Notes under the pieces: model-generated
Databases searched by the model: none
Told to the model about the DNA's origin: nothing
Seen by the model: the letters and a program-made list of their open reading frames with translations, nothing else
Assembly: GCA_001303695.1 (NCBI GenBank)
Contig: LJUC01000001.1
Location: forward strand, 1 to 50,768
Origin: Phycisphaerae bacterium SM23_30
GTDB lineage: Bacteria; Planctomycetota; Phycisphaerae; Sedimentisphaerales; SM23-30
Length of the DNA stretch: 50,768 nucleotides
Direction: 5' to 3'
Shown: positions 1 through 50,768 of the stretch, piece after piece
Layout of the letters: the number at the start of each line of letters is the position of its first letter
How positions within the stretch are numbered: the stretch's first letter is position 1
Made by a program: the position numbers and the translations under genes

Positions 1-168
1 GTTCCTTTCGTAGTTTGTTTTTGGAAACATATTACAAGGAACAGACTTTTTTGGGAATTTAAACTCGATCATTTTTGTAAAATACTTTTCCGCAACAGAA
101 ACTAATTAATTATTGTTTTGCTATTGAGCCCTTTTAGTCGATTGAAATTAAGATTTAAGGAGAGTACG

Positions 169-1455
169 ATGCCTGCGAAATCAATCTGGTTTTTGGTATT
201 AATGATTACTCTAGGTATCTCTGACGTGATGACAGGGCAGACGGAGAAATCCTCAATTACCGGCGATCTTAGCCTTACAGATGTAATCGAAGGAATCAAG
301 ATGCGTCAGGAGATGCTCAATGCGGTTCATATCAAATTTAACTATGAGTGTTTTTCCGGGGCGGCCGAAGTGGCGGTCGATCTGAACAATCAATTTCATG
401 GAATCGGCTGTTTATTCTCTTATGATTTTGAAGTGCACAGGTTGGATGACAAGATAAGATTCAGGAAAAAAACTTATGAAGCCGCCAAGAGCTATGATAT
501 ACCTCGAGTGGATGAAACAATCGCCTGGAATGGGACCAAAGAAACGACACTGGGGTCTCAACCTACCAATCCTGAAATAAAACCAAGCGGAGTAATTGGT
601 CCGACGAAAAGTCCCAGTTATAAATTTTATTATTGGCAGACACCCATCGAAGGCGATGTGTTTGAAACCAAAAAAACGGTGGTCCAATTGTTGGAGACGG
701 GGCAGTGGCGGCTTTGGGGGCCGGAGAAATTAGGGGAACATGATAACGTGTACAAACTGGAAGGCCGCCAGTTCTTCGCCGAGGGCGATTCGGATGTGAT
801 GGAGATCTGGATCGATCCGGTTCGTGATTTTGCGCCGGTTAAAATCAAACACAGTATTCCGGAACCTTCATCGCTAATTCCTTTCCCGGCGGTTTACGAG
901 TTAAGTGAGATAAAGCTGGAACAACGAGACGGCGTTTGGGTAATTGTCGAGGCCGTGTGTTACTTTGATTATAATAAGCCGGAGGCCTTAAAAAAGTATG
1001 AAAATCCGGATTGTTATTATAAATTTCAAGTCGAAGAATACCAGGTAAACCCCGAAATGGATGAATCCCTCTTTGAAATCCAATATCCCAGCGGCACTCT
1101 GGTCTTTGATCGATTTCTTGAAATCGCATATACCATCGGCGTAGGGATGCCCCTCAGGGACGTATTTGATAATAAGGTTGATGTCGATTTTGAAAAATGG
1201 AATATATCCGAACCCCGGGAGGCGTTCGAGCTGGAAAAAATTCCCGATGACGCGGAGATTATTCCGGCCCCCAGGCAAGCCGCAGAGCGGGAAAATACGG
1301 GTGAAGAAGAGCCGGAAATACCGGAGCAAACCAGCGCAGCCCGGTTATCGCCCCTGAACAAATTCATTATCATTGGTCTGGGCAGTATATGTTGTTTAAT
1401 TGCGGTTTTATATCTAATTAAAAAACATTCACGAGGTAAAACCAGTGAACATTAA
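169..1455 (+). CDS. hypothetical exported / membrane-anchored protein
   Basis: ORF 118..1455. Preferred ATG at 169 with AAGGAG at 157-162. Hydrophobic N-terminus MPAKSIWFLVLMITLGISDV. C-terminal TM helix FIIIGLGSICCLIAVLYLI followed by KKHSRGK. No family recognised by eye. Confidence 0.6.
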   Translation: MPAKSIWFLVLMITLGISDVMTGQTEKSSITGDLSLTDVIEGIKMRQEMLNAVHIKFNYECFSGAAEVAVDLNNQFHGIGCLFSYDFEVHRLDDKIRFRKKTYEAAKSYDIPRVDETIAWNGTKETTLGSQPTNPEIKPSGVIGPTKSPSYKFYYWQTPIEGDVFETKKTVVQLLETGQWRLWGPEKLGEHDNVYKLEGRQFFAEGDSDVMEIWIDPVRDFAPVKIKHSIPEPSSLIPFPAVYELSEIKLEQRDGVWVIVEAVCYFDYNKPEALKKYENPDCYYKFQVEEYQVNPEMDESLFEIQYPSGTLVFDRFLEIAYTIGVGMPLRDVFDNKVDVDFEKWNISEPREAFELEKIPDDAEIIPAPRQAAERENTGEEEPEIPEQTSAARLSPLNKFIIIGLGSICCLIAVLYLIKKHSRGKTSEH

Positions 1456-2533
1456 ATCGACCCTAAGACACAATAAACTGTTATTGCTGTTTGTGGTAGC
1501 TATTTTGATCTATTTTGGATATCTGGCCTATACGTTTGGCGGCTTGCATACTCCTCGAGTTAATGGTCCGGGGATTCTCTTTCAAAGCACCGGCTACGAC
1601 GCCGGGTCCATAAAGGCCGCCACTACCGGATCGTTTCACTATCGTTTTCATTTCGAGAATAATGGAAATGAACCTTTGATCATCGATAAAATCAAAACGG
1701 ATTGCGGCTGCTCCGCGGCAGAAGCAGATAAGAATATCTATGCACCGGGGGAAAAGGGGATCATCGATGTTGATTTGGATTTAATAACTTTGGGGCGGCG
1801 TCGCTCTAATATCTTAATACAATCTAATGCCGCCACCTCTCCCGATGTCATTTGGATCGCCGCATCGTTTGAGCCCACAATAACCACACGACCTGAATCC
1901 CATCAGGTTCGATTCAACAAAATTAAAATAGGGGATAATATTACAAAAACATTAACAATAAATATATTTCACATGGACCCACTTGAAGTAACCGTTGACA
2001 ATATTTACAGCACACATAAATCGATCGAGGCAAAGTTAAACAGGTCAACAAAATCCATATTCAGAAATCAGGTCGGCTATCTTTTTACCTCTTTTTATTT
2101 CGATGTCACCGTCCAGGCGGAAAAACCGGGTGAAATAGGCGGAAAACTGAGAATGACATTTACCTCAAGCCAAGAGGTGCCTGATGTAGAAATCCCGGTA
2201 GCCGCCCATATTGTTCCGGAATTCACCCATAGCCCTCAGAAAGCGATATTTATCCTTTCTTCGGCACAACATGAAAATTTCGCAAGCAGAAAAATCGAAC
2301 TCTACCATGCGAACCATGGAACATTCATATATCATAAAATCGATAATCCATTCGCACATTGGCTCGACGTTCAGGTGAAAGTTGCCGAAGATCGTAAAAA
2401 AGTCATTTTAAATCTTAATCCATTAAAAGTGCCTGCCGAACGCTCCGTCCAGGGAGATATTATTGTTTACCTCGAAGATGAAACCGGCGCCATTAAGGAG
2501 GTCCATATTCCTGTCAGGGCAAAAGTTATATAA
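1445..2533 (+). CDS. DUF1573 domain protein (Ig-like, membrane anchored)
   Basis: GTG start overlaps the upstream stop by 11 nt. N-terminal TM segment LLLLFVVAILIYFGYLAY. FHFENNGNEPLIIDKIKTDCGCS matches the DUF1573 signature (N-G..L.I..V...CGC). Confidence 0.7.
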   Translation: MNIKSTLRHNKLLLLFVVAILIYFGYLAYTFGGLHTPRVNGPGILFQSTGYDAGSIKAATTGSFHYRFHFENNGNEPLIIDKIKTDCGCSAAEADKNIYAPGEKGIIDVDLDLITLGRRRSNILIQSNAATSPDVIWIAASFEPTITTRPESHQVRFNKIKIGDNITKTLTINIFHMDPLEVTVDNIYSTHKSIEAKLNRSTKSIFRNQVGYLFTSFYFDVTVQAEKPGEIGGKLRMTFTSSQEVPDVEIPVAAHIVPEFTHSPQKAIFILSSAQHENFASRKIELYHANHGTFIYHKIDNPFAHWLDVQVKVAEDRKKVILNLNPLKVPAERSVQGDIIVYLEDETGAIKEVHIPVRAKVI

Positions 2534-2797
2534 TCGCGTAGCTCAAGTTCTTAACAATCTATGATTTATACCCATCGGGCACGGAAAATCCCGGCAGGGC
2601 CACATCGAAGTTATTATCCGTCAAAAACTTAAGTTGCGGTGATATGGGAATATTCAATCGTTATGGGTGTAAATTGATGAAAGTAAGTGCCAGGCTGATA
2701 AACCTTACCATTTTGCCGCTTTTGTTTTTTGCCGCTGCCGCTTTCGATCAGACCGCCGTACAGGAAAAAGAGATGCCGGGGGACGGCCGAGGCGAGT

Positions 2798-2989
2798 ATG
2801 TCGATAAATGAGGTGGGCAATATTTGCGATTTGAATCATGACGGGGCGGTGGATTTGAAAGATTGGGGATTGTTTAGCGAGAAGTGGAAGTGGGAAAAGG
2901 TATTATTAGCGGCGGATCTGGATCGCGACGGATCGATGGGGGTGCGGGATGCGTATATATTTATTGGTAACTGGCTGTGGGGGAGGTAA
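2798..2989 (+). CDS. stand-alone dockerin-like (paired Ca-binding loop) mini-protein, possibly frameshifted
   Basis: ORF 2729..2989. Two dockerin/EF-hand-like loops: DLNHDGAVDLKDWGLF and DLDRDGSMGVRDAYIF. A signal-peptide-like ORF (2677..2811, MKVSARLINLTILPLLFFAAAAF) lies immediately upstream in another frame. Confidence 0.4.
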   Translation: MSINEVGNICDLNHDGAVDLKDWGLFSEKWKWEKVLLAADLDRDGSMGVRDAYIFIGNWLWGR

Positions 2990-3199
2990 TTTTTAATTTT
3001 CAATCAATTTTGAATGACGAAGTCCGAAATCCGAATCGGTGACGAGTGCGCCAAGGAAGCTGAGGCGAGCAAGCGGGACCATCCCGCCGGGCCAAAGGCA
3101 GGCCACCAGACCAGAAGGGAACTTTTTGTATAACGAGGCAACCGGTTATGCACTGCCAAAGGGGCGGGGGGGCATAAGTTTCACGATTACAATTTGGGA

Positions 3200-3229
3200 T
3201 TGCACAGGTGGGGGCGGCTATGCTACAAT
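3200..3229 (+). promoter_or_regulatory. sigma70-type promoter (TTGCAC-18 nt-TACAAT) upstream of the radical SAM gene
   Basis: TTGCAC at 3200-3205 and TACAAT at 3224-3229. The -10 hexamer ends 9 nt before ATG 3239, and no Shine-Dalgarno lies between them, so the transcript is possibly leaderless or near-leaderless. Confidence 0.4.
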
Positions 3230-3238
3230 CTAATATTA

Positions 3239-4771
3239 ATGGATCAATCTAAAGATAGACAATCGGCTGCCGATTACCCGGCGGCATTGCGGAGATATGA
3301 GCATCCTCTGGAGCGGTGGGTGGGTCGAGACTGGGTGCGGTATATTTTGCGGAAGATAACGGCGGAACGGCCGGGGACGGCGCGGCCGTACCTTTACGGG
3401 GCGCTGGCCAGCTACGGCGATCCCCGGGTCAATTTGCATGATAGATTGGCGTATTGGCCTATACACAAAATTATCGACCGCCTCCGGGGTTCGGCATCCC
3501 GCCAGCAGTTGCGGGCAAGGCTTGGCGGCCACCCGCCCACTTTGCGGGGCATCATCGCCACGGCCCGCAGCATCGCCGAATTCGGATTAACGATTCCGCA
3601 GCGCTGGCTGCATCCCTTGTTTGTGGTCTGGAACTTCACCAATCGCTGTAATCTTAAGTGCCGACACTGTTATCAGAGCTCCACGTTTCAGTTGGCCCAT
3701 CAAGAGCTAACCTTATCGGAAAAGCTCAGCGTGATCGATCAGTTAGGGAGTCAATATGTCGCGATGGTGTCGTTTGCGGGGGGAGAGCCCACCCTCAGTG
3801 CCGATCTGGAGCCTTGTTTGGCGCGCTGCAGCGAGTACGGCATGCACACGAGCCTGGCAACGCATGGGGGTTTATTGAGCCGGGAGCGTTGCCGACGATT
3901 GGCCCGTTTGGGTTTGCGATATGTGGAGATTTCGCTCGATTCGATCGATCCGGAAAAACACGACCGTTTCCGGGGGATTGCCGGCGCGTGGCAGCGGGGC
4001 GTGGAGGGTATCAAAAACGTGGTGGCCACGGAGGGTCTGCGGGCGGGGCTGGCCATGTGCATCACCAAGGAAAACCTGCACGAAGTCGAACGTATGCTGC
4101 ATTTCGCCTACAATATGGGCGTTAGCTGCTTTGCGCATTTTAACTTTATACCGGTGGGGCGCGGGGCCGACATGATCGAACAAGACATCTCGCCCCGGCA
4201 GCGGGAAGAACTGCTGGAGTTGCTGCGAGAGTGGATGAATTCCCGGCGGCTGGGAGTTATCAGCACGGCTCCCCAATTGGCGCGATTATGCATGATGCAC
4301 CCGGATGAAGACAGTATGGTATCCTGTTCCCATGCGGGCAGCGCCGCAGGGACTCAGGCGCGGGTGGCGGCCAAATATCTGGGGGGCTGCGGGGCAGGCA
4401 GGACCTACGCGTGTTTTCAACCCAACGGCGATGTCACGCCCTGCGTTTATATGCCCCACCACGTCATGGGCAACATACGGGCAAAATCCTTTACGGAGAT
4501 TTTTCAGCAAAGCCGATGGTGGGATCTGTTCTGTGATCGCAACGAACGGGAAGGCACTTGCGCCGTTTGCGCGTATCGCAATTATTGCGGGGGCTGTCGG
4601 GCCCGCGCCGCCGCCTATTTAAACCGGCTGGATCATTCCGACCCGGGCTGCATCAACAATCTCCAACAGTGGGAAAAATTAACGCAACAGCATGCGGCCG
4701 CCATCACCACCATCCATACTAACGGCTCCAGCCACAGCTTTCTGCATCATGTTCGATCATCTTCAATTTAA
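3239..4771 (+). CDS. radical SAM / SPASM-domain enzyme (NirJ/AhbD/PqqE-like) with a ~140-aa N-terminal extension
   Basis: ORF 3194..4771, with ATG 3239 preferred. CxxxCxxC motif in NFTNRCNLKCRHCYQ. GGEPTL SAM-binding motif. FNFIPVGRG. C-terminal Cys cluster (CVYMP...CAVCAYRNYCGGCRARA) typical of SPASM auxiliary Fe-S domains. Confidence 0.85.
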   Translation: MDQSKDRQSAADYPAALRRYEHPLERWVGRDWVRYILRKITAERPGTARPYLYGALASYGDPRVNLHDRLAYWPIHKIIDRLRGSASRQQLRARLGGHPPTLRGIIATARSIAEFGLTIPQRWLHPLFVVWNFTNRCNLKCRHCYQSSTFQLAHQELTLSEKLSVIDQLGSQYVAMVSFAGGEPTLSADLEPCLARCSEYGMHTSLATHGGLLSRERCRRLARLGLRYVEISLDSIDPEKHDRFRGIAGAWQRGVEGIKNVVATEGLRAGLAMCITKENLHEVERMLHFAYNMGVSCFAHFNFIPVGRGADMIEQDISPRQREELLELLREWMNSRRLGVISTAPQLARLCMMHPDEDSMVSCSHAGSAAGTQARVAAKYLGGCGAGRTYACFQPNGDVTPCVYMPHHVMGNIRAKSFTEIFQQSRWWDLFCDRNEREGTCAVCAYRNYCGGCRARAAAYLNRLDHSDPGCINNLQQWEKLTQQHAAAITTIHTNGSSHSFLHHVRSSSI

Positions 4772-4813
4772 AAAGTAAATAATATAACAAATATATTTTT
4801 TTGGGAGTTTACC

Positions 4814-6259
4814 ATGACCAGAAAAAGAATTACCTCTCTTATCATAGTCGCAGGCGTTGTGTTCTTGATCGCGTTGAATATCTCCGCTTCACGTCAAAAC
4901 CGGGATCATTCTCTTTTTGATCCGCTGGTTGACGTGGTTGATCTGATTCATAAATTCTACGTTACGGAAACCGATGACGCCGCTCTGGTTACGGGAGCCA
5001 TCAACGGGATGCTGCATCAACTGGACCCCTACAGTGAATACATCCCCGCCGAGGAACTGTCGGAATTTCAAAAGCAGACCAGCGGCGTGTATGAAGGGAT
5101 CGGGATCACCATCGACGTCCAGGACGGGTATATAACGGTGGTGAGTCCTTTTGAGGACTCGCCGGCCTACAAAGCCGGGATTCGGCCGGGAGATAAGATT
5201 ATCGAGATCAACGGTAAAGAGACCAAAGGCTGGTCCACGACGCGGGCGGTGCAGGAAATATCGGGACCGGGCGGCACCAGCACCAGCATTAAGGTCATTC
5301 ATCTTGACGGCAGGGTGGAAACCGTAACCATTGTTCGTCAGGAAGTAACGGTTCCCTCGGTGCGGGGTTGGCGGGTGGAGGCCGGAGGGGAATGGGATTA
5401 TCTGCTTGATGCTAAAAATCACATCGGTTATATCCGGATCACGCAGTTCGTCGGCGATACGGCGGAAAACCTCGATGGGGCTATTAAACAATTAGCTCGG
5501 CAGGAAATGGAGGCTTTAATCCTTGATCTGCGTTCCAATCCGGGCGGGTTGATGTCTTCGGCGCTGGAGGTTGCCGATCGGTTCCTCGATCAGGGGGTTA
5601 TCGTTTCCACCGGCGGGGCTAACACGGCGCCTCAAAAGCAAATAGCGCACAGTCCCAACACCTATCCCCGTTTTCCATTGGCGGTGTTGATTGACCAGGG
5701 CAGCGCCAGCGGCAGTGAGATTGTCGCCGGGGCGCTGCAGGATCACAACCGGGCCGTTATTGTCGGCAGACGCTCCTGGGGGAAAGGCTCGGTGCAGCGT
5801 CCCATGCGGCTGCCCGATTCCGGCGCCGTATTGAAACTTACGACCGACTACTACTATTTACCCAACGGGCGGTGCGTCCATCGTCGGGACGATTCCGATG
5901 ACTGGGGAGTTGATCCCGATGTGGAGGAAGATTTCGATCCCGACAAAGGGGATCGGTTTCGAAGCCTCATGGATGAGCTTACCCTACCGCCCGTATCCAG
6001 ATCTCAGATCGAAAAACTACCGCAGACAGGGGGGCAATCCGGCCAAAAAGTTGTCGATCCCAACCAGGCGGCCAAATTACCCAAGCCGGCTCAAGAACCG
6101 GAAATGCTTAAAAGGCTGCTCGCCCTCGACGATCAACTGGACCAGGCCGTCAAACAATGCAAAGGGCTTATCCGCACCAAACCCGCACTCAGAAGCCTGG
6201 CGGAGTCTTTTGCGGAGATTAAAAAGACCCCTGACAAGGTTAATCCCATCAAAAAATAA
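4814..6259 (+). CDS. S41 C-terminal processing peptidase (Ctp/Prc family) with PDZ domain
   Basis: GGGAG Shine-Dalgarno upstream and an N-terminal TM anchor. PDZ segment GIRPGDKIIEINGKE. S41 motifs DLRSNPGGL, GSASGSEIVAGALQD and WGKGSVQ. Confidence 0.85.
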   Translation: MTRKRITSLIIVAGVVFLIALNISASRQNRDHSLFDPLVDVVDLIHKFYVTETDDAALVTGAINGMLHQLDPYSEYIPAEELSEFQKQTSGVYEGIGITIDVQDGYITVVSPFEDSPAYKAGIRPGDKIIEINGKETKGWSTTRAVQEISGPGGTSTSIKVIHLDGRVETVTIVRQEVTVPSVRGWRVEAGGEWDYLLDAKNHIGYIRITQFVGDTAENLDGAIKQLARQEMEALILDLRSNPGGLMSSALEVADRFLDQGVIVSTGGANTAPQKQIAHSPNTYPRFPLAVLIDQGSASGSEIVAGALQDHNRAVIVGRRSWGKGSVQRPMRLPDSGAVLKLTTDYYYLPNGRCVHRRDDSDDWGVDPDVEEDFDPDKGDRFRSLMDELTLPPVSRSQIEKLPQTGGQSGQKVVDPNQAAKLPKPAQEPEMLKRLLALDDQLDQAVKQCKGLIRTKPALRSLAESFAEIKKTPDKVNPIKK

Positions 6260-6385
6260 TACCAGTTTTGTTTTATTTTAGCGCGTTTTCATAAGAGTAG
6301 AGACACCCTCGGCGCGACCTATCGGGTTGGGGGAGGCCACCGATGCCGCCCTATTGTGTATTTTTTTATTACGTTGGGATACGCG

Positions 6386-9300
6386 TTACAGATTTTCAAC
6401 GATGACGAAATTTTGCTGGGGGCTCAAATTGGTATTAATCGACTGGGCGGCATAGAAGCCGAACTCGGGCAGGCCGGGCTCAGTATAAACCGTATTACCC
6501 CTGATATGTCCGATAGTGCCTATGCCGGTGGATATCTGTGAGCCGGCGGCGCGGGGCAAGGCCAAACTCTCATAGATCCGGTCGGGCATAACGCCGACAC
6601 CTACAAAGGAGTTCCGCAATTCACCGCCAAACCGGAAGGAGTCGAGTCGTCCCTGATATAAATAATCGTCGGTGGGGTCCTGCAGGCCATTCATGCCGAT
6701 ATCAAAACCGGCCAACAAGTAAGAATCGACGACATCGGTGTCGATGTAAACCTTTCCAAGGTGCCAGGCGCTGATTATGGCCTGATTCATATTGAGGGCC
6801 TTGATGGAATTGATGGTATGGCCGCGGACCTGGGCCGATAGGGCGCCATTTTTAGCGTTAATCGATTTAATGAAATCCCTGGCGAAGATACCTCCGGAGA
6901 TATCCAAGGGAGCCGTAACACTGGCGATGCTGCCGGATTGAGCGACGATTTCGCCGGAGATGGCCCCGGTTTTACTGATTACTTTGCCGATATCTCCATC
7001 AGCCTGGATCTCGCCGGCAATATCACGACGGACATTGACGCGGCGGATTTGCTGAGCGTTGACATAGGCCCCCAGATCGCCTTCGGTGATATTGAGCTTA
7101 TTAATCTCCGCCGCCGCCAGACTCCCTCCCGTGAAGGAGTCCGCCTTGAAGATCCTAAGGTTACCGGCGAAATTCAAAGCGACATCATCTCCGATATGTG
7201 CCGCTTTGACAATCATGGGTTTGGCTGACGCCAGAGAGACGTTTATCACCGCATCATCGGCGATGTCTCCCAGCAGTAATCGGTTCAGGGAGCCGTTGAT
7301 GTCGATGCTTTCGTTGACAGTCACCTTGGGCGCCTTGATAACCGCCAGGCTGTTGTCCGAGATGATGGCGCCGATAAGCGTTTCAGTACCTCTTACGGAG
7401 ATATCAAGCTTGGTGGCCTGGGAGCTTTCTATAAATTCCAATTGATCGATGAAGTGGCCCCCCAGGGCGCCGTTTTGCAGGGAGAAAACGGCACTACCGT
7501 TAGTGATAGATACTTTCACCAGTTGGTTGTGGTAATCAAGAAAACTACGGGGATTTCCCGGGGCCACTTCAATCTGCTCTCCGGGATTATAAACCGACAG
7601 GTCGATGTTGCGGACCGGATCATCCAGGTCATTGGACAATAAAGTCAGGGTTGAATGGGAGGTTCCGAAAATTTCAGGCCGACAGAACAGATCAGCGGTA
7701 ATGGTCTGGTTAGGTTCAATAATAAGTTTACCGTTGGCAAGGTTTGCAGAGGGCACCTGTATTTGAAATTGGTTATCGTTAGTGTACCATTGCCGGATGA
7801 CCAAATCAGCGCTGCCCTCATTGGTGATGGTGAGAGGCAGGCGGGCCTGTTGATGAGGGGACAGGGTGCCGAAGTCAAGGGTTTGTAAGGTGGCGATTTG
7901 GGGAGTGACAGTGTTAGCGGTCAGGATCACCTCGGAGAGACTCGGAGCGCTGCTGTATGCTTTGAGGCTTCCTCTGAAAATTCCTTGGCCCAAAGAGGCC
8001 TGGGCGTCGAATCGGACATTGACCAGGAAATCATCACCCGGCTGTAAAATGAGATAGCCCTGAGGGGCATTTTCCAGTTCGGGGGCGGCGACCCAAAAAC
8101 CGGCGCCGAAGATTTCCACGCCGTTGTTTTGCATCTTAAGTTCCACTTGGCCGTTGTTTCTAATCCGAAACTGATGAGAAGATGTTTGGCTCAACAGAAC
8201 ATAGCCCAGGGATAATTCTGCGTCCTTTTGGACCGATTCCCCCAGGTAAACAAATTCCAGGGAAGGCGCCGTTGATTCTCCCGAGAGGCTCGAAAGCTCC
8301 AGGGCCCGATCACCATCGTTACTGTGAATGACAAGGGTGTCGGAAAATTGTCCGTCACCGGGGGCCTGGAAGGTGATAGTAAGTTCATGGCTGAATCCGG
8401 GAGGAAGCACAATGTCATCCCATTTATAATCAGGCTGATTAATCTGATCGATGGTAAAATCAAGGGGATTATCATTGGCGAGGTGCCAGTCATAAATATA
8501 TAGGGTGTAGTTACCCTCGTTGACCAGAGTGATAGTAGCCTGAGCCGGTTGATTTACCGGATGCCATCCGAAAGGTAAAAATTTATCATCGGAGGCGTGA
8601 CCTTTATTGTCATAGACCGCCAGTTTAGGCGCTACTCCCTGTCCAACTAATCGCACATGGTGATCTCCGGCGGGGACATCGCTGCGGATAATCAAGGTGT
8701 CAACGAATTTATTTATAGCGTAGGGAGTAAATTCCACCTGCAACTTCATGACGTCTCCGCTGGTGCTGCGCGGGGCCAATTGAAAGGGCGTTTCCGGCAT
8801 ATTCCAAATAGAATAGGCCGAATTGTCACCATTGGCGAACTCCAAAGCATTGACAGTCAGTGTCTCATTGCCCATATTCACTAAGACAATAATGATCCCT
8901 TCGCCGGTTACCCCGACCGGTGCGATGTCTAAATCCAGCATGTCAATTTCCTTGCCGCTTCCATCATCAAGTATTACCAGATCCGGCCCTTTCAGGGTAC
9001 CTGTCAAGGTAACGGTGTAGGTTAAATTTTCATCGGTGGAAAAAACCAAACTGCCGGCGGCGGCGGCGGCCCCGTCGGGGGGAAAGGCACTGGGCGCGAA
9101 AACGAGGGGTATATTTTTCACCTGACGGGGCGCGATGACAAATTGCTGTGGGAGCTGCTCCGGATCTTCTAAGCCGAAGGGTTGGAATGAGTGATCGGAG
9201 ATCAGATCCAGATTCATAACGGTGATGGGTTGGTAGGAACGATTGTGAAGGCTAACTACCTCGATGCTATATGTCCCGAGTTCGGTAGGACCAAAGTTAA

Positions 9301-11704
9301 TCATGGCGTCGTATTTATTTGCCGCCGTGTCAGCCACTACAAGACTATTAGGGGAGATGACATGCAGCTCAGAAGCCAATACGTTGGAATAAACGCCATC
9401 ACCCAGGGGAAATTCCGGGATCTCATCCTCAGGATCCACCACCGCTAAAAGATAATAGGCGCCCTCGATCTGATCGGGGATGTAGATCGCGGTCTCAAAA
9501 GCGTAGGTTTCACTCCGGAACAACGAAACGAGGTCGATAGCGGGTTCGAGCAAGATGTCTTCATTAGGGTGGAATAAGGTGTCCGAACTTAGGGCAAAGC
9601 GCAGTTGGGGAATCTCACTAATGTCTCCCTTACCGACATTGGCGACCTTACTCGATATTTCCAGCGGTTTGCCCGCCTGGATTTGGTTAGGAAACATTAG
9701 GTTTAGCGTTTTCACCTCGGTAACGGTAAAGTCTCCCGACATGCCCAGGCCTGAAAGCGCCACGTTGATTACTGTCGGTGCGGCGGCGCCGGTATCAAGC
9801 GACATGATCAGTTCATCCTGCCGCATATCCGCTTGCTGGGGAGTGAACCAGACGGGTATTTCCGCCTGTTTATTGGGATCAAGCATCAGGATATTGTCCG
9901 TTTCTCTGAGGGTGAAATTGAGGTTGAGCTGCTCATCAGGCGATAAAAGATAATTCAGGTAAAGATAATAAGCACCCTTGTTAAAGGAGGTGAATTCATA
10001 TTTTTCAATGGATTTTTCGGTAGAACTTTTCAAATTGATTTGCGAGCCGTGTTCGTTATATAAATGAGGAGTGACCAAATCCAAGGCGGATATTATGGCC
10101 CCCGCCGGGGTGATGAGGGAGTTTTGCAGTTCGAATTGCACCACATCGCCGTAGTCGGCGTCAAACCGGAGCCGCGTTAAGCCCCAGCCGGAAAGATCAG
10201 CGCCGCTGATCGTTTTGGTGTATCTGGCGCCACCGGGGGATAATTGAAGTTTCGGGGCGGGATTAGCGGTAGTGGTGACCAATACTTGATAGCCGACTTC
10301 GTCGGCCAGACTACTACCCAATATTTCCAGGTAATAACCGCCGGTATAAAAGGCAGGAAATTCCAGGGTGATCGCTGGCTCGAATTGATTTACGGTTACT
10401 CCTAAATCAATTTCGTCAAGGATCTGATCACCATGATACGAATAAACATTTACGAGGCCCAAGATGATATCTTCATCCGCATAGGCTTGTATCCTGGCGT
10501 TGATATAACTGCCCTCCAGCGCTTCTACGTAAAAGAGGTCCACGTCAGGAGCGGGGATGGTCAAATTTTGTCCGCGTATATTAAATTCTCCGATTTCTCC
10601 GGAAACGATGGTCCCGACGGCCGGTTCGCCGAGGGCAATTTCCACCGCCTCACTACGGCTGAAATCAAACGTCGGTCCCCACTTGGTATGGGCGCGCGGG
10701 GGCATTTCCAGGGTGTAGTCATGACCGGATATGTCAATATTTTTAATCTCAATGGGTTCATTTTTAAGGTTGGTTAAGTATATGCTTTCGGGTTCGGAGA
10801 CCTGTCCCACGCCGGTGTTGAAAAAGTCGATGCGGCGGTCACCGGGCGGATAACTAGAATCTTCCACAAAGTAAGTAACGTCAAAATATAATTCCGGCGA
10901 AGCCAGATAATTAACCTGGTCCAGAGCCTGATTTTCCCGGTATTCCGGTATTTGCCATAAGGGGTCCACGTTGGCGATGACATGATAAACGCCGCTGAGT
11001 TTGGGGACTTGATCCGGGGGTATAGTATAGTTTAATGTTTGACTTTCCCCTACGGCAAGGCTGGACAAATATATGGTAGGAATGTTAATGAGTTCGTTGA
11101 TTTTCAGTTTTGAAAAAAGCCCCACGGGATCATCGCTGATGAGCAAATCCAATCGCGCTTGCCAAGTGATGTTAGCCGTGCCGACATTTGCCACGGTCAC
11201 CGATATATCAATTGCTTCCCCCGGATCGATCTTCATCGGGTCGTCCGCGCTGGATATGACCAGATCACTGACCGTGAGATCGCCTAGTTTATCCGGATTA
11301 AAAGGTGTTTCACCTTCCACGCCTTCGCCACGCAGATTGATTTTATAGGTTTCCTGAAAAGACTGGGAGTCGAAGGCCACAGTGAGCTCCCCTACCACCT
11401 GTTCGATTTTCCAGGGGATGAAGCCCAGATCGATAAATTTCACTTTTGTAGGCTCGATGCCAATCGGTAAATTGTCGGGCGGTACAAATTTAAATGAAGT
11501 GCTGTTTACACTTATGGATTCAATAGTCACCGGCTCGGTAGTGCTGACGTTCTGGATTTTAAGTGAGCGGTTTAAAGAAATTTCCCCCAATATAGTTTCA
11601 GGGAAGTCTAAAAAATATCCGGCAGCTGTAGCGTCGGCGCCGAAATTATCGATAATGGTAACAGATAGCAGGCAACGCGGTTCCAAGATTTCCACATTTA
11701 GCAT
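6386..11704 (-). CDS. giant (1772 aa) adhesin-like exoprotein with N-terminal LEPRCLLS motif, many Ig-like modules and a conserved C-terminal module
   Basis: ATG backed by GAGG about 7 nt upstream. Starts MLNVEILEPRCLLS with no hydrophobic signal peptide. Repeated choice-of-anchor-D/ASH-like Ig modules (e.g. LDFGTLSPHQQARLPLTITNEGSADLVI, LPFGWHPVNQPAQATITLVNEGNYTLYI). CARDB-like modules (DLTVSDLVI...VTVANVGTANI). PPC-like module (DVDLFYVEALEGSYINARI). The last ~377 aa are homologous to the C-terminus of ORF 31922..36007. Confidence 0.85.
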   Translation of the reverse strand: MLNVEILEPRCLLSVTIIDNFGADATAAGYFLDFPETILGEISLNRSLKIQNVSTTEPVTIESISVNSTSFKFVPPDNLPIGIEPTKVKFIDLGFIPWKIEQVVGELTVAFDSQSFQETYKINLRGEGVEGETPFNPDKLGDLTVSDLVISSADDPMKIDPGEAIDISVTVANVGTANITWQARLDLLISDDPVGLFSKLKINELINIPTIYLSSLAVGESQTLNYTIPPDQVPKLSGVYHVIANVDPLWQIPEYRENQALDQVNYLASPELYFDVTYFVEDSSYPPGDRRIDFFNTGVGQVSEPESIYLTNLKNEPIEIKNIDISGHDYTLEMPPRAHTKWGPTFDFSRSEAVEIALGEPAVGTIVSGEIGEFNIRGQNLTIPAPDVDLFYVEALEGSYINARIQAYADEDIILGLVNVYSYHGDQILDEIDLGVTVNQFEPAITLEFPAFYTGGYYLEILGSSLADEVGYQVLVTTTANPAPKLQLSPGGARYTKTISGADLSGWGLTRLRFDADYGDVVQFELQNSLITPAGAIISALDLVTPHLYNEHGSQINLKSSTEKSIEKYEFTSFNKGAYYLYLNYLLSPDEQLNLNFTLRETDNILMLDPNKQAEIPVWFTPQQADMRQDELIMSLDTGAAAPTVINVALSGLGMSGDFTVTEVKTLNLMFPNQIQAGKPLEISSKVANVGKGDISEIPQLRFALSSDTLFHPNEDILLEPAIDLVSLFRSETYAFETAIYIPDQIEGAYYLLAVVDPEDEIPEFPLGDGVYSNVLASELHVISPNSLVVADTAANKYDAMINFGPTELGTYSIEVVSLHNRSYQPITVMNLDLISDHSFQPFGLEDPEQLPQQFVIAPRQVKNIPLVFAPSAFPPDGAAAAAGSLVFSTDENLTYTVTLTGTLKGPDLVILDDGSGKEIDMLDLDIAPVGVTGEGIIIVLVNMGNETLTVNALEFANGDNSAYSIWNMPETPFQLAPRSTSGDVMKLQVEFTPYAINKFVDTLIIRSDVPAGDHHVRLVGQGVAPKLAVYDNKGHASDDKFLPFGWHPVNQPAQATITLVNEGNYTLYIYDWHLANDNPLDFTIDQINQPDYKWDDIVLPPGFSHELTITFQAPGDGQFSDTLVIHSNDGDRALELSSLSGESTAPSLEFVYLGESVQKDAELSLGYVLLSQTSSHQFRIRNNGQVELKMQNNGVEIFGAGFWVAAPELENAPQGYLILQPGDDFLVNVRFDAQASLGQGIFRGSLKAYSSAPSLSEVILTANTVTPQIATLQTLDFGTLSPHQQARLPLTITNEGSADLVIRQWYTNDNQFQIQVPSANLANGKLIIEPNQTITADLFCRPEIFGTSHSTLTLLSNDLDDPVRNIDLSVYNPGEQIEVAPGNPRSFLDYHNQLVKVSITNGSAVFSLQNGALGGHFIDQLEFIESSQATKLDISVRGTETLIGAIISDNSLAVIKAPKVTVNESIDINGSLNRLLLGDIADDAVINVSLASAKPMIVKAAHIGDDVALNFAGNLRIFKADSFTGGSLAAAEINKLNITEGDLGAYVNAQQIRRVNVRRDIAGEIQADGDIGKVISKTGAISGEIVAQSGSIASVTAPLDISGGIFARDFIKSINAKNGALSAQVRGHTINSIKALNMNQAIISAWHLGKVYIDTDVVDSYLLAGFDIGMNGLQDPTDDYLYQGRLDSFRFGGELRNSFVGVGVMPDRIYESLALPRAAGSQISTGIGTIGHIRGNTVYTEPGLPEFGFYAAQSINTNLSPQQNFVIVENL

Positions 11705-12350
11705 GATTGTACCTCAGTATTACAAAACCGGCTAGTTATTCCTATTTTCTACCAAATCCTTTTGAATAACAATAAAATCATCTTTGGCAGGCTGCTTCCT
11801 AGTGCGCGGTTAGGCGTTCAACCACCCCGCTTTATAAATATAATAACACAGGGATATAATCTTTGTCAAGGATTTACTTATCTACTTTATTTATAAGGAG
11901 TTATAGGGCGTTAGGGCCGCGTAATATCTCCATTGCGCCCGGCAAAGATTCCAGGTGGGGTAAAACTTTGAGATATAAATATGAATCTGAGATCCTAAGT
12001 TACGACCTGAGCTGCAGGCGATTTGTATCAACGTATGTTGTTTAATATCAACATCTTATAACAAAATTGCCTGAAATCCTTGATATTGCCGGCACAAATC
12101 AAATTGGAGATATTATTCCCTTGGCAAATATTATAGTAAATCTTATTGATTTCAATAACTTCTTTGGTTAGAATAATTTATAGTATGAAGGCGGCTGGAA
12201 AATGTCACCTGCTTTCTTATCGTATAAAGTATATATATGCAGAATTTAATCAGGTTCTGATTTAAATCTATGGTTCTGCTCATTTGCCGGAAGATCCTTA
12301 GGATTGATCTATATTAATTAGTATCATATTTGCGTTCAGGAGGCTCTAAG

Positions 12351-15300
12351 TTGAAGTCGCGGAATGCCCTGAGAATAATTCTAGCCCTGTGGGCAATCCA
12401 AGGGGTTTTCGGACTTTCATTGGAGCCGAAAGTTCAGGCGGAACAGATCGTACGTTTTTTAATGGACACCGATCCGGGCTGGAGCGTGGAGGGAGAATGG
12501 GCCTTTGGGATTCCGCAGGGCGGCGGCAACACACGGGGCGTGGATCCAACTTCAGGTTTTACCGGCGATAACGTTTACGGATATAATCTGGCGGGGGATT
12601 ATACAGACAATATGCCGGAGTACCACCTGACCACCACGGCGATGGACTGCACCCGGTATGAAAACGTAAGACTGAATTTTCGGCGTTGGCTGGGGGTGGA
12701 AGCTTCCGGCAATGACCACGCCAAGATTGAAGTGAGCAATGATGGAAGCACCTGGACCTTAGTATGGGAACATACCGGCGTCAATCTCATGGACAGCACT
12801 TGGATTGAGTGCGAATACGACATTTCCGCCGTAGCGGACAGGGAAGATACAGTCTATATTCGTTGGATCATGGGACCCACGGACAAATCCGTGACGTATC
12901 CGGGATGGAATATTGATGACGTTTATTTATTGGGTGATCCGCTGGACAATTTTTCGATTAGCCCGCTGGAGGAATTGAACGCCTCCGGATATGAAGGCGG
13001 ACCTTTCACGCCTTCAGATAAAACCTATACCCTGTACAATAGCGGATTAGCGCCGCTAAGCTGGAACGCCTCCGTCACCCGGAGTTGGCTCAGCGTACAA
13101 CCGGACAAGAGCACGCTGGACGGAGGGGAATCGATACCGATGCAAGTGTACTTTACTCTCGATGCTGATTCTTTGCCGCCGGGCTCATATAGCGATACGG
13201 TAACCTTCACGAATATCACCAGCGGTTTTATCCAAACCCGAGCAGTGACACTAACGGTGAGTACCATTCCCGCGGAGATCGAAGTAACTGATTCGATCTT
13301 TCCGTCCACAGATCTGAGATTACCTTTCGGTGATGTTTTTATCGAGATGGAGCCGCAGGCACAGATTACCATTACTAACGCCGACCCGGATTTCGATCTT
13401 ATTATCGATGAACTTTCTCTCAGTACAGGTAACAACGGATTTCGTCTGGAGAGTGTACCGATGCTGCCGGTAGTGATATCGCCGTTAAACAATATTATTA
13501 TTGATGTAGTTTTTACCCCCACGACGGTCAGGGATTATCAAGATTCGGTGATAATTCAAAGTAATGACGAAGATGAAACACAGGTGGAGGTGAGGTTAAG
13601 CGGCACGGGCAAAATCGACACTTTGCATATTACTCCGACGGAGGATTTCGAGTTTTCGGGTCATCCTGGAGGCCCCTTTGTTCCTTCCAACACTTTTTAT
13701 CATCTGACCAACAACGGCTCGGGGGACATTGACTGGACGGTCCAAGGTCCGTCCTGGCTGGACGTTTCCCTGTTCAGCGGATCTCTTGTACCTGGTGAGT
13801 CGGTATCCGTAAAGTTTTGGCCAAACGCTCTGGCCCCAAACCTGCCCGAGGGCTATTATCTTGGCACGTTGCTTTTTACCAATCTGACCTCTACCGCCGA
13901 ACATAAACGCATGGCGAACTTAAATGTGTACACCGAGCCGAAAATATGGTTCAATCCGTTTTTGTTTGATTTAACCATACCCCAGGGTGACAGTCAAACT
14001 GAAATACTCTCTATCGGCAACAGCGGCGATGCCGTTTTGAAATTTACCTTGTTGAGTAAACACACCGATTTTACTCCCTTGATGGGACAAGAAACAGAGG
14101 GTGAATCAATCGGAATCGCCAGCGGCGATCAAGATAGTAATCTACAAATGGATAATTTTCCCCTCGGAGACGAAACAACTTATGTTCCGGGGGAACTACT
14201 GGTTTGTTTTGCACCGCAAGCAAATGGTGTCCAAACCGATACGGTTCAACGTAATGCCGTCCTGGCAAAACTGGGCCGGGCCACTATTGCACGAGAGTAC
14301 CAAATTGTCCCCGGTTTATGTCTGGTTAAATTGCCTGCCGAAATGAATGTTAGCCAAGCACTGGCTTGGTTCAACCAAGCAGAAGGGATTTTATGTGCGG
14401 TGCCCAATTACAAAGTAAAGGGGACAACAACGATCCCGGATGATACGAGATTTGATGAACTTTGGGGTTTTCATAATAGGGGGCAAAGCGGGGGGACCAT
14501 AGATGCCGATATTGACGCCATAGAAGCTTGGGACATATCAACAGGCAGCGACGAAATCATCGTAGCCGTTATCGATACGGGGGTGGACTACAACCATCCT
14601 GATTTAGCGGTTAATATGTGGGTCAACGAAGCGGAGTATGACGGGACGATTGGCTTTGACGACGACGGCAATGGTTTTGTCGATGATATTTACGGGTACG
14701 ATTTTCTCAACGAAGACGGCGACCCCATGGATGATCATTATCACGGCACCCACGTGGCGGGGGTGATCGGGGCGGTGGGAAACAACAGCGAAGGGGTGGC
14801 GGGAGTATGCTGGAACGTTCGCCTTATGGCGCTCAAGTTTCTTGACAAAAGCGCCAACGGTTCGGATGCTGATGCGATTGCATGTATCGATTACAGCATT
14901 TTAATGGGCGCGAAAGTGTTGAACAATTCCTGGGGCCGAACAGGTTTTTCCTCCCCGCTGCTAAAGGCGGCGATAGAAAGAGCAAGGGAGGCGGGGGTTT
15001 TATTCGTAGCGTCTGCCGGCAATAACGGCGACAATAATGAAATTTGGCCCAATTACCCGTCGAGTTATAATACCGAAAACATCATTGCCGTGATGGCGAC
15101 CGACCGGAACGACGAAAGATCCATATGGTATGGGGACACTTCCTCAAATTATGGCGCCACCACGGTTGATCTCAGTGCCCCGGGTTCTGAGATCTTAAGT
15201 TGTCAGTCGGGTGGGGGATATCAATCCCATAGCGGCACCTCGGCAGCCGCTCCTCATGTCAGCGGTGCGGCAGCCTTGATATGGTCTGTGAGTCCTTCCT

Positions 15301-16394
15301 TGTCCTATTCGGCCGTCAAAAGCATCATCATGCAAACAGTGGATTCCCTGGAGACTCTGGACGGCCTCTGCGTCAGCGGCGGTCGCCTTAACGTGTACCA
15401 TGCCATGCTGGAGACCGGAGCGGCATGGATGGATAATGAACCTCAAAGCGGCAGCATCTTTCCCCAAGAGGCCGATGATATTAAAATAACTTTCCACGCC
15501 GACCGGCCGCCGGGTGTATATCAAGGCCGGATCAATATATATTCCAACGATCCTTTCAGCCCCTTTATAACTATTCCGACCACTATGACGGTGGAATTAG
15601 TTGATTATCTTACGGAAATATTTGACGTGGCAGACAATGATCTTTCCCATCAGATATTGACTTTAGTTCCGGACGATTCCTTTAACTATTATAAAGTCTG
15701 CCGGAATTACGCGGTAGGTTTTCCGGTTGATCCGACGGGGGGAACCGTTCTTTCTCTGGAAGACGATGATTATAAGGAAATACATATTACGGGCGAGACG
15801 ATTAATTTTTACGGCACTAACTATGACACATTTTATGTCGGCAGTAACGGTTATGTCTCTTTTGTCTCCGGTGATACCTTTTATGTTGAAAGCCTGACGG
15901 AGCATTTTAAATACCCCCGCATATCGGCGTTGTTTGACGATTTGGATCCTTCGCCCGCCGGCGGCGGCACCGTATCCTGGCAACAGCTTGATGATCGGGT
16001 AGTGGTAACCTATGAGAAGGTGCCGGAATTTCACGAAACGGGCACCAATAGTTTTCAGATAGAGATATTTTTTAACGGTAAAATCAGGATTACCTGGTTG
16101 GACATAAACGCCGAGGACGGATTGGCGGGCCTTTCGAAAGGCGAAGGACTCTCCGCCTTCTTCCAGGAAAGTGATTTGTCGGAGATAATACTCTGTTTCG
16201 CTTTAGGGGATCTCAACGCCGATGGTAAGGTAGATCTGTTAGATTACGCCGTATTAGCTTCCCACTGGAGTCTGACAGATTGTCGGATTCAAACCGATTG
16301 GTGCCAAGGCAGTGATTTTGACCAAGACGGCGAGGTAGGCTTGCTCGACTTATATCTTTTTGTGGAGCGTTGGCCATTCAAATATATTCGTTGA
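12351..16394 (+). CDS. multidomain secreted subtilisin-like serine protease (S8) with C-terminal dockerin-like module
   Basis: ORF 12330..16394. Preferred TTG start at 12351, 7 nt after AGGAGG (12338-12343). Signal peptide LKSRNALRIILALWAIQGVFG. Catalytic triad motifs VAVIDTGVD, HGTHVAGVIGA and SGTSAAAPHVSGAAAL. I9-like prodomain at about residues 618-700. Ig-like modules and a NIDO-like region. Dockerin-like tail GDLNADGKVDLLDY...DFDQDGEVGLLDLY. Confidence 0.9.
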   Translation: MKSRNALRIILALWAIQGVFGLSLEPKVQAEQIVRFLMDTDPGWSVEGEWAFGIPQGGGNTRGVDPTSGFTGDNVYGYNLAGDYTDNMPEYHLTTTAMDCTRYENVRLNFRRWLGVEASGNDHAKIEVSNDGSTWTLVWEHTGVNLMDSTWIECEYDISAVADREDTVYIRWIMGPTDKSVTYPGWNIDDVYLLGDPLDNFSISPLEELNASGYEGGPFTPSDKTYTLYNSGLAPLSWNASVTRSWLSVQPDKSTLDGGESIPMQVYFTLDADSLPPGSYSDTVTFTNITSGFIQTRAVTLTVSTIPAEIEVTDSIFPSTDLRLPFGDVFIEMEPQAQITITNADPDFDLIIDELSLSTGNNGFRLESVPMLPVVISPLNNIIIDVVFTPTTVRDYQDSVIIQSNDEDETQVEVRLSGTGKIDTLHITPTEDFEFSGHPGGPFVPSNTFYHLTNNGSGDIDWTVQGPSWLDVSLFSGSLVPGESVSVKFWPNALAPNLPEGYYLGTLLFTNLTSTAEHKRMANLNVYTEPKIWFNPFLFDLTIPQGDSQTEILSIGNSGDAVLKFTLLSKHTDFTPLMGQETEGESIGIASGDQDSNLQMDNFPLGDETTYVPGELLVCFAPQANGVQTDTVQRNAVLAKLGRATIAREYQIVPGLCLVKLPAEMNVSQALAWFNQAEGILCAVPNYKVKGTTTIPDDTRFDELWGFHNRGQSGGTIDADIDAIEAWDISTGSDEIIVAVIDTGVDYNHPDLAVNMWVNEAEYDGTIGFDDDGNGFVDDIYGYDFLNEDGDPMDDHYHGTHVAGVIGAVGNNSEGVAGVCWNVRLMALKFLDKSANGSDADAIACIDYSILMGAKVLNNSWGRTGFSSPLLKAAIERAREAGVLFVASAGNNGDNNEIWPNYPSSYNTENIIAVMATDRNDERSIWYGDTSSNYGATTVDLSAPGSEILSCQSGGGYQSHSGTSAAAPHVSGAAALIWSVSPSLSYSAVKSIIMQTVDSLETLDGLCVSGGRLNVYHAMLETGAAWMDNEPQSGSIFPQEADDIKITFHADRPPGVYQGRINIYSNDPFSPFITIPTTMTVELVDYLTEIFDVADNDLSHQILTLVPDDSFNYYKVCRNYAVGFPVDPTGGTVLSLEDDDYKEIHITGETINFYGTNYDTFYVGSNGYVSFVSGDTFYVESLTEHFKYPRISALFDDLDPSPAGGGTVSWQQLDDRVVVTYEKVPEFHETGTNSFQIEIFFNGKIRITWLDINAEDGLAGLSKGEGLSAFFQESDLSEIILCFALGDLNADGKVDLLDYAVLASHWSLTDCRIQTDWCQGSDFDQDGEVGLLDLYLFVERWPFKYIR

Positions 16395-16486
16395 CTCATT
16401 TATAATATGATGAGGTTGGAGCTATCAAAATAGTGCCGTCAGAGAGATTTTAAGCTCGGCACATCCAATCCTTTTGTCAATAAACT

Positions 16487-17833
16487 TCAGAAAGCTTTCG
16501 CATCTGTGGGGATATTTTGTTGCATCATTTCTAAAAAGCTTGCTACCAACTCGGGGTCCATGGTGGTGCCTGCTTCGGCGCGCATAATCTCCATGGCCTC
16601 GGCGGTTGTCATAGCGGCCCGGTAAGAACGGGTCGAAGTGAGGGCGTCCCACACGTCGGCGATCTGCAAGATGCGTGCGTGCAAGGGAATTTGCGAGCCT
16701 TTTAATCCGTCGGGGTAGCCGGAGCCGTCGAAATGTTCATGATGATGTTTTACGGCCGGCAGAATATCCTGTAAGGCCAGGACCGGTTTCAGCACTTGAT
16801 AGCTTTTTACGGGATGGGATTTAATATGAGCAAATTCTTCTTCCGTCAATTTACCTGTTTTGGAGAGAACCTCGTCTTTAATCCCGATTTTACCAATATC
16901 GTGGAGAAGGCCCGCCCATTGTAAGATTTTTACTTGCTGAGGGTCATACCCAAGACGCAACCACAACCGGCAGGCCATTTCGGCTACCCGCGTGGAGTGG
17001 CCGCTGGTGTAAGGGTCTTTGGCTTCGGTGGCTCTGACCAGAGAAGCGATAGTTTGGATGGAAGCTTCCTGCAGCTTTTGGGCGAAAATGACGTTGCCTA
17101 TTACCGCGGAACCCATCTGGGCCAGGGAAGCCCCTAAATTCATATCTGCCGCTGCAAAAAAGGCCTGATCTTCGGAGCGGACGAATAATAAAGTTCCGAA
17201 ATCTTCGTTCCCGCTCTCTCCGCCTACCAAACGTAAAGCCAATACATCACCTTTGCCGTCACTGTCGTGATGAGAAACGTTTCGGTTGCCGATCATACTG
17301 ACTAAACGGTCGGTTTTGGCTTCAACCAATGTCTGTAAGGCTGTTTCGTGTTGACGGAGAAAATCCCGGGCGGTGATAATTTTGTCACCTTGGGCCGGAC
17401 TATAAACCACATTTTTGTCGAGATCAACCTGATCGGGGGGCAGGGAGAATTTAGGGGCCAAGGGACCCAGATAAATATCAAATCGGCTGTCCACCGCCCG
17501 GCTGATCCCCCGAACCAACGCCAGCAGCGCCTGCTGCACCGTCTTGGCGCCGGTTACTTTGGCCGGGACGGAAAAAGCGATGTTCAATTGTTCATAGCAC
17601 CTTAACAATTCTTCGGTCAACTGCCTGTTGGATAAATCAACTTGTTCGAACAAATCGATAATTTGAGCCGCCTGTCGCGCCAATGACCGAGGTAATTGGG
17701 CTATTACATCATCCTGAGCGGTTAACGAACGTTGATTGGCTGGTGCCGACAGCGGAAGATTTTGCTCCGGCTGTTTTATTCCATCGGCCAGCCCCAGCAG
17801 GCATCTCATAAGTTTTTCTTTGGCTTGGCTCAT
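16487..17833 (-). CDS. HD-GYP domain protein (predicted c-di-GMP phosphodiesterase) with N-terminal sensory (GAF-like) region
   Basis: HDIGKIGI and HHEHFDGSGYPDGL motifs. Its start overlaps the stop of the upstream receiver gene by 1 nt (TGATG). Confidence 0.85.
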   Translation of the reverse strand: MSQAKEKLMRCLLGLADGIKQPEQNLPLSAPANQRSLTAQDDVIAQLPRSLARQAAQIIDLFEQVDLSNRQLTEELLRCYEQLNIAFSVPAKVTGAKTVQQALLALVRGISRAVDSRFDIYLGPLAPKFSLPPDQVDLDKNVVYSPAQGDKIITARDFLRQHETALQTLVEAKTDRLVSMIGNRNVSHHDSDGKGDVLALRLVGGESGNEDFGTLLFVRSEDQAFFAAADMNLGASLAQMGSAVIGNVIFAQKLQEASIQTIASLVRATEAKDPYTSGHSTRVAEMACRLWLRLGYDPQQVKILQWAGLLHDIGKIGIKDEVLSKTGKLTEEEFAHIKSHPVKSYQVLKPVLALQDILPAVKHHHEHFDGSGYPDGLKGSQIPLHARILQIADVWDALTSTRSYRAAMTTAEAMEIMRAEAGTTMDPELVASFLEMMQQNIPTDAKAF

Positions 17834-18204
17834 CAGGAAGCTGACTGCGTGACGCTTAGTTTCTCAATTGCTTCCGACAAAAGCGCCGGACTGAACGGTT
17901 TGCTGAAGAAGTGCACTCTGGAAGAGGTGAATTGCTTTTTCAAGTCGGCGTCGTCGCAGCGGGAGGTCAGAATAATGATCAGTTCCGGCGGGCAGGGCAG
18001 TTTAAGAACCGCATTAACCAGATCAACGCCGTTCATTAAAGGCATGTTGACGTCGGTTATCAGAACGTCAAATTTATGTTCTTTTATGCGGGCCAGTGCT
18101 TGTTCTCCATTTTGAGTGCTCTGGACGTGATGACCTTTTTGCTCGAACCACATCCTAATGACAAGACAAATATTGGAGTCGTCGTCTGCTAGCAGTATAT
18201 TCAT
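17833..18204 (-). CDS. single-domain response regulator (CheY-like receiver)
   Basis: MNILLADDDSN...FDVLITDVNMPLMNGVDL carries the receiver acidic pocket and phospho-acceptor Asp context. 123 aa, translationally coupled to the HD-GYP gene. Confidence 0.85.
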   Translation of the reverse strand: MNILLADDDSNICLVIRMWFEQKGHHVQSTQNGEQALARIKEHKFDVLITDVNMPLMNGVDLVNAVLKLPCPPELIIILTSRCDDADLKKQFTSSRVHFFSKPFSPALLSEAIEKLSVTQSAS

Positions 18205-18526
18205 AATATTCAGGTCCTATATATATTTTGGTCCGCGTTCCGACACGACGATTTCACTCGGACTACAAACCGAATCGACTATCTGTCGGCGTCCCTTAAG
18301 TAAGATATTGGGGTGACAGTGTGGTTTTAGGTTGGCGCTGGGCCCTTCTGGGAAAATAAAGTATGAAAAAATCGCTCCTCTCGGCCCAATCGCCATCTTG
18401 ATTAGGTCGATAGGCAATATGAGTATCTATATCAAGGGCAAGGAAGGAGAAATAACTCTGATAGTTGGCGTATAGCAACTGCCGCTAAATAATGCGGCAG
18501 GAACCGGATGCCTATCACCCGGTTTG

Positions 18527-20224
18527 ATGAATTGGGAGGAAAAAACCTTGGAAAATTCATCTGGATCCGAAACCAAGGCTTCTCCAGAATCCGTAAGTTG
18601 TGGAAGCCGACCGGCAGAAAGAAGATTTGCCGGTAGCAGCGGCAGCGGTGTCATTATATTCATCAATTTTATATCAGTGCTGTTGCTGTCCCTGATGTTA
18701 ATTACTTATAGGACTAATTGGCAGCTATTTCAATTTCCGCCTGGATTATCCCAGGGTTTGGCGTGCGTAGCTTTGACAATGACCGGTGTCTCGACCATTA
18801 TATATATTAGGGTGCTTCGTTATCGCCGTAAATTTAAAGCCATTGAAACCAATCTTTTGGCCATCTGCCGAACGGACGATTTTGAACAGGTTCTGCAACA
18901 AATGGAACCGTTTCCTGTGGGTTGGCGGATGCCTGACTTCGGTCGAGGATGGAATAATCTGGTCGGAGCTGTCGATCAGGTGCGGCACGGATGGCAACTC
19001 AAACAGGCGGAAAACAGCATGGGCCAATTCCTCTGCAGTTACGACGCCCAGAGGCTGCTGGGGCTGCTTGATTCATTATCGGACGGTATTGTTTTAGCCG
19101 ACGCCGACGGGAAGATTATTTTAGCCAATCGCGCCTGCGAAGGTAAGGTCAGCCGGCGTCTCAGCGAGTTTATCGGCGGTTCAATTACGGAGCTTTTTGA
19201 CGACCCCAACAGCAAAATCATTCTGGAAGAACTGATCAACTACAATAACCATCATACGAACGCCTCTTTTGAAGTGCTTGTTCCGCCCTGCCGGTCAACA
19301 GCAGCAGGGTCTGATAAAATCATCGAAGATTCAGAAGAACCAAATCAGAATCCCGCGCCTTTTAGTCCGGAAAATGTCGTCCGTTCCGGAGGCACCATAT
19401 TATGGATTTGTGGTCATAGATTGGCCGGGGAACGAGAAAACAGCGATATACTTCTGACCCTTCGGGATATCACCCAACGAAAGATAAGTGATGCCGGACA
19501 AGAAGCTTTTATCGCCCATGTCAGTCACGAAATGCGCAGTCCTTTGACCAACATTCGAGCGTACGCGGAGACGCTGCTCTCCGATATGGTGTTGGACGCC
19601 CGGACTCAGAAGGAAGCCTTCAATGTGATCAATGAGGAAACCTCCCGCTTAATCCGCCTGGTGAATGACGTTTTGGATTTATCCAGCATGGAGACCGGGA
19701 CGCTGACGCTGGACAAAGGAGAAGTGGCGCTGGATCGCCTCATTCGTCAGTGTGTTAACGACGTTCGCGCCGCCGCCAGTAGCAAGAAGATCACGCTGCA
19801 AAGTAATTATCATCCCAAGCTGCCTAACTTGCAGGCCGACCGCGAGAAACTGGCCCTGGTAATCAACAACATTCTTAGCAACGCCATTAAGTACACGCCG
19901 GAAACAGGTACGATTTTTATCGAAACCAACGTCGATGACCGTTATGTATATATCAAGGTTACGGACACGGGGATGGGCGTCGCCGAAAAAGATAGGGATA
20001 AAATTTTCGACAAATTCTATCGAGTACAGCGCCAGGAGACCGCCGATATTCCGGGCAGCGGTTTGGGATTATCAACCGCCAAAGAGATAGTCGCCTTGCA
20101 CGGCGGCGCCATCAACGTCATCAGTGAATTGAACAAAGGCACGGAGATGGAAGTTAAACTGCCGTTAACGACGACCGGTCCGGTGCTGGGCCCGGCGGCG
20201 AACCATAGCGCAGAAAGAGAATAA
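18527..20224 (+). CDS. membrane sensor histidine kinase (TM - PAS - HisKA - HATPase_c)
   Basis: ORF 18524..20224 (TTG immediately followed by ATG 18527). TM segments present. H-box HVSHEMRSPLTNI, N-box NNILSNAIKYTP, G-boxes DTGMGV and GSGLGLS. Confidence 0.85.
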   Translation: MNWEEKTLENSSGSETKASPESVSCGSRPAERRFAGSSGSGVIIFINFISVLLLSLMLITYRTNWQLFQFPPGLSQGLACVALTMTGVSTIIYIRVLRYRRKFKAIETNLLAICRTDDFEQVLQQMEPFPVGWRMPDFGRGWNNLVGAVDQVRHGWQLKQAENSMGQFLCSYDAQRLLGLLDSLSDGIVLADADGKIILANRACEGKVSRRLSEFIGGSITELFDDPNSKIILEELINYNNHHTNASFEVLVPPCRSTAAGSDKIIEDSEEPNQNPAPFSPENVVRSGGTILWICGHRLAGERENSDILLTLRDITQRKISDAGQEAFIAHVSHEMRSPLTNIRAYAETLLSDMVLDARTQKEAFNVINEETSRLIRLVNDVLDLSSMETGTLTLDKGEVALDRLIRQCVNDVRAAASSKKITLQSNYHPKLPNLQADREKLALVINNILSNAIKYTPETGTIFIETNVDDRYVYIKVTDTGMGVAEKDRDKIFDKFYRVQRQETADIPGSGLGLSTAKEIVALHGGAINVISELNKGTEMEVKLPLTTTGPVLGPAANHSAERE

Positions 20225-20260
20225 GCCTGGGCGGGACATAAATTTTCGAGGTGAGAAGAC

Positions 20261-21379
20261 ATGAAAAAACTTCGGCAAAACAACCCCCAGGAAAGTGATT
20301 ATCTACGCGGCATCCTCAACGAACTAAGCCTGATGCTAAGCAGCAATGACCTTAAAGAGCGCTATCAATGTTTTATCAGAGTGGTTGAAAGCAGTCTCGA
20401 ACATGCTCTGGGTTACTGTGGCGTCACTTTGTGGTGTCCTGACGAAGAGTGTGAAAATCTTATCGAATGTGTCATTGAGCCCTCGCGAACGAAAAGTCGC
20501 TTCCCCGCCGGCGCCGCCCCCTTACGCGTTCCCTGCCGCGTGCCTCTCGACTCGCAGGTTATTCGCGATTCATTGTTAACGGGAGAACCGTATCTGGGCC
20601 TGGTAAAAGGGGCCAACCAAGTGATGTTGGGCCGAACCCCGGAAGCGACTTTACAGTGTGACGCCTGTATTCCCTTATACCGCAACTACGGCCAACCTCT
20701 TCTTATCAGTGTAGAGCGGATCGAAGAAATGGGGCGAAAGTGCCGTCGTGAAGATTTCCAGGCGTCGGTGCAATTGATAAACCTTTTTTGGAAGCAACTG
20801 CAGAGCACCAACCAGCGGCAATGGCTGGTCGAACACGATCAGACCAGCGGCGCCCTGCGCGACGAAGTCTTTCTAAGACAGGGGCAAACATGGGCAAATA
20901 CTTATCAACGGCGTGACGAACCTTTTACTGTTGTGGTTATAACCGTCCGCGGTTTTCGCAGTATTTTTACGGGTAATTCCCAACAATGGCGCCGCCTGAG
21001 TAAAGTGGTAGGGCGGTGCCTGAACAAGGTTCTGCGTGAAAAGAGTTCGAAATATTTGTTGGGGAAAATGGCCGACGACGTTTTTGCCCTGATGTTGCCG
21101 AGTAAAGATAATTTCCTCACCGATGCGGTTATGCACACTCTGGCGGACCGCTTTGGTCAGGAGATGGTTAGCGATAAGGCTATTGAAACATTGGACATCT
21201 TAGCCGTCGATATTCAGTGGTCTATCGCCGACCATAACTCCTATGAGGGTAACCTGGAAATATTACTTAATAAGATATACCGACGCTTGTTCAGCCGTAA
21301 CCATGAAGATCATAAACACACTCATCGAATTATCCTGAATGAACAGAGCGGCACGGTGGAAATCCAGCCATGCAAATAA
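20261..21379 (+). CDS. GAF-like / degenerate GGDEF-like domain protein (predicted catalytically inactive)
   Basis: The C-terminal half follows the GGDEF-domain layout. DQTSGALRDEVFL corresponds to D.LTGL.NR..F; FTVVVITVRGFRSI to the DxD-FK strand; GKMADDVFALMLP to R-GGDEF-avlLP. The GGDEF motif is replaced by MADDV and no RxxD I-site is present. This is a by-eye alignment only. Confidence 0.5.
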   Translation: MKKLRQNNPQESDYLRGILNELSLMLSSNDLKERYQCFIRVVESSLEHALGYCGVTLWCPDEECENLIECVIEPSRTKSRFPAGAAPLRVPCRVPLDSQVIRDSLLTGEPYLGLVKGANQVMLGRTPEATLQCDACIPLYRNYGQPLLISVERIEEMGRKCRREDFQASVQLINLFWKQLQSTNQRQWLVEHDQTSGALRDEVFLRQGQTWANTYQRRDEPFTVVVITVRGFRSIFTGNSQQWRRLSKVVGRCLNKVLREKSSKYLLGKMADDVFALMLPSKDNFLTDAVMHTLADRFGQEMVSDKAIETLDILAVDIQWSIADHNSYEGNLEILLNKIYRRLFSRNHEDHKHTHRIILNEQSGTVEIQPCK

Positions 21380-21705
21380 CCGTTAGTAATGAAGGGGCGG
21401 TAACCGTCGTTAAGCCCGTGGGGCCGATCACGGCGGGAGAACTGGAGGAACTGGACAAAAAGCTGGATAGTTTAAACCGAAATTGGACCAAACGCGTAGT
21501 TATAAACATGAGCGAAGTTGCTTTTATTGACAGCGCCGGTTTGGAACTTTTCATCCGTTATCAGAAGCAGCTAGACGAACGGGGATTAAAACTGAAATTA
21601 TGCGGTATGAACGAAATAACCCAGAAGATTTTTGATATAACTCAGCTTTCGCGTTTTTTTGAGATATTTGCCGATACCACCGGCGCAGTACGGAGTTTCT
21701 TGTGA
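21370..21705 (+). CDS. STAS domain protein (anti-sigma-factor antagonist / SpoIIAA-like)
   Basis: 111 aa. VINMSEVAFIDSAGLELFIRYQK is the typical STAS core. Overlaps the upstream gene by 10 nt and the downstream ATPase start by 4 nt (GTGA). Confidence 0.8.
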   Translation: MQITVSNEGAVTVVKPVGPITAGELEELDKKLDSLNRNWTKRVVINMSEVAFIDSAGLELFIRYQKQLDERGLKLKLCGMNEITQKIFDITQLSRFFEIFADTTGAVRSFL

Positions 21706-23456
21706 AACTATTATCACAAACCATCAAAATAGGCCAGATACTGATTCAGCAAGGCCACTTAACCGAAGGGCAGCTTCAAGAGGCTCTGAAGCGACAAAAG
21801 AACACGCGTAAGAAGCTCGGGGAGTTGCTGGTAGAGGAAAAGATTGTCGAGGAGTCGGTGATGCTGGAATGCTTGTCGGAGCGTCTGGGTCTGCCGGCCG
21901 TTAAGCTGCGGCCGGGATTAATCGATCCCTTAGCGGTGGACATCATCAGCAAGGATCTGGCTGAGCGTTATACCATCATACCGATGTTCAAGGTGGAGCA
22001 GACCCTCACGGTGGCTATGGCCGAACCGCAGGCCCTGCTGGTAGTGGATGATCTGGAACAATCCACGGATTTGCAAATTCAACCGGTGATCGCTCTGGCC
22101 GGCAATATCAATGAGTTCATTAAAAAATACTACGCCCAAAACGTAAAAATGGATAGTTTTGTCGCATCCCTGGAAGATGCCCAGGTGCAGGTGGTGGAAA
22201 AAGAAGCCTATGATGAAGAAGCGATTATTGATTTATCGGAAATCTCCGAAGGCAGCCCCGTGGTCAACCTGGTGAATATGAGCCTCATGCAGGCGGTTAA
22301 GGAAGGCGCCTCCGATATTCATGTCGAACCCGATGAAAATTTCGTCCGAATACGTTATCGAATTGATGGGGTACTGCATGACCTGATGACGCCGCCGAAA
22401 GAATGGCACGCGGCAATCATCTCGCGCATCAAGGTTATGGGACGCATGGACATCGCGGAAAAGCGAGTTCCTCAGGAAGGGCGAATTCACATCAGAGTCG
22501 AAGATCGAGAAGTGGACGTGCGCCTTTCATCGATGCCGACCATTCTCGGGGAAAAGGTCGTCATGCGAATTTTGGATAAAAGCAACCTGCAACTGAACCT
22601 GGACAAGCTCGGCTATGAAATACAGATGGTACGGGCCCTCAAACGGATGTTGACCCGCCCCCACGGTCTGTTTTTAGTGACCGGTCCCACCGGCAGCGGC
22701 AAAACCACCACCCTGTATTCAGCCTTGGACCTGCTCCGCAACAAAGATCGCAACATTATCACCATCGAGGACCCGGTGGAGTATCAGTTAGAACTGGTTA
22801 ACCAAATCCAGGTGCATGAAGCGGTAGGTTTGACTTTTGCCCGTACTTTAAGGTCGGCATTGCGTCAGGATCCGGACATCATCATGGTTGGCGAGATTCG
22901 TGACGAAGAGACGGCCAAAGTGGCCATTCAAGCGGCCTTGACCGGGCATCTGGTGCTGAGCACGCTACATACCAACGATAGTCCCGGCGCCGTTACTCGG
23001 CTGCTGAACATGGGTTGTGAACCTTATCTGCTGGCGTCCTGCCTGGTAGGCGTCGTGGCCCAGCGGTTGCTGCGCACCATCTGCCCCAAGTGTAAAACAA
23101 CCTATTTCCCCGAGGAATCGGTGTTGGATGAAATCAATTGGCAGGGACCCCGCAACCGCGCTTTTCATCGAGGTGAAGGTTGTCAGCTATGCCATGACAG
23201 CGGCTTTAAAGGACGACGCGCCATTTGTGAAGTGCTGGAAATGACTCTGCCAATTCGGGATCTGATATTAACCCGCCCCAGTGCCGATGAAATTAAAGCC
23301 CTGTTGAAAAAAGGCCCCTGGCGTGACCTCCGGCAGGCCGGCATGCTCTGCGTCGAACAAGGGATAACCAGTATCGAGGAAATGATGCGCGTCTGCTTCA
23401 TCGAAGAAGAATCGACTAGTGATAAAAAAGAACTCGTCGCCGAAGTATCCGAGTAA
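21702..23456 (+). CDS. gspE: type II secretion / type IV pilus assembly ATPase (GspE/PilB/MshE family) with MshEN-like N-terminal domain
   Basis: Walker A GPTGSGKTTT. Walker B IIMVGEIRD. His box GHLVLSTLHTND. Tetracysteine CPKC...CQLC. The N-terminus carries two 24-aa MshEN-type motifs separated by a 5-aa spacer (residues 9-61). Confidence 0.9.
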   Translation: MKLLSQTIKIGQILIQQGHLTEGQLQEALKRQKNTRKKLGELLVEEKIVEESVMLECLSERLGLPAVKLRPGLIDPLAVDIISKDLAERYTIIPMFKVEQTLTVAMAEPQALLVVDDLEQSTDLQIQPVIALAGNINEFIKKYYAQNVKMDSFVASLEDAQVQVVEKEAYDEEAIIDLSEISEGSPVVNLVNMSLMQAVKEGASDIHVEPDENFVRIRYRIDGVLHDLMTPPKEWHAAIISRIKVMGRMDIAEKRVPQEGRIHIRVEDREVDVRLSSMPTILGEKVVMRILDKSNLQLNLDKLGYEIQMVRALKRMLTRPHGLFLVTGPTGSGKTTTLYSALDLLRNKDRNIITIEDPVEYQLELVNQIQVHEAVGLTFARTLRSALRQDPDIIMVGEIRDEETAKVAIQAALTGHLVLSTLHTNDSPGAVTRLLNMGCEPYLLASCLVGVVAQRLLRTICPKCKTTYFPEESVLDEINWQGPRNRAFHRGEGCQLCHDSGFKGRRAICEVLEMTLPIRDLILTRPSADEIKALLKKGPWRDLRQAGMLCVEQGITSIEEMMRVCFIEEESTSDKKELVAEVSE

Positions 23457-23460
23457 AATT

Positions 23461-24708
23461 ATGATCGTTAATTATCAAGCCATAGATCGCACCGGAGCCT
23501 TGGTCAACGACAATTTGGTTGTCGAAGATGCATCTCAGGCTTATGGACAACTGACCCGCAACGGATTAATACCGGTGCGCATCACCGCCCAGAAATCCAA
23601 ACCCATTTGTCAGGCTCAGGGCGGATCTGGGCTTTTTAGTCGATGGGGATTTTCTCGGGTGCCGCGAAAGGACCGGGCCCGCCGAAAGGAACTGCCTTTT
23701 TTCACGGAGCAAATGGCCATTTTACTGGAAACCGGCACCCCAGTGGCGGCTTCCCTTAGTGCTTTAGAACGGCAATTAACCGATCCCCATTGGCGTTTAC
23801 TGGTGAGCCAACTAAAGAAAAAAGTATTGGAGGGGGGGTCATTGGCCTCCGCCGTAGCCGCCCACCCTAAGGTTTTTGATCCGATATACAGCAGCATGAT
23901 CGCGGCCGGGGAAGCCTCCGGTACTCTTTCCACTATATTAAATCGGTTGGCGCAGCTTTCCCGACAATCAGATCGCCTGCGCCACAAAGTTATTTCTGCC
24001 ATGATATACCCCGCCTTGCTTACTTCTATCGCTTTTACGGTGATGGGAGTGCTTATCTTTTTTGTACTGCCGCGTTTTGCCGTCATTTTTGAAGAAATGA
24101 GTGTAAACCTGCCGGGCACTACTAAAGCGCTGTTAACGATATCCAGGCTGGTTCGCAGCCATATTCTGGTAACGATACTCTCATCGGCAATGGTGGTTGC
24201 GGGTATTATCATCTTTTTGCGCAGCCAAAGAGGTCGGCGATTTGTTGCCCGCAATGTGTTGAAACTGCCCATTTTCGGCTCTCTCGTATCGTCGATCCAT
24301 AATGCCCGGATATGCCGATTGATTGGTTTGCTAATCGAGTCTAGTGTTCCCCTTTTAGAAGCGCTGGAATTAACCTGTTCTTCCGTCAAACACTATATGT
24401 ATGCTGAACTGTTGAAAAAAATACACCAGAGCGTTCTCAACGGTCAGTCCATGCATGAGGTCATGTCGGAAAGCAAGCTGGTGCCGGCCAGTATCACCCA
24501 GATGATTCACACCGCCGAAGAAAACGCCCAGGTAGGTAGAGTTATGACGCTGCTGGCGGATCATCTCGACGACCGTAATGAAACCCAGATCGGAACCTTA
24601 ACGAGTATTATGGAACCCGTGATCCTTATTTTCATGGGTATAATTATCGGTATGGTGGCTATATCTTTGGTGCTGCCGCTCTTTGATCTATCTCGAATTT
24701 CCGCATAG
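23461..24708 (+). CDS. gspF: type II secretion / type IV pilus platform protein (GspF/PilC family)
   Basis: ORF 23419..24708, with ATG 23461 just after the gspE stop. About 415 aa, three TM segments and the duplicated T2SSF-type cytoplasmic domain layout. Confidence 0.85.
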   Translation: MIVNYQAIDRTGALVNDNLVVEDASQAYGQLTRNGLIPVRITAQKSKPICQAQGGSGLFSRWGFSRVPRKDRARRKELPFFTEQMAILLETGTPVAASLSALERQLTDPHWRLLVSQLKKKVLEGGSLASAVAAHPKVFDPIYSSMIAAGEASGTLSTILNRLAQLSRQSDRLRHKVISAMIYPALLTSIAFTVMGVLIFFVLPRFAVIFEEMSVNLPGTTKALLTISRLVRSHILVTILSSAMVVAGIIIFLRSQRGRRFVARNVLKLPIFGSLVSSIHNARICRLIGLLIESSVPLLEALELTCSSVKHYMYAELLKKIHQSVLNGQSMHEVMSESKLVPASITQMIHTAEENAQVGRVMTLLADHLDDRNETQIGTLTSIMEPVILIFMGIIIGMVAISLVLPLFDLSRISA

Positions 24709-24719
24709 AGATCAACATA

Positions 24720-25982
24720 ATGCCACATAGGATCGGAAGAAAATATTCAGCCATTGGCCTGGATTTGGGCCGAACCGCCATCCGTGGCGTACAATTGATG
24801 CGACAGGGAAAATCACTGAATATCCATGCCGCCTTGGAAGTTAGTGTGGTGGAGAGTTACGGTTCACAGTTCGCATCTTTTGTTGAGCCTGAAGTCGATA
24901 AGTCTTGCCTTGCCGATAAACTTAAACGTCTTTTGGGGCATGGTGATTTCATAGGTCGAGATGTAATGGTGCACTGTCCGGCCGACAAACTGGATCTCCG
25001 TCCGGTGAAATTGCCGGCCGCCGGCTCCATACTACCCCGACAGGCGGTTTTAGGAGTCTTGCGTTTGCAAATGGGCAGTCACCTGCCCTTTCCCGTTGAA
25101 CAGGCGGTGTTTGATTACTTTCGGATGGATAGTGACCCTGCCGGCAATACCCTTCGAGTAATGGCCATAACAGCCGACGGCGCATGGATCAAACAACGTA
25201 TCAAATTAGTGGAATCTCAGGGATTACATTGCCTCGGGGTGGATGCCCTGCCCTGTGTTTTGGCCAGAGTCAGCCTTGGGGCCGACTCAAGCAAGGAAAA
25301 AGAGTTGAATCGTGAAATTAATAATTGTGATAGTCAGGATGATGAAATATCAACAACCGAGATTCTTATTGGCATTCTGGATATAGGTTTTTCCGGCAGC
25401 ACCCTGGTTGTTCGTAATAGTCAAAATCCCATTTTCTGTCGCCGGTTTTCCCTGGCCGGACTGGAGATGAACAGTATTTTGACTCAGCGTCTAGGAGTGA
25501 ATTTCGGCATAGCAGAAAATCTCAAACGGAGCTATGGACTTGATTGCCAAACCCGGCAGTTACGAACTACCCGCAACGGCTCCGACCAGGCGGCTTCCAT
25601 GGCGGCCGAGGCGAATGACAAAGTGGCGACGGGACCGGTAGTAGCAGTTGAAAAAACGGATGAACAAAAGGCGGAAGTCGCCAAAACTATTTACGCCGCC
25701 CTCCAGAGCGAGTTAGGCCATTTTGTCAAAGGATTAACTCGCTCACTCAACTACGTCATCACCGACCATGGCAGCGCCCGACTGGGAAAAATTGTGCTCT
25801 GTGGTTCGGCCGCTCATACTAAAAACTTGGAAAAGTTTTTAACACAGCAGTTTGAACTGCCGGTGGAAATAATTCGGCATCCTTTGTTAACGGAAATTGC
25901 CGAGAATCTGCCTGCCTCTCGGGCCCAGGTCGGTAGTTGGGCTACCGCGCTGGGCTTGGCTTTGTCAAAGGAGATGGCTTGA
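24720..25982 (+). CDS. pilM: PilM-like actin-fold pilus assembly protein
   Basis: IGLDLGRTAIRGVQL and ILDIGFSGSTLVV phosphate-binding-type motifs of the actin/Hsp70 fold. Sits immediately upstream of PilN- and PilO-like genes. Confidence 0.75.
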   Translation: MPHRIGRKYSAIGLDLGRTAIRGVQLMRQGKSLNIHAALEVSVVESYGSQFASFVEPEVDKSCLADKLKRLLGHGDFIGRDVMVHCPADKLDLRPVKLPAAGSILPRQAVLGVLRLQMGSHLPFPVEQAVFDYFRMDSDPAGNTLRVMAITADGAWIKQRIKLVESQGLHCLGVDALPCVLARVSLGADSSKEKELNREINNCDSQDDEISTTEILIGILDIGFSGSTLVVRNSQNPIFCRRFSLAGLEMNSILTQRLGVNFGIAENLKRSYGLDCQTRQLRTTRNGSDQAASMAAEANDKVATGPVVAVEKTDEQKAEVAKTIYAALQSELGHFVKGLTRSLNYVITDHGSARLGKIVLCGSAAHTKNLEKFLTQQFELPVEIIRHPLLTEIAENLPASRAQVGSWATALGLALSKEMA

Positions 25983-25983
25983 T

Positions 25984-26658
25984 ATGGTAGCGGTGAATCT
26001 TACTCCTGATGAATTTAAGACCGCCCAAAAGCGGCGGCAACGCTTGCGTTTTTGGGTATTGATGCTGCTGGCGGTTGCCATAACGGCGGGGGGCTGGGCA
26101 ACTATGATATATTTCGATTATCGGCGGGCGAATCAGACCCTGCATAGAATCACCCGGGAATATCAAGACCTGCAACATACTATTAAAGCGCTCGGTCAGG
26201 TGCGGAATCGGCTTGACCTTTGGCAGGATCGTATCGCCTTGCTTAATGAATTAAATCATTACCATGATTTTGTCAGAGTCACTGACTACCTCACGCAGCA
26301 TAGTCCTGATTTAATATATTTAGAGCAAATGAAATTCTGGCGGCCTGATAAGCCGCAAAGCACGGACCAACCCAAAACTCAATCTAAAGCGGCGCATATG
26401 TTTATATTGAAACACGGTGCCGAGGGCGAGGCTGTCGCGGCGACCGACACGAATATCGAACCCATTATGATATCTCTAAAAGGAAGATCGGTCAATTATC
26501 AGGCGGTGGCCGATTATTTGCAGATGCTAAGCTCGGCCGACATCATTGCCGGGGCCCAGTTAAAATACAGCCGTCGTCAATCCGCCTTATCATCGGAAAC
26601 CGGCGAAATCGTCGATTTTGAAATCGAGGCCCGGTTGCTTCCGATGCTTTCTCCATAG
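25984..26658 (+). CDS. pilN: PilN-like bitopic pilus/secretion alignment protein
   Basis: ORF 25897..26658, with ATG 25984 one nt after the pilM stop. N-terminal MVAVNLTPDEFK...RLRFWVLMLLAVAITAGGWA matches the PilN NLLP + TM pattern, followed by a coiled coil. Confidence 0.6.
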   Translation: MVAVNLTPDEFKTAQKRRQRLRFWVLMLLAVAITAGGWATMIYFDYRRANQTLHRITREYQDLQHTIKALGQVRNRLDLWQDRIALLNELNHYHDFVRVTDYLTQHSPDLIYLEQMKFWRPDKPQSTDQPKTQSKAAHMFILKHGAEGEAVAATDTNIEPIMISLKGRSVNYQAVADYLQMLSSADIIAGAQLKYSRRQSALSSETGEIVDFEIEARLLPMLSP

Positions 26659-26659
26659 G

Positions 26660-27214
26660 ATGTGGTATATGTTGATATGTAAAAAACCAAAAATTTTTGA
26701 CGTTGATCTTTACGCCCTTGCCGCCTTTGTCGGCTTTTGCGCTCTGACGTGGTTGGCGCTGATTAAGCCTCTGAATGAAAAAGTATCCCAGCAGCATCTG
26801 GATCAGGAAGAACAAAGGCTAAATAAAGAATCGGCACAAACCAAGCTGGTAAACCTCCAAGAATTGACCCGTCAAGAACAGGTTTTGGCCTCGAGGTTGA
26901 AGCAAACCAGAAACATTCTGGGTGATAATGCCGCAATACCTGAAGCGATAAGAAATATGGAACGTCTGTGCCGGCTTTGCGGGCTGCGCCTTGATGAAAT
27001 CAATCCGGGAGAAGATACTTTCACCCAACATTTCCGCAAAACCGGCTTGCATCTGCGCCTGAGCGGCACCTTCCCCCAGGGACAGGCGCTTTTGACTCAA
27101 ATCAGAGAAGAACTGTATTACGTGCGCATTAAATCCATGTTAGTGACTATGAAAGATACCCAGCTAAACCTGTGCGAGATAGTTATCGATTTGGACATTT
27201 TCAGTGCCCGGTGA
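26660..27214 (+). CDS. pilO: PilO-like bitopic alignment protein
   Basis: ORF 26618..27214, with ATG 26660 one nt after the pilN stop. TM segment LYALAAFVGFCALTWLALI, coiled coil and a small C-terminal domain. Assigned by position and topology. Confidence 0.5.
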   Translation: MWYMLICKKPKIFDVDLYALAAFVGFCALTWLALIKPLNEKVSQQHLDQEEQRLNKESAQTKLVNLQELTRQEQVLASRLKQTRNILGDNAAIPEAIRNMERLCRLCGLRLDEINPGEDTFTQHFRKTGLHLRLSGTFPQGQALLTQIREELYYVRIKSMLVTMKDTQLNLCEIVIDLDIFSAR

Positions 27215-27270
27215 CATTTGGAGATGCTCTGTTAAAAACTAAGAGCATCATATAATAAGGTCGCATTACC

Positions 27271-27888
27271 ATGACGAAATCACGAAAGATTTACGTCGGC
27301 ATCTTAATAACGGCGATCAGCGCCCTTATATTTGATAAAGCGGTATTGCGCCCTTCGGTGAGCGAGCCTCAAACTACCCTGGCGCGCCCCGCCCAATCCC
27401 CAACGCCGGACACTAACGTCGCACCTCCGGTTGAGAAACCTCTCGACCAGCAATTCCCCTTTCCTGTTTCTCCCGTTCTATCTGCTACTACTTCCCTGTC
27501 TGCCGAAACAACGTCGGGGACGGCCAATAATTCAACCCTTTCCCTTAAAGAAGCAGTGCATAAAGTACTGCACGCCATAGGGAGCGGGCTTGCCCCGCCG
27601 GAAGTTCCCCATGAAACCAGAGATTTGTTTGCTGCTTCTGATGAATTTCTATCGGCCCTTCGTAACAATTCCCCGCTCCAGGACGATCAAAAAGCACCTC
27701 CAATACCCACCATGACCTTGCACTTGACGGGTATATTAATCGGGCCTGAAAATCGCTGCGCTGTAATTAATAACGAAGTGCTGTTTTGCGGTCAGAATAT
27801 AGGACCCTATCAAGTTCTGGAGATATATCCCGATCAGGTCATACTGGCGATACAATCGGAACGTATAACCTTGTTTCTTGATAAATAA
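27271..27888 (+). CDS. PilP / GspC-like protein (TM anchor, Pro/Ser/Thr-rich linker, small beta domain)
   Basis: N-terminal TM helix. Low-complexity linker rich in P, S and T. C-terminal TLHLTGILIGPENRCAVINNEVLFCGQNIGPYQVLEIYPDQVILAI resembles the PilP/GspC HR-domain pattern. Confidence 0.4.
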   Translation: MTKSRKIYVGILITAISALIFDKAVLRPSVSEPQTTLARPAQSPTPDTNVAPPVEKPLDQQFPFPVSPVLSATTSLSAETTSGTANNSTLSLKEAVHKVLHAIGSGLAPPEVPHETRDLFAASDEFLSALRNNSPLQDDQKAPPIPTMTLHLTGILIGPENRCAVINNEVLFCGQNIGPYQVLEIYPDQVILAIQSERITLFLDK

Positions 27889-28106
27889 CTTGCCTCGGAC
27901 CTTCGGTCTTTAGCCCTAACCTCCTGCGGTCGCCATTAATATTGGTATTGACGAGGTTTTTGCAAAACTTCGGTATTGATATAAATCTGGCGGCGGTGAT
28001 ACCCGATATAAAATAACGGTTCCTGTGAAATAATATGCCTACTATCGTTTTAGCAAATTCAGACATTTGATGAATATAAGAAAAAGCGAATAAAGGAGAA
28101 ACTCAT

Positions 28107-28640
28107 ATGTTCCAAAGAAATCCCCGGCGGAGGGCATTCAGCCTGATTGAGTTGGTGATAGTCATCGTAATTTTAGGCATCATCGCGGCTATTGCCATCC
28201 CCCGAATTGGCTCGGGAAGTAGAAACGCCGGCGAGTCGGCCCTGCGGGCCAACCTGGCCAGCCTCCGCAACGCCATTGACTGGTACTATGGCGAGCATCA
28301 CAACGTCTATCCGGGCGCCAATCCTGACGGCCTGGGGGGCGGGGCCGATTCGGAAGCCGCTTTTGTTAGTCAGTTGACCATGTACAGCGACGCAAATGGC
28401 AATGTTTCCGCTAGTAAAGATCCTGCCTTTCCCTTTGGGCCTTACATTCGCGTTGACATTCCCGAATTGCCCGTAGGGGCTAATGCCGGCCAAAATACGG
28501 TTACGGTGGTGAATCAGGCCGGTCCTCTGGTAGCCAATCCTGGCGACGGTAACGGCTGGCTCTTTAACGCCAACACCGGGCAGTTCATCGCCAATTCAAC
28601 GGATGCCGGCAGTGACGGTGTCACTTATGATTTGTACTAA
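28107..28640 (+). CDS. gspG: major pseudopilin (GspG-like, prepilin-type N-terminus)
   Basis: AAGGAG at 28093-28098. N-terminus MFQRNPRRRA/FSLIELVIVIVILGIIAAIAIPR. GspG-like LASLRNAIDWYYGEHHNVYPG. Followed by its own terminator. Confidence 0.8.
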   Translation: MFQRNPRRRAFSLIELVIVIVILGIIAAIAIPRIGSGSRNAGESALRANLASLRNAIDWYYGEHHNVYPGANPDGLGGGADSEAAFVSQLTMYSDANGNVSASKDPAFPFGPYIRVDIPELPVGANAGQNTVTVVNQAGPLVANPGDGNGWLFNANTGQFIANSTDAGSDGVTYDLY

Positions 28641-28697
28641 TCAGACTTAGTTGGCGAATTAATACACTTATTTGTGGAACTCATGACCTAAAGTCCG

Positions 28698-28746
28698 AAA
28701 ACAGGTCCTGGAGCGGCGGCTGTTTGCTGTCCGGGACCTGTTTTTT
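28698..28746 (+). terminator. rho-independent terminator after the major pseudopilin gene
   Basis: Stem CAGGTCC (28702-28708) pairs with GGACCTG (28734-28740) and can extend inward. Followed by TTTTTT (28741-28746). Confidence 0.55.
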
Positions 28747-28790
28747 CTATGTTTAACCAAACTTGTGCAAAACTTTAATTTTTATCCATA

Positions 28791-29342
28791 ATGTTTAATA
28801 CTGCGAAAATATTTTTTATCAAACCAAAAATCAGGAGCGGCTTTTCCCTGGTGGAACTGGTGATAAGCGCTTTCCTTGTTGCCCTCATCGCCGGAGCGGT
28901 CAGCTTGGCCCTGTATCAGTCCCATCAGCACAGCGACCGGACCCGCATCGACCTGATCCGGTTACAGCGAACCAACAAAATCCTGCAAACCATAGCCGAA
29001 GACTTGCGCTGGGCCCGGGAAATTCTGCAATTCGATGAACAAACGATAAGTTTCAGCACTCCTGATCCTGATAATATCGGTGCCACCTTGGAAATTACTT
29101 ATCAGTGGAATGAGTACCAATACGCCCTGTATCAATCGGTCGAGGGAGATTACCCCGTCTTGGTGGCGGAAAATGTTAACTTCTTTATTTTCCAGGCTGA
29201 TGTAGTGGAAGAAAAGTTGGGCCCCAAGACATATTCTTATCTCCGCGGCGTGACCGTAACCATACAGATAGGACCCCATGTTAACGACGGTTTGCAGCGA
29301 TACATCGAGTGCTATAACCGGCCCGTTTATCAACCGGAATAA
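28791..29342 (+). CDS. minor pseudopilin (prepilin-type N-terminal cleavage/methylation domain)
   Basis: Leader MFNTAKIFFIKPKIRSG / FSLVELVISAFLVALIAGAV, with Glu at +5. Confidence 0.7.
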   Translation: MFNTAKIFFIKPKIRSGFSLVELVISAFLVALIAGAVSLALYQSHQHSDRTRIDLIRLQRTNKILQTIAEDLRWAREILQFDEQTISFSTPDPDNIGATLEITYQWNEYQYALYQSVEGDYPVLVAENVNFFIFQADVVEEKLGPKTYSYLRGVTVTIQIGPHVNDGLQRYIECYNRPVYQPE

Positions 29343-29344
29343 TA

Positions 29345-29824
29345 ATGATTAATAATCTACATGACTATCCTTTTAACCGTCCGGGTATGTCATTGGCCGA
29401 ACTGATCATCGTCCTGTGCATCACGGCGTTGTTGGCTTCCATTGCCACCCTGACTTTTAGCGGCATGACCGGTCGAGCCCAACTGCAAAGCGCCGCCGAT
29501 CGCCTGATAAGCGATTTGCGCCTGGTCCGCGACCAGGCGCAGAGTGATAAAAAAACCTACACCCTCCAAATTAAACCGGGTCTGCTGAGCTATGAGGCGC
29601 CAGGTGTTTTTGATATTAATAACGAGCGAGATATTTCCGTGAACCTGGGGGATAGTTACTATCGAATTAACGCCATGATTATTCAACTGGATAATGGCAG
29701 CAGTATCTCCTTTGACAAGCGAGGTAAACCCTCTTCGGTCGGCAATATAATCCTGCGCCGTGGTTTAGATAAAATTACCATAGTGATAAACAAGGTAGGT
29801 AGAATTGAGCAAATTGATCCCTAG
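29345..29824 (+). CDS. minor pseudopilin, GspH/FimT-like
   Basis: RPG/MSLAELIIVLCITALLASIA prepilin motif. ADRLISDLRLVRDQA resembles the GspH/FimT helix. Starts 2 nt after the upstream stop. Confidence 0.65.
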   Translation: MINNLHDYPFNRPGMSLAELIIVLCITALLASIATLTFSGMTGRAQLQSAADRLISDLRLVRDQAQSDKKTYTLQIKPGLLSYEAPGVFDINNERDISVNLGDSYYRINAMIIQLDNGSSISFDKRGKPSSVGNIILRRGLDKITIVINKVGRIEQIDP

Positions 29825-30419
29825 AAACAGCAATATTCGCCGTAAACTTGTCGGGACAGGATTATCATATGTCGAGGTCCTGCTGGCCTCGGTTATTATG
29901 GCGGTTTTATTGGTATCAGCGGTTCGGATTTTCGGTAATATCGGTCGTTCCAGCCGAATGGTTGCCGATCAGGATAGCGCCGCGAGGCTGGCCTTGGAAA
30001 TGATCCAGGAAATAAAACAGCTCCCCTATAAAGATCCCGCCTCCGCCATCCAGGGTGATTTGGGTCCCGAAACCGACGAGAAAGGCTCGTACCGCAGCTT
30101 ATTTGACGACGTCGATGATTACCACGGCTGGTCGGCATCTCCCCCCCAGGACCGTACCGGAGAGGACCTCATCCCGTATTCCCACCTTACCCGCAACGTA
30201 AAAGTTTATTTCGCAGATGCCGGCAACTTCAAACAACCGGTCCTCTCTGACGAAGGTTTCAAAGCCGTCGCTATAACTATCAGTCAAGCGGATAAAACCC
30301 TCGCCCAGCAGACTTATGTTATTGCCGATGTAGCGCAAATTACTATTGATAAATCCTTGCCGACACCAAAACCAACCTCACTACCGCCGGATGATGGTGA
30401 TAATGATATCAATGAGTAA
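29805..30419 (+). CDS. minor pseudopilin (GspI-like size and N-terminus)
   Basis: TTG start. LVGTG/LSYVEVLLASVIMAVLLV prepilin-like motif with Glu at +5. Overlaps the upstream gene by 20 nt. Confidence 0.6.
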   Translation: MSKLIPRNSNIRRKLVGTGLSYVEVLLASVIMAVLLVSAVRIFGNIGRSSRMVADQDSAARLALEMIQEIKQLPYKDPASAIQGDLGPETDEKGSYRSLFDDVDDYHGWSASPPQDRTGEDLIPYSHLTRNVKVYFADAGNFKQPVLSDEGFKAVAITISQADKTLAQQTYVIADVAQITIDKSLPTPKPTSLPPDDGDNDINE

Positions 30420-31608
30420 ACATAAAAGAGCTAGCATTTACATCTTAACCCTGGCTTCAGCGATGGTGCTGGTGTCGCTGGTTTTAGGCCTGTCTTACTT
30501 GGTCATGCAGTCGCGCCGCAGCTTACGCACCAACGCCGAAATCGACCGGGCCCGCGTTTATGCCGAACTGGGTATCTACCACGCCCTGCATTTTACCGCC
30601 GTCGAACCCAACTGGCGCCAGCTTCTTCCCAGCGGAATATGGCTGCAGGACGTCACCGTTGATCAGGCCACCTACTCTGTTTCCGGGATCGATCCGGTAG
30701 ATGGAAATCTGGCCAATAATCAGGTAGATCCGGTGGATTTGATCTGCACCGCCGCGGTCAACGGCGCCCAACATACCCTTCAGGTTCAGGCCCAAAACGC
30801 CCCGTCGGAACTCTTGAAATATGCCCTTGCCGCCGGCGGCTTAATCGACATCAATAATCACGCCCGCATCGAAGGTGATGTATTCACCAACAGCAATATT
30901 GATAAATCCGGCGGCGATACCTGGGTCTTCGGCGACGCTGAAGCGGTGGGGTCTATTCATGAAACCGCCAACATCACAGGTGAGATAACACCCGGCGCCG
31001 CCGCCAAAAACTTCCCCGACGACCAGGTCCTGGTTAATTATTATCTGAACCATGCCACACCAATTCCCTTTATAAACCAAATCCAGGAAGTTCTAATAAG
31101 CCCGATCTCGAATCCCCTTGGCCCGATCAATCCCGAGGGACTCTATATAATCAACTGCACCAGCCAGAAAATCGTCATCCGCAATTGCCGCATCGTAGGC
31201 ACCCTGGTCCTGGTAAATCCCAAAAGCGACAGCGAAATCAAAGACGCCATTAACTGGCAGCCCGCTCTGGCCGATTACCCGGCCCTGGTGGTGGTGGATG
31301 GCGCCGTAAAGATTCAACCCAATATGGACCTCGATGAGAATAATCTCAAAGTTGATTTTAATCTGCCGGGTGAGGATGGCCAGGGCGAAAATTATCAGAC
31401 TTTTCCCAACCTTATCTTTGGTCCGATATACTGCCGCGGCAATTTAGAACTGGGTAACTCTGTTAACGTCCAGGGTCCGGTTATCAGCACCGGCTTTCTC
31501 GTCTTAAAAGATTACGCCAAAGTCACTATCGTGCCGAATTATTATCATCACCCTCCAAAATATTACCGTGAAACCTACCTCGCCCCCATCCGCGGCACCT
31601 GGAAATAG
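30412..31608 (+). CDS. PilX/GspK-like large minor pseudopilin (no Glu+5) with repetitive beta-rich C-terminal region
   Basis: ORF 30346..31608. ATG 30412 overlaps the upstream stop (ATGAGTAA). MSKHKRASIYILTLASAMVLVSLVLGLSYLV resembles the PilX_N/GspK hydrophobic N-terminus and lacks the cleavage-site Gly/Glu pattern. Confidence 0.5.
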   Translation: MSKHKRASIYILTLASAMVLVSLVLGLSYLVMQSRRSLRTNAEIDRARVYAELGIYHALHFTAVEPNWRQLLPSGIWLQDVTVDQATYSVSGIDPVDGNLANNQVDPVDLICTAAVNGAQHTLQVQAQNAPSELLKYALAAGGLIDINNHARIEGDVFTNSNIDKSGGDTWVFGDAEAVGSIHETANITGEITPGAAAKNFPDDQVLVNYYLNHATPIPFINQIQEVLISPISNPLGPINPEGLYIINCTSQKIVIRNCRIVGTLVLVNPKSDSEIKDAINWQPALADYPALVVVDGAVKIQPNMDLDENNLKVDFNLPGEDGQGENYQTFPNLIFGPIYCRGNLELGNSVNVQGPVISTGFLVLKDYAKVTIVPNYYHHPPKYYRETYLAPIRGTWK

Positions 31609-31778
31609 CTTATATACCATCCAAAATCATCCCCAATCATCTCGATGGCCGCTGTAAGCATCTGAAATTCAATATGTTACATGTTTTGCTGGCCGTTTCC
31701 CCCTCCCCGTTATAACCGTTTAAGTTGAGTTCGTTGACTAAATAAATCCATATCCAATAAAACAACTATGAATTTTAA

Positions 31779-31808
31779 TTGTATTTTTTCCCTCTAATCT
31801 GATATAAT
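31779..31808 (+). promoter_or_regulatory. sigma70-type promoter with extended -10 (TTGTAT-18 nt-TGATATAAT)
   Basis: TTGTAT at 31779-31784, then TG at 31800-31801 followed by TATAAT at 31803-31808. About 105-nt leader to ATG 31922, which has AAGGAG upstream. Confidence 0.5.
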
Positions 31809-31921
31809 ATTGTCGAAGTTTTGCATTCCACGGATGGTAGCAAAAACGACCAAAATTGGGTGTTCTTGTTATCACCCACTATGACCCTGGACCTTAATTT
31901 ATAATCCAAGGAGAATTCGTC

Positions 31922-34900
31922 ATGAGGCGCTTACGTCGAAAATTCGCCCAGGCTGCTGGTGCACATTCAAACTCACCTGTTCCTGGCCCAAATCCTCTTC
32001 TTAATCTGGAGACCTTGGAGCCGCGGGTACTGCTTAACGGTACGCTGCCGGGGTCGGAGCATTCATACGAGTATGGTTGGACCGACGCCCTTGGCGGCAG
32101 CGGGAGTGATATCTCCTACGATATCACCCTGGATTCCCAGGGTAATATCTTCCTGACGGGATATTTCCATGGCACCGTTGACTTCGATCCCACCGCCGAA
32201 TCGGATAGTCACACCTCGAATGGCAGTTCCGATGTCTTTGTTACTAAGTTAAACAACGACGGCAGTTACGCCTGGACCGTGACCTTCGGGGCAGGCGACA
32301 GTGATTGCGGCAAGGCCGTGGCGGTCGATCCCGATGATAATGTCTTCGTAACCGGCTCTTTCTTGGATACGGTGGACTTTGAAGACGGAGAAGAACTTAT
32401 CTCCAATGGCAATGCGGATATCTTTGTTGCCAAGTTCCAACCTGATGGCACCTTTGAATGGGCGGTGTCTTTTGGTTCTGGTGGTTGGGATCAGGGCAAC
32501 GACATTGCCGTCGATTCGGCGGGAAATGTCCTGGTGACGGGCGAATTCACCGGTACTATTGACTTTAATCCTACAGGCGAAGGAGGTGAACGTACTTCCA
32601 ATGGTAGTATCGATATTTTTGTTACTAAACTGGATAGCAACGGCAACTATTCTTGGAGCCACACTTTCGGGGGAGATGATGTCGATAGAGGCTACGCCGT
32701 CGCGGTAGATGCCGCGAACTCAGTATATATAACCGGCCGATTTGGTTTAACGGTTGATTTCGATCCCGACCCGATAAAAGAAAAAAAAGAAACTTCAAAT
32801 GGCGGTTATGATGTTTTTATTACCAAAATCAATGCCTTCGGCATCTATAGTTGGACGGAAACCTTCGGCGGTGCAGGTTGGGATGAAAGCCGCGGCCTCG
32901 CCCTCTTCCAGGTGGATGACGACAACTGCTATGTCTATGTAACCGGGGAATTCTCTGAAACCGTCGATTTTAACCCTACCGATGATATGGATAGTCATAC
33001 CTCCAATGGCTTCAGAGATATTTTCGTCACCAAAATAACAGGTGGTAGCCATTACGAATGGACCGTCACCTTAGGTGGATCGCATAGTGACTATGGCAGA
33101 GACCTTGTTGCGGACGCTCAGGGAAATGTGATTGTGACGGGTGATTATGAGGGCTTCGTCGATTTTGATCCCGCCGGGGGAACAGAAGATAATTATACAT
33201 CAAACGGCCTTTCGGATATTTTTATTACTCAATTAACCGCCGACGGCTCCTACGGCTGGACCGCAGCCGCCGGAGGAATTGGAAATGACACAGGTCTTGG
33301 GGTGGCAGTGGGGCCCGCACCTGCTGCGAACATCTTTGTCACGGGTCATTTTCAAGAAACCGTGGATTTCGATCCCAACGATACCACTGATCTGCGAACC
33401 TCATCCGGCGAACACGACTTTTTTGTCACCATGTTGGACCCTAACAATCCACCCACCGCGGATTCTTTGACGGCATATCCTGATCCGGTGGCCCGGGGTG
33501 ATCTCATCACTTTGTCCGCCGTTAACGTTGTAGATGCCGATGGAGACATTGACAGCGTCCGCTTCTACCGAGACAACAATAATAACGGCCAGTTGGATTT
33601 GGACGCGGATGTCTTTCTGGGAGAGATCAGCGGGGAGTCTATGGCCTTTGATTGGACTGGTACGACCAGCAATTTCCCTCTTGGCAACAATACCTTTTTT
33701 GCTCAAGTACAGGATGACGACGGCGCCTTGAGTAATATTGTCAGCGTTACCGCCTGGATTAATGAGCGGCCTTCAATCGCTTTCCTTTCCCATAGCCCTT
33801 CTGTGGTGCTGATCGGCGATGACCTCACCTTGACCGCCAACAATGTCGTTGATACTGATGGGGTAGTCACCAGTGTCGAATTTTATCGGGATGCCAACGG
33901 AAATCACAACCTGGATCTGGATACCGATGATTTTCTCGGAATGGGTATCCAAAACGTGGATGACTTCTTCTGGATCGGATCGACTACTGGATTCAATATT
34001 GGAACAAATTATTGCTTCGCCCGGGCCCAGGATAATGATCTGGGCTGGAGTTATGCCGCCAGCAACGATGTTTTGGTTTATAATCCGCCTACCATGGACT
34101 CCCAACTCCTTGATGCTCCCGACCCGGTGGTGAACTTGGGTGAAAACCTGACGATAACCGCCGTTAATGTCCAGGATGGCGATGGCAATGTCCCTAAGGT
34201 CGAATTTTATAGAGATATTAATGGTAACCAAACCCTAGACGTGGGCGTAGATGATTTATTGGGTGTTGACACCGATGGATCCGATGGCTTCTCCTGGACC
34301 GGGCCTACCACCGGCTTTAATATCGGATTAAATCTGAACCATTATTTCGCCCGGGCTCAGGACGATGACAATCCCAATGCCTTTAGCAACATCGCCGCCA
34401 CTACCGGCAGAGTAAACGATCGACCTTCCATCGATCTATCTGCCAATCCTGACCCGGTAATTCAAGGTTTTCCTCTTATGATCTCTGCCATTAATGTCAG
34501 CGACAGCGACGGATACATCATCCAGGTTGATTTTTACCGAGACGATAACGACAACGACGTTCTCGACTTTGACGCCGATACGCTGATAAAACAAGATACC
34601 GACGGCTCGGATGATTGGTTCTGGTTTGGAGTAACCAGCGGGTTGCCCGTGAAAACCCATCGCTACTTTGCTCGGGCCCTGGATAATGACGGCGCCTTTA
34701 GCGACGTCGCTGCCGTTACTTCAACCGTTGAACACTTTAGCATTACCGCCGGCCTGCCCAACAGCAAAACCGTCAAATATATGGACTCCGATGGCTCTGA
34801 GGTTAAGCTTAAACTCGAACGAGGTACCGCCACCTTGTATTTTGAAGGCGATTCCCTCAGTTCCTCGGTCAAGGGAAGCACCGTTACCCTCTCCGACAAA

Positions 34901-36007
34901 GCCGATCTAATTAAGGTCCAGCTCCTGAACACCGATCACCGAAGCAGTTTATCCTTTATCGTTAAAGGAGGAGATGGTCAAACCACTCTGGCCGGGCTCA
35001 CCGGCGGCACCCTCAATAAAATCACCGGTAAAAATGTTGACCTGATCGGGGATATTGATTTAACCGGTTCCCTGAGTTCTCTGATCTTGGATGACATCGA
35101 CCCCAACGTCTCTATCAGCACCCAGCTTCCCTCGGTTAAAGGGTTGAAAGTAAAAGCCGATCAAATCGCCGATGGAGTCGCCTTCAATATCGCAGATGAC
35201 GTCAAAAGCTTTCAAGCCTCCGCCTTTGCCGGCGGTTCGGTTACGGCCGATATGATAAAATCTGTCAAAATTAAGCAAGGTCCGCTGGGCGCCGATCTGA
35301 TCTCGCAAATCGGCCCCATCGCCAAAGTATATGCCTTCGGCAACATTGAAGGAAGTATAGACTCCGCTGGGTTCGTCAAGACCATTACCAGTAAAACCGG
35401 CGGCATCGGCCCCCAGACGCTCATTACCGCCCAAGACGGTTATATTAGCGCAGTTACCGCTTCCCAGGACATTGCCGGAGGTATCATAGCCCACGATTTC
35501 ATTAAAAAAATCACCTCCAAAAAGGGTGATTTCACCGGCCTGGCCCAGGCCGGCCTGGATGTCGCCAAGATTCAGGCCCACAATTTCCAAAACGCGGTAA
35601 TTGCCGCCGCTGGTGATCTAAAGAAAATCATTGCCAAAGGCGATATAGATCAATCCTTCTTCATGGCGGGCTACGATATGAGTTACGGCACTATCCAGGG
35701 AGTCGGAGACGGTGATGTCGGTTCCATTACCGTCCGGGGCGCCTTCAGCGATAGCTTCATCAGCGCCGCCGTCCTGCCGCCCGTCCCGCAGTTAATGGAT
35801 GTCCTGCCCAATGTGGCCCCGCCCTATATAGGATTAGGCTACAGCGGTAATATCGGTAAGGTGAAATTCGGCGCTATCGACATGAACGCCGACGATGATT
35901 TCGGTCTCTACGCCGCCGACAGTATCAAACCCGTCAAAGTCGGTAATGTGACCTTTATGGATAGCGACCCCCTCTTGCACTTTATGATAGAAGACTTCCT
36001 GGGTTAA
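31922..36007 (+). CDS. giant (1361 aa) exoprotein with LEPRVLL N-terminal motif, 7 SBBP-type beta-propeller repeats, 4 tandem Ig-like repeats and a conserved C-terminal module
   Basis: AAGGAG Shine-Dalgarno. N-terminus MRRLRRKF...LLNLETLEPRVLLNG without a hydrophobic core. Seven repeats of the pattern G..D.g..vAvD..GNvfvTG.F.gTVDFDP....h.SnG..DiFVTK. Four ~107-aa repeats (33449-34735) sharing V.FYRD.NgN..LD...D.lLG...F.ARAqDdD. C-terminal 401 aa homologous to the C-terminus of ORF 6386..11704. Confidence 0.85.
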   Translation: MRRLRRKFAQAAGAHSNSPVPGPNPLLNLETLEPRVLLNGTLPGSEHSYEYGWTDALGGSGSDISYDITLDSQGNIFLTGYFHGTVDFDPTAESDSHTSNGSSDVFVTKLNNDGSYAWTVTFGAGDSDCGKAVAVDPDDNVFVTGSFLDTVDFEDGEELISNGNADIFVAKFQPDGTFEWAVSFGSGGWDQGNDIAVDSAGNVLVTGEFTGTIDFNPTGEGGERTSNGSIDIFVTKLDSNGNYSWSHTFGGDDVDRGYAVAVDAANSVYITGRFGLTVDFDPDPIKEKKETSNGGYDVFITKINAFGIYSWTETFGGAGWDESRGLALFQVDDDNCYVYVTGEFSETVDFNPTDDMDSHTSNGFRDIFVTKITGGSHYEWTVTLGGSHSDYGRDLVADAQGNVIVTGDYEGFVDFDPAGGTEDNYTSNGLSDIFITQLTADGSYGWTAAAGGIGNDTGLGVAVGPAPAANIFVTGHFQETVDFDPNDTTDLRTSSGEHDFFVTMLDPNNPPTADSLTAYPDPVARGDLITLSAVNVVDADGDIDSVRFYRDNNNNGQLDLDADVFLGEISGESMAFDWTGTTSNFPLGNNTFFAQVQDDDGALSNIVSVTAWINERPSIAFLSHSPSVVLIGDDLTLTANNVVDTDGVVTSVEFYRDANGNHNLDLDTDDFLGMGIQNVDDFFWIGSTTGFNIGTNYCFARAQDNDLGWSYAASNDVLVYNPPTMDSQLLDAPDPVVNLGENLTITAVNVQDGDGNVPKVEFYRDINGNQTLDVGVDDLLGVDTDGSDGFSWTGPTTGFNIGLNLNHYFARAQDDDNPNAFSNIAATTGRVNDRPSIDLSANPDPVIQGFPLMISAINVSDSDGYIIQVDFYRDDNDNDVLDFDADTLIKQDTDGSDDWFWFGVTSGLPVKTHRYFARALDNDGAFSDVAAVTSTVEHFSITAGLPNSKTVKYMDSDGSEVKLKLERGTATLYFEGDSLSSSVKGSTVTLSDKADLIKVQLLNTDHRSSLSFIVKGGDGQTTLAGLTGGTLNKITGKNVDLIGDIDLTGSLSSLILDDIDPNVSISTQLPSVKGLKVKADQIADGVAFNIADDVKSFQASAFAGGSVTADMIKSVKIKQGPLGADLISQIGPIAKVYAFGNIEGSIDSAGFVKTITSKTGGIGPQTLITAQDGYISAVTASQDIAGGIIAHDFIKKITSKKGDFTGLAQAGLDVAKIQAHNFQNAVIAAAGDLKKIIAKGDIDQSFFMAGYDMSYGTIQGVGDGDVGSITVRGAFSDSFISAAVLPPVPQLMDVLPNVAPPYIGLGYSGNIGKVKFGAIDMNADDDFGLYAADSIKPVKVGNVTFMDSDPLLHFMIEDFLG

Positions 36008-36043
36008 TTTTGGACAATCTTATAACTAAAGCGCGCCGCGGCT

Positions 36044-37417
36044 TTATTTTAGTTCAAACGCCGCCGGCCCCGCCCGGCTGATAAAAAAACGCGCCTTATG
36101 CGCCCGGTTTGGGTAAGCCTGTTTATAGCGTTTCTCCCAGTTCCGTAATATCGTTTCAATTTCATCTTCCGCCCCCAACGCCCAAACGCTCCCGCCGAAT
36201 CCCGCCCCAAAGGCCGACGCCGACGCCGCGCCTAGTTCTCGTGCGGTCCGGGCCAAAAAAATCGTCTCGCTAACCTGATTGCCCAGTAGCGCTTCTGCCA
36301 ACTCTTGAGAACGATCCACTTCCCCGCCGAACGCCTCTATATCACCCCTCTCCAGAGCCGCCCCCGCCGCGGGGATGATCTCCTCGCTCTCTACGCAAAA
36401 ATGCTCGAACCGCCGCGTCAGCTCCTCCGCGCCAAATCCCCCTGCCGTCGAACCTTTCAGAATATTACGCATCTGTTTAATAGCAACCGGACCACTTGCC
36501 AGCGCCGCGGCCATATGCCCATCATCCCGCCCCGTCGCCCGGTTCCAGGCCGCCGTCACCGCCGACGCCAAACGCGATACGCGATTATACTTCTCCAGCG
36601 CCGAACCCGTCTTCTCCGCCGCCACCCCGCTGGATGCCAATCCAAAAACATAGCCCTTTGGAACCTTAATATATTTCTCAAACCGCACCGGACAATAACG
36701 GTATTGGCTCAACCTGCCGCTCCGGGCACACAAAATAGCGGTATGGTCCTCGCTGCCCCCAAATGTCCCTACCCCCTTATCGCCCGCCATGCCGCCGAAA
36801 TCCTGACCGTTTTCTATCGCGCCCAAATACCCTGCTAGGGATTCTTCATCGGTGATATTTCGACGATATTCATCACGCCCATCAAGTTGATTTACCCCCG
36901 CCAACACCATGTAAATCCCCACCATCATGGCGCTGGAACTGCTCATCCCCGCTGCTGCCGGCAGATCACTGCAAAACGCCATATCCGCTCCCCTTAATTC
37001 GCCGCCGAAATTACGCGCCACCCGACGCGCCACTGTCATCGGATAATTGCTCCAATGCCCCATCTTCGGTTGCAGGTCGGGATGAATCTCAAATTGGTGC
37101 TTTTCCCCCGTGGCCGCCGCCCGTATATTTAACTGAGCATCTCTCCGCGGTGCCGCTACCAGACAAAAACCCTTTTCCGTCGCCGCTACCATACTTCGGC
37201 CCCCCGCATAATCCGTGTGCTTGCCCAAAACTTCTATACGTCCCGGTACCAAAAAACCATACGCATCTATCCCGCTATTAATATCCGCCTGCAACAGAAC
37301 CCTGGCACATTGAGCAAACAGTTTCTGCTTGTCCCGCGCCGACGTCTCGCTTAAACCTGACGTTATTAGCTTCCTTAACAACCTATTGTCGTTTGCAAAA
37401 AAATGTAAGGGCTCCAT
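36044..37417 (-). CDS. GHMP-family sugar kinase (galactokinase-like)
   Basis: GRIEVLGKHTDYAGG matches the galactokinase signature GR.N.IGEHTDY. PAAAGMSSSSAMMVG matches GHMP motif II. Confidence 0.8.
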   Translation of the reverse strand: MEPLHFFANDNRLLRKLITSGLSETSARDKQKLFAQCARVLLQADINSGIDAYGFLVPGRIEVLGKHTDYAGGRSMVAATEKGFCLVAAPRRDAQLNIRAAATGEKHQFEIHPDLQPKMGHWSNYPMTVARRVARNFGGELRGADMAFCSDLPAAAGMSSSSAMMVGIYMVLAGVNQLDGRDEYRRNITDEESLAGYLGAIENGQDFGGMAGDKGVGTFGGSEDHTAILCARSGRLSQYRYCPVRFEKYIKVPKGYVFGLASSGVAAEKTGSALEKYNRVSRLASAVTAAWNRATGRDDGHMAAALASGPVAIKQMRNILKGSTAGGFGAEELTRRFEHFCVESEEIIPAAGAALERGDIEAFGGEVDRSQELAEALLGNQVSETIFLARTARELGAASASAFGAGFGGSVWALGAEDEIETILRNWEKRYKQAYPNRAHKARFFISRAGPAAFELK

Positions 37418-37544
37418 AAACTCGAATTATAAGTCTAAAAAAGACTCTGCCCAACAATTTTTACCGAGCGTAGCACAATATTTGCCGGAATTAATGATAT
37501 AGGCATGATCTTCCACAAATCATTGAATTGCAGAGAGATAAAAA

Positions 37545-37619
37545 TCGGGGTGACTGGATTTGAACCAGCGGCCTCCTGCTCCCAAAGCAGGCGCTCTTGC
37601 CAAGCTGAGCTACACCCCG
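37545..37619 (-). tRNA. tRNA-Pro (anticodon UGG)
   Basis: Reverse complement folds as a cloverleaf. Acceptor CGGGGTG/CACCCCG. D arm GCTC..GAGC. Anticodon stem CCTGC/GCAGG with loop TTTGGGA. T arm GCTGG-TTCAAAT-CCAGT. Discriminator A. 75 nt, CCA not encoded. Confidence 0.9.
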
Positions 37620-37690
37620 ATGATATAAACATTCTATAAGTGTAGTCGGCAAAAATGCCCCCGTCAATAGACTTTAAACAAAACAAACAC

Positions 37691-38986
37691 TCAGTTGACC
37701 GTCTGCGTCACCGCCGGATCTGAGTGGTCCACCGCAATAACCTTGCGTTTTTCGGCGGCTAGTGCCTGATCCGCTTGACGATTCTCTTCGGTTACTACCG
37801 CGGAGAGTCGATCCATAAAGTCCGGCAGGGCCGACATCACCCGATTCCAGGAGGGGATTCGCGGCAAGTCGGTGGGATCTTTATGAAATTCCTTGGCCGC
37901 TAACCGAACGGCTTCGGTGAAACTCTCAACGGCTTGGCCTTCGCTGTGCCGCTCATAGGGCAGACCGTTTAGAAGTGCATCCGCCGCGTATTGATCTATC
38001 GCTTCCCGGGCCCTATGTAAATAAGAAGCCTGCAGGGTGTCAAAAAAGCGGTCCGGAAAAATTATCCCCCGCGCTGCCAGGGTTCGCAAAACCACCTTGG
38101 CGATATCAACGGCCATTTTCAACAAACCTGATTGAGGATCGTCCGGATCCAGATGTTGATGTTTGTGCTCGTAGGTTCGGGCGATATCTACTTGACAAAT
38201 GCGCGTAAGAGAACACGCCCCATAAACCTCAGAAAGCGTGCCGATCTCCAAACCCCAATCACCGGGCATCCGTATCACGTGCGCCAAAGAGCGGCTCATG
38301 CAGATTTCCCCGGAAAGCGGATAACGAAAACTGTGCAGAAAAGAAAGAAACTCATGAGTGCCGAATATACTCATCAGGGCTCGGATTAAGGGGGTGAAAA
38401 ACAATCGTGTCACGCGCCCGTAAACCCTATTGCTGACCCGCATATAATAGGCCTTGGCAAATTCAAAATCCATCCCCCGCACCGCGCAGGGATAGCACAA
38501 ACGCGCCAACATATTACGGGAGTAATTGCGTATATCGCAATCATGAACCGCGACAACCCATAACTTACGATTGCTGAGGACGTAACCCAGTCCTGTCCAG
38601 ACGCCGCGGCCTTTGCCGTCCGGCCCCACATCAAGATAGTTCTCTCGCAGCTCTTCAAACAGCCCCCTTATACCAGGACCGGAAGACCAGACTACCGAAT
38701 GAGGCTGGGGCAGAGGCTTGAGCCGCCGGCGGGCCTCGACAAAGTCTTTGAATTCGTCGGTTTGCCCCAAACTTAAGATAACTTCAGATATATAAGGTAC
38801 TTGCGCTATTTCCGCTACAATGTCGCTAAAAGACTGCGACATCAGGTCGTGGGGGATAATCGGTAATATCAAAGCAATGTCGCGGCGCTTGAGCATATCC
38901 GACAGGCGCGATTCCATGCGCTGTAGATTATCAGTCTCGAAATCATGCAGCGTGGTTATGATTCCATTCTGAAAAAAATCACCCAT
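37691..38986 (-). CDS. GT-A fold glycosyltransferase, glucosyl-/mannosyl-3-phosphoglycerate synthase-like
   Basis: N-terminal DFFQNGIITTLHDF resembles the FHQ-G-ITT(L/I)H start that I recall for GpgS-type enzymes. DxD-like VAVHDCDI. The family assignment is from memory and has not been searched. Confidence 0.45.
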   Translation of the reverse strand: MGDFFQNGIITTLHDFETDNLQRMESRLSDMLKRRDIALILPIIPHDLMSQSFSDIVAEIAQVPYISEVILSLGQTDEFKDFVEARRRLKPLPQPHSVVWSSGPGIRGLFEELRENYLDVGPDGKGRGVWTGLGYVLSNRKLWVVAVHDCDIRNYSRNMLARLCYPCAVRGMDFEFAKAYYMRVSNRVYGRVTRLFFTPLIRALMSIFGTHEFLSFLHSFRYPLSGEICMSRSLAHVIRMPGDWGLEIGTLSEVYGACSLTRICQVDIARTYEHKHQHLDPDDPQSGLLKMAVDIAKVVLRTLAARGIIFPDRFFDTLQASYLHRAREAIDQYAADALLNGLPYERHSEGQAVESFTEAVRLAAKEFHKDPTDLPRIPSWNRVMSALPDFMDRLSAVVTEENRQADQALAAEKRKVIAVDHSDPAVTQTVN

Positions 38987-39091
38987 ATCGGCTTTCTCCT
39001 TTCCCGTCAGGGTCGTATAATACAGAAGTTATTATAATATATAAGCTTAAGGCGCTATCCTCCTTGACTACGACCGGTATCTTATTTGGTT

Positions 39092-40900
39092 TCAAATTAA
39101 AAGGCGCATATCTCTTATCTCGAACGAACGGGTTAAGATATCTTTATTAGAGATCATAACTTCCGCTCGATTTATTTTTGTTTCTCCCTTACTCTCTAAA
39201 CGTCGGTCAATCAGAGAGGTTAAACGACGCGCTTTAATGGCTAAATTATATTGAGACGCTACGATTTCCTTATTAAATGCTATTTTATCATTTGAGACAA
39301 CATCAAACCAGTCTGTAATCGGCTCTAAAATCTTATTTGTTGCAACTACCTGCTCTAATAATTCAGGCGCCGCCACAAGATCTTTGAGCACAATAAGTTG
39401 CATTTCCACCGAGAGGTCGGCCCAATCCAGCATTTCTTCGGATTTTCCTTTCCGATTATAGAGGTTATACGTTTTGTGACGATTAATCCGGTTTTTCAAC
39501 CCCTCCGGCTGCTCACCGCCCAGTCCTGCCGACTCGTATAAATGTTGCAGCTTCTTATAGTACAACCGGCAAAGTTCTTCCCATTTTTCACCCACCCATA
39601 GCTTGGGTATAAGCAGGTGATCGTAGAGATGCCTTAAATCCATCCCCTGGGCGATGAAATCTCGTGTCACCGTTGATATGTTTCGACCTACCACCGCCCT
39701 GCCCATCAACCAGGGCTCATGGAAAACGTAACCGAATCCCTCCTGAACGGAAGTGGTCATAACTGCCTCACTGAGATGAATCAAATCAATCAAGCTATAC
39801 GACAAGACCCTGCCCTCCTCGATTATCCGCTGGTGACCGCCTTTAAATATTTCTCCGCCGAAACCTGCCGCCACCGGCAGGTGATAGCGCTTGACGAACT
39901 GCTCCAGGGCCCGGGCATAGATGATATCCGCTTGGCTATTAGGTTGCATAGTCACCAGGAGTTGATATGAATCCTCTTTCGCGTTGAGGACCATCAGTTG
40001 AAGCACGGATTCCGCCACATTTTTCCGCCGGATAAGCTTGATGGGCGCCGCCAGAATCTTACGGTTCGGTTCGAACCGAAAACCGTGGTCCTCGGCAAAT
40101 ACCGCGATGCGGCTCTTCAAATCGCCCCCGAAATCCATCGGCTCCAGATCCAACTGCTGCAATTGTTCCGGCGACATCTTGGTTAAAGGCGGCGATGTTA
40201 ATGTTTCCTCGTCCACCGAATTTGGCAAAACATCCACCATATCCGCTTCGATCCCGGTGCTGAGCAATTTTTCCTTATCATTCGAGTTAATGCAGACCCA
40301 GTGTATATGCGAACCGACCGGATACATCATTTCCGCCGCCAACTGTACGTCGCTGCGGCCCGAACAGTCACGCAGCGCCGCCCAGCATGAGGGTCGATGG
40401 TCCTCGGCAAAATCATGCATTTGATAGAGAATCAGGACCGGCAGATTCTCCTGATCGATGCGATCGCTCAAAAGCTTCAGCGACAGTGTCAGGCGGGGAT
40501 TTTTGCCCAGATTGGCATTATGAACATGAAGAACATAGGGATTCTCCGGGCTGCTTCGAGGCAATTCCAGCATCCCCAGCAGCTTCTCGGCCAATTCTCC
40601 CGCTTCAAAGAACAACTGTTCTCTATCCCGGGCGGGTTGATCGTTGTACGCCAACTCAGGCAGTTCAATAGGCCTTATTAATACTTCTGTGCCCTCTGCT
40701 TCCTTGGCATAATATTGTAGTTCGTCGGCCGCCTCCCGACCAGAAGACCTTTTGGCATCGCTGGAGATCAGGTCAATCTCCAAGCGCCGGTAGGGGCCGT
40801 AGCCGATCAACGACCGTAAACTATTGACAATCACCGTCCGTACCCCACCACGCAGAAAATGATAATGCAGCACTCCAATACGTAGTTTATTCGGACTCAT
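39092..40900 (-). CDS. GT-B (GT4-like) glycosyltransferase with long C-terminal extension
   Basis: N-terminal RIGVLHYHFLRGGV. Retaining GT-B E-x7-E type motif in TTSVQEGFGYVFHEPWLMGRAVVG. 602 aa. Confidence 0.6.
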   Translation of the reverse strand: MSPNKLRIGVLHYHFLRGGVRTVIVNSLRSLIGYGPYRRLEIDLISSDAKRSSGREAADELQYYAKEAEGTEVLIRPIELPELAYNDQPARDREQLFFEAGELAEKLLGMLELPRSSPENPYVLHVHNANLGKNPRLTLSLKLLSDRIDQENLPVLILYQMHDFAEDHRPSCWAALRDCSGRSDVQLAAEMMYPVGSHIHWVCINSNDKEKLLSTGIEADMVDVLPNSVDEETLTSPPLTKMSPEQLQQLDLEPMDFGGDLKSRIAVFAEDHGFRFEPNRKILAAPIKLIRRKNVAESVLQLMVLNAKEDSYQLLVTMQPNSQADIIYARALEQFVKRYHLPVAAGFGGEIFKGGHQRIIEEGRVLSYSLIDLIHLSEAVMTTSVQEGFGYVFHEPWLMGRAVVGRNISTVTRDFIAQGMDLRHLYDHLLIPKLWVGEKWEELCRLYYKKLQHLYESAGLGGEQPEGLKNRINRHKTYNLYNRKGKSEEMLDWADLSVEMQLIVLKDLVAAPELLEQVVATNKILEPITDWFDVVSNDKIAFNKEIVASQYNLAIKARRLTSLIDRRLESKGETKINRAEVMISNKDILTRSFEIRDMRLLI

Positions 40901-40941
40901 AGTGTGTGTATTTCTAATTGAACCTTTGCAAAATTATAATC

Positions 40942-41919
40942 TTAATCTAACACCAATTCCGCCACCTGTTCGGCCTCGGTGACCACCCCGTCAGGGCGTA
41001 AATCCCGGCATCGTTCCTCATCCTCACGAAGAACAGTCTGTGTCTCATCAACGGCAAATAACAATGTTCGCATCCCGCAGTTTGATGCCGCCCAAACATC
41101 ATTGAGCATATCATTACCTATATAGAGAATTTCCCCGCGCCTAATGCCTCTACGGCTTAAAATATCGATCGCCTGGACAAATCCGCCCGGATGAGGTTTG
41201 CTGTAGCCTAATTCATACGAAAATAGCACCAATTCAGCCGTAAAAATCTCTTCCAGCTCCCAATCGCTCCGCTTCCCGCCGGCCCGCAGCAGGCGGCGCA
41301 GTTGCAGCGGGGTATAAAACTGGGCGTTGGAAATAATACCCTGAATAATCCCGGCCCGGCTCAGGGCCTCCAGGGCCCGCTCGATGCCCGGATAAAGATA
41401 GTTCTGCTGAAGACTCGCGTCGAAGAAATAGGCCCATCGATAGGCGGTGTCGATGGTCGCCTCCGTCATCGGCGGCTGATACCCGACCCGGCGGCAATCC
41501 AGCACGATTTCGCGCCAGATCTCTTCGATCACCACCTCGGGATATTCTATGCCGTCGGCCCGGCTGCGCTGATGAGATTCGTTGATTAGCTCTAAATACC
41601 GTTGATATAAGTACTCTTCGACCGGTCGATCCGGATCTAATTGATGCAGACAGCCTTCCAGGGAAAATTCCGCTATGGTGGCGCCGGCGGCCCGCCGCAG
41701 CCGCTCCTCAACTTGACAGCTCTGCTCCAAATCCCCGATATCCACCCCAAATAAGGTACCATAGACATCCCAGAGAACCGCCCGAATCCCTTGCAGATCA
41801 TTACTACCCCAGTTGACAGATGCGGGCTTCACCGGCGGCGCCTGATCCCGGCTCAAGCGTCCGTCCACCTGCTGAAAATAGGCCCAGACCGACGGGCGAT
41901 AAGCGAAAAACCTTTTCAT
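40942..41919 (-). CDS. HAD-superfamily hydrolase (haloacid-dehalogenase-like, DxYGT type)
   Basis: Motif I VLWDVYGTLF, as in type II HAD (FDAYGTL). Motif IV GNDMLNDVWAA. Last gene upstream of the two glycosyltransferases on the same strand. Confidence 0.65.
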   Translation of the reverse strand: MKRFFAYRPSVWAYFQQVDGRLSRDQAPPVKPASVNWGSNDLQGIRAVLWDVYGTLFGVDIGDLEQSCQVEERLRRAAGATIAEFSLEGCLHQLDPDRPVEEYLYQRYLELINESHQRSRADGIEYPEVVIEEIWREIVLDCRRVGYQPPMTEATIDTAYRWAYFFDASLQQNYLYPGIERALEALSRAGIIQGIISNAQFYTPLQLRRLLRAGGKRSDWELEEIFTAELVLFSYELGYSKPHPGGFVQAIDILSRRGIRRGEILYIGNDMLNDVWAASNCGMRTLLFAVDETQTVLREDEERCRDLRPDGVVTEAEQVAELVLD

Positions 41920-42067
41920 GACAGTAGTTTAGCTGCATAGGGCAATTTTGTCAATTAAGCCTGCTTTTCGGATTTTTTTCTTTTCCAAAGGTGCCAAACT
42001 TCTTATCATGCCGATAATTAAACAGTATATGCTCGGAGTCTATCAATCCCCCAGGGAGTAATATCAT

Positions 42068-42715
42068 ATGGCAGGAAAAACCGCCCTAAAGATTTCGGTC
42101 GTCGTACTAATGGTTTTGTTTATCGCCGGGCCGGCCTTCGGACAGTTTGCCGGCGAGGTCGAAACCCCGACGGATTGGCAGGTCAGTTTTGTTTCCGGTT
42201 ACTTCAGCGGCGGCGGCCTCCTGTCAACACGCGTCGGTCCTCAAAATGAGCTGGTCAAGGTGGAGGCCCATTCCGCCTGGCTGGCAGGCCTCCGCTTCGG
42301 GGCCGATCAGGAATATCTCGGCTGGGAAATCACCGCCGCCGGGGCCTTCGCCGACCTCCACGTCAAGGCCGCTCCGCAGGATTCCTTGTCTTCCGGCAGG
42401 GATCTAAACGTCTTCCTGGGTGACCTCAACGCCCTGTTGTTTCCTGCCGGCAATTCCTTGGCTAATGGTCGTCTCCGCCCCTTTATTACTGCCGGCGGCG
42501 GGGTAGCCCATTTTGACAGCAATTTCGACGAAATCGGCGCCGAAACCGCTTTCGATGTCAATGCCGGCGCCGGCCTCAAAGTCCTGCTGGGCGAAACCGG
42601 CAAATATCACTTACGCCTCGACTGGCGCTGGCACTACATGACCGGAGGGGGCAAGGGAATACAGGAGAACCTGTATAGACAGGAATTGACCCTTGGCCTC
42701 GGCATCCGGTTCTAA
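42068..42715 (+). CDS. outer-membrane beta-barrel protein (OmpW/OMP_b-brl-like)
   Basis: Signal peptide ...VLFIAGPAFG/QF. Alternating amphipathic strands. Terminal aromatic residue (...LGLGIRF). Confidence 0.7.
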   Translation: MAGKTALKISVVVLMVLFIAGPAFGQFAGEVETPTDWQVSFVSGYFSGGGLLSTRVGPQNELVKVEAHSAWLAGLRFGADQEYLGWEITAAGAFADLHVKAAPQDSLSSGRDLNVFLGDLNALLFPAGNSLANGRLRPFITAGGGVAHFDSNFDEIGAETAFDVNAGAGLKVLLGETGKYHLRLDWRWHYMTGGGKGIQENLYRQELTLGLGIRF

Positions 42716-42797
42716 CCCTTATTTTATTGGTATAAGTTCCATAACTGCTTTAATCCCCCCTTCACGCCGGGGGTTTCACCATAAGAGTATTCAATCC

Positions 42798-44447
42798 ATG
42801 AAAATCGCCCTCGCACAAATTAATCCCGTTGTGGGCGATATCGACTGCAACCGCGACAAGATCATCGACTATATCCGCCGGACCGCCGAACTGGACGCCG
42901 AAATAGCGATTTTCAGTGAAATGTCCCTTCTCGGTTATCCGCCCATGGACCTGCTGTTAAATCCTCAGCTCATCGACGATAATATTGCCGCCCTGAACGA
43001 AACGGCCGACGCCTGTACCCACTGTGCCGCCCTGGTCGGCTTTGCCTGCCGACACACCGGCCCCGTCGGCCGAGAACTCCATAACGCCGCCGCCCTGTTA
43101 AACCAGGGGCAAATTCGGGCTGTTTATTACAAACAACTGCTGCCTGATTATGATGTCTTTGATGAAAATCGCTATTTCGAGCCCGCCGGTGAGCAGGAAC
43201 CCCTTGATTTCCATGACAAACGTTTGGCCGTAACCATCTGTGAAGACATCTGGGCCCGGCCCCAAAACGCCCCAAAACCTTACTACAAAGTCGATCCCCT
43301 GGCCCGCATGATGCAGGACCATCCCGATCTGATTGTCAATCTTTCCGCCATCCCTTTCGCTCATGACAAACAGAAATTCCGCTTTGATCTGTTCGCGCAG
43401 CAGGCCCGTAATCATCGCCTGCCCTTAATAAACGTCAACCAGGTGGGCGGTAATGATGAACTGATTTTCGACGGCTCCAGTTGCGCCTACGATGCCCATG
43501 GTAATCTCATCGCCCAGGCCAAAGCCTTTGATGAAGATCTCCTGATAATCGATCTAAATAATCTCTCCGATGCCCGACGCGAGCCGGTCCCCGGCGGCAT
43601 CGCTTCGGTGCACGACGCCTTGGTTCTGGGCCTGAGAGATTACGTCCGAAAATGCCGCTTTGACGGCGTCCTGCTGGGCCTCTCCGGCGGCATCGATTCC
43701 GCCGTCCTCGCTACCCTCGCCGTCGCCGCCCTGGGCCCCGATAAGGTGCACGCCGTCGCCCTGCCCGGACGTTTCTCCCGCCCCGACAGCCTCATTGACG
43801 CCCAAAAGCTCGCCCGGCAGCTCGGCATTAATCTGCGGACCATCCCTATCGAAAAACCCCACGCCCTAATGGAAGAAATCCTCCAGCCCCACTTTGCCGA
43901 CCGTCAACCCGACGTCACCGAGGAAAACCTACAGGCCCGCATCCGCGGCAATATTTTAATGGCCTTAAGCAACAAATTCGGTCATCTCCTGCTCGCCGCC
44001 GGCAATAAAAGCGAACTGGCCGCCGGCTACTGCACCCTCTACGGCGATATGACCGGCGGCCTGGCCCCCCTGGCCGACGTACCTAAAACCATGGTTTATG
44101 AATTGGCCCGCTATGTCAATCGCCATACCGGGATAATCCCTTCCTCGATCATAACCAAACCCCCTTCCGCCGAGCTTAAACCAGACCAGACCGACCAGGA
44201 TACCCTCCCCCCCTATGATCAACTGGACCAAATCCTCGAACGTTACGTCGTCGAGTCTCGACCCTTCGCCGAAATCGTCGCCGCCGGCTTTGATAAGGAA
44301 TTGGTCGCCCGGGTCATTAAAATGACCGACCGCAGCGAATTCAAACGCCGTCAGGCACCCCCCGCCCTCAAAATCTCCCGCCGTGCCTTCGGCCTCGGAA
44401 GACGACTCCCCCTCGCCCAAAATTACCAACCTTATAAACGCTTTTAA
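42798..44447 (+). CDS. nadE: glutamine-dependent NAD+ synthetase (CN-hydrolase + NAD synthetase domains)
   Basis: ORF 42693..44447, with ATG 42798 (MKIALAQINPVVGD) preferred. Nitrilase-type Glu and Cys contexts (IFSEMSL, VTICEDIW). PP-loop GLSGGIDSAV. Confidence 0.9.
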   Translation: MKIALAQINPVVGDIDCNRDKIIDYIRRTAELDAEIAIFSEMSLLGYPPMDLLLNPQLIDDNIAALNETADACTHCAALVGFACRHTGPVGRELHNAAALLNQGQIRAVYYKQLLPDYDVFDENRYFEPAGEQEPLDFHDKRLAVTICEDIWARPQNAPKPYYKVDPLARMMQDHPDLIVNLSAIPFAHDKQKFRFDLFAQQARNHRLPLINVNQVGGNDELIFDGSSCAYDAHGNLIAQAKAFDEDLLIIDLNNLSDARREPVPGGIASVHDALVLGLRDYVRKCRFDGVLLGLSGGIDSAVLATLAVAALGPDKVHAVALPGRFSRPDSLIDAQKLARQLGINLRTIPIEKPHALMEEILQPHFADRQPDVTEENLQARIRGNILMALSNKFGHLLLAAGNKSELAAGYCTLYGDMTGGLAPLADVPKTMVYELARYVNRHTGIIPSSIITKPPSAELKPDQTDQDTLPPYDQLDQILERYVVESRPFAEIVAAGFDKELVARVIKMTDRSEFKRRQAPPALKISRRAFGLGRRLPLAQNYQPYKRF

Positions 44448-44751
44448 CAAAACACGACCCTGTCATCCCGACCAAAACCGTCTCATCTGTCATTCCGACC
44501 GAGCGCAAAGTTGGCCTTCATCACGATCAGCGCGGTAGCTACAACATTGATGAAGAAGATGATGATAGGAATGGGCTAAACAAACCCTGGAGTTGACATT
44601 TTATGTCCGTTGGACTAATTTCATATCATATAGTGTTGAGAAATGCATATTTAAGAAAATGCATTTGAGTCAGAGGAAGTAAGAAATAGTAGGTGGTTCT
44701 TTTTTATTAATCGTTCGAGATAGGGCATATTTTCTAATACGGTTTTATTAT

Positions 44752-45216
44752 ATGGCAAAAAAATTCTTTAATACCCGTTGTGTATATTGTCTTAAGCGTT
44801 TTGAAAAATTAACTTCCGATCATGTTTTGCCTAGAGCATGGTATCCTGACAATACTCCGGAGAATCTTGAAAAATGGCAAGTTCCTGCATGCCCTGCATG
44901 TAATAGGGAGCACGGAATAAACGAGGAGGAATTGCTGTTAAAGCTTGGTTTACATTTTGATCCACAAAGGGGAAATATGAAGGGGATAGCTAAAAAAGTA
45001 ATTCGCTCAATGAGCCCAAGTCGTGGAAAGTCTAAGCAGGATCGTGAAAAGCGCCGAAAACAAAATATCCGCACAAAGAAAGAAATCAAGAAGGCATTGA
45101 ATTTGGTTCCTTCTCAATCAAACATTCTTCCTGGATTTGGTTTTAACAGGAAGTTTTCTCTACAACATCAGCTACCTTTATTAGTGTCTGAAGAACAACT
45201 TCAAAAATTTAGTTAA
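44752..45216 (+). CDS. HNH-motif nuclease-like protein (possibly the 5' part of an interrupted gene)
   Basis: CVYCLKRFEKLTSDHVLPRAW...VPACPACNREHG gives CxxC...DH...N...CxxC(N), the HNH zinc-finger layout. Lys/Arg-rich tail. Lies in an AT-rich islet. Confidence 0.6.
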   Translation: MAKKFFNTRCVYCLKRFEKLTSDHVLPRAWYPDNTPENLEKWQVPACPACNREHGINEEELLLKLGLHFDPQRGNMKGIAKKVIRSMSPSRGKSKQDREKRRKQNIRTKKEIKKALNLVPSQSNILPGFGFNRKFSLQHQLPLLVSEEQLQKFS

Positions 45217-45240
45217 AAACTTACACGTGGAGTATTTTAT

Positions 45241-45483
45241 ATGTTTAACAATAGTATGTACATAGAATCTGATTTTGAGTTTAAAGTTTTTGTTCCAGCA
45301 GAAAATGTTCCTCAAGAGTGTCGTCAGGTGATTAGGAAGTACGGTAAAGAGTATAATTGTGGTCCTGTTATTGTTGTTGTTATGGCAGTTTGTCCTGATG
45401 ATGTACGCAGTGCAATACTCGAAATCGCAATATGGGATCGATTAAGAATATGTAGTGTAATATCACCACGCAAATCTGTATAA
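45241..45483 (+). CDS. hypothetical 80-aa ORF, in frame with the HNH ORF across a single TAA
   Basis: Same reading frame as 44752..45216. Only one stop (45214-45216) and 8 sense codons separate the two ORFs. Confidence 0.3.
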   Translation: MFNNSMYIESDFEFKVFVPAENVPQECRQVIRKYGKEYNCGPVIVVVMAVCPDDVRSAILEIAIWDRLRICSVISPRKSV

Positions 45484-45660
45484 AATACAAAAGCATCCTG
45501 GAGAAATTTAAAATGAAAGATAAAGGACAACATGGCTGGGGAATTAAGGATCCCCGGTACGAATGGTGTTGGAGGTGACAATTTGGGATTTGGTTTTTAG
45601 ATACTCTTTCTTCCTTAGGAATGTGGCTTTATACAAAAATAAATATTTTCCAAATTTTCC

Positions 45661-45689
45661 TTGACAGGCTTAAAAACCTGATGTATATA
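45661..45689 (+). promoter_or_regulatory. sigma70-type promoter (TTGACA-17 nt-TATATA) driving the cobalamin riboswitch
   Basis: TTGACA at 45661-45666, a 17-nt spacer, then TATATA at 45684-45689. Confidence 0.6.
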
Positions 45690-45704
45690 CCATTCAATTG
45701 ACAA

Positions 45705-45880
45705 GTGAATATCGCCGGTTCTGGGCGGCTCAGATGAGCCTTAATAGGGAAGACGGTTAAAGGCCGTCGCGGACCCGCCGCTGTAATCGGGACGAACGCC
45801 GGATTATGCCACTGTCTCAAATGATGGGAAGGCCCGGCCAGTAGGATCAACCGAGAGCCAGAAAACCTCGCCCTTTACCG
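45705..45880 (+). promoter_or_regulatory. cobalamin (B12) riboswitch aptamer
   Basis: AATAGGGAAGACGGTTAAAGGCCGTCGCGGACCCGCCGCTGTAATCGGGACGAA matches the conserved GGGAA..GGT.AAA..CC...C.G.CCCGC..CTGTAA core. ATGCCACTG and GGGAAGGC follow. B12-box-like GAGCCAGAAAACCTCGCC at 45855-45872. The boundaries are approximate. Confidence 0.85.
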
Positions 45881-45979
45881 GAAAACCAACCAACGACTTC
45901 GTGGAATGAGTCGGGCGGTAATCCTTGGCTCGCCGGACGCTGATCTCACGCCGCAACGCCCTGGATAATCAAAGAATTT

Positions 45980-46016
45980 AAGCCTTGCCTTTCCCACGAA
46001 ACGCGAGGCTTTTTTA
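45980..46016 (+). terminator. rho-independent terminator (likely riboswitch expression platform)
   Basis: AAGCCTTGC (45980-45988) pairs with GCGAGGCTT (46003-46011) with one G-U pair and a 14-nt loop. Followed by a T-run to 46015. Lies between the aptamer and the first ORF. Confidence 0.6.
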
Positions 46017-46103
46017 TTGCCTATAACACGTATCTTGGAAAAAACGCCGATTTGTAATCAGCCCCGCGCTTTATCGCGGAGTCATGCTTTGGGAGCAGCA
46101 AAA

Positions 46104-46913
46104 ATGAGCAAACTAAAACAAAACTACGGTCTTCTTACGATCGCTTTATCTCTGGCGACAACTATCCTGACGCCTCCGGCCCGCGCCCACGTGACCGACT
46201 TCGACGATTTAATTCTGGCCCCCCAATCATACTGGAATGGTGCCGACAGCGCCGGAGGTTTCACCAGCGGCAGCGCCTCTTTCAATAATTCCTATTCCTC
46301 CGGAACCGGCTGGGAATATTGGGAAGGCTTCGCTTATTCCAACTTAACCGATACCTCCGTCTCCGGCCCGGCCGGTCAATACTCCGCTAGCGCCGGTTCC
46401 GGACAGAGCGGCTCGGCCAACTACGCCCTTGCCTTTGTCGGCTGGTCCGACGCCCCCACCGTAACGCTTAACCGCCCCACGATGGTGAAAAGCTTATACG
46501 TAACCAACAACAATTATGCTTATTATTCCATGCTCCACGGTGATATGTTCTCTAAAAAGTTCGGCGGCGCCGCCGGCGACGATCCCGATTGGTTCAAGCT
46601 TACCATAACCGGCAAAAACGCCGCCGGCCAGACGGCGGCAGCCAAAGATTTCTACCTCGCTGATTTTCGTTTCACCGATCCTGGTCAGGATTATATCGTT
46701 AACACCTGGCGCAAAATCGACCTGACGAGTCTGGGTACGGTTAAAAGCCTGGAATTCACCCTGACCTCCAGTGACACCGGTGCGTTTGGCATGAACACCC
46801 CGGCCTATTTCGCCCTGGATTCGATAACCGCTATTCCCGCCCCGGCGGCTATTTTACTCGGCAGCGTCGGCATAACGCTGGTAGGTTGGTTCCGCAAGCG
46901 AGAAATCCTGTAA
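46104..46913 (+). CDS. secreted protein, DUF4465-like (candidate cobalamin-binding), with PEP-CTERM-like C-terminal anchor
   Basis: ORF 46017..46913, with ATG 46104 and GGGAG 8 nt upstream. Signal peptide ...ILTPPARA/HV. SYWNGADSAGGF..WEYWEGFAYSNLTD..SANYALAFVG resembles my recollection of DUF4465. Tail ITAIPAPAAILLGSVGITLVGWFRKRE follows the PEP-CTERM pattern with PAP instead of PEP. Confidence 0.6.
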   Translation: MSKLKQNYGLLTIALSLATTILTPPARAHVTDFDDLILAPQSYWNGADSAGGFTSGSASFNNSYSSGTGWEYWEGFAYSNLTDTSVSGPAGQYSASAGSGQSGSANYALAFVGWSDAPTVTLNRPTMVKSLYVTNNNYAYYSMLHGDMFSKKFGGAAGDDPDWFKLTITGKNAAGQTAAAKDFYLADFRFTDPGQDYIVNTWRKIDLTSLGTVKSLEFTLTSSDTGAFGMNTPAYFALDSITAIPAPAAILLGSVGITLVGWFRKREIL

Positions 46914-47023
46914 TCCCGGCCAAAAAGGCAACAAAATACGACATGTCCGCCCGCGCTTGCCCCCGCCCACGTAGAGGCGGCAATACGGAAATGGATTATG
47001 GTAAATGTTGGTGTATAAAACAT

Positions 47024-47052
47024 CTGTCATCCCCGCGCAAGCGGGAATCCAG
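47024..47052 (+). repeat. REP-like palindromic element (translates as the common VIPAQAGIQ artefact)
   Basis: CTGTCATCCCCGCGCAAGCGGGAATCCAG with hairpin CCCGC-GCAA-GCGGG (47032-47045). Related CTGTCAT(C/T)CCGACC starts at 44460 and 44487. Confidence 0.4.
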
Positions 47053-47073
47053 ACGCCCAAGAAGGCTCAAAAC

Positions 47074-48168
47074 TTGAAAATTTCAAAAATATCCTTGTTT
47101 TTGATCCTTGCTTTTCATTGCTTGGCCTACGCCCAACAGGGACCTTACCCTGTTATGGGCATCAGCGGCTTTGTCGGTGCTGATGGGCGGCCTGCCCATC
47201 CCCTGGAGGACCCCGATAAAAGGATCAATCCCCTCTTTAGAGGCTGGGCCGGCGGGTATATCAACTACCTGCCCGCCCCCGGCGTCAACGCCCCCTGGAA
47301 TAATCCCCAACTGGCCCTGGGGCCGGTTACCGGCGATCACTTCCACATCGTCAGTCTCGGAGACCTCGATCAAGACCAGATCAGCCAGCAGGTCCCCCCC
47401 GGACAAATCACCCTTACCTTCAACGAACCAAACAATATCATTCGTGATGTTAAAGGCTATGACTTCGCCGTCTTTGAAAATGCCTTTGTCGTCCAGGGTC
47501 AGCCTGATCCCTGGCGGGGGTATGTCAACGCCGATATCATCGCCGAGTTGGCCTATGTGGAAGTATCTTCGGACGGGCTCCATTTCGCCCGCTTTCCCCC
47601 TGTCTCTCTGACCCCTCAGGCGGTGGGTCCCTATGGCACGGTGCGTATGGAAAATGTCTTTAATCTGGCCGGCAAACACCCAAATGCCGCCGGTCTCTGC
47701 CTGGGTACGCCCTTTGATCTACGGGATATAGCCGACGATCCGCTGGTGGCCGCGGACCGCGTTGATCCCAACAACATACGATTTGTTCGTCTCATCGACA
47801 TCCCCGGCTCCGGCCACTTCCAGGATCAGGCCCAATACCATATTGATCCCAATACCTGCCCATATTGGAAAAATTACCCTCAAAACCATCCGATTTACGA
47901 CGCCTGGGTTACCTGGGGCTCAGGCGGTTTCGACCTGGAAGCCATCGGCGTATTGACAGAGCAGCAATACCCCGCCGATATCAACTTGGACGGTATGGTG
48001 GATATGTATGACTTACATTTGTTTTCCTTGACCTGGCTGGACCGCTTTGGCCGCCCATCCTGGATCGATCGTTGCGACCTGGCCCCGCCCATAGATATGA
48101 TGGTTAACGGGCGCGATTTCGCCATCCTGGCCCAACAATGGTTGAAAAAGGAAAAATGGCGCAGGTAA
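47074..48168 (+). CDS. secreted hypothetical protein with C-terminal dockerin-like module
   Basis: ORF 47005..48168. The first 23 codons are the REP-like element, so TTG 47074 is preferred (GAAGG upstream). Signal peptide KISKISLFLILAFHCLAYA/QQ. C-terminal DINLDGMVDMYDLHLFSLTW...VNGRDFAILAQQW. Confidence 0.6.
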   Translation: MKISKISLFLILAFHCLAYAQQGPYPVMGISGFVGADGRPAHPLEDPDKRINPLFRGWAGGYINYLPAPGVNAPWNNPQLALGPVTGDHFHIVSLGDLDQDQISQQVPPGQITLTFNEPNNIIRDVKGYDFAVFENAFVVQGQPDPWRGYVNADIIAELAYVEVSSDGLHFARFPPVSLTPQAVGPYGTVRMENVFNLAGKHPNAAGLCLGTPFDLRDIADDPLVAADRVDPNNIRFVRLIDIPGSGHFQDQAQYHIDPNTCPYWKNYPQNHPIYDAWVTWGSGGFDLEAIGVLTEQQYPADINLDGMVDMYDLHLFSLTWLDRFGRPSWIDRCDLAPPIDMMVNGRDFAILAQQWLKKEKWRR

Positions 48169-48234
48169 TAAAAAAACTTCAAAGCAACTTTGATAAATAT
48201 ATTCCGTATCCCGGATAACCTGCCTGGTTTAATC

Positions 48235-49068
48235 ATGTGGACGTCGAAAAAAAATTGCGGTTTCACCCTCGTCGAGCTTTTGATCGTTATCTCGATCATT
48301 TCTCTATTGATGGCGCTGATCTTACCCGCCCTCGCCGCCGCTAAAGATCAGGCCCGCAGCGCCGTCTGTAAAAACAATATCCGCCAGATAGTATTGGCCA
48401 ATATCGGTTACGCCCACGAAAATGATGACTATTTCGTCATCGCCGCCTACAAAATCATCGACCTCTTCGACTTCGCCCACTGCAACCTGCAACGCTGGCA
48501 CGGCGCCCGAGACGATCTCAACTGCCCTTTCGATCCGCTCCGCAGCCCCCTGGTGCCCTATCTAGCCGGCGGCGCCGTCAAAGAGTGCCCCCAAAACGTC
48601 CCCTTCCGACACGGCGACCCCTGGCAGTGGGATTATGAAGACGGCTGCGGCGGCTACGGCTACAACCTCACTTATCTCGGCTCCCGGCTCGGGACCGGTG
48701 AACCCTTCGACCGGGCCTGCCTGCAAAGCGCCCGCTCCACGGATCTCCGCAAACCTTCCCAGACCCTTATGTTTGCCGATACCGCCATGGCTAAACGACA
48801 GCACGGCATGCCGTATTACCTGGAGTATTCTTTTGCCGAACCGCCCTTTTTCCTCGATCATCAGGGATTGCCTGTCAACGGTTTCTATGCCTCCCCCTCG
48901 ATTCACTTTCGCCACCGCGACTGCGCCAACATCGGCTGGGCCGACGGGCACGTGGACAGCCGACCCATGGCCCCCTTCGACCAGAAAAATGTTTACGGGG
49001 TAAAATCCGCCGATATGATGCTCGGCTGGCCCGAACCCCTCGACAACTCCCTCTTCGATCTGAAATAA
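48235..49068 (+). CDS. DUF1559 / H-X9-DG protein with prepilin-type N-terminal cleavage/methylation domain
   Basis: ORF 48190..49068, ATG 48235. MWTSKKNCG/FTLVELLIVISIISLLMALILPAL. C-terminal HRDCANIGWADGH matches H-x9-DG exactly. Confidence 0.9.
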   Translation: MWTSKKNCGFTLVELLIVISIISLLMALILPALAAAKDQARSAVCKNNIRQIVLANIGYAHENDDYFVIAAYKIIDLFDFAHCNLQRWHGARDDLNCPFDPLRSPLVPYLAGGAVKECPQNVPFRHGDPWQWDYEDGCGGYGYNLTYLGSRLGTGEPFDRACLQSARSTDLRKPSQTLMFADTAMAKRQHGMPYYLEYSFAEPPFFLDHQGLPVNGFYASPSIHFRHRDCANIGWADGHVDSRPMAPFDQKNVYGVKSADMMLGWPEPLDNSLFDLK

Positions 49069-49070
49069 CC

Positions 49071-49088
49071 CCATGAAGCATTCAAAAA
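49071..49088 (+). repeat. 18-nt direct repeat, left copy (CCATGAAGCATTCAAAAA)
   Basis: Identical to 50221-50238, exactly 1150 bp downstream. Contains an ATG plus the first 5 codons (MKHSK) of the BtuF-like gene. Confidence 0.9.
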
Positions 49089-49290
49089 TTCCAATCGTCG
49101 CTGCAAGTGGTTTGATTAGTCAAAAACTGAAAGATGACCAAATACATGATCACAATTTCAAAGTTATACCTGCGGGTAATTATCGTAATGGAAATCATTT
49201 AGTCTTGATTATTCACTGTAGTCTAAGTAAAGTACTTGGGATGGTTTCGTTCCTGTAGGTCGATTAATTTTGATCAGCTATAATTTTATT

Positions 49291-49815
49291 ATGAGTTTCA
49301 AGCAAATGGCCGCCGCAGACCAAAAGACATTTCCGCCAAACATCAATATAAGAAACAACTTGAAACCCGGCGATATAGGCTATTTGACCTATTTGCACGG
49401 AATATTATATGCCCGAGAATGTGGCTGGGATTACACCTTCGAAGCTTATGTAGCCGGCCCTTTGGCGGAATTTGCCCGATCGCATAATGACCGGGAACGG
49501 ATTTGGATAGTGGAAAAAGATAAAATAGTTACGGGCTCGATGGCAGTGGTTGAAGCCGGCAAAGACGAGGCTCAACTCCGCTGGTTATTGCTTCACCCTG
49601 ATTTACGGGGGCGGGGGATGGGCAGATTTCTCATGGAACAGGCTATTGCTTTTTGCCGGGACCGGAACTACCAAATTGCTTTCCTCTGGACGGTTGGTTC
49701 ATTGACCGCCGCCGCCAGGCTATACCAATCGCTGGGATTTCGTGTGACGGAGGAAAAAACCCGTATGTTGTGGGGGGCGTTGTTAACCGAACAGCGCTGC
49801 GATTTAAAACTGTGA
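49291..49815 (+). CDS. GNAT-family N-acetyltransferase
   Basis: ORF 49270..49815. Acetyl-CoA motif A LLLHPDLRGRGMGRFLMEQAIAF (R/Q-x-x-G-x-G/A), then LYQSLGF. Confidence 0.8.
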   Translation: MSFKQMAAADQKTFPPNINIRNNLKPGDIGYLTYLHGILYARECGWDYTFEAYVAGPLAEFARSHNDRERIWIVEKDKIVTGSMAVVEAGKDEAQLRWLLLHPDLRGRGMGRFLMEQAIAFCRDRNYQIAFLWTVGSLTAAARLYQSLGFRVTEEKTRMLWGALLTEQRCDLKL

Positions 49816-49892
49816 CAGGATTGACCTGTTTTTCAGGATCCGCACCGGATGTATTGTAATCGAGTGTACTTTTTCAGCATCAACATGGAATT

Positions 49893-50015
49893 ATGCCCGG
49901 AGTCGCACGGATTGTTTTACCGGATTTCCCGCATCACATTACCCGGCATGGTAATAACCAGCAGGTCGTGTTTTTTGTCGATGATGATCGGCGTCTGTAC
50001 CCGGCAAAGAAATAA
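49893..50015 (+). pseudogene. 5' stub of a REP-associated / IS200-like Y1 tyrosine transposase
   Basis: 40-codon ORF MPGVARIVLPDFPHHITRHGNNQQVVFFVDDDRRLYPAKK*. It matches the conserved N-terminus (R..LPG.P.H..QRGNNRQ..F..D.D...Y) of RayT-like transposases, which are normally over 150 aa. Confidence 0.6.
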
Positions 50016-50037
50016 AGGTCCCTGGTACTAACAAGAC

Positions 50038-50204
50038 TTTTGCAAAATTGGATTTTGGCATACATTATTAAAGAAATTTCTTAGGGGAAATTTCTTTAAT
50101 AATCAACGCAAGCTTATATATTTCAATTATTTGGAACAATTTTTCGCCGGCGAAGTTAAATAAAAATATATCTCAAAAATATGCCAAAATCCAATTTTGC
50201 AAAA
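50038..50204. repeat. nested perfect palindromes (25-nt terminal inverted repeats enclosing a 17-bp hairpin), MITE/IS-end-like
   Basis: TTTTGCAAAATTGGATTTTGGCATA (50038-50062) is the exact reverse complement of 50180-50204. Inner hairpin ATTATTAAAGAAATTTC (50064-80) pairs with GAAATTTCTTTAATAAT (50087-50103). TTCGCCGGCGAA palindrome at about 50143-50154. Confidence 0.85.
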
Positions 50205-50220
50205 CTTCATTGCTAATATA

Positions 50221-50238
50221 CCATGAAGCATTCAAAAA
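50221..50238 (+). repeat. 18-nt direct repeat, right copy
   Basis: Identical to 49071-49088. Includes the start codon of the BtuF-like gene. Confidence 0.9.
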
Positions 50239-50768
50239 CATCGATAATTGCCCTGCTGCTCTTTGTCCTCGGTATGACCCTGTCCCTGCTTCTGTACTAT
50301 AGCATTAATCTCAAACCTGCTGGCTCGGCGCCCTCCGTCGATTCCCGGCCGCTGCCCTCTATCCCCCCTTTCCCTCAGCGCATCGCCTGCATGACCCCCA
50401 GTGTCACCGAATCCGTCTTCGCCCTCGGCGGCCAAGACCGCGTCGTTGGCGTCACCGATTTCTGCGACTATCCCCCCCAGGCCGCCCAAAAAGAAAAACT
50501 CGGCGGCTTCTTCAATCCCAACTTCGAACGTATCATATCGGTCAACCCCGACTTGATAATCTCTCAGGGTAAATCCGAAAAAATTACCCAATTTTGTCAA
50601 AAAGAAAACATCCCCCTTCTGCACGTCCGGATGAGCAATATCGAAGTGATATTTGACGACCTGACCCTCTTGGGCCGAACCCTCGGCTGCCGCCCACAGG
50701 CTGAAAAATTATGCGCCGAAATTCGCCAGACCTTACGGCAAATCGAAACCGCCCTCGCCGATCTGCCC
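50223..50768 (+). CDS. BtuF-like periplasmic cobalamin/siderophore-binding protein (ABC substrate-binding, partial, runs off the window)
   Basis: Open frame from ATG 50223 to the window end (182 codons), absent from the ORF track because it has no stop. TM/signal segment IIALLLFVLGMTLSLLLY. RIACMTPSVTESVFALGGQDRVVGVTDFCDYPPQA...LGGFFNPNFERIISVNPDLII matches the BtuF/TroA-like pattern (RIVSL.PS.TE.L.ALG...LVGVT.yCdYP). Confidence 0.8.
   Translation, partial: MKHSKTSIIALLLFVLGMTLSLLLYYSINLKPAGSAPSVDSRPLPSIPPFPQRIACMTPSVTESVFALGGQDRVVGVTDFCDYPPQAAQKEKLGGFFNPNFERIISVNPDLIISQGKSEKITQFCQKENIPLLHVRMSNIEVIFDDLTLLGRTLGCRPQAEKLCAEIRQTLRQIETALADLP

Follow-up and report, generated by a model that had tools for sequence, protein, structure and literature searches.

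Two very large proteins, P1 and P2, encoded in the window (the whole 50,768-nucleotide stretch analysed, from the MAG Phycisphaerae bacterium SM23_30) are on balance best read as solitary surface or secreted proteins, each built of a signal, a variable passenger and a C-terminal sorting or anchoring module. With unrelated passengers, they would belong to the same class of Planctomycetota cell-surface or secreted proteins. The LEPR-XLL or 'planctomycete extracellular' motif would act as an export signal replacing a Sec signal peptide, a variable passenger would lie between conserved ends, and a terminus-locked, beta-solenoid-like module of ~400 aa would form the sorting or cell-envelope anchoring end. 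The features are as follows.

6386..11704, minus strand: P1, a 1772-aa LEPR-XLL-type surface protein, with motif, ~15-aa linker, Ig-like/CARDB/choice-of-anchor D passenger and C-terminal module
11663..11704, minus strand: P1 N-terminal motif MLNVEILEPRCLLS, the 'short form' beginning at Met1, core LEPRxLL from aa 7
6389..7579, minus strand: P1 C-terminal module, aa 1376-1772, predicted beta-solenoid-like, all-beta
12330..16394, plus strand: S8 subtilase, encoded divergently from P1, that has a Sec-type signal peptide and dockerin-like domain
16487..31608, no strand assigned: conserved type IV pilus / type II secretion-like cluster, context only
31922..36007, plus strand: P2, a 1361-aa LEPR-XLL protein, with basic pre-region, motif, 7-blade SBBP propeller, 4 Ig-like repeats and C-terminal module
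31922..32038, plus strand: P2 N-terminal signal-like region, the 'long form', basic MRRLRRK... (aa 1-26), then LNLETLEPRVLLN (aa 27-39), core LEPRxLL from aa 32
34730..36004, plus strand: P2 C-terminal module, aa 937-1361, of a subfamily differing from that of the P1 module

Both ORFs were found where the original prediction had placed them and with the N-termini that it described, GAGG lying 7 nt 5' of the P1 ATG and AAGGAG 8 nt 5' of the P2 ATG. Neither ORF is extendable; both were called from the first start after a stop, which excludes a longer P1 or P2 ORF via another start, and the P2 reading frame opens just 8 codons upstream of its start. P1-like orthologues start with ML.LE.LE.R.LLS and have an in-frame stop 2-30 codons upstream. 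The extracellular-type domains described for P1 were recovered in part by Pfam (E<=0.1), which found the Ig-like and CARDB domains and did not find a PPC-like one. The Ig-like matches were to Cep192_D4 and HYDIN/VesB, and CARDB, TMEM131_like_N and five choice-of-anchor D domains were also present, the NCBIfam name of the last reflecting a position upstream of alternative C-terminal anchors. In P2 the SBBP propeller with its 7 D[IV]F[VI]TK blades and the 4 FYRD-type Ig-like repeats are as described. Passengers of module proteins consist of extracellular-type domains that differ between members, e.g. Ig-like, CARDB, choice-of-anchor D, SBBP propeller, LTD and C11 protease.

The N-terminal motif itself is not new; it is catalogued, and the proposal that it is a planctomycete-specific export signal dates from 2004 (NCBIfam NF012209; Pfam PF07595; PMC8567305). 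In Tuwongella immobilis the motif is found in 52 genes and on 8/10 of the longest proteins of the genome, and of 20 motif proteins detected 8 were detected solely in the SDS/cell-envelope fraction (PMC8567305). The LE(P/D)RxLL N-termini that recur on large planctomycetal exoproteins are this already known NF012209 family, and they resemble PF07595. P2 reached the curated 17-bit cut-off of NF012209 (LEPR-8K), a 24-position N-terminal model, with 23.7 bits for its N-terminal 63 aa and 19.1 bits at full length; its score against PF07595, a model built on Rhodopirellula sequences, was 11 bits (E=0.38), below the gathering threshold of 25.5 bits. P1 matched neither PF07595 nor, at E<=10, NF012209, and it keeps the invariant core E-x-L-E-x-R-x-L-L common to 24 short-form relatives. 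Both proteins have the placement that defines LEPR-XLL, with the motif at the very N-terminus of a large Planctomycetota protein. The refined consensus is LxLExLExR[LVC]LL[STND], found either directly at Met1 or behind a basic stretch of ~23 aa, with Glu at -2 and Arg at +3 invariant in 81/81 motif-bearing complete module proteins. The short form, ML.LE.LE.R.LLS at residue 1, occurs in 24 family members and gives a net-acidic N-terminus; the ~23-aa pre-region of the long forms has a mean net charge of +4.6. In the AF2 model of P1, aa 1-30 are coil (pLDDT 51-59) and are followed by an Ig domain at aa 31-130 (pLDDT 86-95), and the motif is predicted to be an unstructured extension outside the first folded domain.

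Hydrophobicity scans and pattern searches agreed with the claim that neither the P1 nor the P2 N-terminus resembles a Sec, Tat, lipoprotein or prepilin signal. Regular expressions for lipobox, prepilin and twin-arginine patterns found nothing in the first 60 aa of either protein, and PF10518 (TAT_signal) gave no match. Neither N-terminus combines the basic n-region, h-region of at least 7-8 residues and cleavage site or lipobox of a Sec (SPI/SPII) signal peptide, or the twin-arginine and h-region of a Tat signal; P1 has an 8-residue uncharged stretch, CLLSVTII, preceded by an acidic N-region. The maximum Kyte-Doolittle hydrophobicity in an 11-residue window was 1.60 for P1, 0.47 for P2 and 1.20 +/- 0.51 for motif N-termini, compared with 2.3-3.2 in four Sec signal peptides used as controls. 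In one relative, P0016, MKKLSWLLVAAIAFALTPCFGA stands exactly where P1-like relatives have ML.LE.LE.RCLLS; this gene is the positional orthologue of motif-bearing genes in three loci (L001, L006 and L011), at the same site downstream of tuf-secE-nusG-rplKAJL-rpoB. In another, P0129, a Sec-type signal peptide is in place of the motif of P0111, P0114, P0115 and P0123, with downstream sequence that is alignable by eye. The swap was seen in only 2/95 members, in two subfamilies, one a positional orthologue. Because a Sec signal peptide occupies the exact place of the motif in two subfamilies, this comparison of sequences suggests that the motif drives export.

It is unlikely that the motif is instead an unusual Sec signal (or a Sec-avoidance signal or targeting enhancer) missed by predictors, with export by Sec and with the module adhesive or structural and without a sorting role. 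Such a signal would fit the basic pre-region of the long forms, which resembles a signal-peptide n-region, the richness of the motif in Leu, its interchangeability with a Sec signal peptide in orthologues and the adhesin beta-helices that are the weak structural neighbours of the module. However, an h-region is absent, as the hydrophobicity of motif N-termini relative to the Sec controls indicates, the Leu-rich stretch is interrupted by two invariant acidic residues and one Arg, and the short forms are net-acidic at the N-terminus. A purely adhesive role would also leave unexplained the strict C-terminal position of the module and its 85% coupling to the motif.

The similarity of the C-termini of P1 and P2, which had been called homologous, is far beyond chance on alignment (BLASTP E=3e-38, 31% identity over 407 columns, P1 aa 1376-1756 vs P2 aa 937-1335). 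The module family comprises 667 representative clusters. No Pfam, NCBIfam or PDB match was obtained for the P1 or P2 module, and a scan of 17 module sequences at E<=1 returned scattered single-member noise only; the module is previously uncatalogued, with no entry in Pfam-A (2025 copy) or NCBIfam release 20. A beta-helix had been expected, and AF2 predicted a beta-solenoid, the P1 module being all-beta with ~20-residue coils (pLDDT 92.9, pTM 0.91). Foldseek gave weak matches only, to beta-helix adhesins (E>=0.46, TM<=0.28), the top ones being the HMW1 and EtpA TPS domains and the Hap passenger. In ~78/95 complete proteins 0-20 aa follow the module, and the motif lies in the first 100 aa of 81/95 complete module proteins, which bears out the proposal that motif and module mark one protein class. 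No description of this tight coupling of the motif to a ~400-aa module was found in the literature searched. By analogy with surface systems of the type 'signal + passenger + C-terminal sorting domain' the module would anchor or sort; with ~400 aa it is oversized for a simple sorting tag, and may instead be an adhesive tip or structural stalk. A more tentative reading, possible though rather doubtful, is that motif and module form the opposite ends of a sorting pathway peculiar to Planctomycetota, in which a non-Sec, non-Tat export signal would be paired with a module for outer-membrane passage or for covalent or non-covalent anchoring, using machinery other than the adjacent type II/IV-like cluster. 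If that were true, the module family would be a first handle on the machinery, via phylogenetic profiling.

The adjacent cluster has the order HD-GYP, a probable response regulator (by position), PAS-histidine kinase, an unknown gene, STAS, GspE, GspF, PilM, PilN, PilO, T2SSB/C-like, 4 pseudopilins and GspK-like. That P1 and P2 bracket it is true of their positions, with the qualification that the S8 protease gene (12330..16394) separates P1 from the conserved cluster. Elsewhere, P1-like genes repeatedly have a large secreted protease encoded beside them. The original prediction that proteins with motif and module may be dedicated cargo of this GspE/GspF/PilMNO/pseudopilin machine, or adhesins associated with its fibre, was not upheld and is now quite improbable. 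Within the window both module genes are <=10 kb from the cluster, P2 comes after the last cluster gene, on the same strand and across a 313-nt gap in which no promoter- or terminator-like site was found, and two module genes in 30 kb are unusual, with none other in 349 kb of related loci. In L025, one of five orthologous clusters (L021-L025, GspE 75-80% identical), the corresponding position is taken by a large secreted propeller protein, but this one has a Sec signal peptide. In all five the order from HD-GYP to GspK-like is exactly kept, and the conserved block stops at the GspK-like gene, with flanks that are different in every genome. A motif or module gene was present within 10 kb of GspE in 0/5 of these clusters, and GspE, GspF, PilM/N/O or pseudopilin genes were near module genes in 0/12 independent loci (<=10 kb flank, as the contig allows). 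The P1 and P2 modules are of different subfamilies and therefore did not arise by local duplication. Sec or Tat export is a prerequisite for classical type II substrates, and the window has no secretin. Neither conserved linkage nor a prior Sec/Tat signal, either of which would mark a type II substrate or pilus adhesin, was found for P1 or P2; the missing linkage removes the evidence for type II-like export without excluding such export. No conserved partner gene was found that all module proteins share; only some P1-like genes have a Zn-ribbon membrane protein and a lipoprotein beside them, and this window has neither.

Little probability attaches to a type I secretion-like route, by which the proteins would exit C-terminus first via an ABC/MFP/TolC system recognising the module, the N-terminal motif being a retention plug as in LapA-type RTX adhesins. 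P1 and P2 were rejected as type I RTX adhesins: the P1 module lacks GGxGxD nonapeptide repeats, RTX and haemolysin-type calcium-binding models gave no match, and neither the window nor the annotated loci L001, L018 and L026-L029 contain ABC/MFP/TolC genes. This is in spite of an N-terminus that is not Sec-type, a conserved module locked to the extreme C-terminus, and large size with a beta-solenoid fold, all of which would suit such a route. That a Sec signal peptide takes the place of the motif in orthologues also implies that an N-terminal inner-membrane export step is needed. That P1 and P2 are not exported at all and that the motif has an intracellular role, as the lack of a recognisable signal peptide might suggest, is very improbable in view of their extracellular-type domains, the Sec signal peptide that stands in for the motif in orthologues and the fractionation of T. 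immobilis motif proteins with the cell envelope (PMC8567305).

The reading of P1 and P2 as solitary proteins with a signal, a passenger and a terminal module bears on how planctomycetes export very large surface proteins without Sec/Tat signals, a question dating from the 2004 description of the motif. A defined subset of motif proteins also has a conserved, confidently foldable, terminus-locked C-terminal domain, and two handles are provided: the Sec swap in a positional orthologue is comparative evidence for the motif as an export signal, and the module is a family-specific marker of use in phylogenetic profiling as well as in reporter and deletion experiments. A tempting link to the neighbouring pilus/secretion genes is removed as unsupported.

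Comparison with type II substrates and type IV pilus adhesins shows a likeness in cluster adjacency in this one genome only; P1 and P2 differ from them in having no Sec/Tat signal or prepilin motif, and the adjacency is not kept in the other clusters and loci. T5aSS autotransporters and TpsA proteins of two-partner secretion likewise have a large beta-helical adhesin-like architecture, in which a variable passenger is combined with a conserved terminal module of ~300-400 aa. P1 and P2 differ in lacking a Sec signal and in having a module that is a soluble-type solenoid and not a predicted membrane barrel; the TPS domain of TpsA is N-terminal, whereas the P1/P2 module is C-terminal, and the Foldseek values amount to no real structural match. 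As autotransporters, which end in a 12-stranded outer-membrane beta-barrel and start with a Sec signal peptide, P1 and P2 were rejected, the AF2 secondary structure being ~20-residue solenoid coils and not barrel strands, and autotransporter models were unmatched in whole-protein Pfam scans. The T9SS CTD, PEP-CTERM/exosortase and LPXTG/sortase systems are alike in placing a variable passenger between a conserved N-terminal signal and a C-terminus-locked domain, a likeness also seen in the choice-of-anchor D domains of P1. However, the N-terminal signal of P1 and P2 is not Sec-type, their solenoid-like module has 4-10 times the size of those tags, and whole-protein scans with CTD, PEP-CTERM and LPXTG models (Pfam E<=0.1, NCBIfam E<=1) gave no C-terminal match. 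LEPR-XLL (NF012209) and Planc_extracel (PF07595; Studholme, Fuerst and Bateman 2004) proteins resemble P1 and P2 in having LxLExLExRxLL without an h-region, in their Planctomycetota hosts and in being large multidomain proteins of extracellular type, and P2 is above the NF012209 cut-off. P1 differs in that its short form at Met1 escapes both models, and P1 and P2 are set apart by the coupling of the motif to a specific ~400-aa C-terminal module.

Two giant proteins of the window combine an LEPR-XLL-type N-terminus (the motif) with a homologous C-terminal region of ~400 aa (the module), between which lie variable passenger domains.

P1, 11704..6386, minus strand: 1772-aa protein with the N-terminus MLNVEILEPRCLLS
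P2, 31922..36007, plus strand: 1361-aa protein with LNLETLEPRVLLN at aa 27-39, preceded by a basic stretch

The C-terminal homology of the pair is borne out by a pairwise comparison (E=3e-38, 31% identity, 407 columns), and the ribosome-binding sites cited for both genes were found. The sequence observation on which the original prediction was built is correct and statistically solid. An upstream start concealing a signal peptide was ruled out for both proteins by in-frame stops, neither frame being extendable. Pfam and NCBIfam identified TMEM131_like_N, CARDB, Cep192_D4/HYDIN-VesB Ig-like and five choice-of-anchor D domains in the passenger of P1, and a seven-blade SBBP propeller followed by four Ig-like repeats in that of P2; the extracellular-type composition proposed for the two proteins was thus recovered, except for the 'PPC-like' domain proposed for P1, for which there was no Pfam hit. 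A local duplication as the origin of the pair was rejected, since their modules fall in different subfamilies.

An exhaustive HMMER search of 1.84 billion cluster representatives with a profile of the module retrieved 667 proteins at E<=1e-3 and 95 at E<=1e-30, compared with one partial homologue from a word-indexed protein search with the repetitive module, whether as a single sequence or a 17-sequence profile. A tail of 0-20 residues follows the module in ~78 of 95 complete proteins; most of the exceptions are giant proteins with internal repeats of the solenoid part. The N-terminal motif is present in 81 of the 95, and several of the 14 members that lack it have variants (LESLNPRLLLS, IEILESRIAPA) or mis-called starts, such as P0002, in reality P2 with its start placed at an internal TTG. 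Passengers are diverse and include Ig-like arrays, SBBP propellers, LTD and a C11 peptidase. All five genome matches of the module were to Planctomycetota (Sedimentisphaerales, Phycisphaerae and Pirellulales). The module matched nothing in Pfam-A or NCBIfam, its profile found no relative among PDB sequences, and the module of P1 has no GGxGxD repeats. AlphaFold2 predicted an all-beta fold including a run of ~20-residue coils (pLDDT 92.9, pTM 0.91); Foldseek against PDB and BFVD gave nothing significant, the weak top matches being beta-helix adhesins and TPS domains. Related loci were retrieved with a sub-alignment around LAGYDIG and represent the P1-like subfamily only; a search with a 3-sequence module alignment gave no match, and no contigs were found for P0002 and P0054.

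At the other end of the protein, P2 scores 23.7 bits with NCBIfam NF012209 ('LEPR-XLL domain-containing protein'), above its curated cut-off of 17, and matches Pfam PF07595 ('Planctomycete extracellular') weakly, while P1 is missed by both because its motif begins at Met1. This short form, ML.LE.LE.R.LLS, stands at the N-terminus of 24 family members, and its Met is preceded at the P1-like loci by an in-frame stop 2-30 codons away. The short form is genuine. From the 81 proteins an extended motif can be written as L-x-L-E-x-L-E/D-x-R-[LVC]-L-L-[STND], with Glu at -2 and Arg at +3 invariant; in long forms it is preceded by ~23 residues with a mean net charge of +4.6. The hydrophobicity of these N-termini is far below the level of signal peptides, the peak 11-residue Kyte-Doolittle value being 1.20 +/- 0.51 versus 2.3-3.2 in four Sec controls, and a pattern search of the P1 and P2 N-termini revealed no lipobox, prepilin or twin-arginine pattern. 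In an AlphaFold2 model of P1 aa 1-150, from 17 aligned sequences, an Ig-like domain spans aa 31-130 (pLDDT 86-95), and aa 1-30 are coil of low confidence (pLDDT 51-59). The motif thus lies outside the modelled Ig fold, as an N-terminal extension rather than one of the strands of that domain.

In two family members, P0016 and P0129, a textbook Sec signal peptide stands precisely where relatives carry the motif. P0016 begins MKKLSWLLVAAIAFALTPCFGA, after which it can be aligned to the first Ig domain of P1-like proteins; its gene comes from a Phycisphaerae MAG and is situated downstream of tuf-secE-nusG-rplKAJL-rpoB, in a slot which at other loci (L001, L006 and L011/L012) is occupied by motif-bearing genes.

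P0016, L004 / L029 10001-14752, plus strand: positional orthologue of P1-like genes in which a Sec signal peptide replaces the LEPR-XLL motif

P0129 begins MLSKNSFISKRHFAMVLLAFLVLFGTLNAE and continues GDWVELGWRSASSGGVSW, the corresponding start of P0111, P0114, P0115 and P0123 being ...LENLERRLLLATPGWWDELGRSSGSGGGVSW. As read from these alignments, the two swaps, which are independent, provide the strongest comparative evidence at hand for the motif as a putative N-terminal export signal. They also speak against one-step type I export directed solely by the C-terminus. It is a further step to regard motif and module as opposite ends of a sorting pathway dedicated to such proteins in planctomycetes, and one that we consider rather unlikely.

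P1 and P2 had been proposed as cargo or fibre adhesins of the pilus/secretion machine encoded between them.

16487-31608: GspE/PilMNO/pseudopilin cluster, in order HD-GYP, probable response regulator, PAS-histidine kinase, unknown, STAS, GspE, GspF, PilM, PilN, PilO, T2SSB/C-like, four pseudopilins and, last, GspK-like
17833-18204, minus strand: the probable response regulator, so named from its position alone

No secretin was found in the window, the cluster included. Five orthologous clusters (L021-L025) have GspE 75-80% identical and gene order exactly kept, with differing flanks, as is apparent from what follows the GspK-like gene.

L021: MocA oxidoreductase
L022: 2Fe-2S protein
L023: opposite-strand histidine kinase
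L024: GspK-like paralogue, then an unknown gene
L025, 21495-21737, plus strand: 1351-aa PQQ-propeller/malectin protein with a classical Sec signal peptide, in the position held by P2 in the window

A motif ORF or module was found within 10 kb of GspE in none of the five. Conversely, the flanks of 12 independent module loci (nine P1-like groups, one P2-like, one LTD-type and one C11-protease-type) contain no homologues of cluster genes, up to 10 kb or as far as the contig reaches; these loci lie among housekeeping genes. The proposed functional tie is therefore unsupported and the adjacency in the window looks incidental, although it is still mildly unusual because a second module gene is absent from 349 kb of related loci. 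The absent linkage takes away only the evidence for a type II-like outer-membrane step.

Within the cluster, one constant regulatory set lies 5' of the GspE operon (window 16487-21705 and L021-L025): an HD-GYP phosphodiesterase and a PAS-histidine kinase with a small response regulator between them, then an unknown protein of ~450 aa (372 aa in the window) and a STAS protein. Its composition suggests cyclic-di-GMP and partner-switching control of the pilus/secretion system.

At most of ten independent P1-like loci the adjoining gene, usually divergent, encodes a large multidomain secreted protein, either a protease or related to one, of varying catalytic class.

Window 12330-16394, plus strand: S8 protease with dockerin-like domain
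L003 1-5166, minus strand: M6 protease; likewise L008/L009
L013 3-3599, minus strand: M6 protease
L015 2174-6199, minus strand: C10 protease with dockerin-like domain
L006 845-5854, minus strand: InhA-MAM/M26-like protein
L010 3-2606, plus strand: Glug/PASTA protein in the protease's place

Besides the S8 and C10 proteins, one of the M6 proteins also has a dockerin-like domain. The protease and the P1-like surface protein may form a conserved gene pair. In four independent groups the gene immediately 3' of the P1-like gene encodes a ~380-aa protein with an N-terminal CxxC...CxxC zinc-ribbon, 5-6 predicted transmembrane segments and a weak DUF4013 match.

L002 11327-12442; L013 11243-12376; L010 8451-9638; L005 4422-5573, all plus strand: zinc-ribbon membrane protein

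Four groups also have a ~300-aa lipoprotein nearby on the opposite strand. Neither is in the window, and both were rejected as universal partners. These neighbours are leads to the function of P1, not to that of the whole family. An S41 C-terminal processing protease with PDZ (4814-6259), beside P1 in the window, was likewise rejected as a conserved partner, there being no S41 match listed in L001-L017 by tblastn of window proteins at a 50-bit reporting cut-off.

That protease adjoins a radical SAM/SPASM enzyme (3194-4771), before which, in the region 2534-6259, a 660-nt gap with no listed ORF of at least 100 aa could leave room for a small precursor peptide. Elsewhere in the window there are a tRNA-Pro (TGG; 37544-37620, minus strand) between a GHMP-kinase gene and a 431-aa ORF, and a cobalamin riboswitch (RF00174, 103 bits; 45706-45889, plus strand) upstream of a DUF4465 gene (46017-46913) and subsequent ORFs.

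A search of the literature on LEPR-XLL and giant-protein secretion signals found no mechanistic study and no identified export route. For Rhodopirellula baltica, RRLxxExLExRxLLA was proposed to be a novel export signal (Studholme et al. 2004; PMC8567305). The subcellular proteome of Tuwongella immobilis, which has 52 motif genes, detected 20 of their proteins, 8 motif proteins being exclusive to the SDS (cell-envelope) fraction, and the motif is found in 8 of the 10 longest proteins of that genome (PMC8567305). The motif is already known, as is its interpretation as an export signal of non-Sec type; the coupled, terminus-locked, solenoid-like C-terminal family is new and uncatalogued, and the validation of the short form and the signal-peptide swaps are also new.

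Follow-up and report, generated by a model that had tools for sequence, protein, structure and literature searches.

A conserved signalling cassette, proposed to form a c-di-GMP circuit, heads a pilus/secretion-type filament operon in an uncultured planctomycete

Filament assembly ATPases such as MshE (V. cholerae, 5HTL), PilB and PilF begin with a full MshEN (GSPII) domain, a c-di-GMP receptor type, ahead of the T2SSE ATPase region; MshE has two 24-residue motifs, 5 residues apart, and the terminal Gln of the MshEN motif bonds ribose and phosphate. PelD of P. aeruginosa, which is composed of a membrane region, a GAF domain and a degenerate GGDEF domain, is a c-di-GMP receptor through its I-site. 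In the same organism, motility and biofilm control involves the STAS anti-sigma antagonist HsbA, which binds HsbD, an active GGDEF cyclase; HsbR, the kinase/phosphatase of HsbA, is encoded alongside. PmGH of Persephonella marina (4MCW), a member of the GAF-HD-GYP family in the census of Galperin and Chou, joins a GAF-like N-domain to an HD-GYP domain. In the RpfC/RpfG system a kinase acts on a REC-HD-GYP protein and a PilZ adaptor provides the link to PilT/PilU; phosphorylated RpfG of Xanthomonas binds GGDEF proteins, whose cyclase activity is not needed, and the adaptor then contacts the pilus ATPases (PMC3749722).

The stretch of DNA analysed here (50,768 nucleotides, hereafter the window) comes from an uncultured planctomycete (Sedimentisphaerales). 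In it a signalling cassette of six genes, encoding a sensor kinase, a receiver, an HD-GYP protein, a GGDEF-like protein (a dead cyclase), a STAS protein and an ATPase with an MshEN-type domain, heads a pilus/secretion-type motor operon:

16487..17833, minus strand: GAF-like + HD-GYP phosphodiesterase, 448 aa (Pfam HD_5 1.9e-43; AF2 model)
17833..18204, minus strand: single-domain receiver, 123 aa (Pfam Response_reg 1.9e-22)
18205..18523, no strand: divergent intergenic region, REC/HD-GYP genes versus kinase operon (sequence read)
18524..20224, plus strand: membrane-anchored PAS histidine kinase, 566 aa (Pfam HATPase_c, HisKA, PAS_9)
20261..21379, plus strand: GAF-like + degenerate GGDEF protein, 372 aa (AF2 model, Foldseek, hhalign)
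21370..21705, plus strand: STAS / anti-sigma-antagonist-type protein, 111 aa (Pfam STAS 8e-19; TIGR00377)
21702..23456, plus strand: PilB/GspE-family assembly ATPase, 584 aa (Pfam T2SSE 5.4e-141, MshEN 5.3e-16)
23419..31608, plus strand: filament machine genes downstream of the cassette (Pfam and NCBIfam matches)

These assignments establish the domain identity of all six cassette proteins; each part is of a known kind, and the combination is undescribed. The cassette genes are tightly coupled in translation. The stop codon of the receiver gene and the start codon of the HD-GYP gene have 1 nt in common, within TGATG, and the STAS gene, which sits between the GGDEF-like and ATPase genes, shares 10 nt with the former and 4 nt with the latter. 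A sequence-only reading that preceded this analysis had described both the 1-nt overlap and the divergent orientation of the kinase gene relative to the receiver gene, and both were borne out, the divergent gap being about 320 bp; a promoter scan of this gap gave sites no more numerous than in shuffled sequence. The downstream machine genes encode GspF/PilC, PilM, PilN, PilO, a T2SSB/C-like protein, two N_methyl pseudopilins, a GspH-like protein and two further small proteins, and their order after the cassette is the same in all relatives. To call the c-di-GMP logic of the cluster "complete", as that reading did, was an overstatement, because the cluster has no active diguanylate cyclase. The genome contains four canonical GGDEF domains, all of them outside the cluster, and therefore c-di-GMP can be made.

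The kinase gave Pfam matches to HATPase_c (1.4e-26), HisKA (1.8e-18) and PAS_9 (2.3e-06), and its translation shows an H-box, SHEMRSPL, as well as two N-terminal segments that are hydrophobic. In the receiver the DDD residues, the acceptor Asp in (I/L)(T/S)DVNMP, the LTS and the KPF were conserved across 9 orthologues. As in RpfC/RpfG, the receiver and the HD-GYP protein complement each other in matching a single model of a fused response-regulator phosphodiesterase (NF053512), the receiver at positions 1-113 and the HD-GYP protein at 168-360. The adjacency of these genes suggests that signals may pass from kinase to receiver to HD-GYP protein.

The HDIGK and HHEHFDGSGYP motifs reported for the HD-GYP protein were both found in its translation, together with the Pfam match to HD_5. 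In the AF2 model, residues 1-260 form a long helix and a GAF-like domain, and residues 267-429 form the HD-GYP domain. The best structural match was PmGH (4mcw; E 1e-16, 370 columns, 28% identity); further matches included the GAF domains of PDE2/5/6 and CodY, and V-cGAP3 (5z7c). Residues E270, H279, H311, D312, H340, H364, H365 and D393 and the GYP motif were invariant among 9 HD-GYP orthologues, showing that the catalytic residue set is intact; the metal ligands, the N-terminal Glu included, are complete as in PmGH. Unlike PmGH, the protein has an extra N-terminal long helix and is encoded in a pilus/secretion locus, by a gene whose translation is coupled to that of a stand-alone receiver. 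In contrast to RpfG, the receiver is encoded by a separate gene, and a GAF-like sensor of the PmGH type forms part of the HD-GYP protein itself; therefore the pair is not simply a split RpfG, a description that went too far.

The ORF at 20261-21379 contains GKMADDVFA and yielded zero Pfam matches and zero PDB sequence matches. Its AF2 model (pLDDT 78.5) has a GAF-like plus GGDEF fold. Foldseek detected similarity of the model to GGDEF domains (E 1e-7 to 1e-4, TM 0.6-0.75 per target) and aligned it over its full length to the GAF-GGDEF proteins Dcsbis and PelD, so that the GGDEF-fold similarity was found by structure prediction. The proposal of a GAF-like protein with MADDV in place of GGDEF thus stood as regards the GAF-like domain and the degenerate GGDEF fold but not as regards the register, which hhalign placed with ADDVF at GGDEF. 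No metal, GTP or I-site residue is left, and with them the whole catalytic set has gone. The family comprises 49 homologues, beyond which the next tier of relatives consists of Pfam GAF+GGDEF proteins. Like PelD, the protein is GAF-like with a degenerate GGDEF domain and sits beside the machine it would regulate, and most of its orthologues have an N-terminal membrane segment; unlike PelD, the family is without the RxxD I-site, and the membrane segment is missing from the window's copy.

The STAS gene had been left out of the sequence-only model. Its product scored 66.8 bits against TIGR00377 (cut-off 53.45), and among STAS orthologues the DS(A/S)GLE motif with its phosphorylatable Ser was invariant and the length was 111 aa in all. 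Pairing of a STAS protein with a GGDEF-fold protein recalls HsbA-HsbD; unlike that pair, in which HsbD is active, the GGDEF-like protein here is dead, and a search of the window found no RsbW- or RsbU-type gene.

The ATPase has a full MshEN domain at residues 9-146, with the 24-5-24 motif at 9-61, starting exactly at residue 9 as in MshE. The Pfam MshEN match covers residues 62-146, and the Walker A, Walker B, Asp box, His box and tetracysteine motifs are intact in the translation. PDB matches were to PilF, PilB and MshE (5htl; 9-143 versus 9-144, 1.6e-14), and the ATPase fell below the equivalog cut-offs for PilB (613.9 versus 675.65) and GspE (588.1 versus 630.25). A generic N1E domain can be rejected, since the N-domain aligned end to end with the MshEN domains of MshE, PilB and PilF and passed NF053729, the NCBI "c-di-GMP_motif, MshE-related" model (53 residues; cut-off 38 bits). 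With that model residues 9-60 scored 57.8-60.8 bits, in the range of the proven binders PilF GSPII-B (61.1) and GSPII-C (59.8), a binder-like score from an HMM that does not separate c-di-GMP binders from non-binders. It also passes the proven non-binder PilF GSPII-A (52.7), in which restoring a perfect motif did not confer activity (PMC12002112). All seven PilB/GspE paralogues of the genome pass NF053729, and a motif of this type is not special to the cassette gene. Only 4 of the genome's 11,538 ORFs reached 20 or more of 22 relaxed-class matches when scored against the 24-5-24 layout (background maximum 19), and all four are PilB/GspE paralogues with the match at residues 8-13; the motif in the ATPase exceeds chance.

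Residues 9-61 and their listed substitutions had been quoted exactly, and one further substitution was found, copy 2 position 1 also being K for R. The strict motif fails at H19 (hydrophobic position), K47 (turn Gly) and R61 (terminal Gln). Unlike MshE, PilB and PilF, the ATPase follows its first turn Gly with His where a hydrophobic residue is expected, a His kept in 7 of 9 orthologues, and its copy 2 is without the turn Gly and the terminal Gln, both missing from nearly all orthologues; c-di-GMP binding by the ATPase is putative. Eleven of 12 key contact positions (K9, I10, G11, L25, L29, Q32, K38, L39, G40, M54 and L58) were kept or conservatively replaced, and at 10 of these 11 all 9 orthologues have the identical residue or a conservative substitute; the exception, position 54, is hydrophobic throughout (M, V or I). 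Positions 47 (K/H/Q/G) and 61 (R/S/H) vary among orthologues, so that ligand contact has not kept them constant; since orthologues are highly conserved over the entire N-domain, contact-residue conservation alone says little. Motif position 1 carries Lys, as in the high-affinity PilF GSPII-B of T. thermophilus, and a Lys there still permits nanomolar binding (PilF K167; PMC11731258). Judged from the model scores and these residues, binding of c-di-GMP by the ATPase is plausible, and we incline slightly toward it.

The whole cassette arrangement recurs in every one of 8 distant metagenomic relatives, with different outer flanks and with GGDEF-like proteins 41-53% identical to that of the window. 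Within the family the GGDEF-like and STAS genes were present in the same 14 of 25 genomes, adjacent every time, and the HD-GYP orthologue was present in those 14 and in 4 fragmented MAGs and absent from 7 genomes without the others. The GGDEF-like family was not found in 376 other genomes of the phylum; the cassette occurs in one family of Sedimentisphaerales-like Phycisphaerae, among whose members it is inherited or lost as one block. A remote sister family (17-19% identity) has the order REC, HD-GYP, GGDEF-like, STAS (111 aa), MshEN ATPase, and its GGDEF-like protein keeps RxxD. The kept gene order and joint presence and absence support the view that the six genes constitute a functional unit.

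That the signalling genes just happen to lie next to the ATPase operon, with no link in function, we regard as extremely improbable. A second kinase-receiver-HD-GYP trio on contig C25 shows that such sets occur elsewhere in the genome, but this trio too adjoins pilin-like genes, and the overlapping junctions, the order kept despite unrelated outer flanks, and the matched presence and absence over 25 genomes all speak for a link. The HD-GYP protein might instead act on the nucleotide pool globally, or have a different cyclic dinucleotide, such as 3'3'-cGAMP, as its substrate, with clustering reflecting co-expression with the machine and no local sink-receptor circuit. Some HD-GYP enzymes hydrolyse cGAMP (bioRxiv 10.1101/2021.11.05.467447), V-cGAP3 is among the structural matches, and the genome has 7 further HD-GYP-like paralogues and the C25 trio; however, strict co-inheritance with the ATPase-proximal genes and an order preserved across deep divergence are better explained by a dedicated role, and the closest structure is a c-di-GMP enzyme, PmGH. 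We consider this explanation improbable.

Less easily set aside, though still on the unlikely side, is control by protein contacts, in which the MshEN fold would no longer usefully bind c-di-GMP and a physical complex would form as in Xanthomonas, with the dead GGDEF protein as HD-GYP partner and the STAS protein as adaptor to the ATPase. A precedent exists in the HD-GYP, GGDEF, adaptor and pilus ATPase complex that is independent of enzyme activity (PMC3749722). By analogy with RpfC/RpfG, the cassette may likewise combine a kinase-controlled HD-GYP protein, a GGDEF-fold partner with dispensable catalysis and a pilus ATPase target. Strong conservation of a GGDEF-like protein without any catalytic or nucleotide-binding residue, its translational coupling to STAS and ATPase, the invariant GYP motif and the degenerate MshEN copy 2 are consistent with such contacts. 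In contrast to the Xanthomonas system, the putative GGDEF-like partner has degenerated completely, a STAS and not a PilZ protein is the candidate adaptor, the neighbouring ATPase is of the assembly and not the retraction type, and all components are encoded together. Against this reading, MshEN half-site 1 and most of half-site 2 are conserved, and the full conservation of the HD-GYP catalytic centre argues that hydrolysis matters.

We propose a c-di-GMP circuit, to which we attach about even confidence. The membrane PAS kinase would phosphorylate the single-domain receiver, which would then modulate the GAF-HD-GYP phosphodiesterase encoded on the same message and so reduce c-di-GMP near the machine, the nucleotide being supplied by a cyclase elsewhere in the genome. 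The dead GGDEF and STAS proteins would serve as non-enzymatic adaptors or scaffolds tying the sink to the receptor, gene adjacency being what points to contacts among the cassette products. The MshEN domain of the ATPase would read the c-di-GMP level and set filament assembly, and, if it behaves as MshE and PilB do, the ATPase would be active when bound to c-di-GMP. In this family of Phycisphaerae, a conserved, co-inherited signalling cassette would thus control the type IV pilus/type II secretion-like filament operon that it heads.

The genes of the cassette, which heads a filament operon like those of type IV pili and type II secretion systems and extending to 31608, were assigned as follows:

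16487–17833, minus strand, HD-GYP protein (Pfam HD_5, E 1.9e-43)
17833–18204, minus strand, single-domain receiver (ORF list and Pfam)
18524–20224, plus strand, PAS-HisKA-HATPase_c kinase (Pfam)
20261–21379, plus strand, GGDEF-like ORF, without a Pfam match
21370–21705, plus strand, STAS protein (Pfam STAS)
21702–23456, plus strand, T2SSE ATPase (Pfam)

The 1-nt overlap by which the sequence-only reading had coupled the receiver and HD-GYP genes was seen as TGATG, the stop codon of the receiver gene and the start codon of the HD-GYP gene having one base in common. On the other strand, the STAS gene overlapped the preceding GGDEF-like ORF by 10 nt, and its own stop overlapped the ATPase gene's start codon, GTG, in the sequence GTGA. 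Downstream of the ATPase gene, the ORF list and Pfam placed GspF/PilC, PilM, PilN, and PilO. When the region from 16300 to 24000 was scanned for promoters and terminators, sites were no commoner than in shuffled sequence, and the scan therefore did not inform the operon boundaries. The host MAG has 4.0 Mb and is 78.5% complete; by NCBI name, the nearest homologues of the window's genes came from Sedimentisphaerales bacteria (Planctomycetota, Phycisphaerae).

To follow the arrangement outside this genome, we compared eight metagenomic contigs carrying homologues of the GGDEF-like ORF at 41–53% identity. On all eight, the HD-GYP and receiver genes lay on one strand, and the PAS kinase, GGDEF-like, STAS (always 111 aa), MshEN-T2SSE, T2SSF, PilM, PilN, PilO, and pseudopilin genes lay on the opposite strand; past the HD-GYP gene, the gene content was different on every contig. 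In a survey of the phylum with one representative genome per species (401 genomes), the GGDEF-like family occurred in two, the genome studied here and one other of the same family. Within that family it was present in 14 of 25 genomes, and the STAS orthologue was found in exactly the same 14, always adjacent. The HD-GYP orthologue occurred in these 14 and in four fragmented MAGs, and was missing from the seven genomes without the other genes, including three near-complete ones (1–4 contigs; one genus). A remote sister family with 17–19% identity and the architecture TM-GAF-GGDEF*, where GGDEF* is the degenerate domain, read (S/D)DDRF at the motif and kept RxxD. Its cassette was co-directional, in the order REC, HD-GYP, GGDEF*, STAS (111 aa), ATPase, and the ATPase again opened with a 24-5-24 motif ending in R or H. 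These sister loci lay at L021:87-3396, at L022:332-4596, and on L023. We concluded that the cassette is old and that its genes are inherited, or lost, together.

The HD-GYP gene encoded both HDIGK and HHEHFDGSGYP, as previously read, and the full set of metal ligands (E270, H279, H311, D312, H340, H364, H365, and D393) was invariant in nine orthologues. The earlier description of the receiver and HD-GYP genes as a split RpfG was borne out in part. The two proteins matched complementary stretches of NF053512, the profile for fused response-regulator phosphodiesterases, the receiver at positions 1–113 and the HD-GYP protein at 168–360, and they were separate genes here and in all eight relatives. 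As a full description, however, split RpfG was dropped, since the HD-GYP protein has a GAF-like domain of its own. Pfam gave no match to its residues 1–260; the best structural match of its model (pLDDT 75) was PmGH, a GAF-HD-GYP c-di-GMP phosphodiesterase (4mcw; 370 columns, 28% identity, E 1e-16), and the N-terminal part also matched the GAF domains of PDE2/5/6, CodY, and 3p01. At the level of the modeled fold, then, the N-terminal part is probably a GAF-type sensor. The PmGH architecture is listed as distinct from RpfG in the census of Galperin and Chou (bioRxiv 10.1101/2021.11.05.467447), and we conclude that the protein is an enzyme of the PmGH type whose receiver comes from a separate gene, coupled to its own in translation. 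The kinase carried a HisKA H-box and an ATPase domain, and the acidic pocket, acceptor Asp, Thr/Ser, and Lys of the receiver were conserved across orthologues; phosphotransfer between the two is predicted. A second kinase (7366–8844), receiver (8873–9268), and (GAF)HD-GYP gene with a long N-terminus (9295–10959) were found co-directional on another contig of the genome (C25:1661-10959), immediately after three pilin-like genes whose products have N-termini of the GFTLIEILIVVIILGILAA type; that HD-GYP protein was 42% identical to the one described here over residues 202–434.

The GGDEF-like ORF had been read as a dead GGDEF protein with MADDV in place of GGDEF. Pfam gave no match to it at E ≤ 0.01, PF00990 included; it was absent from the genome's four six-frame PF00990 matches; a weak NCBIfam match to DgcQ (E 0.0016) was not usable; and the family profile had no matches among PDB sequences at E ≤ 10. 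Its 49 homologues (40–67% identity), in which GKMADDVFA was near-invariant, included some named at source as GGDEF domain-containing proteins, and homology to PF00990 was reached only stepwise, through GAF plus GGDEF relatives. When 1.84 billion cluster representatives were searched with the profile, only 38 clusters fell in the family proper; then the score dropped sharply to about 110 proteins matching the GGDEF-like part, of which ten were recognized by Pfam as GGDEF (27–48 bits), most with weak GAF matches. From 24 family members, AlphaFold2 produced a model (pLDDT 78.5; C-terminal domain 84–93) that gave 75 Foldseek matches in the PDB at E ≤ 0.001 with GGDEF-domain proteins on top, isolated GGDEF domains giving TM 0.6–0.75 per target, and the longest alignments were to GAF/PHY-GGDEF proteins: Dcsbis (4zmu, 371 columns), PelD, and bacteriophytochrome cyclases. 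Alignment by hhalign to the genome's four canonical GGDEF domains was weak (E 0.005, probability 7%) and was used for register alone; it placed K-M-A-D-D-V-F opposite R-Y-G-G-D-E-F. The degenerate active site and the GGDEF fold of the earlier reading thus stood, with the register corrected from MADDV to ADDVF.

Beyond the lost GG(D/E)EF signature, ITVRGFRSIFT occupied the place of IDxDxFKxIND, so that the metal-binding Asp and the GTP-binding Asn were gone. Five residues upstream of the degenerate A-site, the position of the RxxD I-site read SSKY, and the I-site positions were variable over the 24 family members; the missing RxxD ruled out an I-site receptor of the PelD kind. As RxxD is kept in the sister family, it seems that the branch to the family studied here has lost the I-site. 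The protein is thus like PelD in architecture but without PelD's nucleotide site, and on the model we take it to be a GAF-like plus dead-GGDEF protein, the N-terminal half being provisionally assigned to GAF from full-length matches to GAF-GGDEF proteins and weak Pfam GAF matches in the sister family. Most orthologues had an N-terminal membrane segment that this ORF lacked; because the kinase gene ends at 20224, too close for it to fit (20225–20261), the loss is real and not a miscalled start. The segment, of 60–90 aa, was also absent from five other members of the 24-sequence alignment. In the GAF-like half (20261–20800), C70 was invariant, C136 nearly so, and C59 mostly conserved, within LWCPD, ECVI, and CDACIPLYRxYGQP; in the sensor domain these cysteines may bind a ligand or a metal or serve as a redox site.

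The ATPase residues 9–61, which read back identical to those first quoted, follow the 24-5-24 layout of two motifs separated by a five-residue gap (9–32, 33–37, and 38–61). With residues 1–150 as query, phmmer matched only MshEN/GSPII domains in the PDB, end to end; the matches at residues 9–146 included Thermus thermophilus PilF, Myxococcus xanthus PilB (3jc8), Geobacter PilB, and Vibrio cholerae MshE (5htl; ATPase 9–143 vs 9–144, E 1.6e-14), and no GspE-, XpsE-, or EpsE-named chain was among the 16 matches. Pfam MshEN (PF05157) spanned only the C-terminal subdomain, residues 62–146, and NF053729 (NCBIfam, 53 positions) matched residues 9–60 above its cut-off of 38 bits, with 57.8 for the full protein and 60.8 for the N-terminal fragment, which was the test by HMM that the sequence-only reading had proposed. 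The homology therefore covers the whole domain of about 145 residues, the N-terminal four-helix part as well as the C-terminal subdomain. For calibration, the proven c-di-GMP binders PilF GSPII-B and GSPII-C scored 61.1 and 59.8 bits, and the proven non-binder GSPII-A scored 52.7, above the cut-off. All seven full-length PilB/GspE paralogues of the genome also passed, with 44–64 bits (the ATPase at 21702–23456 and those on contigs C199, C232, C113, C263, and C293, the last with two copies). A match to NF053729 thus establishes membership in the family, not ligand binding, and after the GSPII-A control we dropped it as proof of c-di-GMP binding.

To see if the 24-5-24 pattern exceeds chance, we scored the 22 constrained positions in each of the genome's 11,538 ORFs with the relaxed classes of Wang et al. 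2016 (PMC5013675). The ATPase matched at 20; the background maximum was 19, and only four ORFs, all PilB/GspE paralogues matched at residues 8–13, reached at least 20. Two other paralogues (C263 and C293_4321) were nearer the consensus, at 21. The stricter form (R/K/L)LGxx(L/V/I)(L/V/I)xxG(L/V/I)(L/V/I)xxxxLxxxLxxQ was not found in both copies, copy 1 departing at H19 and copy 2 at K47 (the turn Gly) and R61 (the Gln), with M54 instead of Leu; by the relaxed motif, one position was missed in each copy. Of the 12 key positions (R/L/G/L/L/Q in each copy), 11 were kept or conservatively replaced, the sole real change being Q61 to R; H19 and K47 are two further deviating structural positions. Across nine orthologues, half-site 1 was invariant in kind (K/R, L/I/M, G, G18, L25, L29, and Q32), and positions 47 (K/H/Q/G) and 61 (R/S/H) drifted. 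Position 19 (21756–21758), which follows the first turn Gly and is normally hydrophobic, was His in seven of the nine and otherwise Tyr or Glu, a clade-specific feature. The Lys in place of Arg at motif position 1 is harmless; PilF GSPII-B has Lys there (K167) and binds at 6 nM, K167R weakening binding (PMC11731258). A perfect motif can still be silenced, as in GSPII-A, by an N-terminal helix cap and inter-subdomain contacts (Chembiochem; PMC12002112). We lean slightly towards c-di-GMP binding by the ATPase N-domain.

The core motifs of the ATPase were intact in translation (Walker A GPTGSGKT, Asp box, Walker B, His box, and tetracysteine). Its scores were under both equivalog cut-offs (PilB 613.9 vs 675.65; GspE 588.1 vs 630.25), and it falls between the two. 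Beyond PilO (27271–31608) lay a weak T2SSB/T2SSC-like protein, two N_methyl pseudopilins, a GspH-like protein, and two proteins without family matches. Secretin, prepilin peptidase, and PilT-type families had no Pfam match among the large ORFs scanned in part of the window. On the HD-GYP side (6386–16394) were two very large exoproteins, one of 1772 aa with ASH/Ig-like repeats and the other an S8 subtilase of 1354 aa with BACON-like, Ig-like, and dockerin modules; as this flank is not kept in the relatives, synteny does not support them as substrates of the machine.

The STAS protein scored 66.8 bits with TIGR00377, the profile for anti-sigma-factor antagonists (cut-off 53.45), and DS(A/S)GLE was invariant in nine orthologues; the phosphorylatable residue is presumably its Ser, which we equate with SpoIIAA Ser58. 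No cognate RsbW-type kinase or PP2C phosphatase was found in the window. Other contigs carried five SpoIIE-type phosphatase domains and a single clear HATPase_c_2 (RsbW-type) kinase, and the genome's four canonical GGDEF domains and seven further HD-GYP-like paralogues were likewise outside the window. The source of c-di-GMP and any kinase or phosphatase for the STAS protein must thus be elsewhere in the genome.

Beyond the parts, their coupling, and their co-inheritance, which were observed, we propose that the PAS kinase phosphorylates the receiver, that the receiver would then modulate the GAF-HD-GYP protein, and that the MshEN domain would read the local c-di-GMP level and set filament assembly, with the dead GGDEF protein and the STAS protein as putative adaptors. 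The main rival, by analogy, is control through protein contacts, as in the Xanthomonas RpfG::GGDEF::PilZ::PilT/U complex, which needs neither cyclase activity nor c-di-GMP binding (PMC3749722); a GGDEF protein with a degenerate active site could serve in such a complex, and the largely kept MshEN motif would fit the local c-di-GMP model. The two models are not exclusive. A bolder joint claim, which we regard as improbable, is that the STAS and GAF/dead-GGDEF proteins form a hitherto unrecognized pair of dedicated cofactors for a pilus/secretion assembly ATPase and, with the receiver-controlled GAF-HD-GYP protein, a machine-bound 'signalosome' in which a phospho-switchable STAS protein and a dead cyclase fold would couple a local c-di-GMP sink to an MshEN receptor, the module being ancient in Phycisphaerae because the sister family keeps the same five genes.

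Each part of the cassette is of a known kind. MshEN domains on PilB/GspE-type ATPases are widespread, MshEN fusions with REC and HD-GYP domains were already noted by Wang et al. (PMC5013675), and both MshEN control of pilus and secretion ATPases by c-di-GMP and local sink-and-receptor signaling are established. In searchable literature on STAS/PilB, planctomycete MshEN, and Sedimentisphaerales pili or secretion, we found no description of the cassette. What is new is the fixed package of receiver-controlled GAF-HD-GYP protein, dead GGDEF, STAS, and MshEN ATPase, inherited as one block, in a lineage of poorly known planctomycetes with seven such ATPases per genome. As every part is either soluble or has a soluble domain, the parts are open to in vitro tests that need no culture of the organism. 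If the contacts are real, the cassette would be a natural example of a c-di-GMP circuit specific to one of many paralogous machines, and would give a STAS protein a role other than the control of a sigma factor.

Follow-up and report, generated by a model that had tools for sequence, protein, structure and literature searches.

How does a planctomycete bring vitamin B12 inward from its surface when the operon it places behind a B12 riboswitch encodes a pilin-like protein? The question is raised by the end of the window (the whole 50,768-nt stretch of DNA analysed here), where four co-directional genes, P1, P2, P3 and a truncated btuF, lie behind a promoter, a cobalamin riboswitch and an intrinsic terminator. 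A sequence-only reading had claimed these three elements and four same-strand genes, and all were found at or near the positions where it had placed them. It had also proposed a B12-regulated scavenging operon; the riboswitch, the DUF4465 protein and the BtuF-like gene support this, and we consider B12 scavenging very probably the role of the operon.

The predicted sigma-70-type promoter (45662–45690, forward strand), read from the sequence, consists of TTGACA (45662–45667), a 17-nt spacer and TATATA (45685–45690), and ends ~16 nt before the aptamer. A consensus promoter scanner missed TATATA only because it demands a T as the sixth letter of the −10 box. In the covariance-model comparison that the sequence-only reading had suggested, the cobalamin riboswitch aptamer (45706–45889, forward strand) matched RF00174 far above threshold (cmscan, 103 bits at E 9e-25, the gathering score being 31.5) and covered the whole model, positions 1–189 of 189. 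The expression platform is an intrinsic terminator (45980–46017, forward strand) with a hairpin at 45980–46011 (AAGCCUUGC...GCGAGGCUU, 9+4 pairs), present in both the minimum-free-energy and centroid folds, and then a U run, TTTTTTA. At related loci, a hairpin with dG of −12 or below plus a U run no more than 250 nt past the aptamer was found in 81/81 cases, versus 24/405 control segments (6%); of the aptamers called by nhmmer, 17 were re-tested with Rfam and all 17 were confirmed. From the anatomy of the element and general knowledge of this riboswitch class, high intracellular B12 would fill the aptamer and the downstream hairpin would end transcription, while low B12 would permit read-through of the operon.

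P1 (46104–46913, forward strand; 269 aa) is a BtuJ-like protein. The proposed DUF4465 assignment of this ORF was confirmed by its match to PF14717 (185.6 bits, E 1.4e-54), but DUF4465 had been wrongly equated with BtuH; it is the domain of BtuJ1 and BtuJ2 (PMC13398666; bioRxiv 10.1101/2025.07.01.662609). Among solved structures P1 is closest to 9hmu, D5EK51 of Coraliomargarita in complex with B12 (E 4e-25), and P1 carries the HI-loop motif MNTPAYF, in which the NTPAY loop is conserved. Eight DUF4465 members, PVC ones included, were reported in 2026 to bind B12 (PMC13398666); the PVC binders come from Coraliomargarita, Haloferula and the planctomycete Mucisphaera (PMC13398666; bioRxiv 10.1101/2025.07.01.662609). 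B12 binding by DUF4465 proteins, PVC members among them, is thus already known and not new here. P1 begins with a signal peptide and ends in a PEP-CTERM-type tail of variant form (IPAP...RKRE), and its orthologues end in the canonical VPEP...RRRK.

P2 (47074–48168, forward strand; 364 aa) is an undescribed surface protein in which a signal peptide precedes a beta-sandwich core of ~270 aa, and about residues 296–364 form a tail with a dockerin fold. Searches of Pfam found no family for it, and Dockerin_1 reached 15 bits, below its cutoff of 22.9. In the AlphaFold2 model (pLDDT 80), the tail matched dockerin 2y3n_B with a TM score of 0.84 (profile E 4e-5), so the earlier label of dockerin protein is supported for the fold and fails for the Pfam family. 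This fold and the tails of P1 and its orthologues bear out the suggestion of binders with PEP-CTERM or dockerin anchors. The P2 core had no significant match in the PDB and was unrelated to DUF4465 (hhalign probability 1.4%); structure and profile comparison detected no B12-binding fold in P2 or P3. The P2 family numbers 442 clusters at E≤1e-30. DUF4465 is fused to P2 in 16/51 genome loci and 26 metagenome loci, and both domains occur in 13/86 diverse family representatives; the fusions suggest that P1 and P2 cooperate.

In Phycisphaerae-type Planctomycetota genomes P2 was followed by P3 in 50/50 loci, and a reciprocal metagenome scan starting from P3 found P2 preceding it in 67/67. A cobalamin aptamer lay upstream of the cassette in 47/48 evaluable genome loci and 45/46 evaluable metagenome loci, most of the sampled loci belonging to one broad lineage, Phycisphaerae-type MAGs; DUF4465 sits upstream of P2, or is fused with it, in loci of this type. 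The pair is not confined to these loci: Verrucomicrobiota, Kiritimatiellia, Lentisphaerales and Planctomycetaceae have it as well, with P2 identities of 36–45% (best tblastn segment) and different flanking genes, and it is retained through DUF4465-P2 fusions and through gain or loss of btuF. Among verrucomicrobial loci 11/12 had P2-P3, and at 6 of the 10 evaluable ones no riboswitch was detected at the pair. FAA_hydrolase and ComF-like flanks recur among related genomes. With more than 100 independent loci showing it, the architecture is far beyond chance, and the association of riboswitch and pilin-like gene is conserved across PVC bacteria rather than specific to this contig. In all likelihood P2 and P3 genuinely belong to the operon as conserved parts. 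The parts had been called PVC-specific, which does not hold for P2: riboswitch-controlled P2 without P3 occurs in Cyanobacteria and Desulfobacterota, and an alphaproteobacterium has another P2 below a cobalamin riboswitch.

P3 (48235–49068, forward strand; 277 aa) is a type IV pilin/pseudopilin-like H-X9-DG protein, with matches to N_methyl (33.5 bits), TIGR02532 (27.8 bits), TIGR01710 (35.9 bits) and ComGC; its scores against the NCBIfam equivalog models were all far below cutoff. Its cleavage motif is G|FTLVE and its C-terminal motif HRDCANIGWADG; G|FTLxE is kept in 67/69 orthologues and the C-terminal H-X9-DG motif in 69/69. AlphaFold2 predicted a long N-terminal helix and a beta-rich domain, and the model had no match in the PDB. 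P3 had been called a DUF1559 protein, but it falls under the Pfam cutoff (PF07596, 18.8 versus 23.3 bits, covering 27/268 model positions), and only 6/69 orthologues match DUF1559 at E<0.01. The hoped-for functional handle is therefore on a related prepilin-type H-X9-DG subfamily and not on Pfam DUF1559 itself. Several P3 orthologues have been named “prepilin-type processing-associated H-X9-DG protein” by JGI. Orthologues score above 150 bits and neighbouring paralogues at most 70 bits, and the prepilin motif follows the P2 stop at a median of 44 nt, an operon-like spacing. P3 makes up its own subfamily of orthologues, with P2 as the partner to which it is dedicated.

The btuF-like gene (50223–50768, forward strand), which is cut by the window end, would encode a periplasmic B12-binding protein; the fragment matched Peripla_BP_2 (E 2e-16), and its best NCBIfam match was the BtuF equivalog NF002894 (E 1.3e-15). 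A 1150-bp secondary insertion now occupies the P3-btuF interval (49071–50238, forward strand), with the 18-nt direct repeat CCATGAAGCATTCAAAAA at both ends (49071 and 50221, 1150 nt apart). Within it lie a GNAT acetyltransferase gene (49270–49815; PF00583, E 1.7e-14) and a perfect 25-nt inverted repeat (50038–50062/50180–50204). Deletion in silico of the insert and one repeat left TAA-CCCC-ATG, and the insertion is absent from the relatives whose P3-btuF junctions were compared. At the five junctions with btuF starts, the gap was 2 to ~20 nt in four (L043, L088, L089, L100) and ~150 nt in L014. Excision and junctions together uphold the claim that P3 and btuF were originally adjacent, 4 nt apart, although the insertion makes riboswitch control of btuF uncertain here. 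The gene order in L014 is P1-P2-P3-BtuF-ABC_tran-FecCD, and in L055 P2, pilin-like, BtuF, ABC and FecCD, with overlapping ORFs; by analogy with these relatives, btuD and btuC would be expected beyond the btuF to which the trio is joined here. Adjacency to btuF is rare (4/47 loci in the genome scan, 5/69 in the metagenome scan), and the trio thus usually stands alone.

Neither an HMM built from the TonB-dependent receptor sequences of these loci nor a Pfam scan found a TonB-dependent receptor among the window ORFs scanned, and the remark that no TonB-dependent BtuB is visible holds for the window. At ~100 Phycisphaerae-type loci the same HMM found no linked receptor. However, in a Lentisphaerales locus the trio lies beside a TonB receptor under riboswitch control, and a Luteolibacter locus has a receptor 4 kb off, so P3 does not simply exclude BtuB. 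That these proteins substitute for classical outer-membrane capture is no more than a possibility; it would fit the ~100 loci without a linked receptor, and also Coraliomargarita, where a TonB receptor, DUF4465 and P2 are present and P3 is missing.

Among the closest known systems are the “extracellular relay” loci of Bacteroides thetaiotaomicron, in which B12 riboswitches control the surface lipoproteins BtuJ, BtuH, BtuK and BtuG together with BtuB and BtuFCD (PMC13616437, PMC13398666). As in the Bacteroides thetaiotaomicron Btu loci, riboswitch repression here is combined with a surface DUF4465 protein (there BtuJ, the high-affinity first B12 capture; PMC13616437, PMC13398666), co-encoded surface proteins of unclear role, and hand-off to BtuF-BtuCD. 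Unlike those loci, the window locus is without BtuB and BtuG, its surface proteins are anchored by PEP-CTERM or dockerin tails and not by lipidation, and its accessory proteins, the beta-sandwich P2 and pilin-like P3, are unrelated; compared with solved structures, the P2 and P3 models returned a dockerin only and no BtuK structure (BtuK deposits are named in PMC13616437). A PVC counterpart is the Caka_1781 locus of Coraliomargarita akajimensis, whose PEP-CTERM DUF4465 protein D5EK51, crystallised with B12 (PDB 9HMU), matches P1 (E 4e-25). There the order is D5EK51, TonB receptor, P2 homologue (E 1e-38), FUR, FecCD, ABC and Peripla_BP_2, which puts a P2-family protein inside a B12 locus of classical type; the receptor sits between DUF4465 and P2, P3 is absent, and a FUR-family gene is present instead of an Rfam cobalamin riboswitch, none being found within 8 kb. 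P3 itself resembles GspG/PulG, PilA and ComGC in its class III signal and long hydrophobic N-terminal helix (profile E 2e-10 to 3e-4 for PilA and GspG), but its globular part (~210 aa, with H-X9-DG) has no solved-pilin match and its gene lies in a vitamin regulon, not a pilus or secretion operon. With DUF1559 (PF07596, SBP_bac_10) and TIGR04294, prepilin-type families that are expanded in PVC bacteria, it shares the prepilin N-terminus, the C-terminal H-x9-DG and a PVC-restricted distribution; the nearest P3 orthologue reaches 18.7 bits against 19 for TIGR04294, and the window copy is unmatched. Two reviews mention no pilin-type component (PMC13616437, PMC13398666), and in the papers searched neither P2 nor P3 is mentioned in connection with B12 uptake. 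From its sequence the locus appears to be a variant of riboswitch-controlled B12 uptake not described before.

What, then, would P3 do? P1 and P2 would be exported through their Sec signal peptides, held at the surface by PEP-CTERM or dockerin tails, and capture corrinoids, as published homologue binding indicates for DUF4465 and as we infer for P2. P3 would be cut by prepilin peptidase and handled by a type II secretion/type IV filament machine, genes for which, including T2SSE and T2SSF, lie at 21.7–29.3 kb of the window. Competence pseudopili offer an earlier example of a filament that drives the import of a ligand through the outer membrane. P3 may act as an inward relay that hands P2-bound B12 over from the outer membrane to BtuF in the periplasm and on to BtuCD, the importer, filling the place of the TonB-dependent BtuB of classical loci. 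The tight packing of P3 before importer genes (L014, L055 and the short P3-btuF gaps), the lack of a linked TonB receptor in the window and ~100 Phycisphaerae-type loci, and the machinery in the window support this role. It is weakened by the lack of a detected B12-binding fold in P2 or P3, by the many trios without adjacent btuF, by the verrucomicrobial pairs without a detectable riboswitch, and by the sole published view of locus-embedded PVC pseudopilins, which is type II secretion (PMC13274419). We therefore propose the inward relay only tentatively, as somewhat short of an even chance.

A rather unlikely alternative is that P3 is a locus-specific type II pseudopilin that moves P2, with any fused DUF4465, across or onto the outer membrane, and that B12 enters by way of a porin or of a TonB-dependent BtuB encoded elsewhere. 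A verrucomicrobial alginate-utilisation locus contains a pulG-like pseudopilin with 67 paralogues, and the authors of that study connect the export of enzymes with type II secretion (PMC13274419). P2, not btuF, is the constant partner of P3, the P3 N-terminus is of GspG/PulG type by TIGR01710, T2SSE and T2SSF lie within the window, and a TonB receptor occurs together with the trio in L064 and near it in L081. However, P2 homologues without P3 in Coraliomargarita and a Puniceicoccaceae MAG indicate that P2 export in PVC bacteria does not always depend on P3. The P2 anchor type does not track P3 presence, and PEP-CTERM proteins are thought to be served by the exosortase route. We know of no cargo-specific pseudopilins in type II secretion.

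It is improbable that P3 is instead an inner-membrane-anchored, non-filament chaperone that binds B12 or BtuF in the periplasm, as an additional hand-off or storage step. The solute-binding-protein name (SBP_bac_10) of the related DUF1559, the place of P3 directly 5′ of btuF in several loci and a length large for a structural pilin would fit such a role, but the P3 model lacks a periplasmic-binding-protein fold, P3 is under the PF07596 threshold, the near-invariant G|FTLxE motif points to prepilin processing, and P3 co-occurs with P2, not BtuF. Finally, that P3 is a neutral passenger with no B12 role, beside P2 through the shared ancestry of close genomes, is very hard to credit: one broad lineage does supply most loci and related genomes share synteny, yet the pair persists at low P2 identity while flanks, fusions and btuF change, with operon-like spacing and orthologue scores that set P3 apart from nearby paralogues.

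Taken as a whole, the explanation of a riboswitch-repressed B12 acquisition operon, with a PVC core trio P1-P2-P3 in which P3 would serve the inward relay, strikes us as evenly balanced between right and wrong. The place of P3 in this B12-riboswitch trio gives a large group of pilus-type proteins its first pathway context.

The operon opens much as the sequence-only reading had described it, with a promoter, a cobalamin riboswitch and a terminator ahead of four co-directional genes. The promoter (TTGACA-17-TATATA, 45662–45690) lies 5' of an aptamer at 45706–45889, which reached 103 bits in a covariance-model scan with RF00174, where the gathering score is 31.5 (E 9e-25), and is full length (model positions 1–189 of 189). 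An expression platform follows 3' of the aptamer, and the DUF4465 and btuF genes come after it, placing the riboswitch 5' of B12-related genes. Both the minimum-energy and centroid folds contained a terminator hairpin at 45980–46011 followed by a U run (to 46017). Across related loci, a terminator-type hairpin with a U run was found after the aptamer in 81 of 81 cases, compared with 24 of 405 control segments. These data show an operon predicted to be under riboswitch and terminator control. Directly upstream of the promoter, we observed a 154-aa HNH endonuclease-like ORF (44752–45216; PF01844, 23.8 bits, cutoff 21.4) adjoined by an 80-aa ORF of no family. Both are absent from the inspected Phycisphaerae-type loci L002–L006, in which the riboswitch is flanked by FAA_hydrolase and an unknown 255-aa gene. 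Rfam also identified a tRNA gene at 37545–37619 (−) (67.8 bits), probably tRNA-Pro because its anticodon loop reads UGG.

The first gene of the operon encodes P1 (46104–46913), whose match to PF14717 (DUF4465) covers profile positions 3–176 of 176 (185.6 bits against a gathering score of 25; E 1.4e-54). Its closest solved relative is 9hmu (E 4e-25), the complex of Coraliomargarita D5EK51 with B12 determined at 1.85 Å (PMC13398666). B12 binding was shown in 2026 for eight divergent DUF4465 members, including Coraliomargarita, Haloferula and planctomycete Mucisphaera proteins (PMC13398666). The HI-loop motif defined in that study, (G/N)TPAY(F), which includes the B12-contacting tyrosine, is kept in P1 as MNTPAYF (residues 230–236), and the DE-loop helix of P1 (YAYYSMLHGD) aligns to that of 9hmu (YAYDSMLNGD). 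Among 30 P1 orthologues, N231, T232 and P233 were invariant, and Y235 and F236 were nearly so. Homology thus shows P1 to be a putative B12 binder of the BtuJ type; the sequence-only reading had assigned DUF4465 to BtuH, but it is the domain of Bacteroides BtuJ1/BtuJ2. The P1 C-terminus is a PEP-CTERM-type signal in which PAP replaces PEP (E -> A), reading IPAP-AAILLGSVGITLVGWF-RKRE. This tail had no Pfam match (PF07589), and its sole NCBIfam match was NF038129, at 21 bits against 65; about 35 P1 orthologues carry a canonical VPEP...RRRK tail. The P1 protein itself is recorded on just one further contig, of 1.7 kb. The 160-nt spacer between P1 and the next gene holds a GC-rich hairpin, TCCCCGCGCAAGCGGGA (47030–47052), which resembles REP-type elements of other bacteria; it has no U run after it, and a search for further copies across the window found none.

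The second gene encodes P2 (47074–48168), a 364-aa protein belonging to no Pfam family. A confident AlphaFold2 model (pLDDT 80) divides it into a signal peptide, a beta-sandwich core and a C-terminal dockerin-like module. In Foldseek and profile searches of the PDB, the core had no significant match, and only the tail was recognized. The tail matched dockerin 2y3n_B in Foldseek with a probability of 1.00 (target TM 0.84, rmsd 2.0 over 67 columns) and a dockerin profile with an E of 4.1e-5. Its first calcium-binding segment, DINLDGMVDMYD, is canonical, and its second is degenerate. As modelled, the P2 tail has a dockerin fold with duplicated calcium-binding segments. The earlier designation of P2 as a dockerin protein is thereby supported by the predicted fold and by its orthologues, 17 of 67 of which match Dockerin_1 at E<0.01 (best 7.5e-7), although the window copy itself falls under the PF00404 gathering score (15 bits against 22.9). 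The possibility that P2 is a diverged DUF4465 was ruled out (hhalign probability 1.4%).

P2 homologues number in the thousands, many of them 570–600-aa fusions with DUF4465, and form 442 clusters at 50% identity (E<=1e-30). Among 86 diverse representatives of the family, the most frequent partner domains were Dockerin_1 (14), DUF4465 (13) and PEP-CTERM (13), and the anchor attached to the core varies by clade, being a dockerin, a PEP-CTERM signal or a 150-aa verrucomicrobial domain. Some cyanobacterial homologues have RTX calcium-binding repeats or PEP-CTERM tails. Elsewhere in the window, we observed a 1354-aa subtilase whose C-terminal Dockerin_1 passes the Pfam threshold and a 1772-aa Ig-like/CARDB/DUF1573 protein (12330–16394 and 6386–11704 (−), respectively). 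Dockerin-tailed secreted proteins seem to be general in this organism and not peculiar to the B12 operon.

The third gene, P3 (48235–49068), encodes a protein with a prepilin N-terminal methylation motif, which passed the thresholds of both PF07963 (33.5 bits against 21.2) and TIGR02532 (27.8 bits against 16.3). Its class III signal, KKNCG|FTLVELLIVISIISLL (read KKNCG|FTLVELL...), comprises a short basic leader, the G|F junction, E at +5 and a hydrophobic helix, and 67 of 69 orthologues share this motif. Towards the C-terminus, at residues 227–238, lies an H-x9-DG motif, HRDCANIGWADG, matched in all 69. The TIGR04294 HMM did not match the window P3, and the nearest orthologue reached 18.7 bits against 19. 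The sequence-only reading had called P3 a DUF1559 pseudopilin-like protein; the prepilin N-terminus and H-x9-DG motif bear out the latter part of that description, but P3 is not a true DUF1559 member. Its similarity to PF07596 (SBP_bac_10) is confined to profile positions 2–28 of 268, at 18.8–19 bits against 23.3, and only 6 of 69 orthologues match that family at E<0.01. The P3 model combines a long helix of the pilin type with a globular domain rich in beta structure; against solved structures (Foldseek and profile searches), only the helix matched significantly. Accordingly, neither the P2 core nor the P3 globular domain could be assigned to a solved B12-binding or pilin fold.

Homologues of P3 number about 1900, and the contigs that carry them often match in length those with P2 homologues. 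A cluster for type II secretion or type IV pilus assembly lies elsewhere in the window (21702–29342), encoding a T2SSE ATPase with MshEN, T2SSF, PilM, PilN, PilO and a T2SSB-like protein, along with at least two prepilin genes (28107–28640 and 28791–29342); no secretin was recognized among the scanned ORFs. In four inspected Phycisphaerae-type loci, L002 (12291–12842), L003, L004 and L006, a ComF-like gene with a double zinc ribbon and a phosphoribosyltransferase domain lies 3' of P3, with no gene in between in L002, L004 and L006. Elsewhere, ComF acts in competence (DNA uptake); this adjacency may be coincidental synteny.

The fourth gene begins at 50223 and runs off the end of the window. 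Its product matches Peripla_BP_2 (60.5 bits against 27.5; E 2e-16), and its best NCBIfam match is NF002894, the BtuF equivalog, at 57 bits against 234 for a protein cut at residue 182. Loci L014 and L055, which resemble this one, continue past btuF with ABC_tran and FecCD genes, and the window stops before that point. An insertion of 1150 bp (49071–50238) separates the P3 stop from the btuF start; it is bounded by an 18-nt direct repeat, CCATGAAGCATTCAAAAA, which duplicates the btuF start codon. The insertion carries a GNAT acetyltransferase gene (49270–49815), a 61-aa ORF starting at the duplicated btuF start, and a 25-nt perfect inverted repeat (50038–50062 / 50180–50204) that encloses a second, 17-nt inverted repeat; no further copies of the 25-nt repeat were found across the window. 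Excising the insertion gives back a 4-nt gap between P3 and btuF. In relatives, which have no insertion, this gap is 2 to ~20 nt (~150 nt in L014), in support of the original P3–btuF adjacency that had been proposed. Here, the GNAT insertion may have taken btuF out of riboswitch control.

In order to determine how widely this arrangement is conserved, we scanned a genome collection for loci anchored on P2, and metagenomes reciprocally for loci anchored on P3, each yielding 80 loci. Loci were annotated using HMMs for P1, P2, P3 and BtuF and an nhmmer profile seeded with Rfam-confirmed aptamers; 17 of 17 nhmmer riboswitch calls re-tested with Rfam were upheld, and the aptamer was also Rfam-confirmed in many distant loci. 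Related loci come nearly all from uncultured MAGs of imprecise taxonomy, and their ORF calls are mechanical. Among 52 non-redundant genome loci from Phycisphaerae-type Planctomycetota, P3 directly followed P2 in 50 of 50 evaluable cases. DUF4465 was encoded upstream in 33 loci and fused to P2 in 16, and btuF followed in 4 of 47. A median of 44 nt separates the P2 stop codon from the prepilin motif of P3. In the metagenome loci, P2 lay directly upstream of P3 in 67 of 67 evaluable cases, DUF4465 was present in 49 of 52, and btuF in 5 of 69. The association between the riboswitch and the pilin-like gene, whose uniqueness to this contig would have weighed against the sequence-only reading, is widespread: a riboswitch was found upstream in 47 of 48 genome loci and in 45 of 46 metagenome loci. 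Comparison of these loci shows P1, P2 and P3 to be a tightly coupled and conserved putative module, with frequent P1–P2 fusion and occasional direct run-on into btuFDC. In L014, for example, the order is P1, P2, P3, BtuF, ABC, FecCD. In a locus from Sumerlaeota, the riboswitch is followed by P2, a prepilin-type gene of shorter length, BtuF, ABC and FecCD.

The P2–P3 pair also occurs in Verrucomicrobiota (11 of 12 loci), Kiritimatiellia, Lentisphaerales and Planctomycetaceae. Six of 10 evaluable verrucomicrobial loci had no detectable riboswitch. A coral-metagenome locus has a riboswitch, DUF4465, a core-only P2 and P3. In eight cyanobacterial loci, P2 stands without P3 under a cobalamin riboswitch that Rfam confirmed, and P2 without P3 also occurs in Desulfobacterota and one alphaproteobacterium. 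In two inspected cyanobacterial loci, L066 (702–8750) and L071 (7001–11960), P2 shares its riboswitch region with metE, the B12-independent methionine synthase; the same arrangement is noted for L077, and L066 co-encodes an RTX/PD40 beta-propeller protein. Three further loci were unusual. In a Desulfobacterales MAG (L075, 2373–2725), a c-di-GMP-I riboswitch (50 bits) lies ~50 nt 5' of the cobalamin riboswitch (99 bits), and both precede DUF4465-P2, so that a B12 surface binder may be controlled by two ligands through switches in tandem. In a Sedimentisphaerales MAG (L037, 7977–10209), P2 occurs as two tandem copies, with DUF4465 on one side and P3 on the other. Finally, a contig of 3.5 kb from a Methanosarcina spelaei assembly (L056) gave a tblastn match to P2 (46%) with no intact P2 ORF found; it is probably a piece of bacterial DNA that is degraded or a contaminant.

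In Bacteroides-type Btu systems, BtuB, the classical outer-membrane B12 receptor of the TonB-dependent (TBDT) type, is encoded with BtuG in the riboswitch-controlled locus. In contrast, the window locus has no detectable TBDT. Neither an HMM built from TBDT sequences in related loci nor a Pfam scan of the window ORFs identified a TBDT-like ORF in the 50.8-kb window, upholding within that span the earlier remark that no BtuB was visible. With the same HMM, no TBDT was linked in ~100 Phycisphaerae-type loci, and linked TBDTs were found only in L064, L061, L081, L168 and L169, with a partial one in L157. One of these, L169 (8001–16287), is the native locus of D5EK51 (Caka_1781) in Coraliomargarita akajimensis. 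Its order is DUF4465, TBDT, a 575-aa protein matching the P2 family (E 1e-38), FUR, FecCD and ABC, with Peripla_BP_2 on the opposite strand. P2 therefore recurs in B12 loci with or without a TBDT. This classical locus has a TBDT and no P3; there is also no Rfam cobalamin riboswitch within 8 kb, so it may be regulated differently. The Lentisphaerales locus L064 (2060–9035) has two cobalamin riboswitches, one 5' of a 655-aa TBDT and the other 5' of a 1071-aa double-DUF4465-P2 fusion followed by P3. Because L064 has both, a strict complementarity between TonB receptor and P3 is not clean.

We propose that, when B12 is low, the operon would be read through, and P1 and P2 would be exported and anchored at the surface, where they would capture corrinoids. 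Prepilin peptidase would process P3, which would then be handled by a type II secretion or type IV filament machine of the sort encoded in the window itself (21702–29342). As our leading reading, at somewhat less than even odds, we suggest that P3 acts in an inward relay from the surface binders to BtuF. This role is favored because several tight operons place P3 ahead of btuF, because no TBDT is linked in ~100 loci, and because the one classical locus with a receptor is without P3. The main rival explanation makes P3 a locus-specific secretion pseudopilin, which only exports or displays P2. The same reading has been published for a verrucomicrobium, where a pulG-like pseudopilin lies within an alginate locus (PMC13274419), and the Lentisphaerales locus, where a riboswitch-controlled TBDT accompanies the trio, favors it. 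It is less likely that P3 is a periplasmic chaperone or a neutral neighbour gene. We also considered P3 as a cohesin-like receptor for the P2 dockerin, which is unlikely as a general rule because P3 persists where P2 ends in PEP-CTERM (L060, L069, L073) and beside the 150-aa P2 end domain in verrucomicrobia.

The riboswitch, the DUF4465 binder and BtuF are already known elements, and B12 binding by PVC DUF4465 proteins is published. In the searchable literature, we found no description of the P2 family, nor of any cobalamin regulon that counts a pilin-type protein among its conserved members. Searches combining DUF1559, H-X9-DG, pilin or PEP-CTERM with cobalamin found no link of pilin-like proteins or P2 to B12, and neither did searches on Sedimentisphaerales and cobalamin. 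The trio points to a widespread, riboswitch-marked B12-acquisition module with two components missing from current models of B12 uptake: P2, a ~270-aa surface domain without a Pfam family, present in PVC bacteria, Cyanobacteria and Desulfobacterota, and P3, a dedicated pilin-like protein that occurs in PVC bacteria only. The Phycisphaerae-type carriers live in sediments, peat and digesters, whose communities are shaped by B12 exchange. The H-X9-DG prepilin-type proteins are an enigmatic and massively expanded group, and the riboswitch serves as an unusually clean functional label, tying one of their subfamilies to a specific pathway and a specific small-molecule ligand and making its role testable by simple assays. 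At 1.3 kDa, B12 exceeds ordinary porins and is therefore a good probe of the planctomycete outer-membrane route. The finding has testable and potentially far-reaching consequences both for the expansions of H-X9-DG/DUF1559-like pilins and for how large nutrients pass over the PVC outer membrane.

More speculatively, and in our estimation improbably, PVC bacteria might take B12 across the outer membrane by a type-IV-filament (pseudopilus) route, instead of or beside BtuB, with P3 as a cargo-specific modular pilin that would collect B12 from P2 and DUF4465 at the surface and deliver it to BtuF, and with H-X9-DG/DUF1559 paralogues as substrate-specific uptake pilins. If true, PVC bacteria would have in these paralogues, of which there are tens to hundreds in Planctomycetota, Verrucomicrobiota and Lentisphaerota, their equivalent of the SusC/SusD expansions of Bacteroidota. 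Fibre-associated uptake of macromolecules has been seen in planctomycetes (PMC5394234), and uptake pilins would then be its molecular basis.
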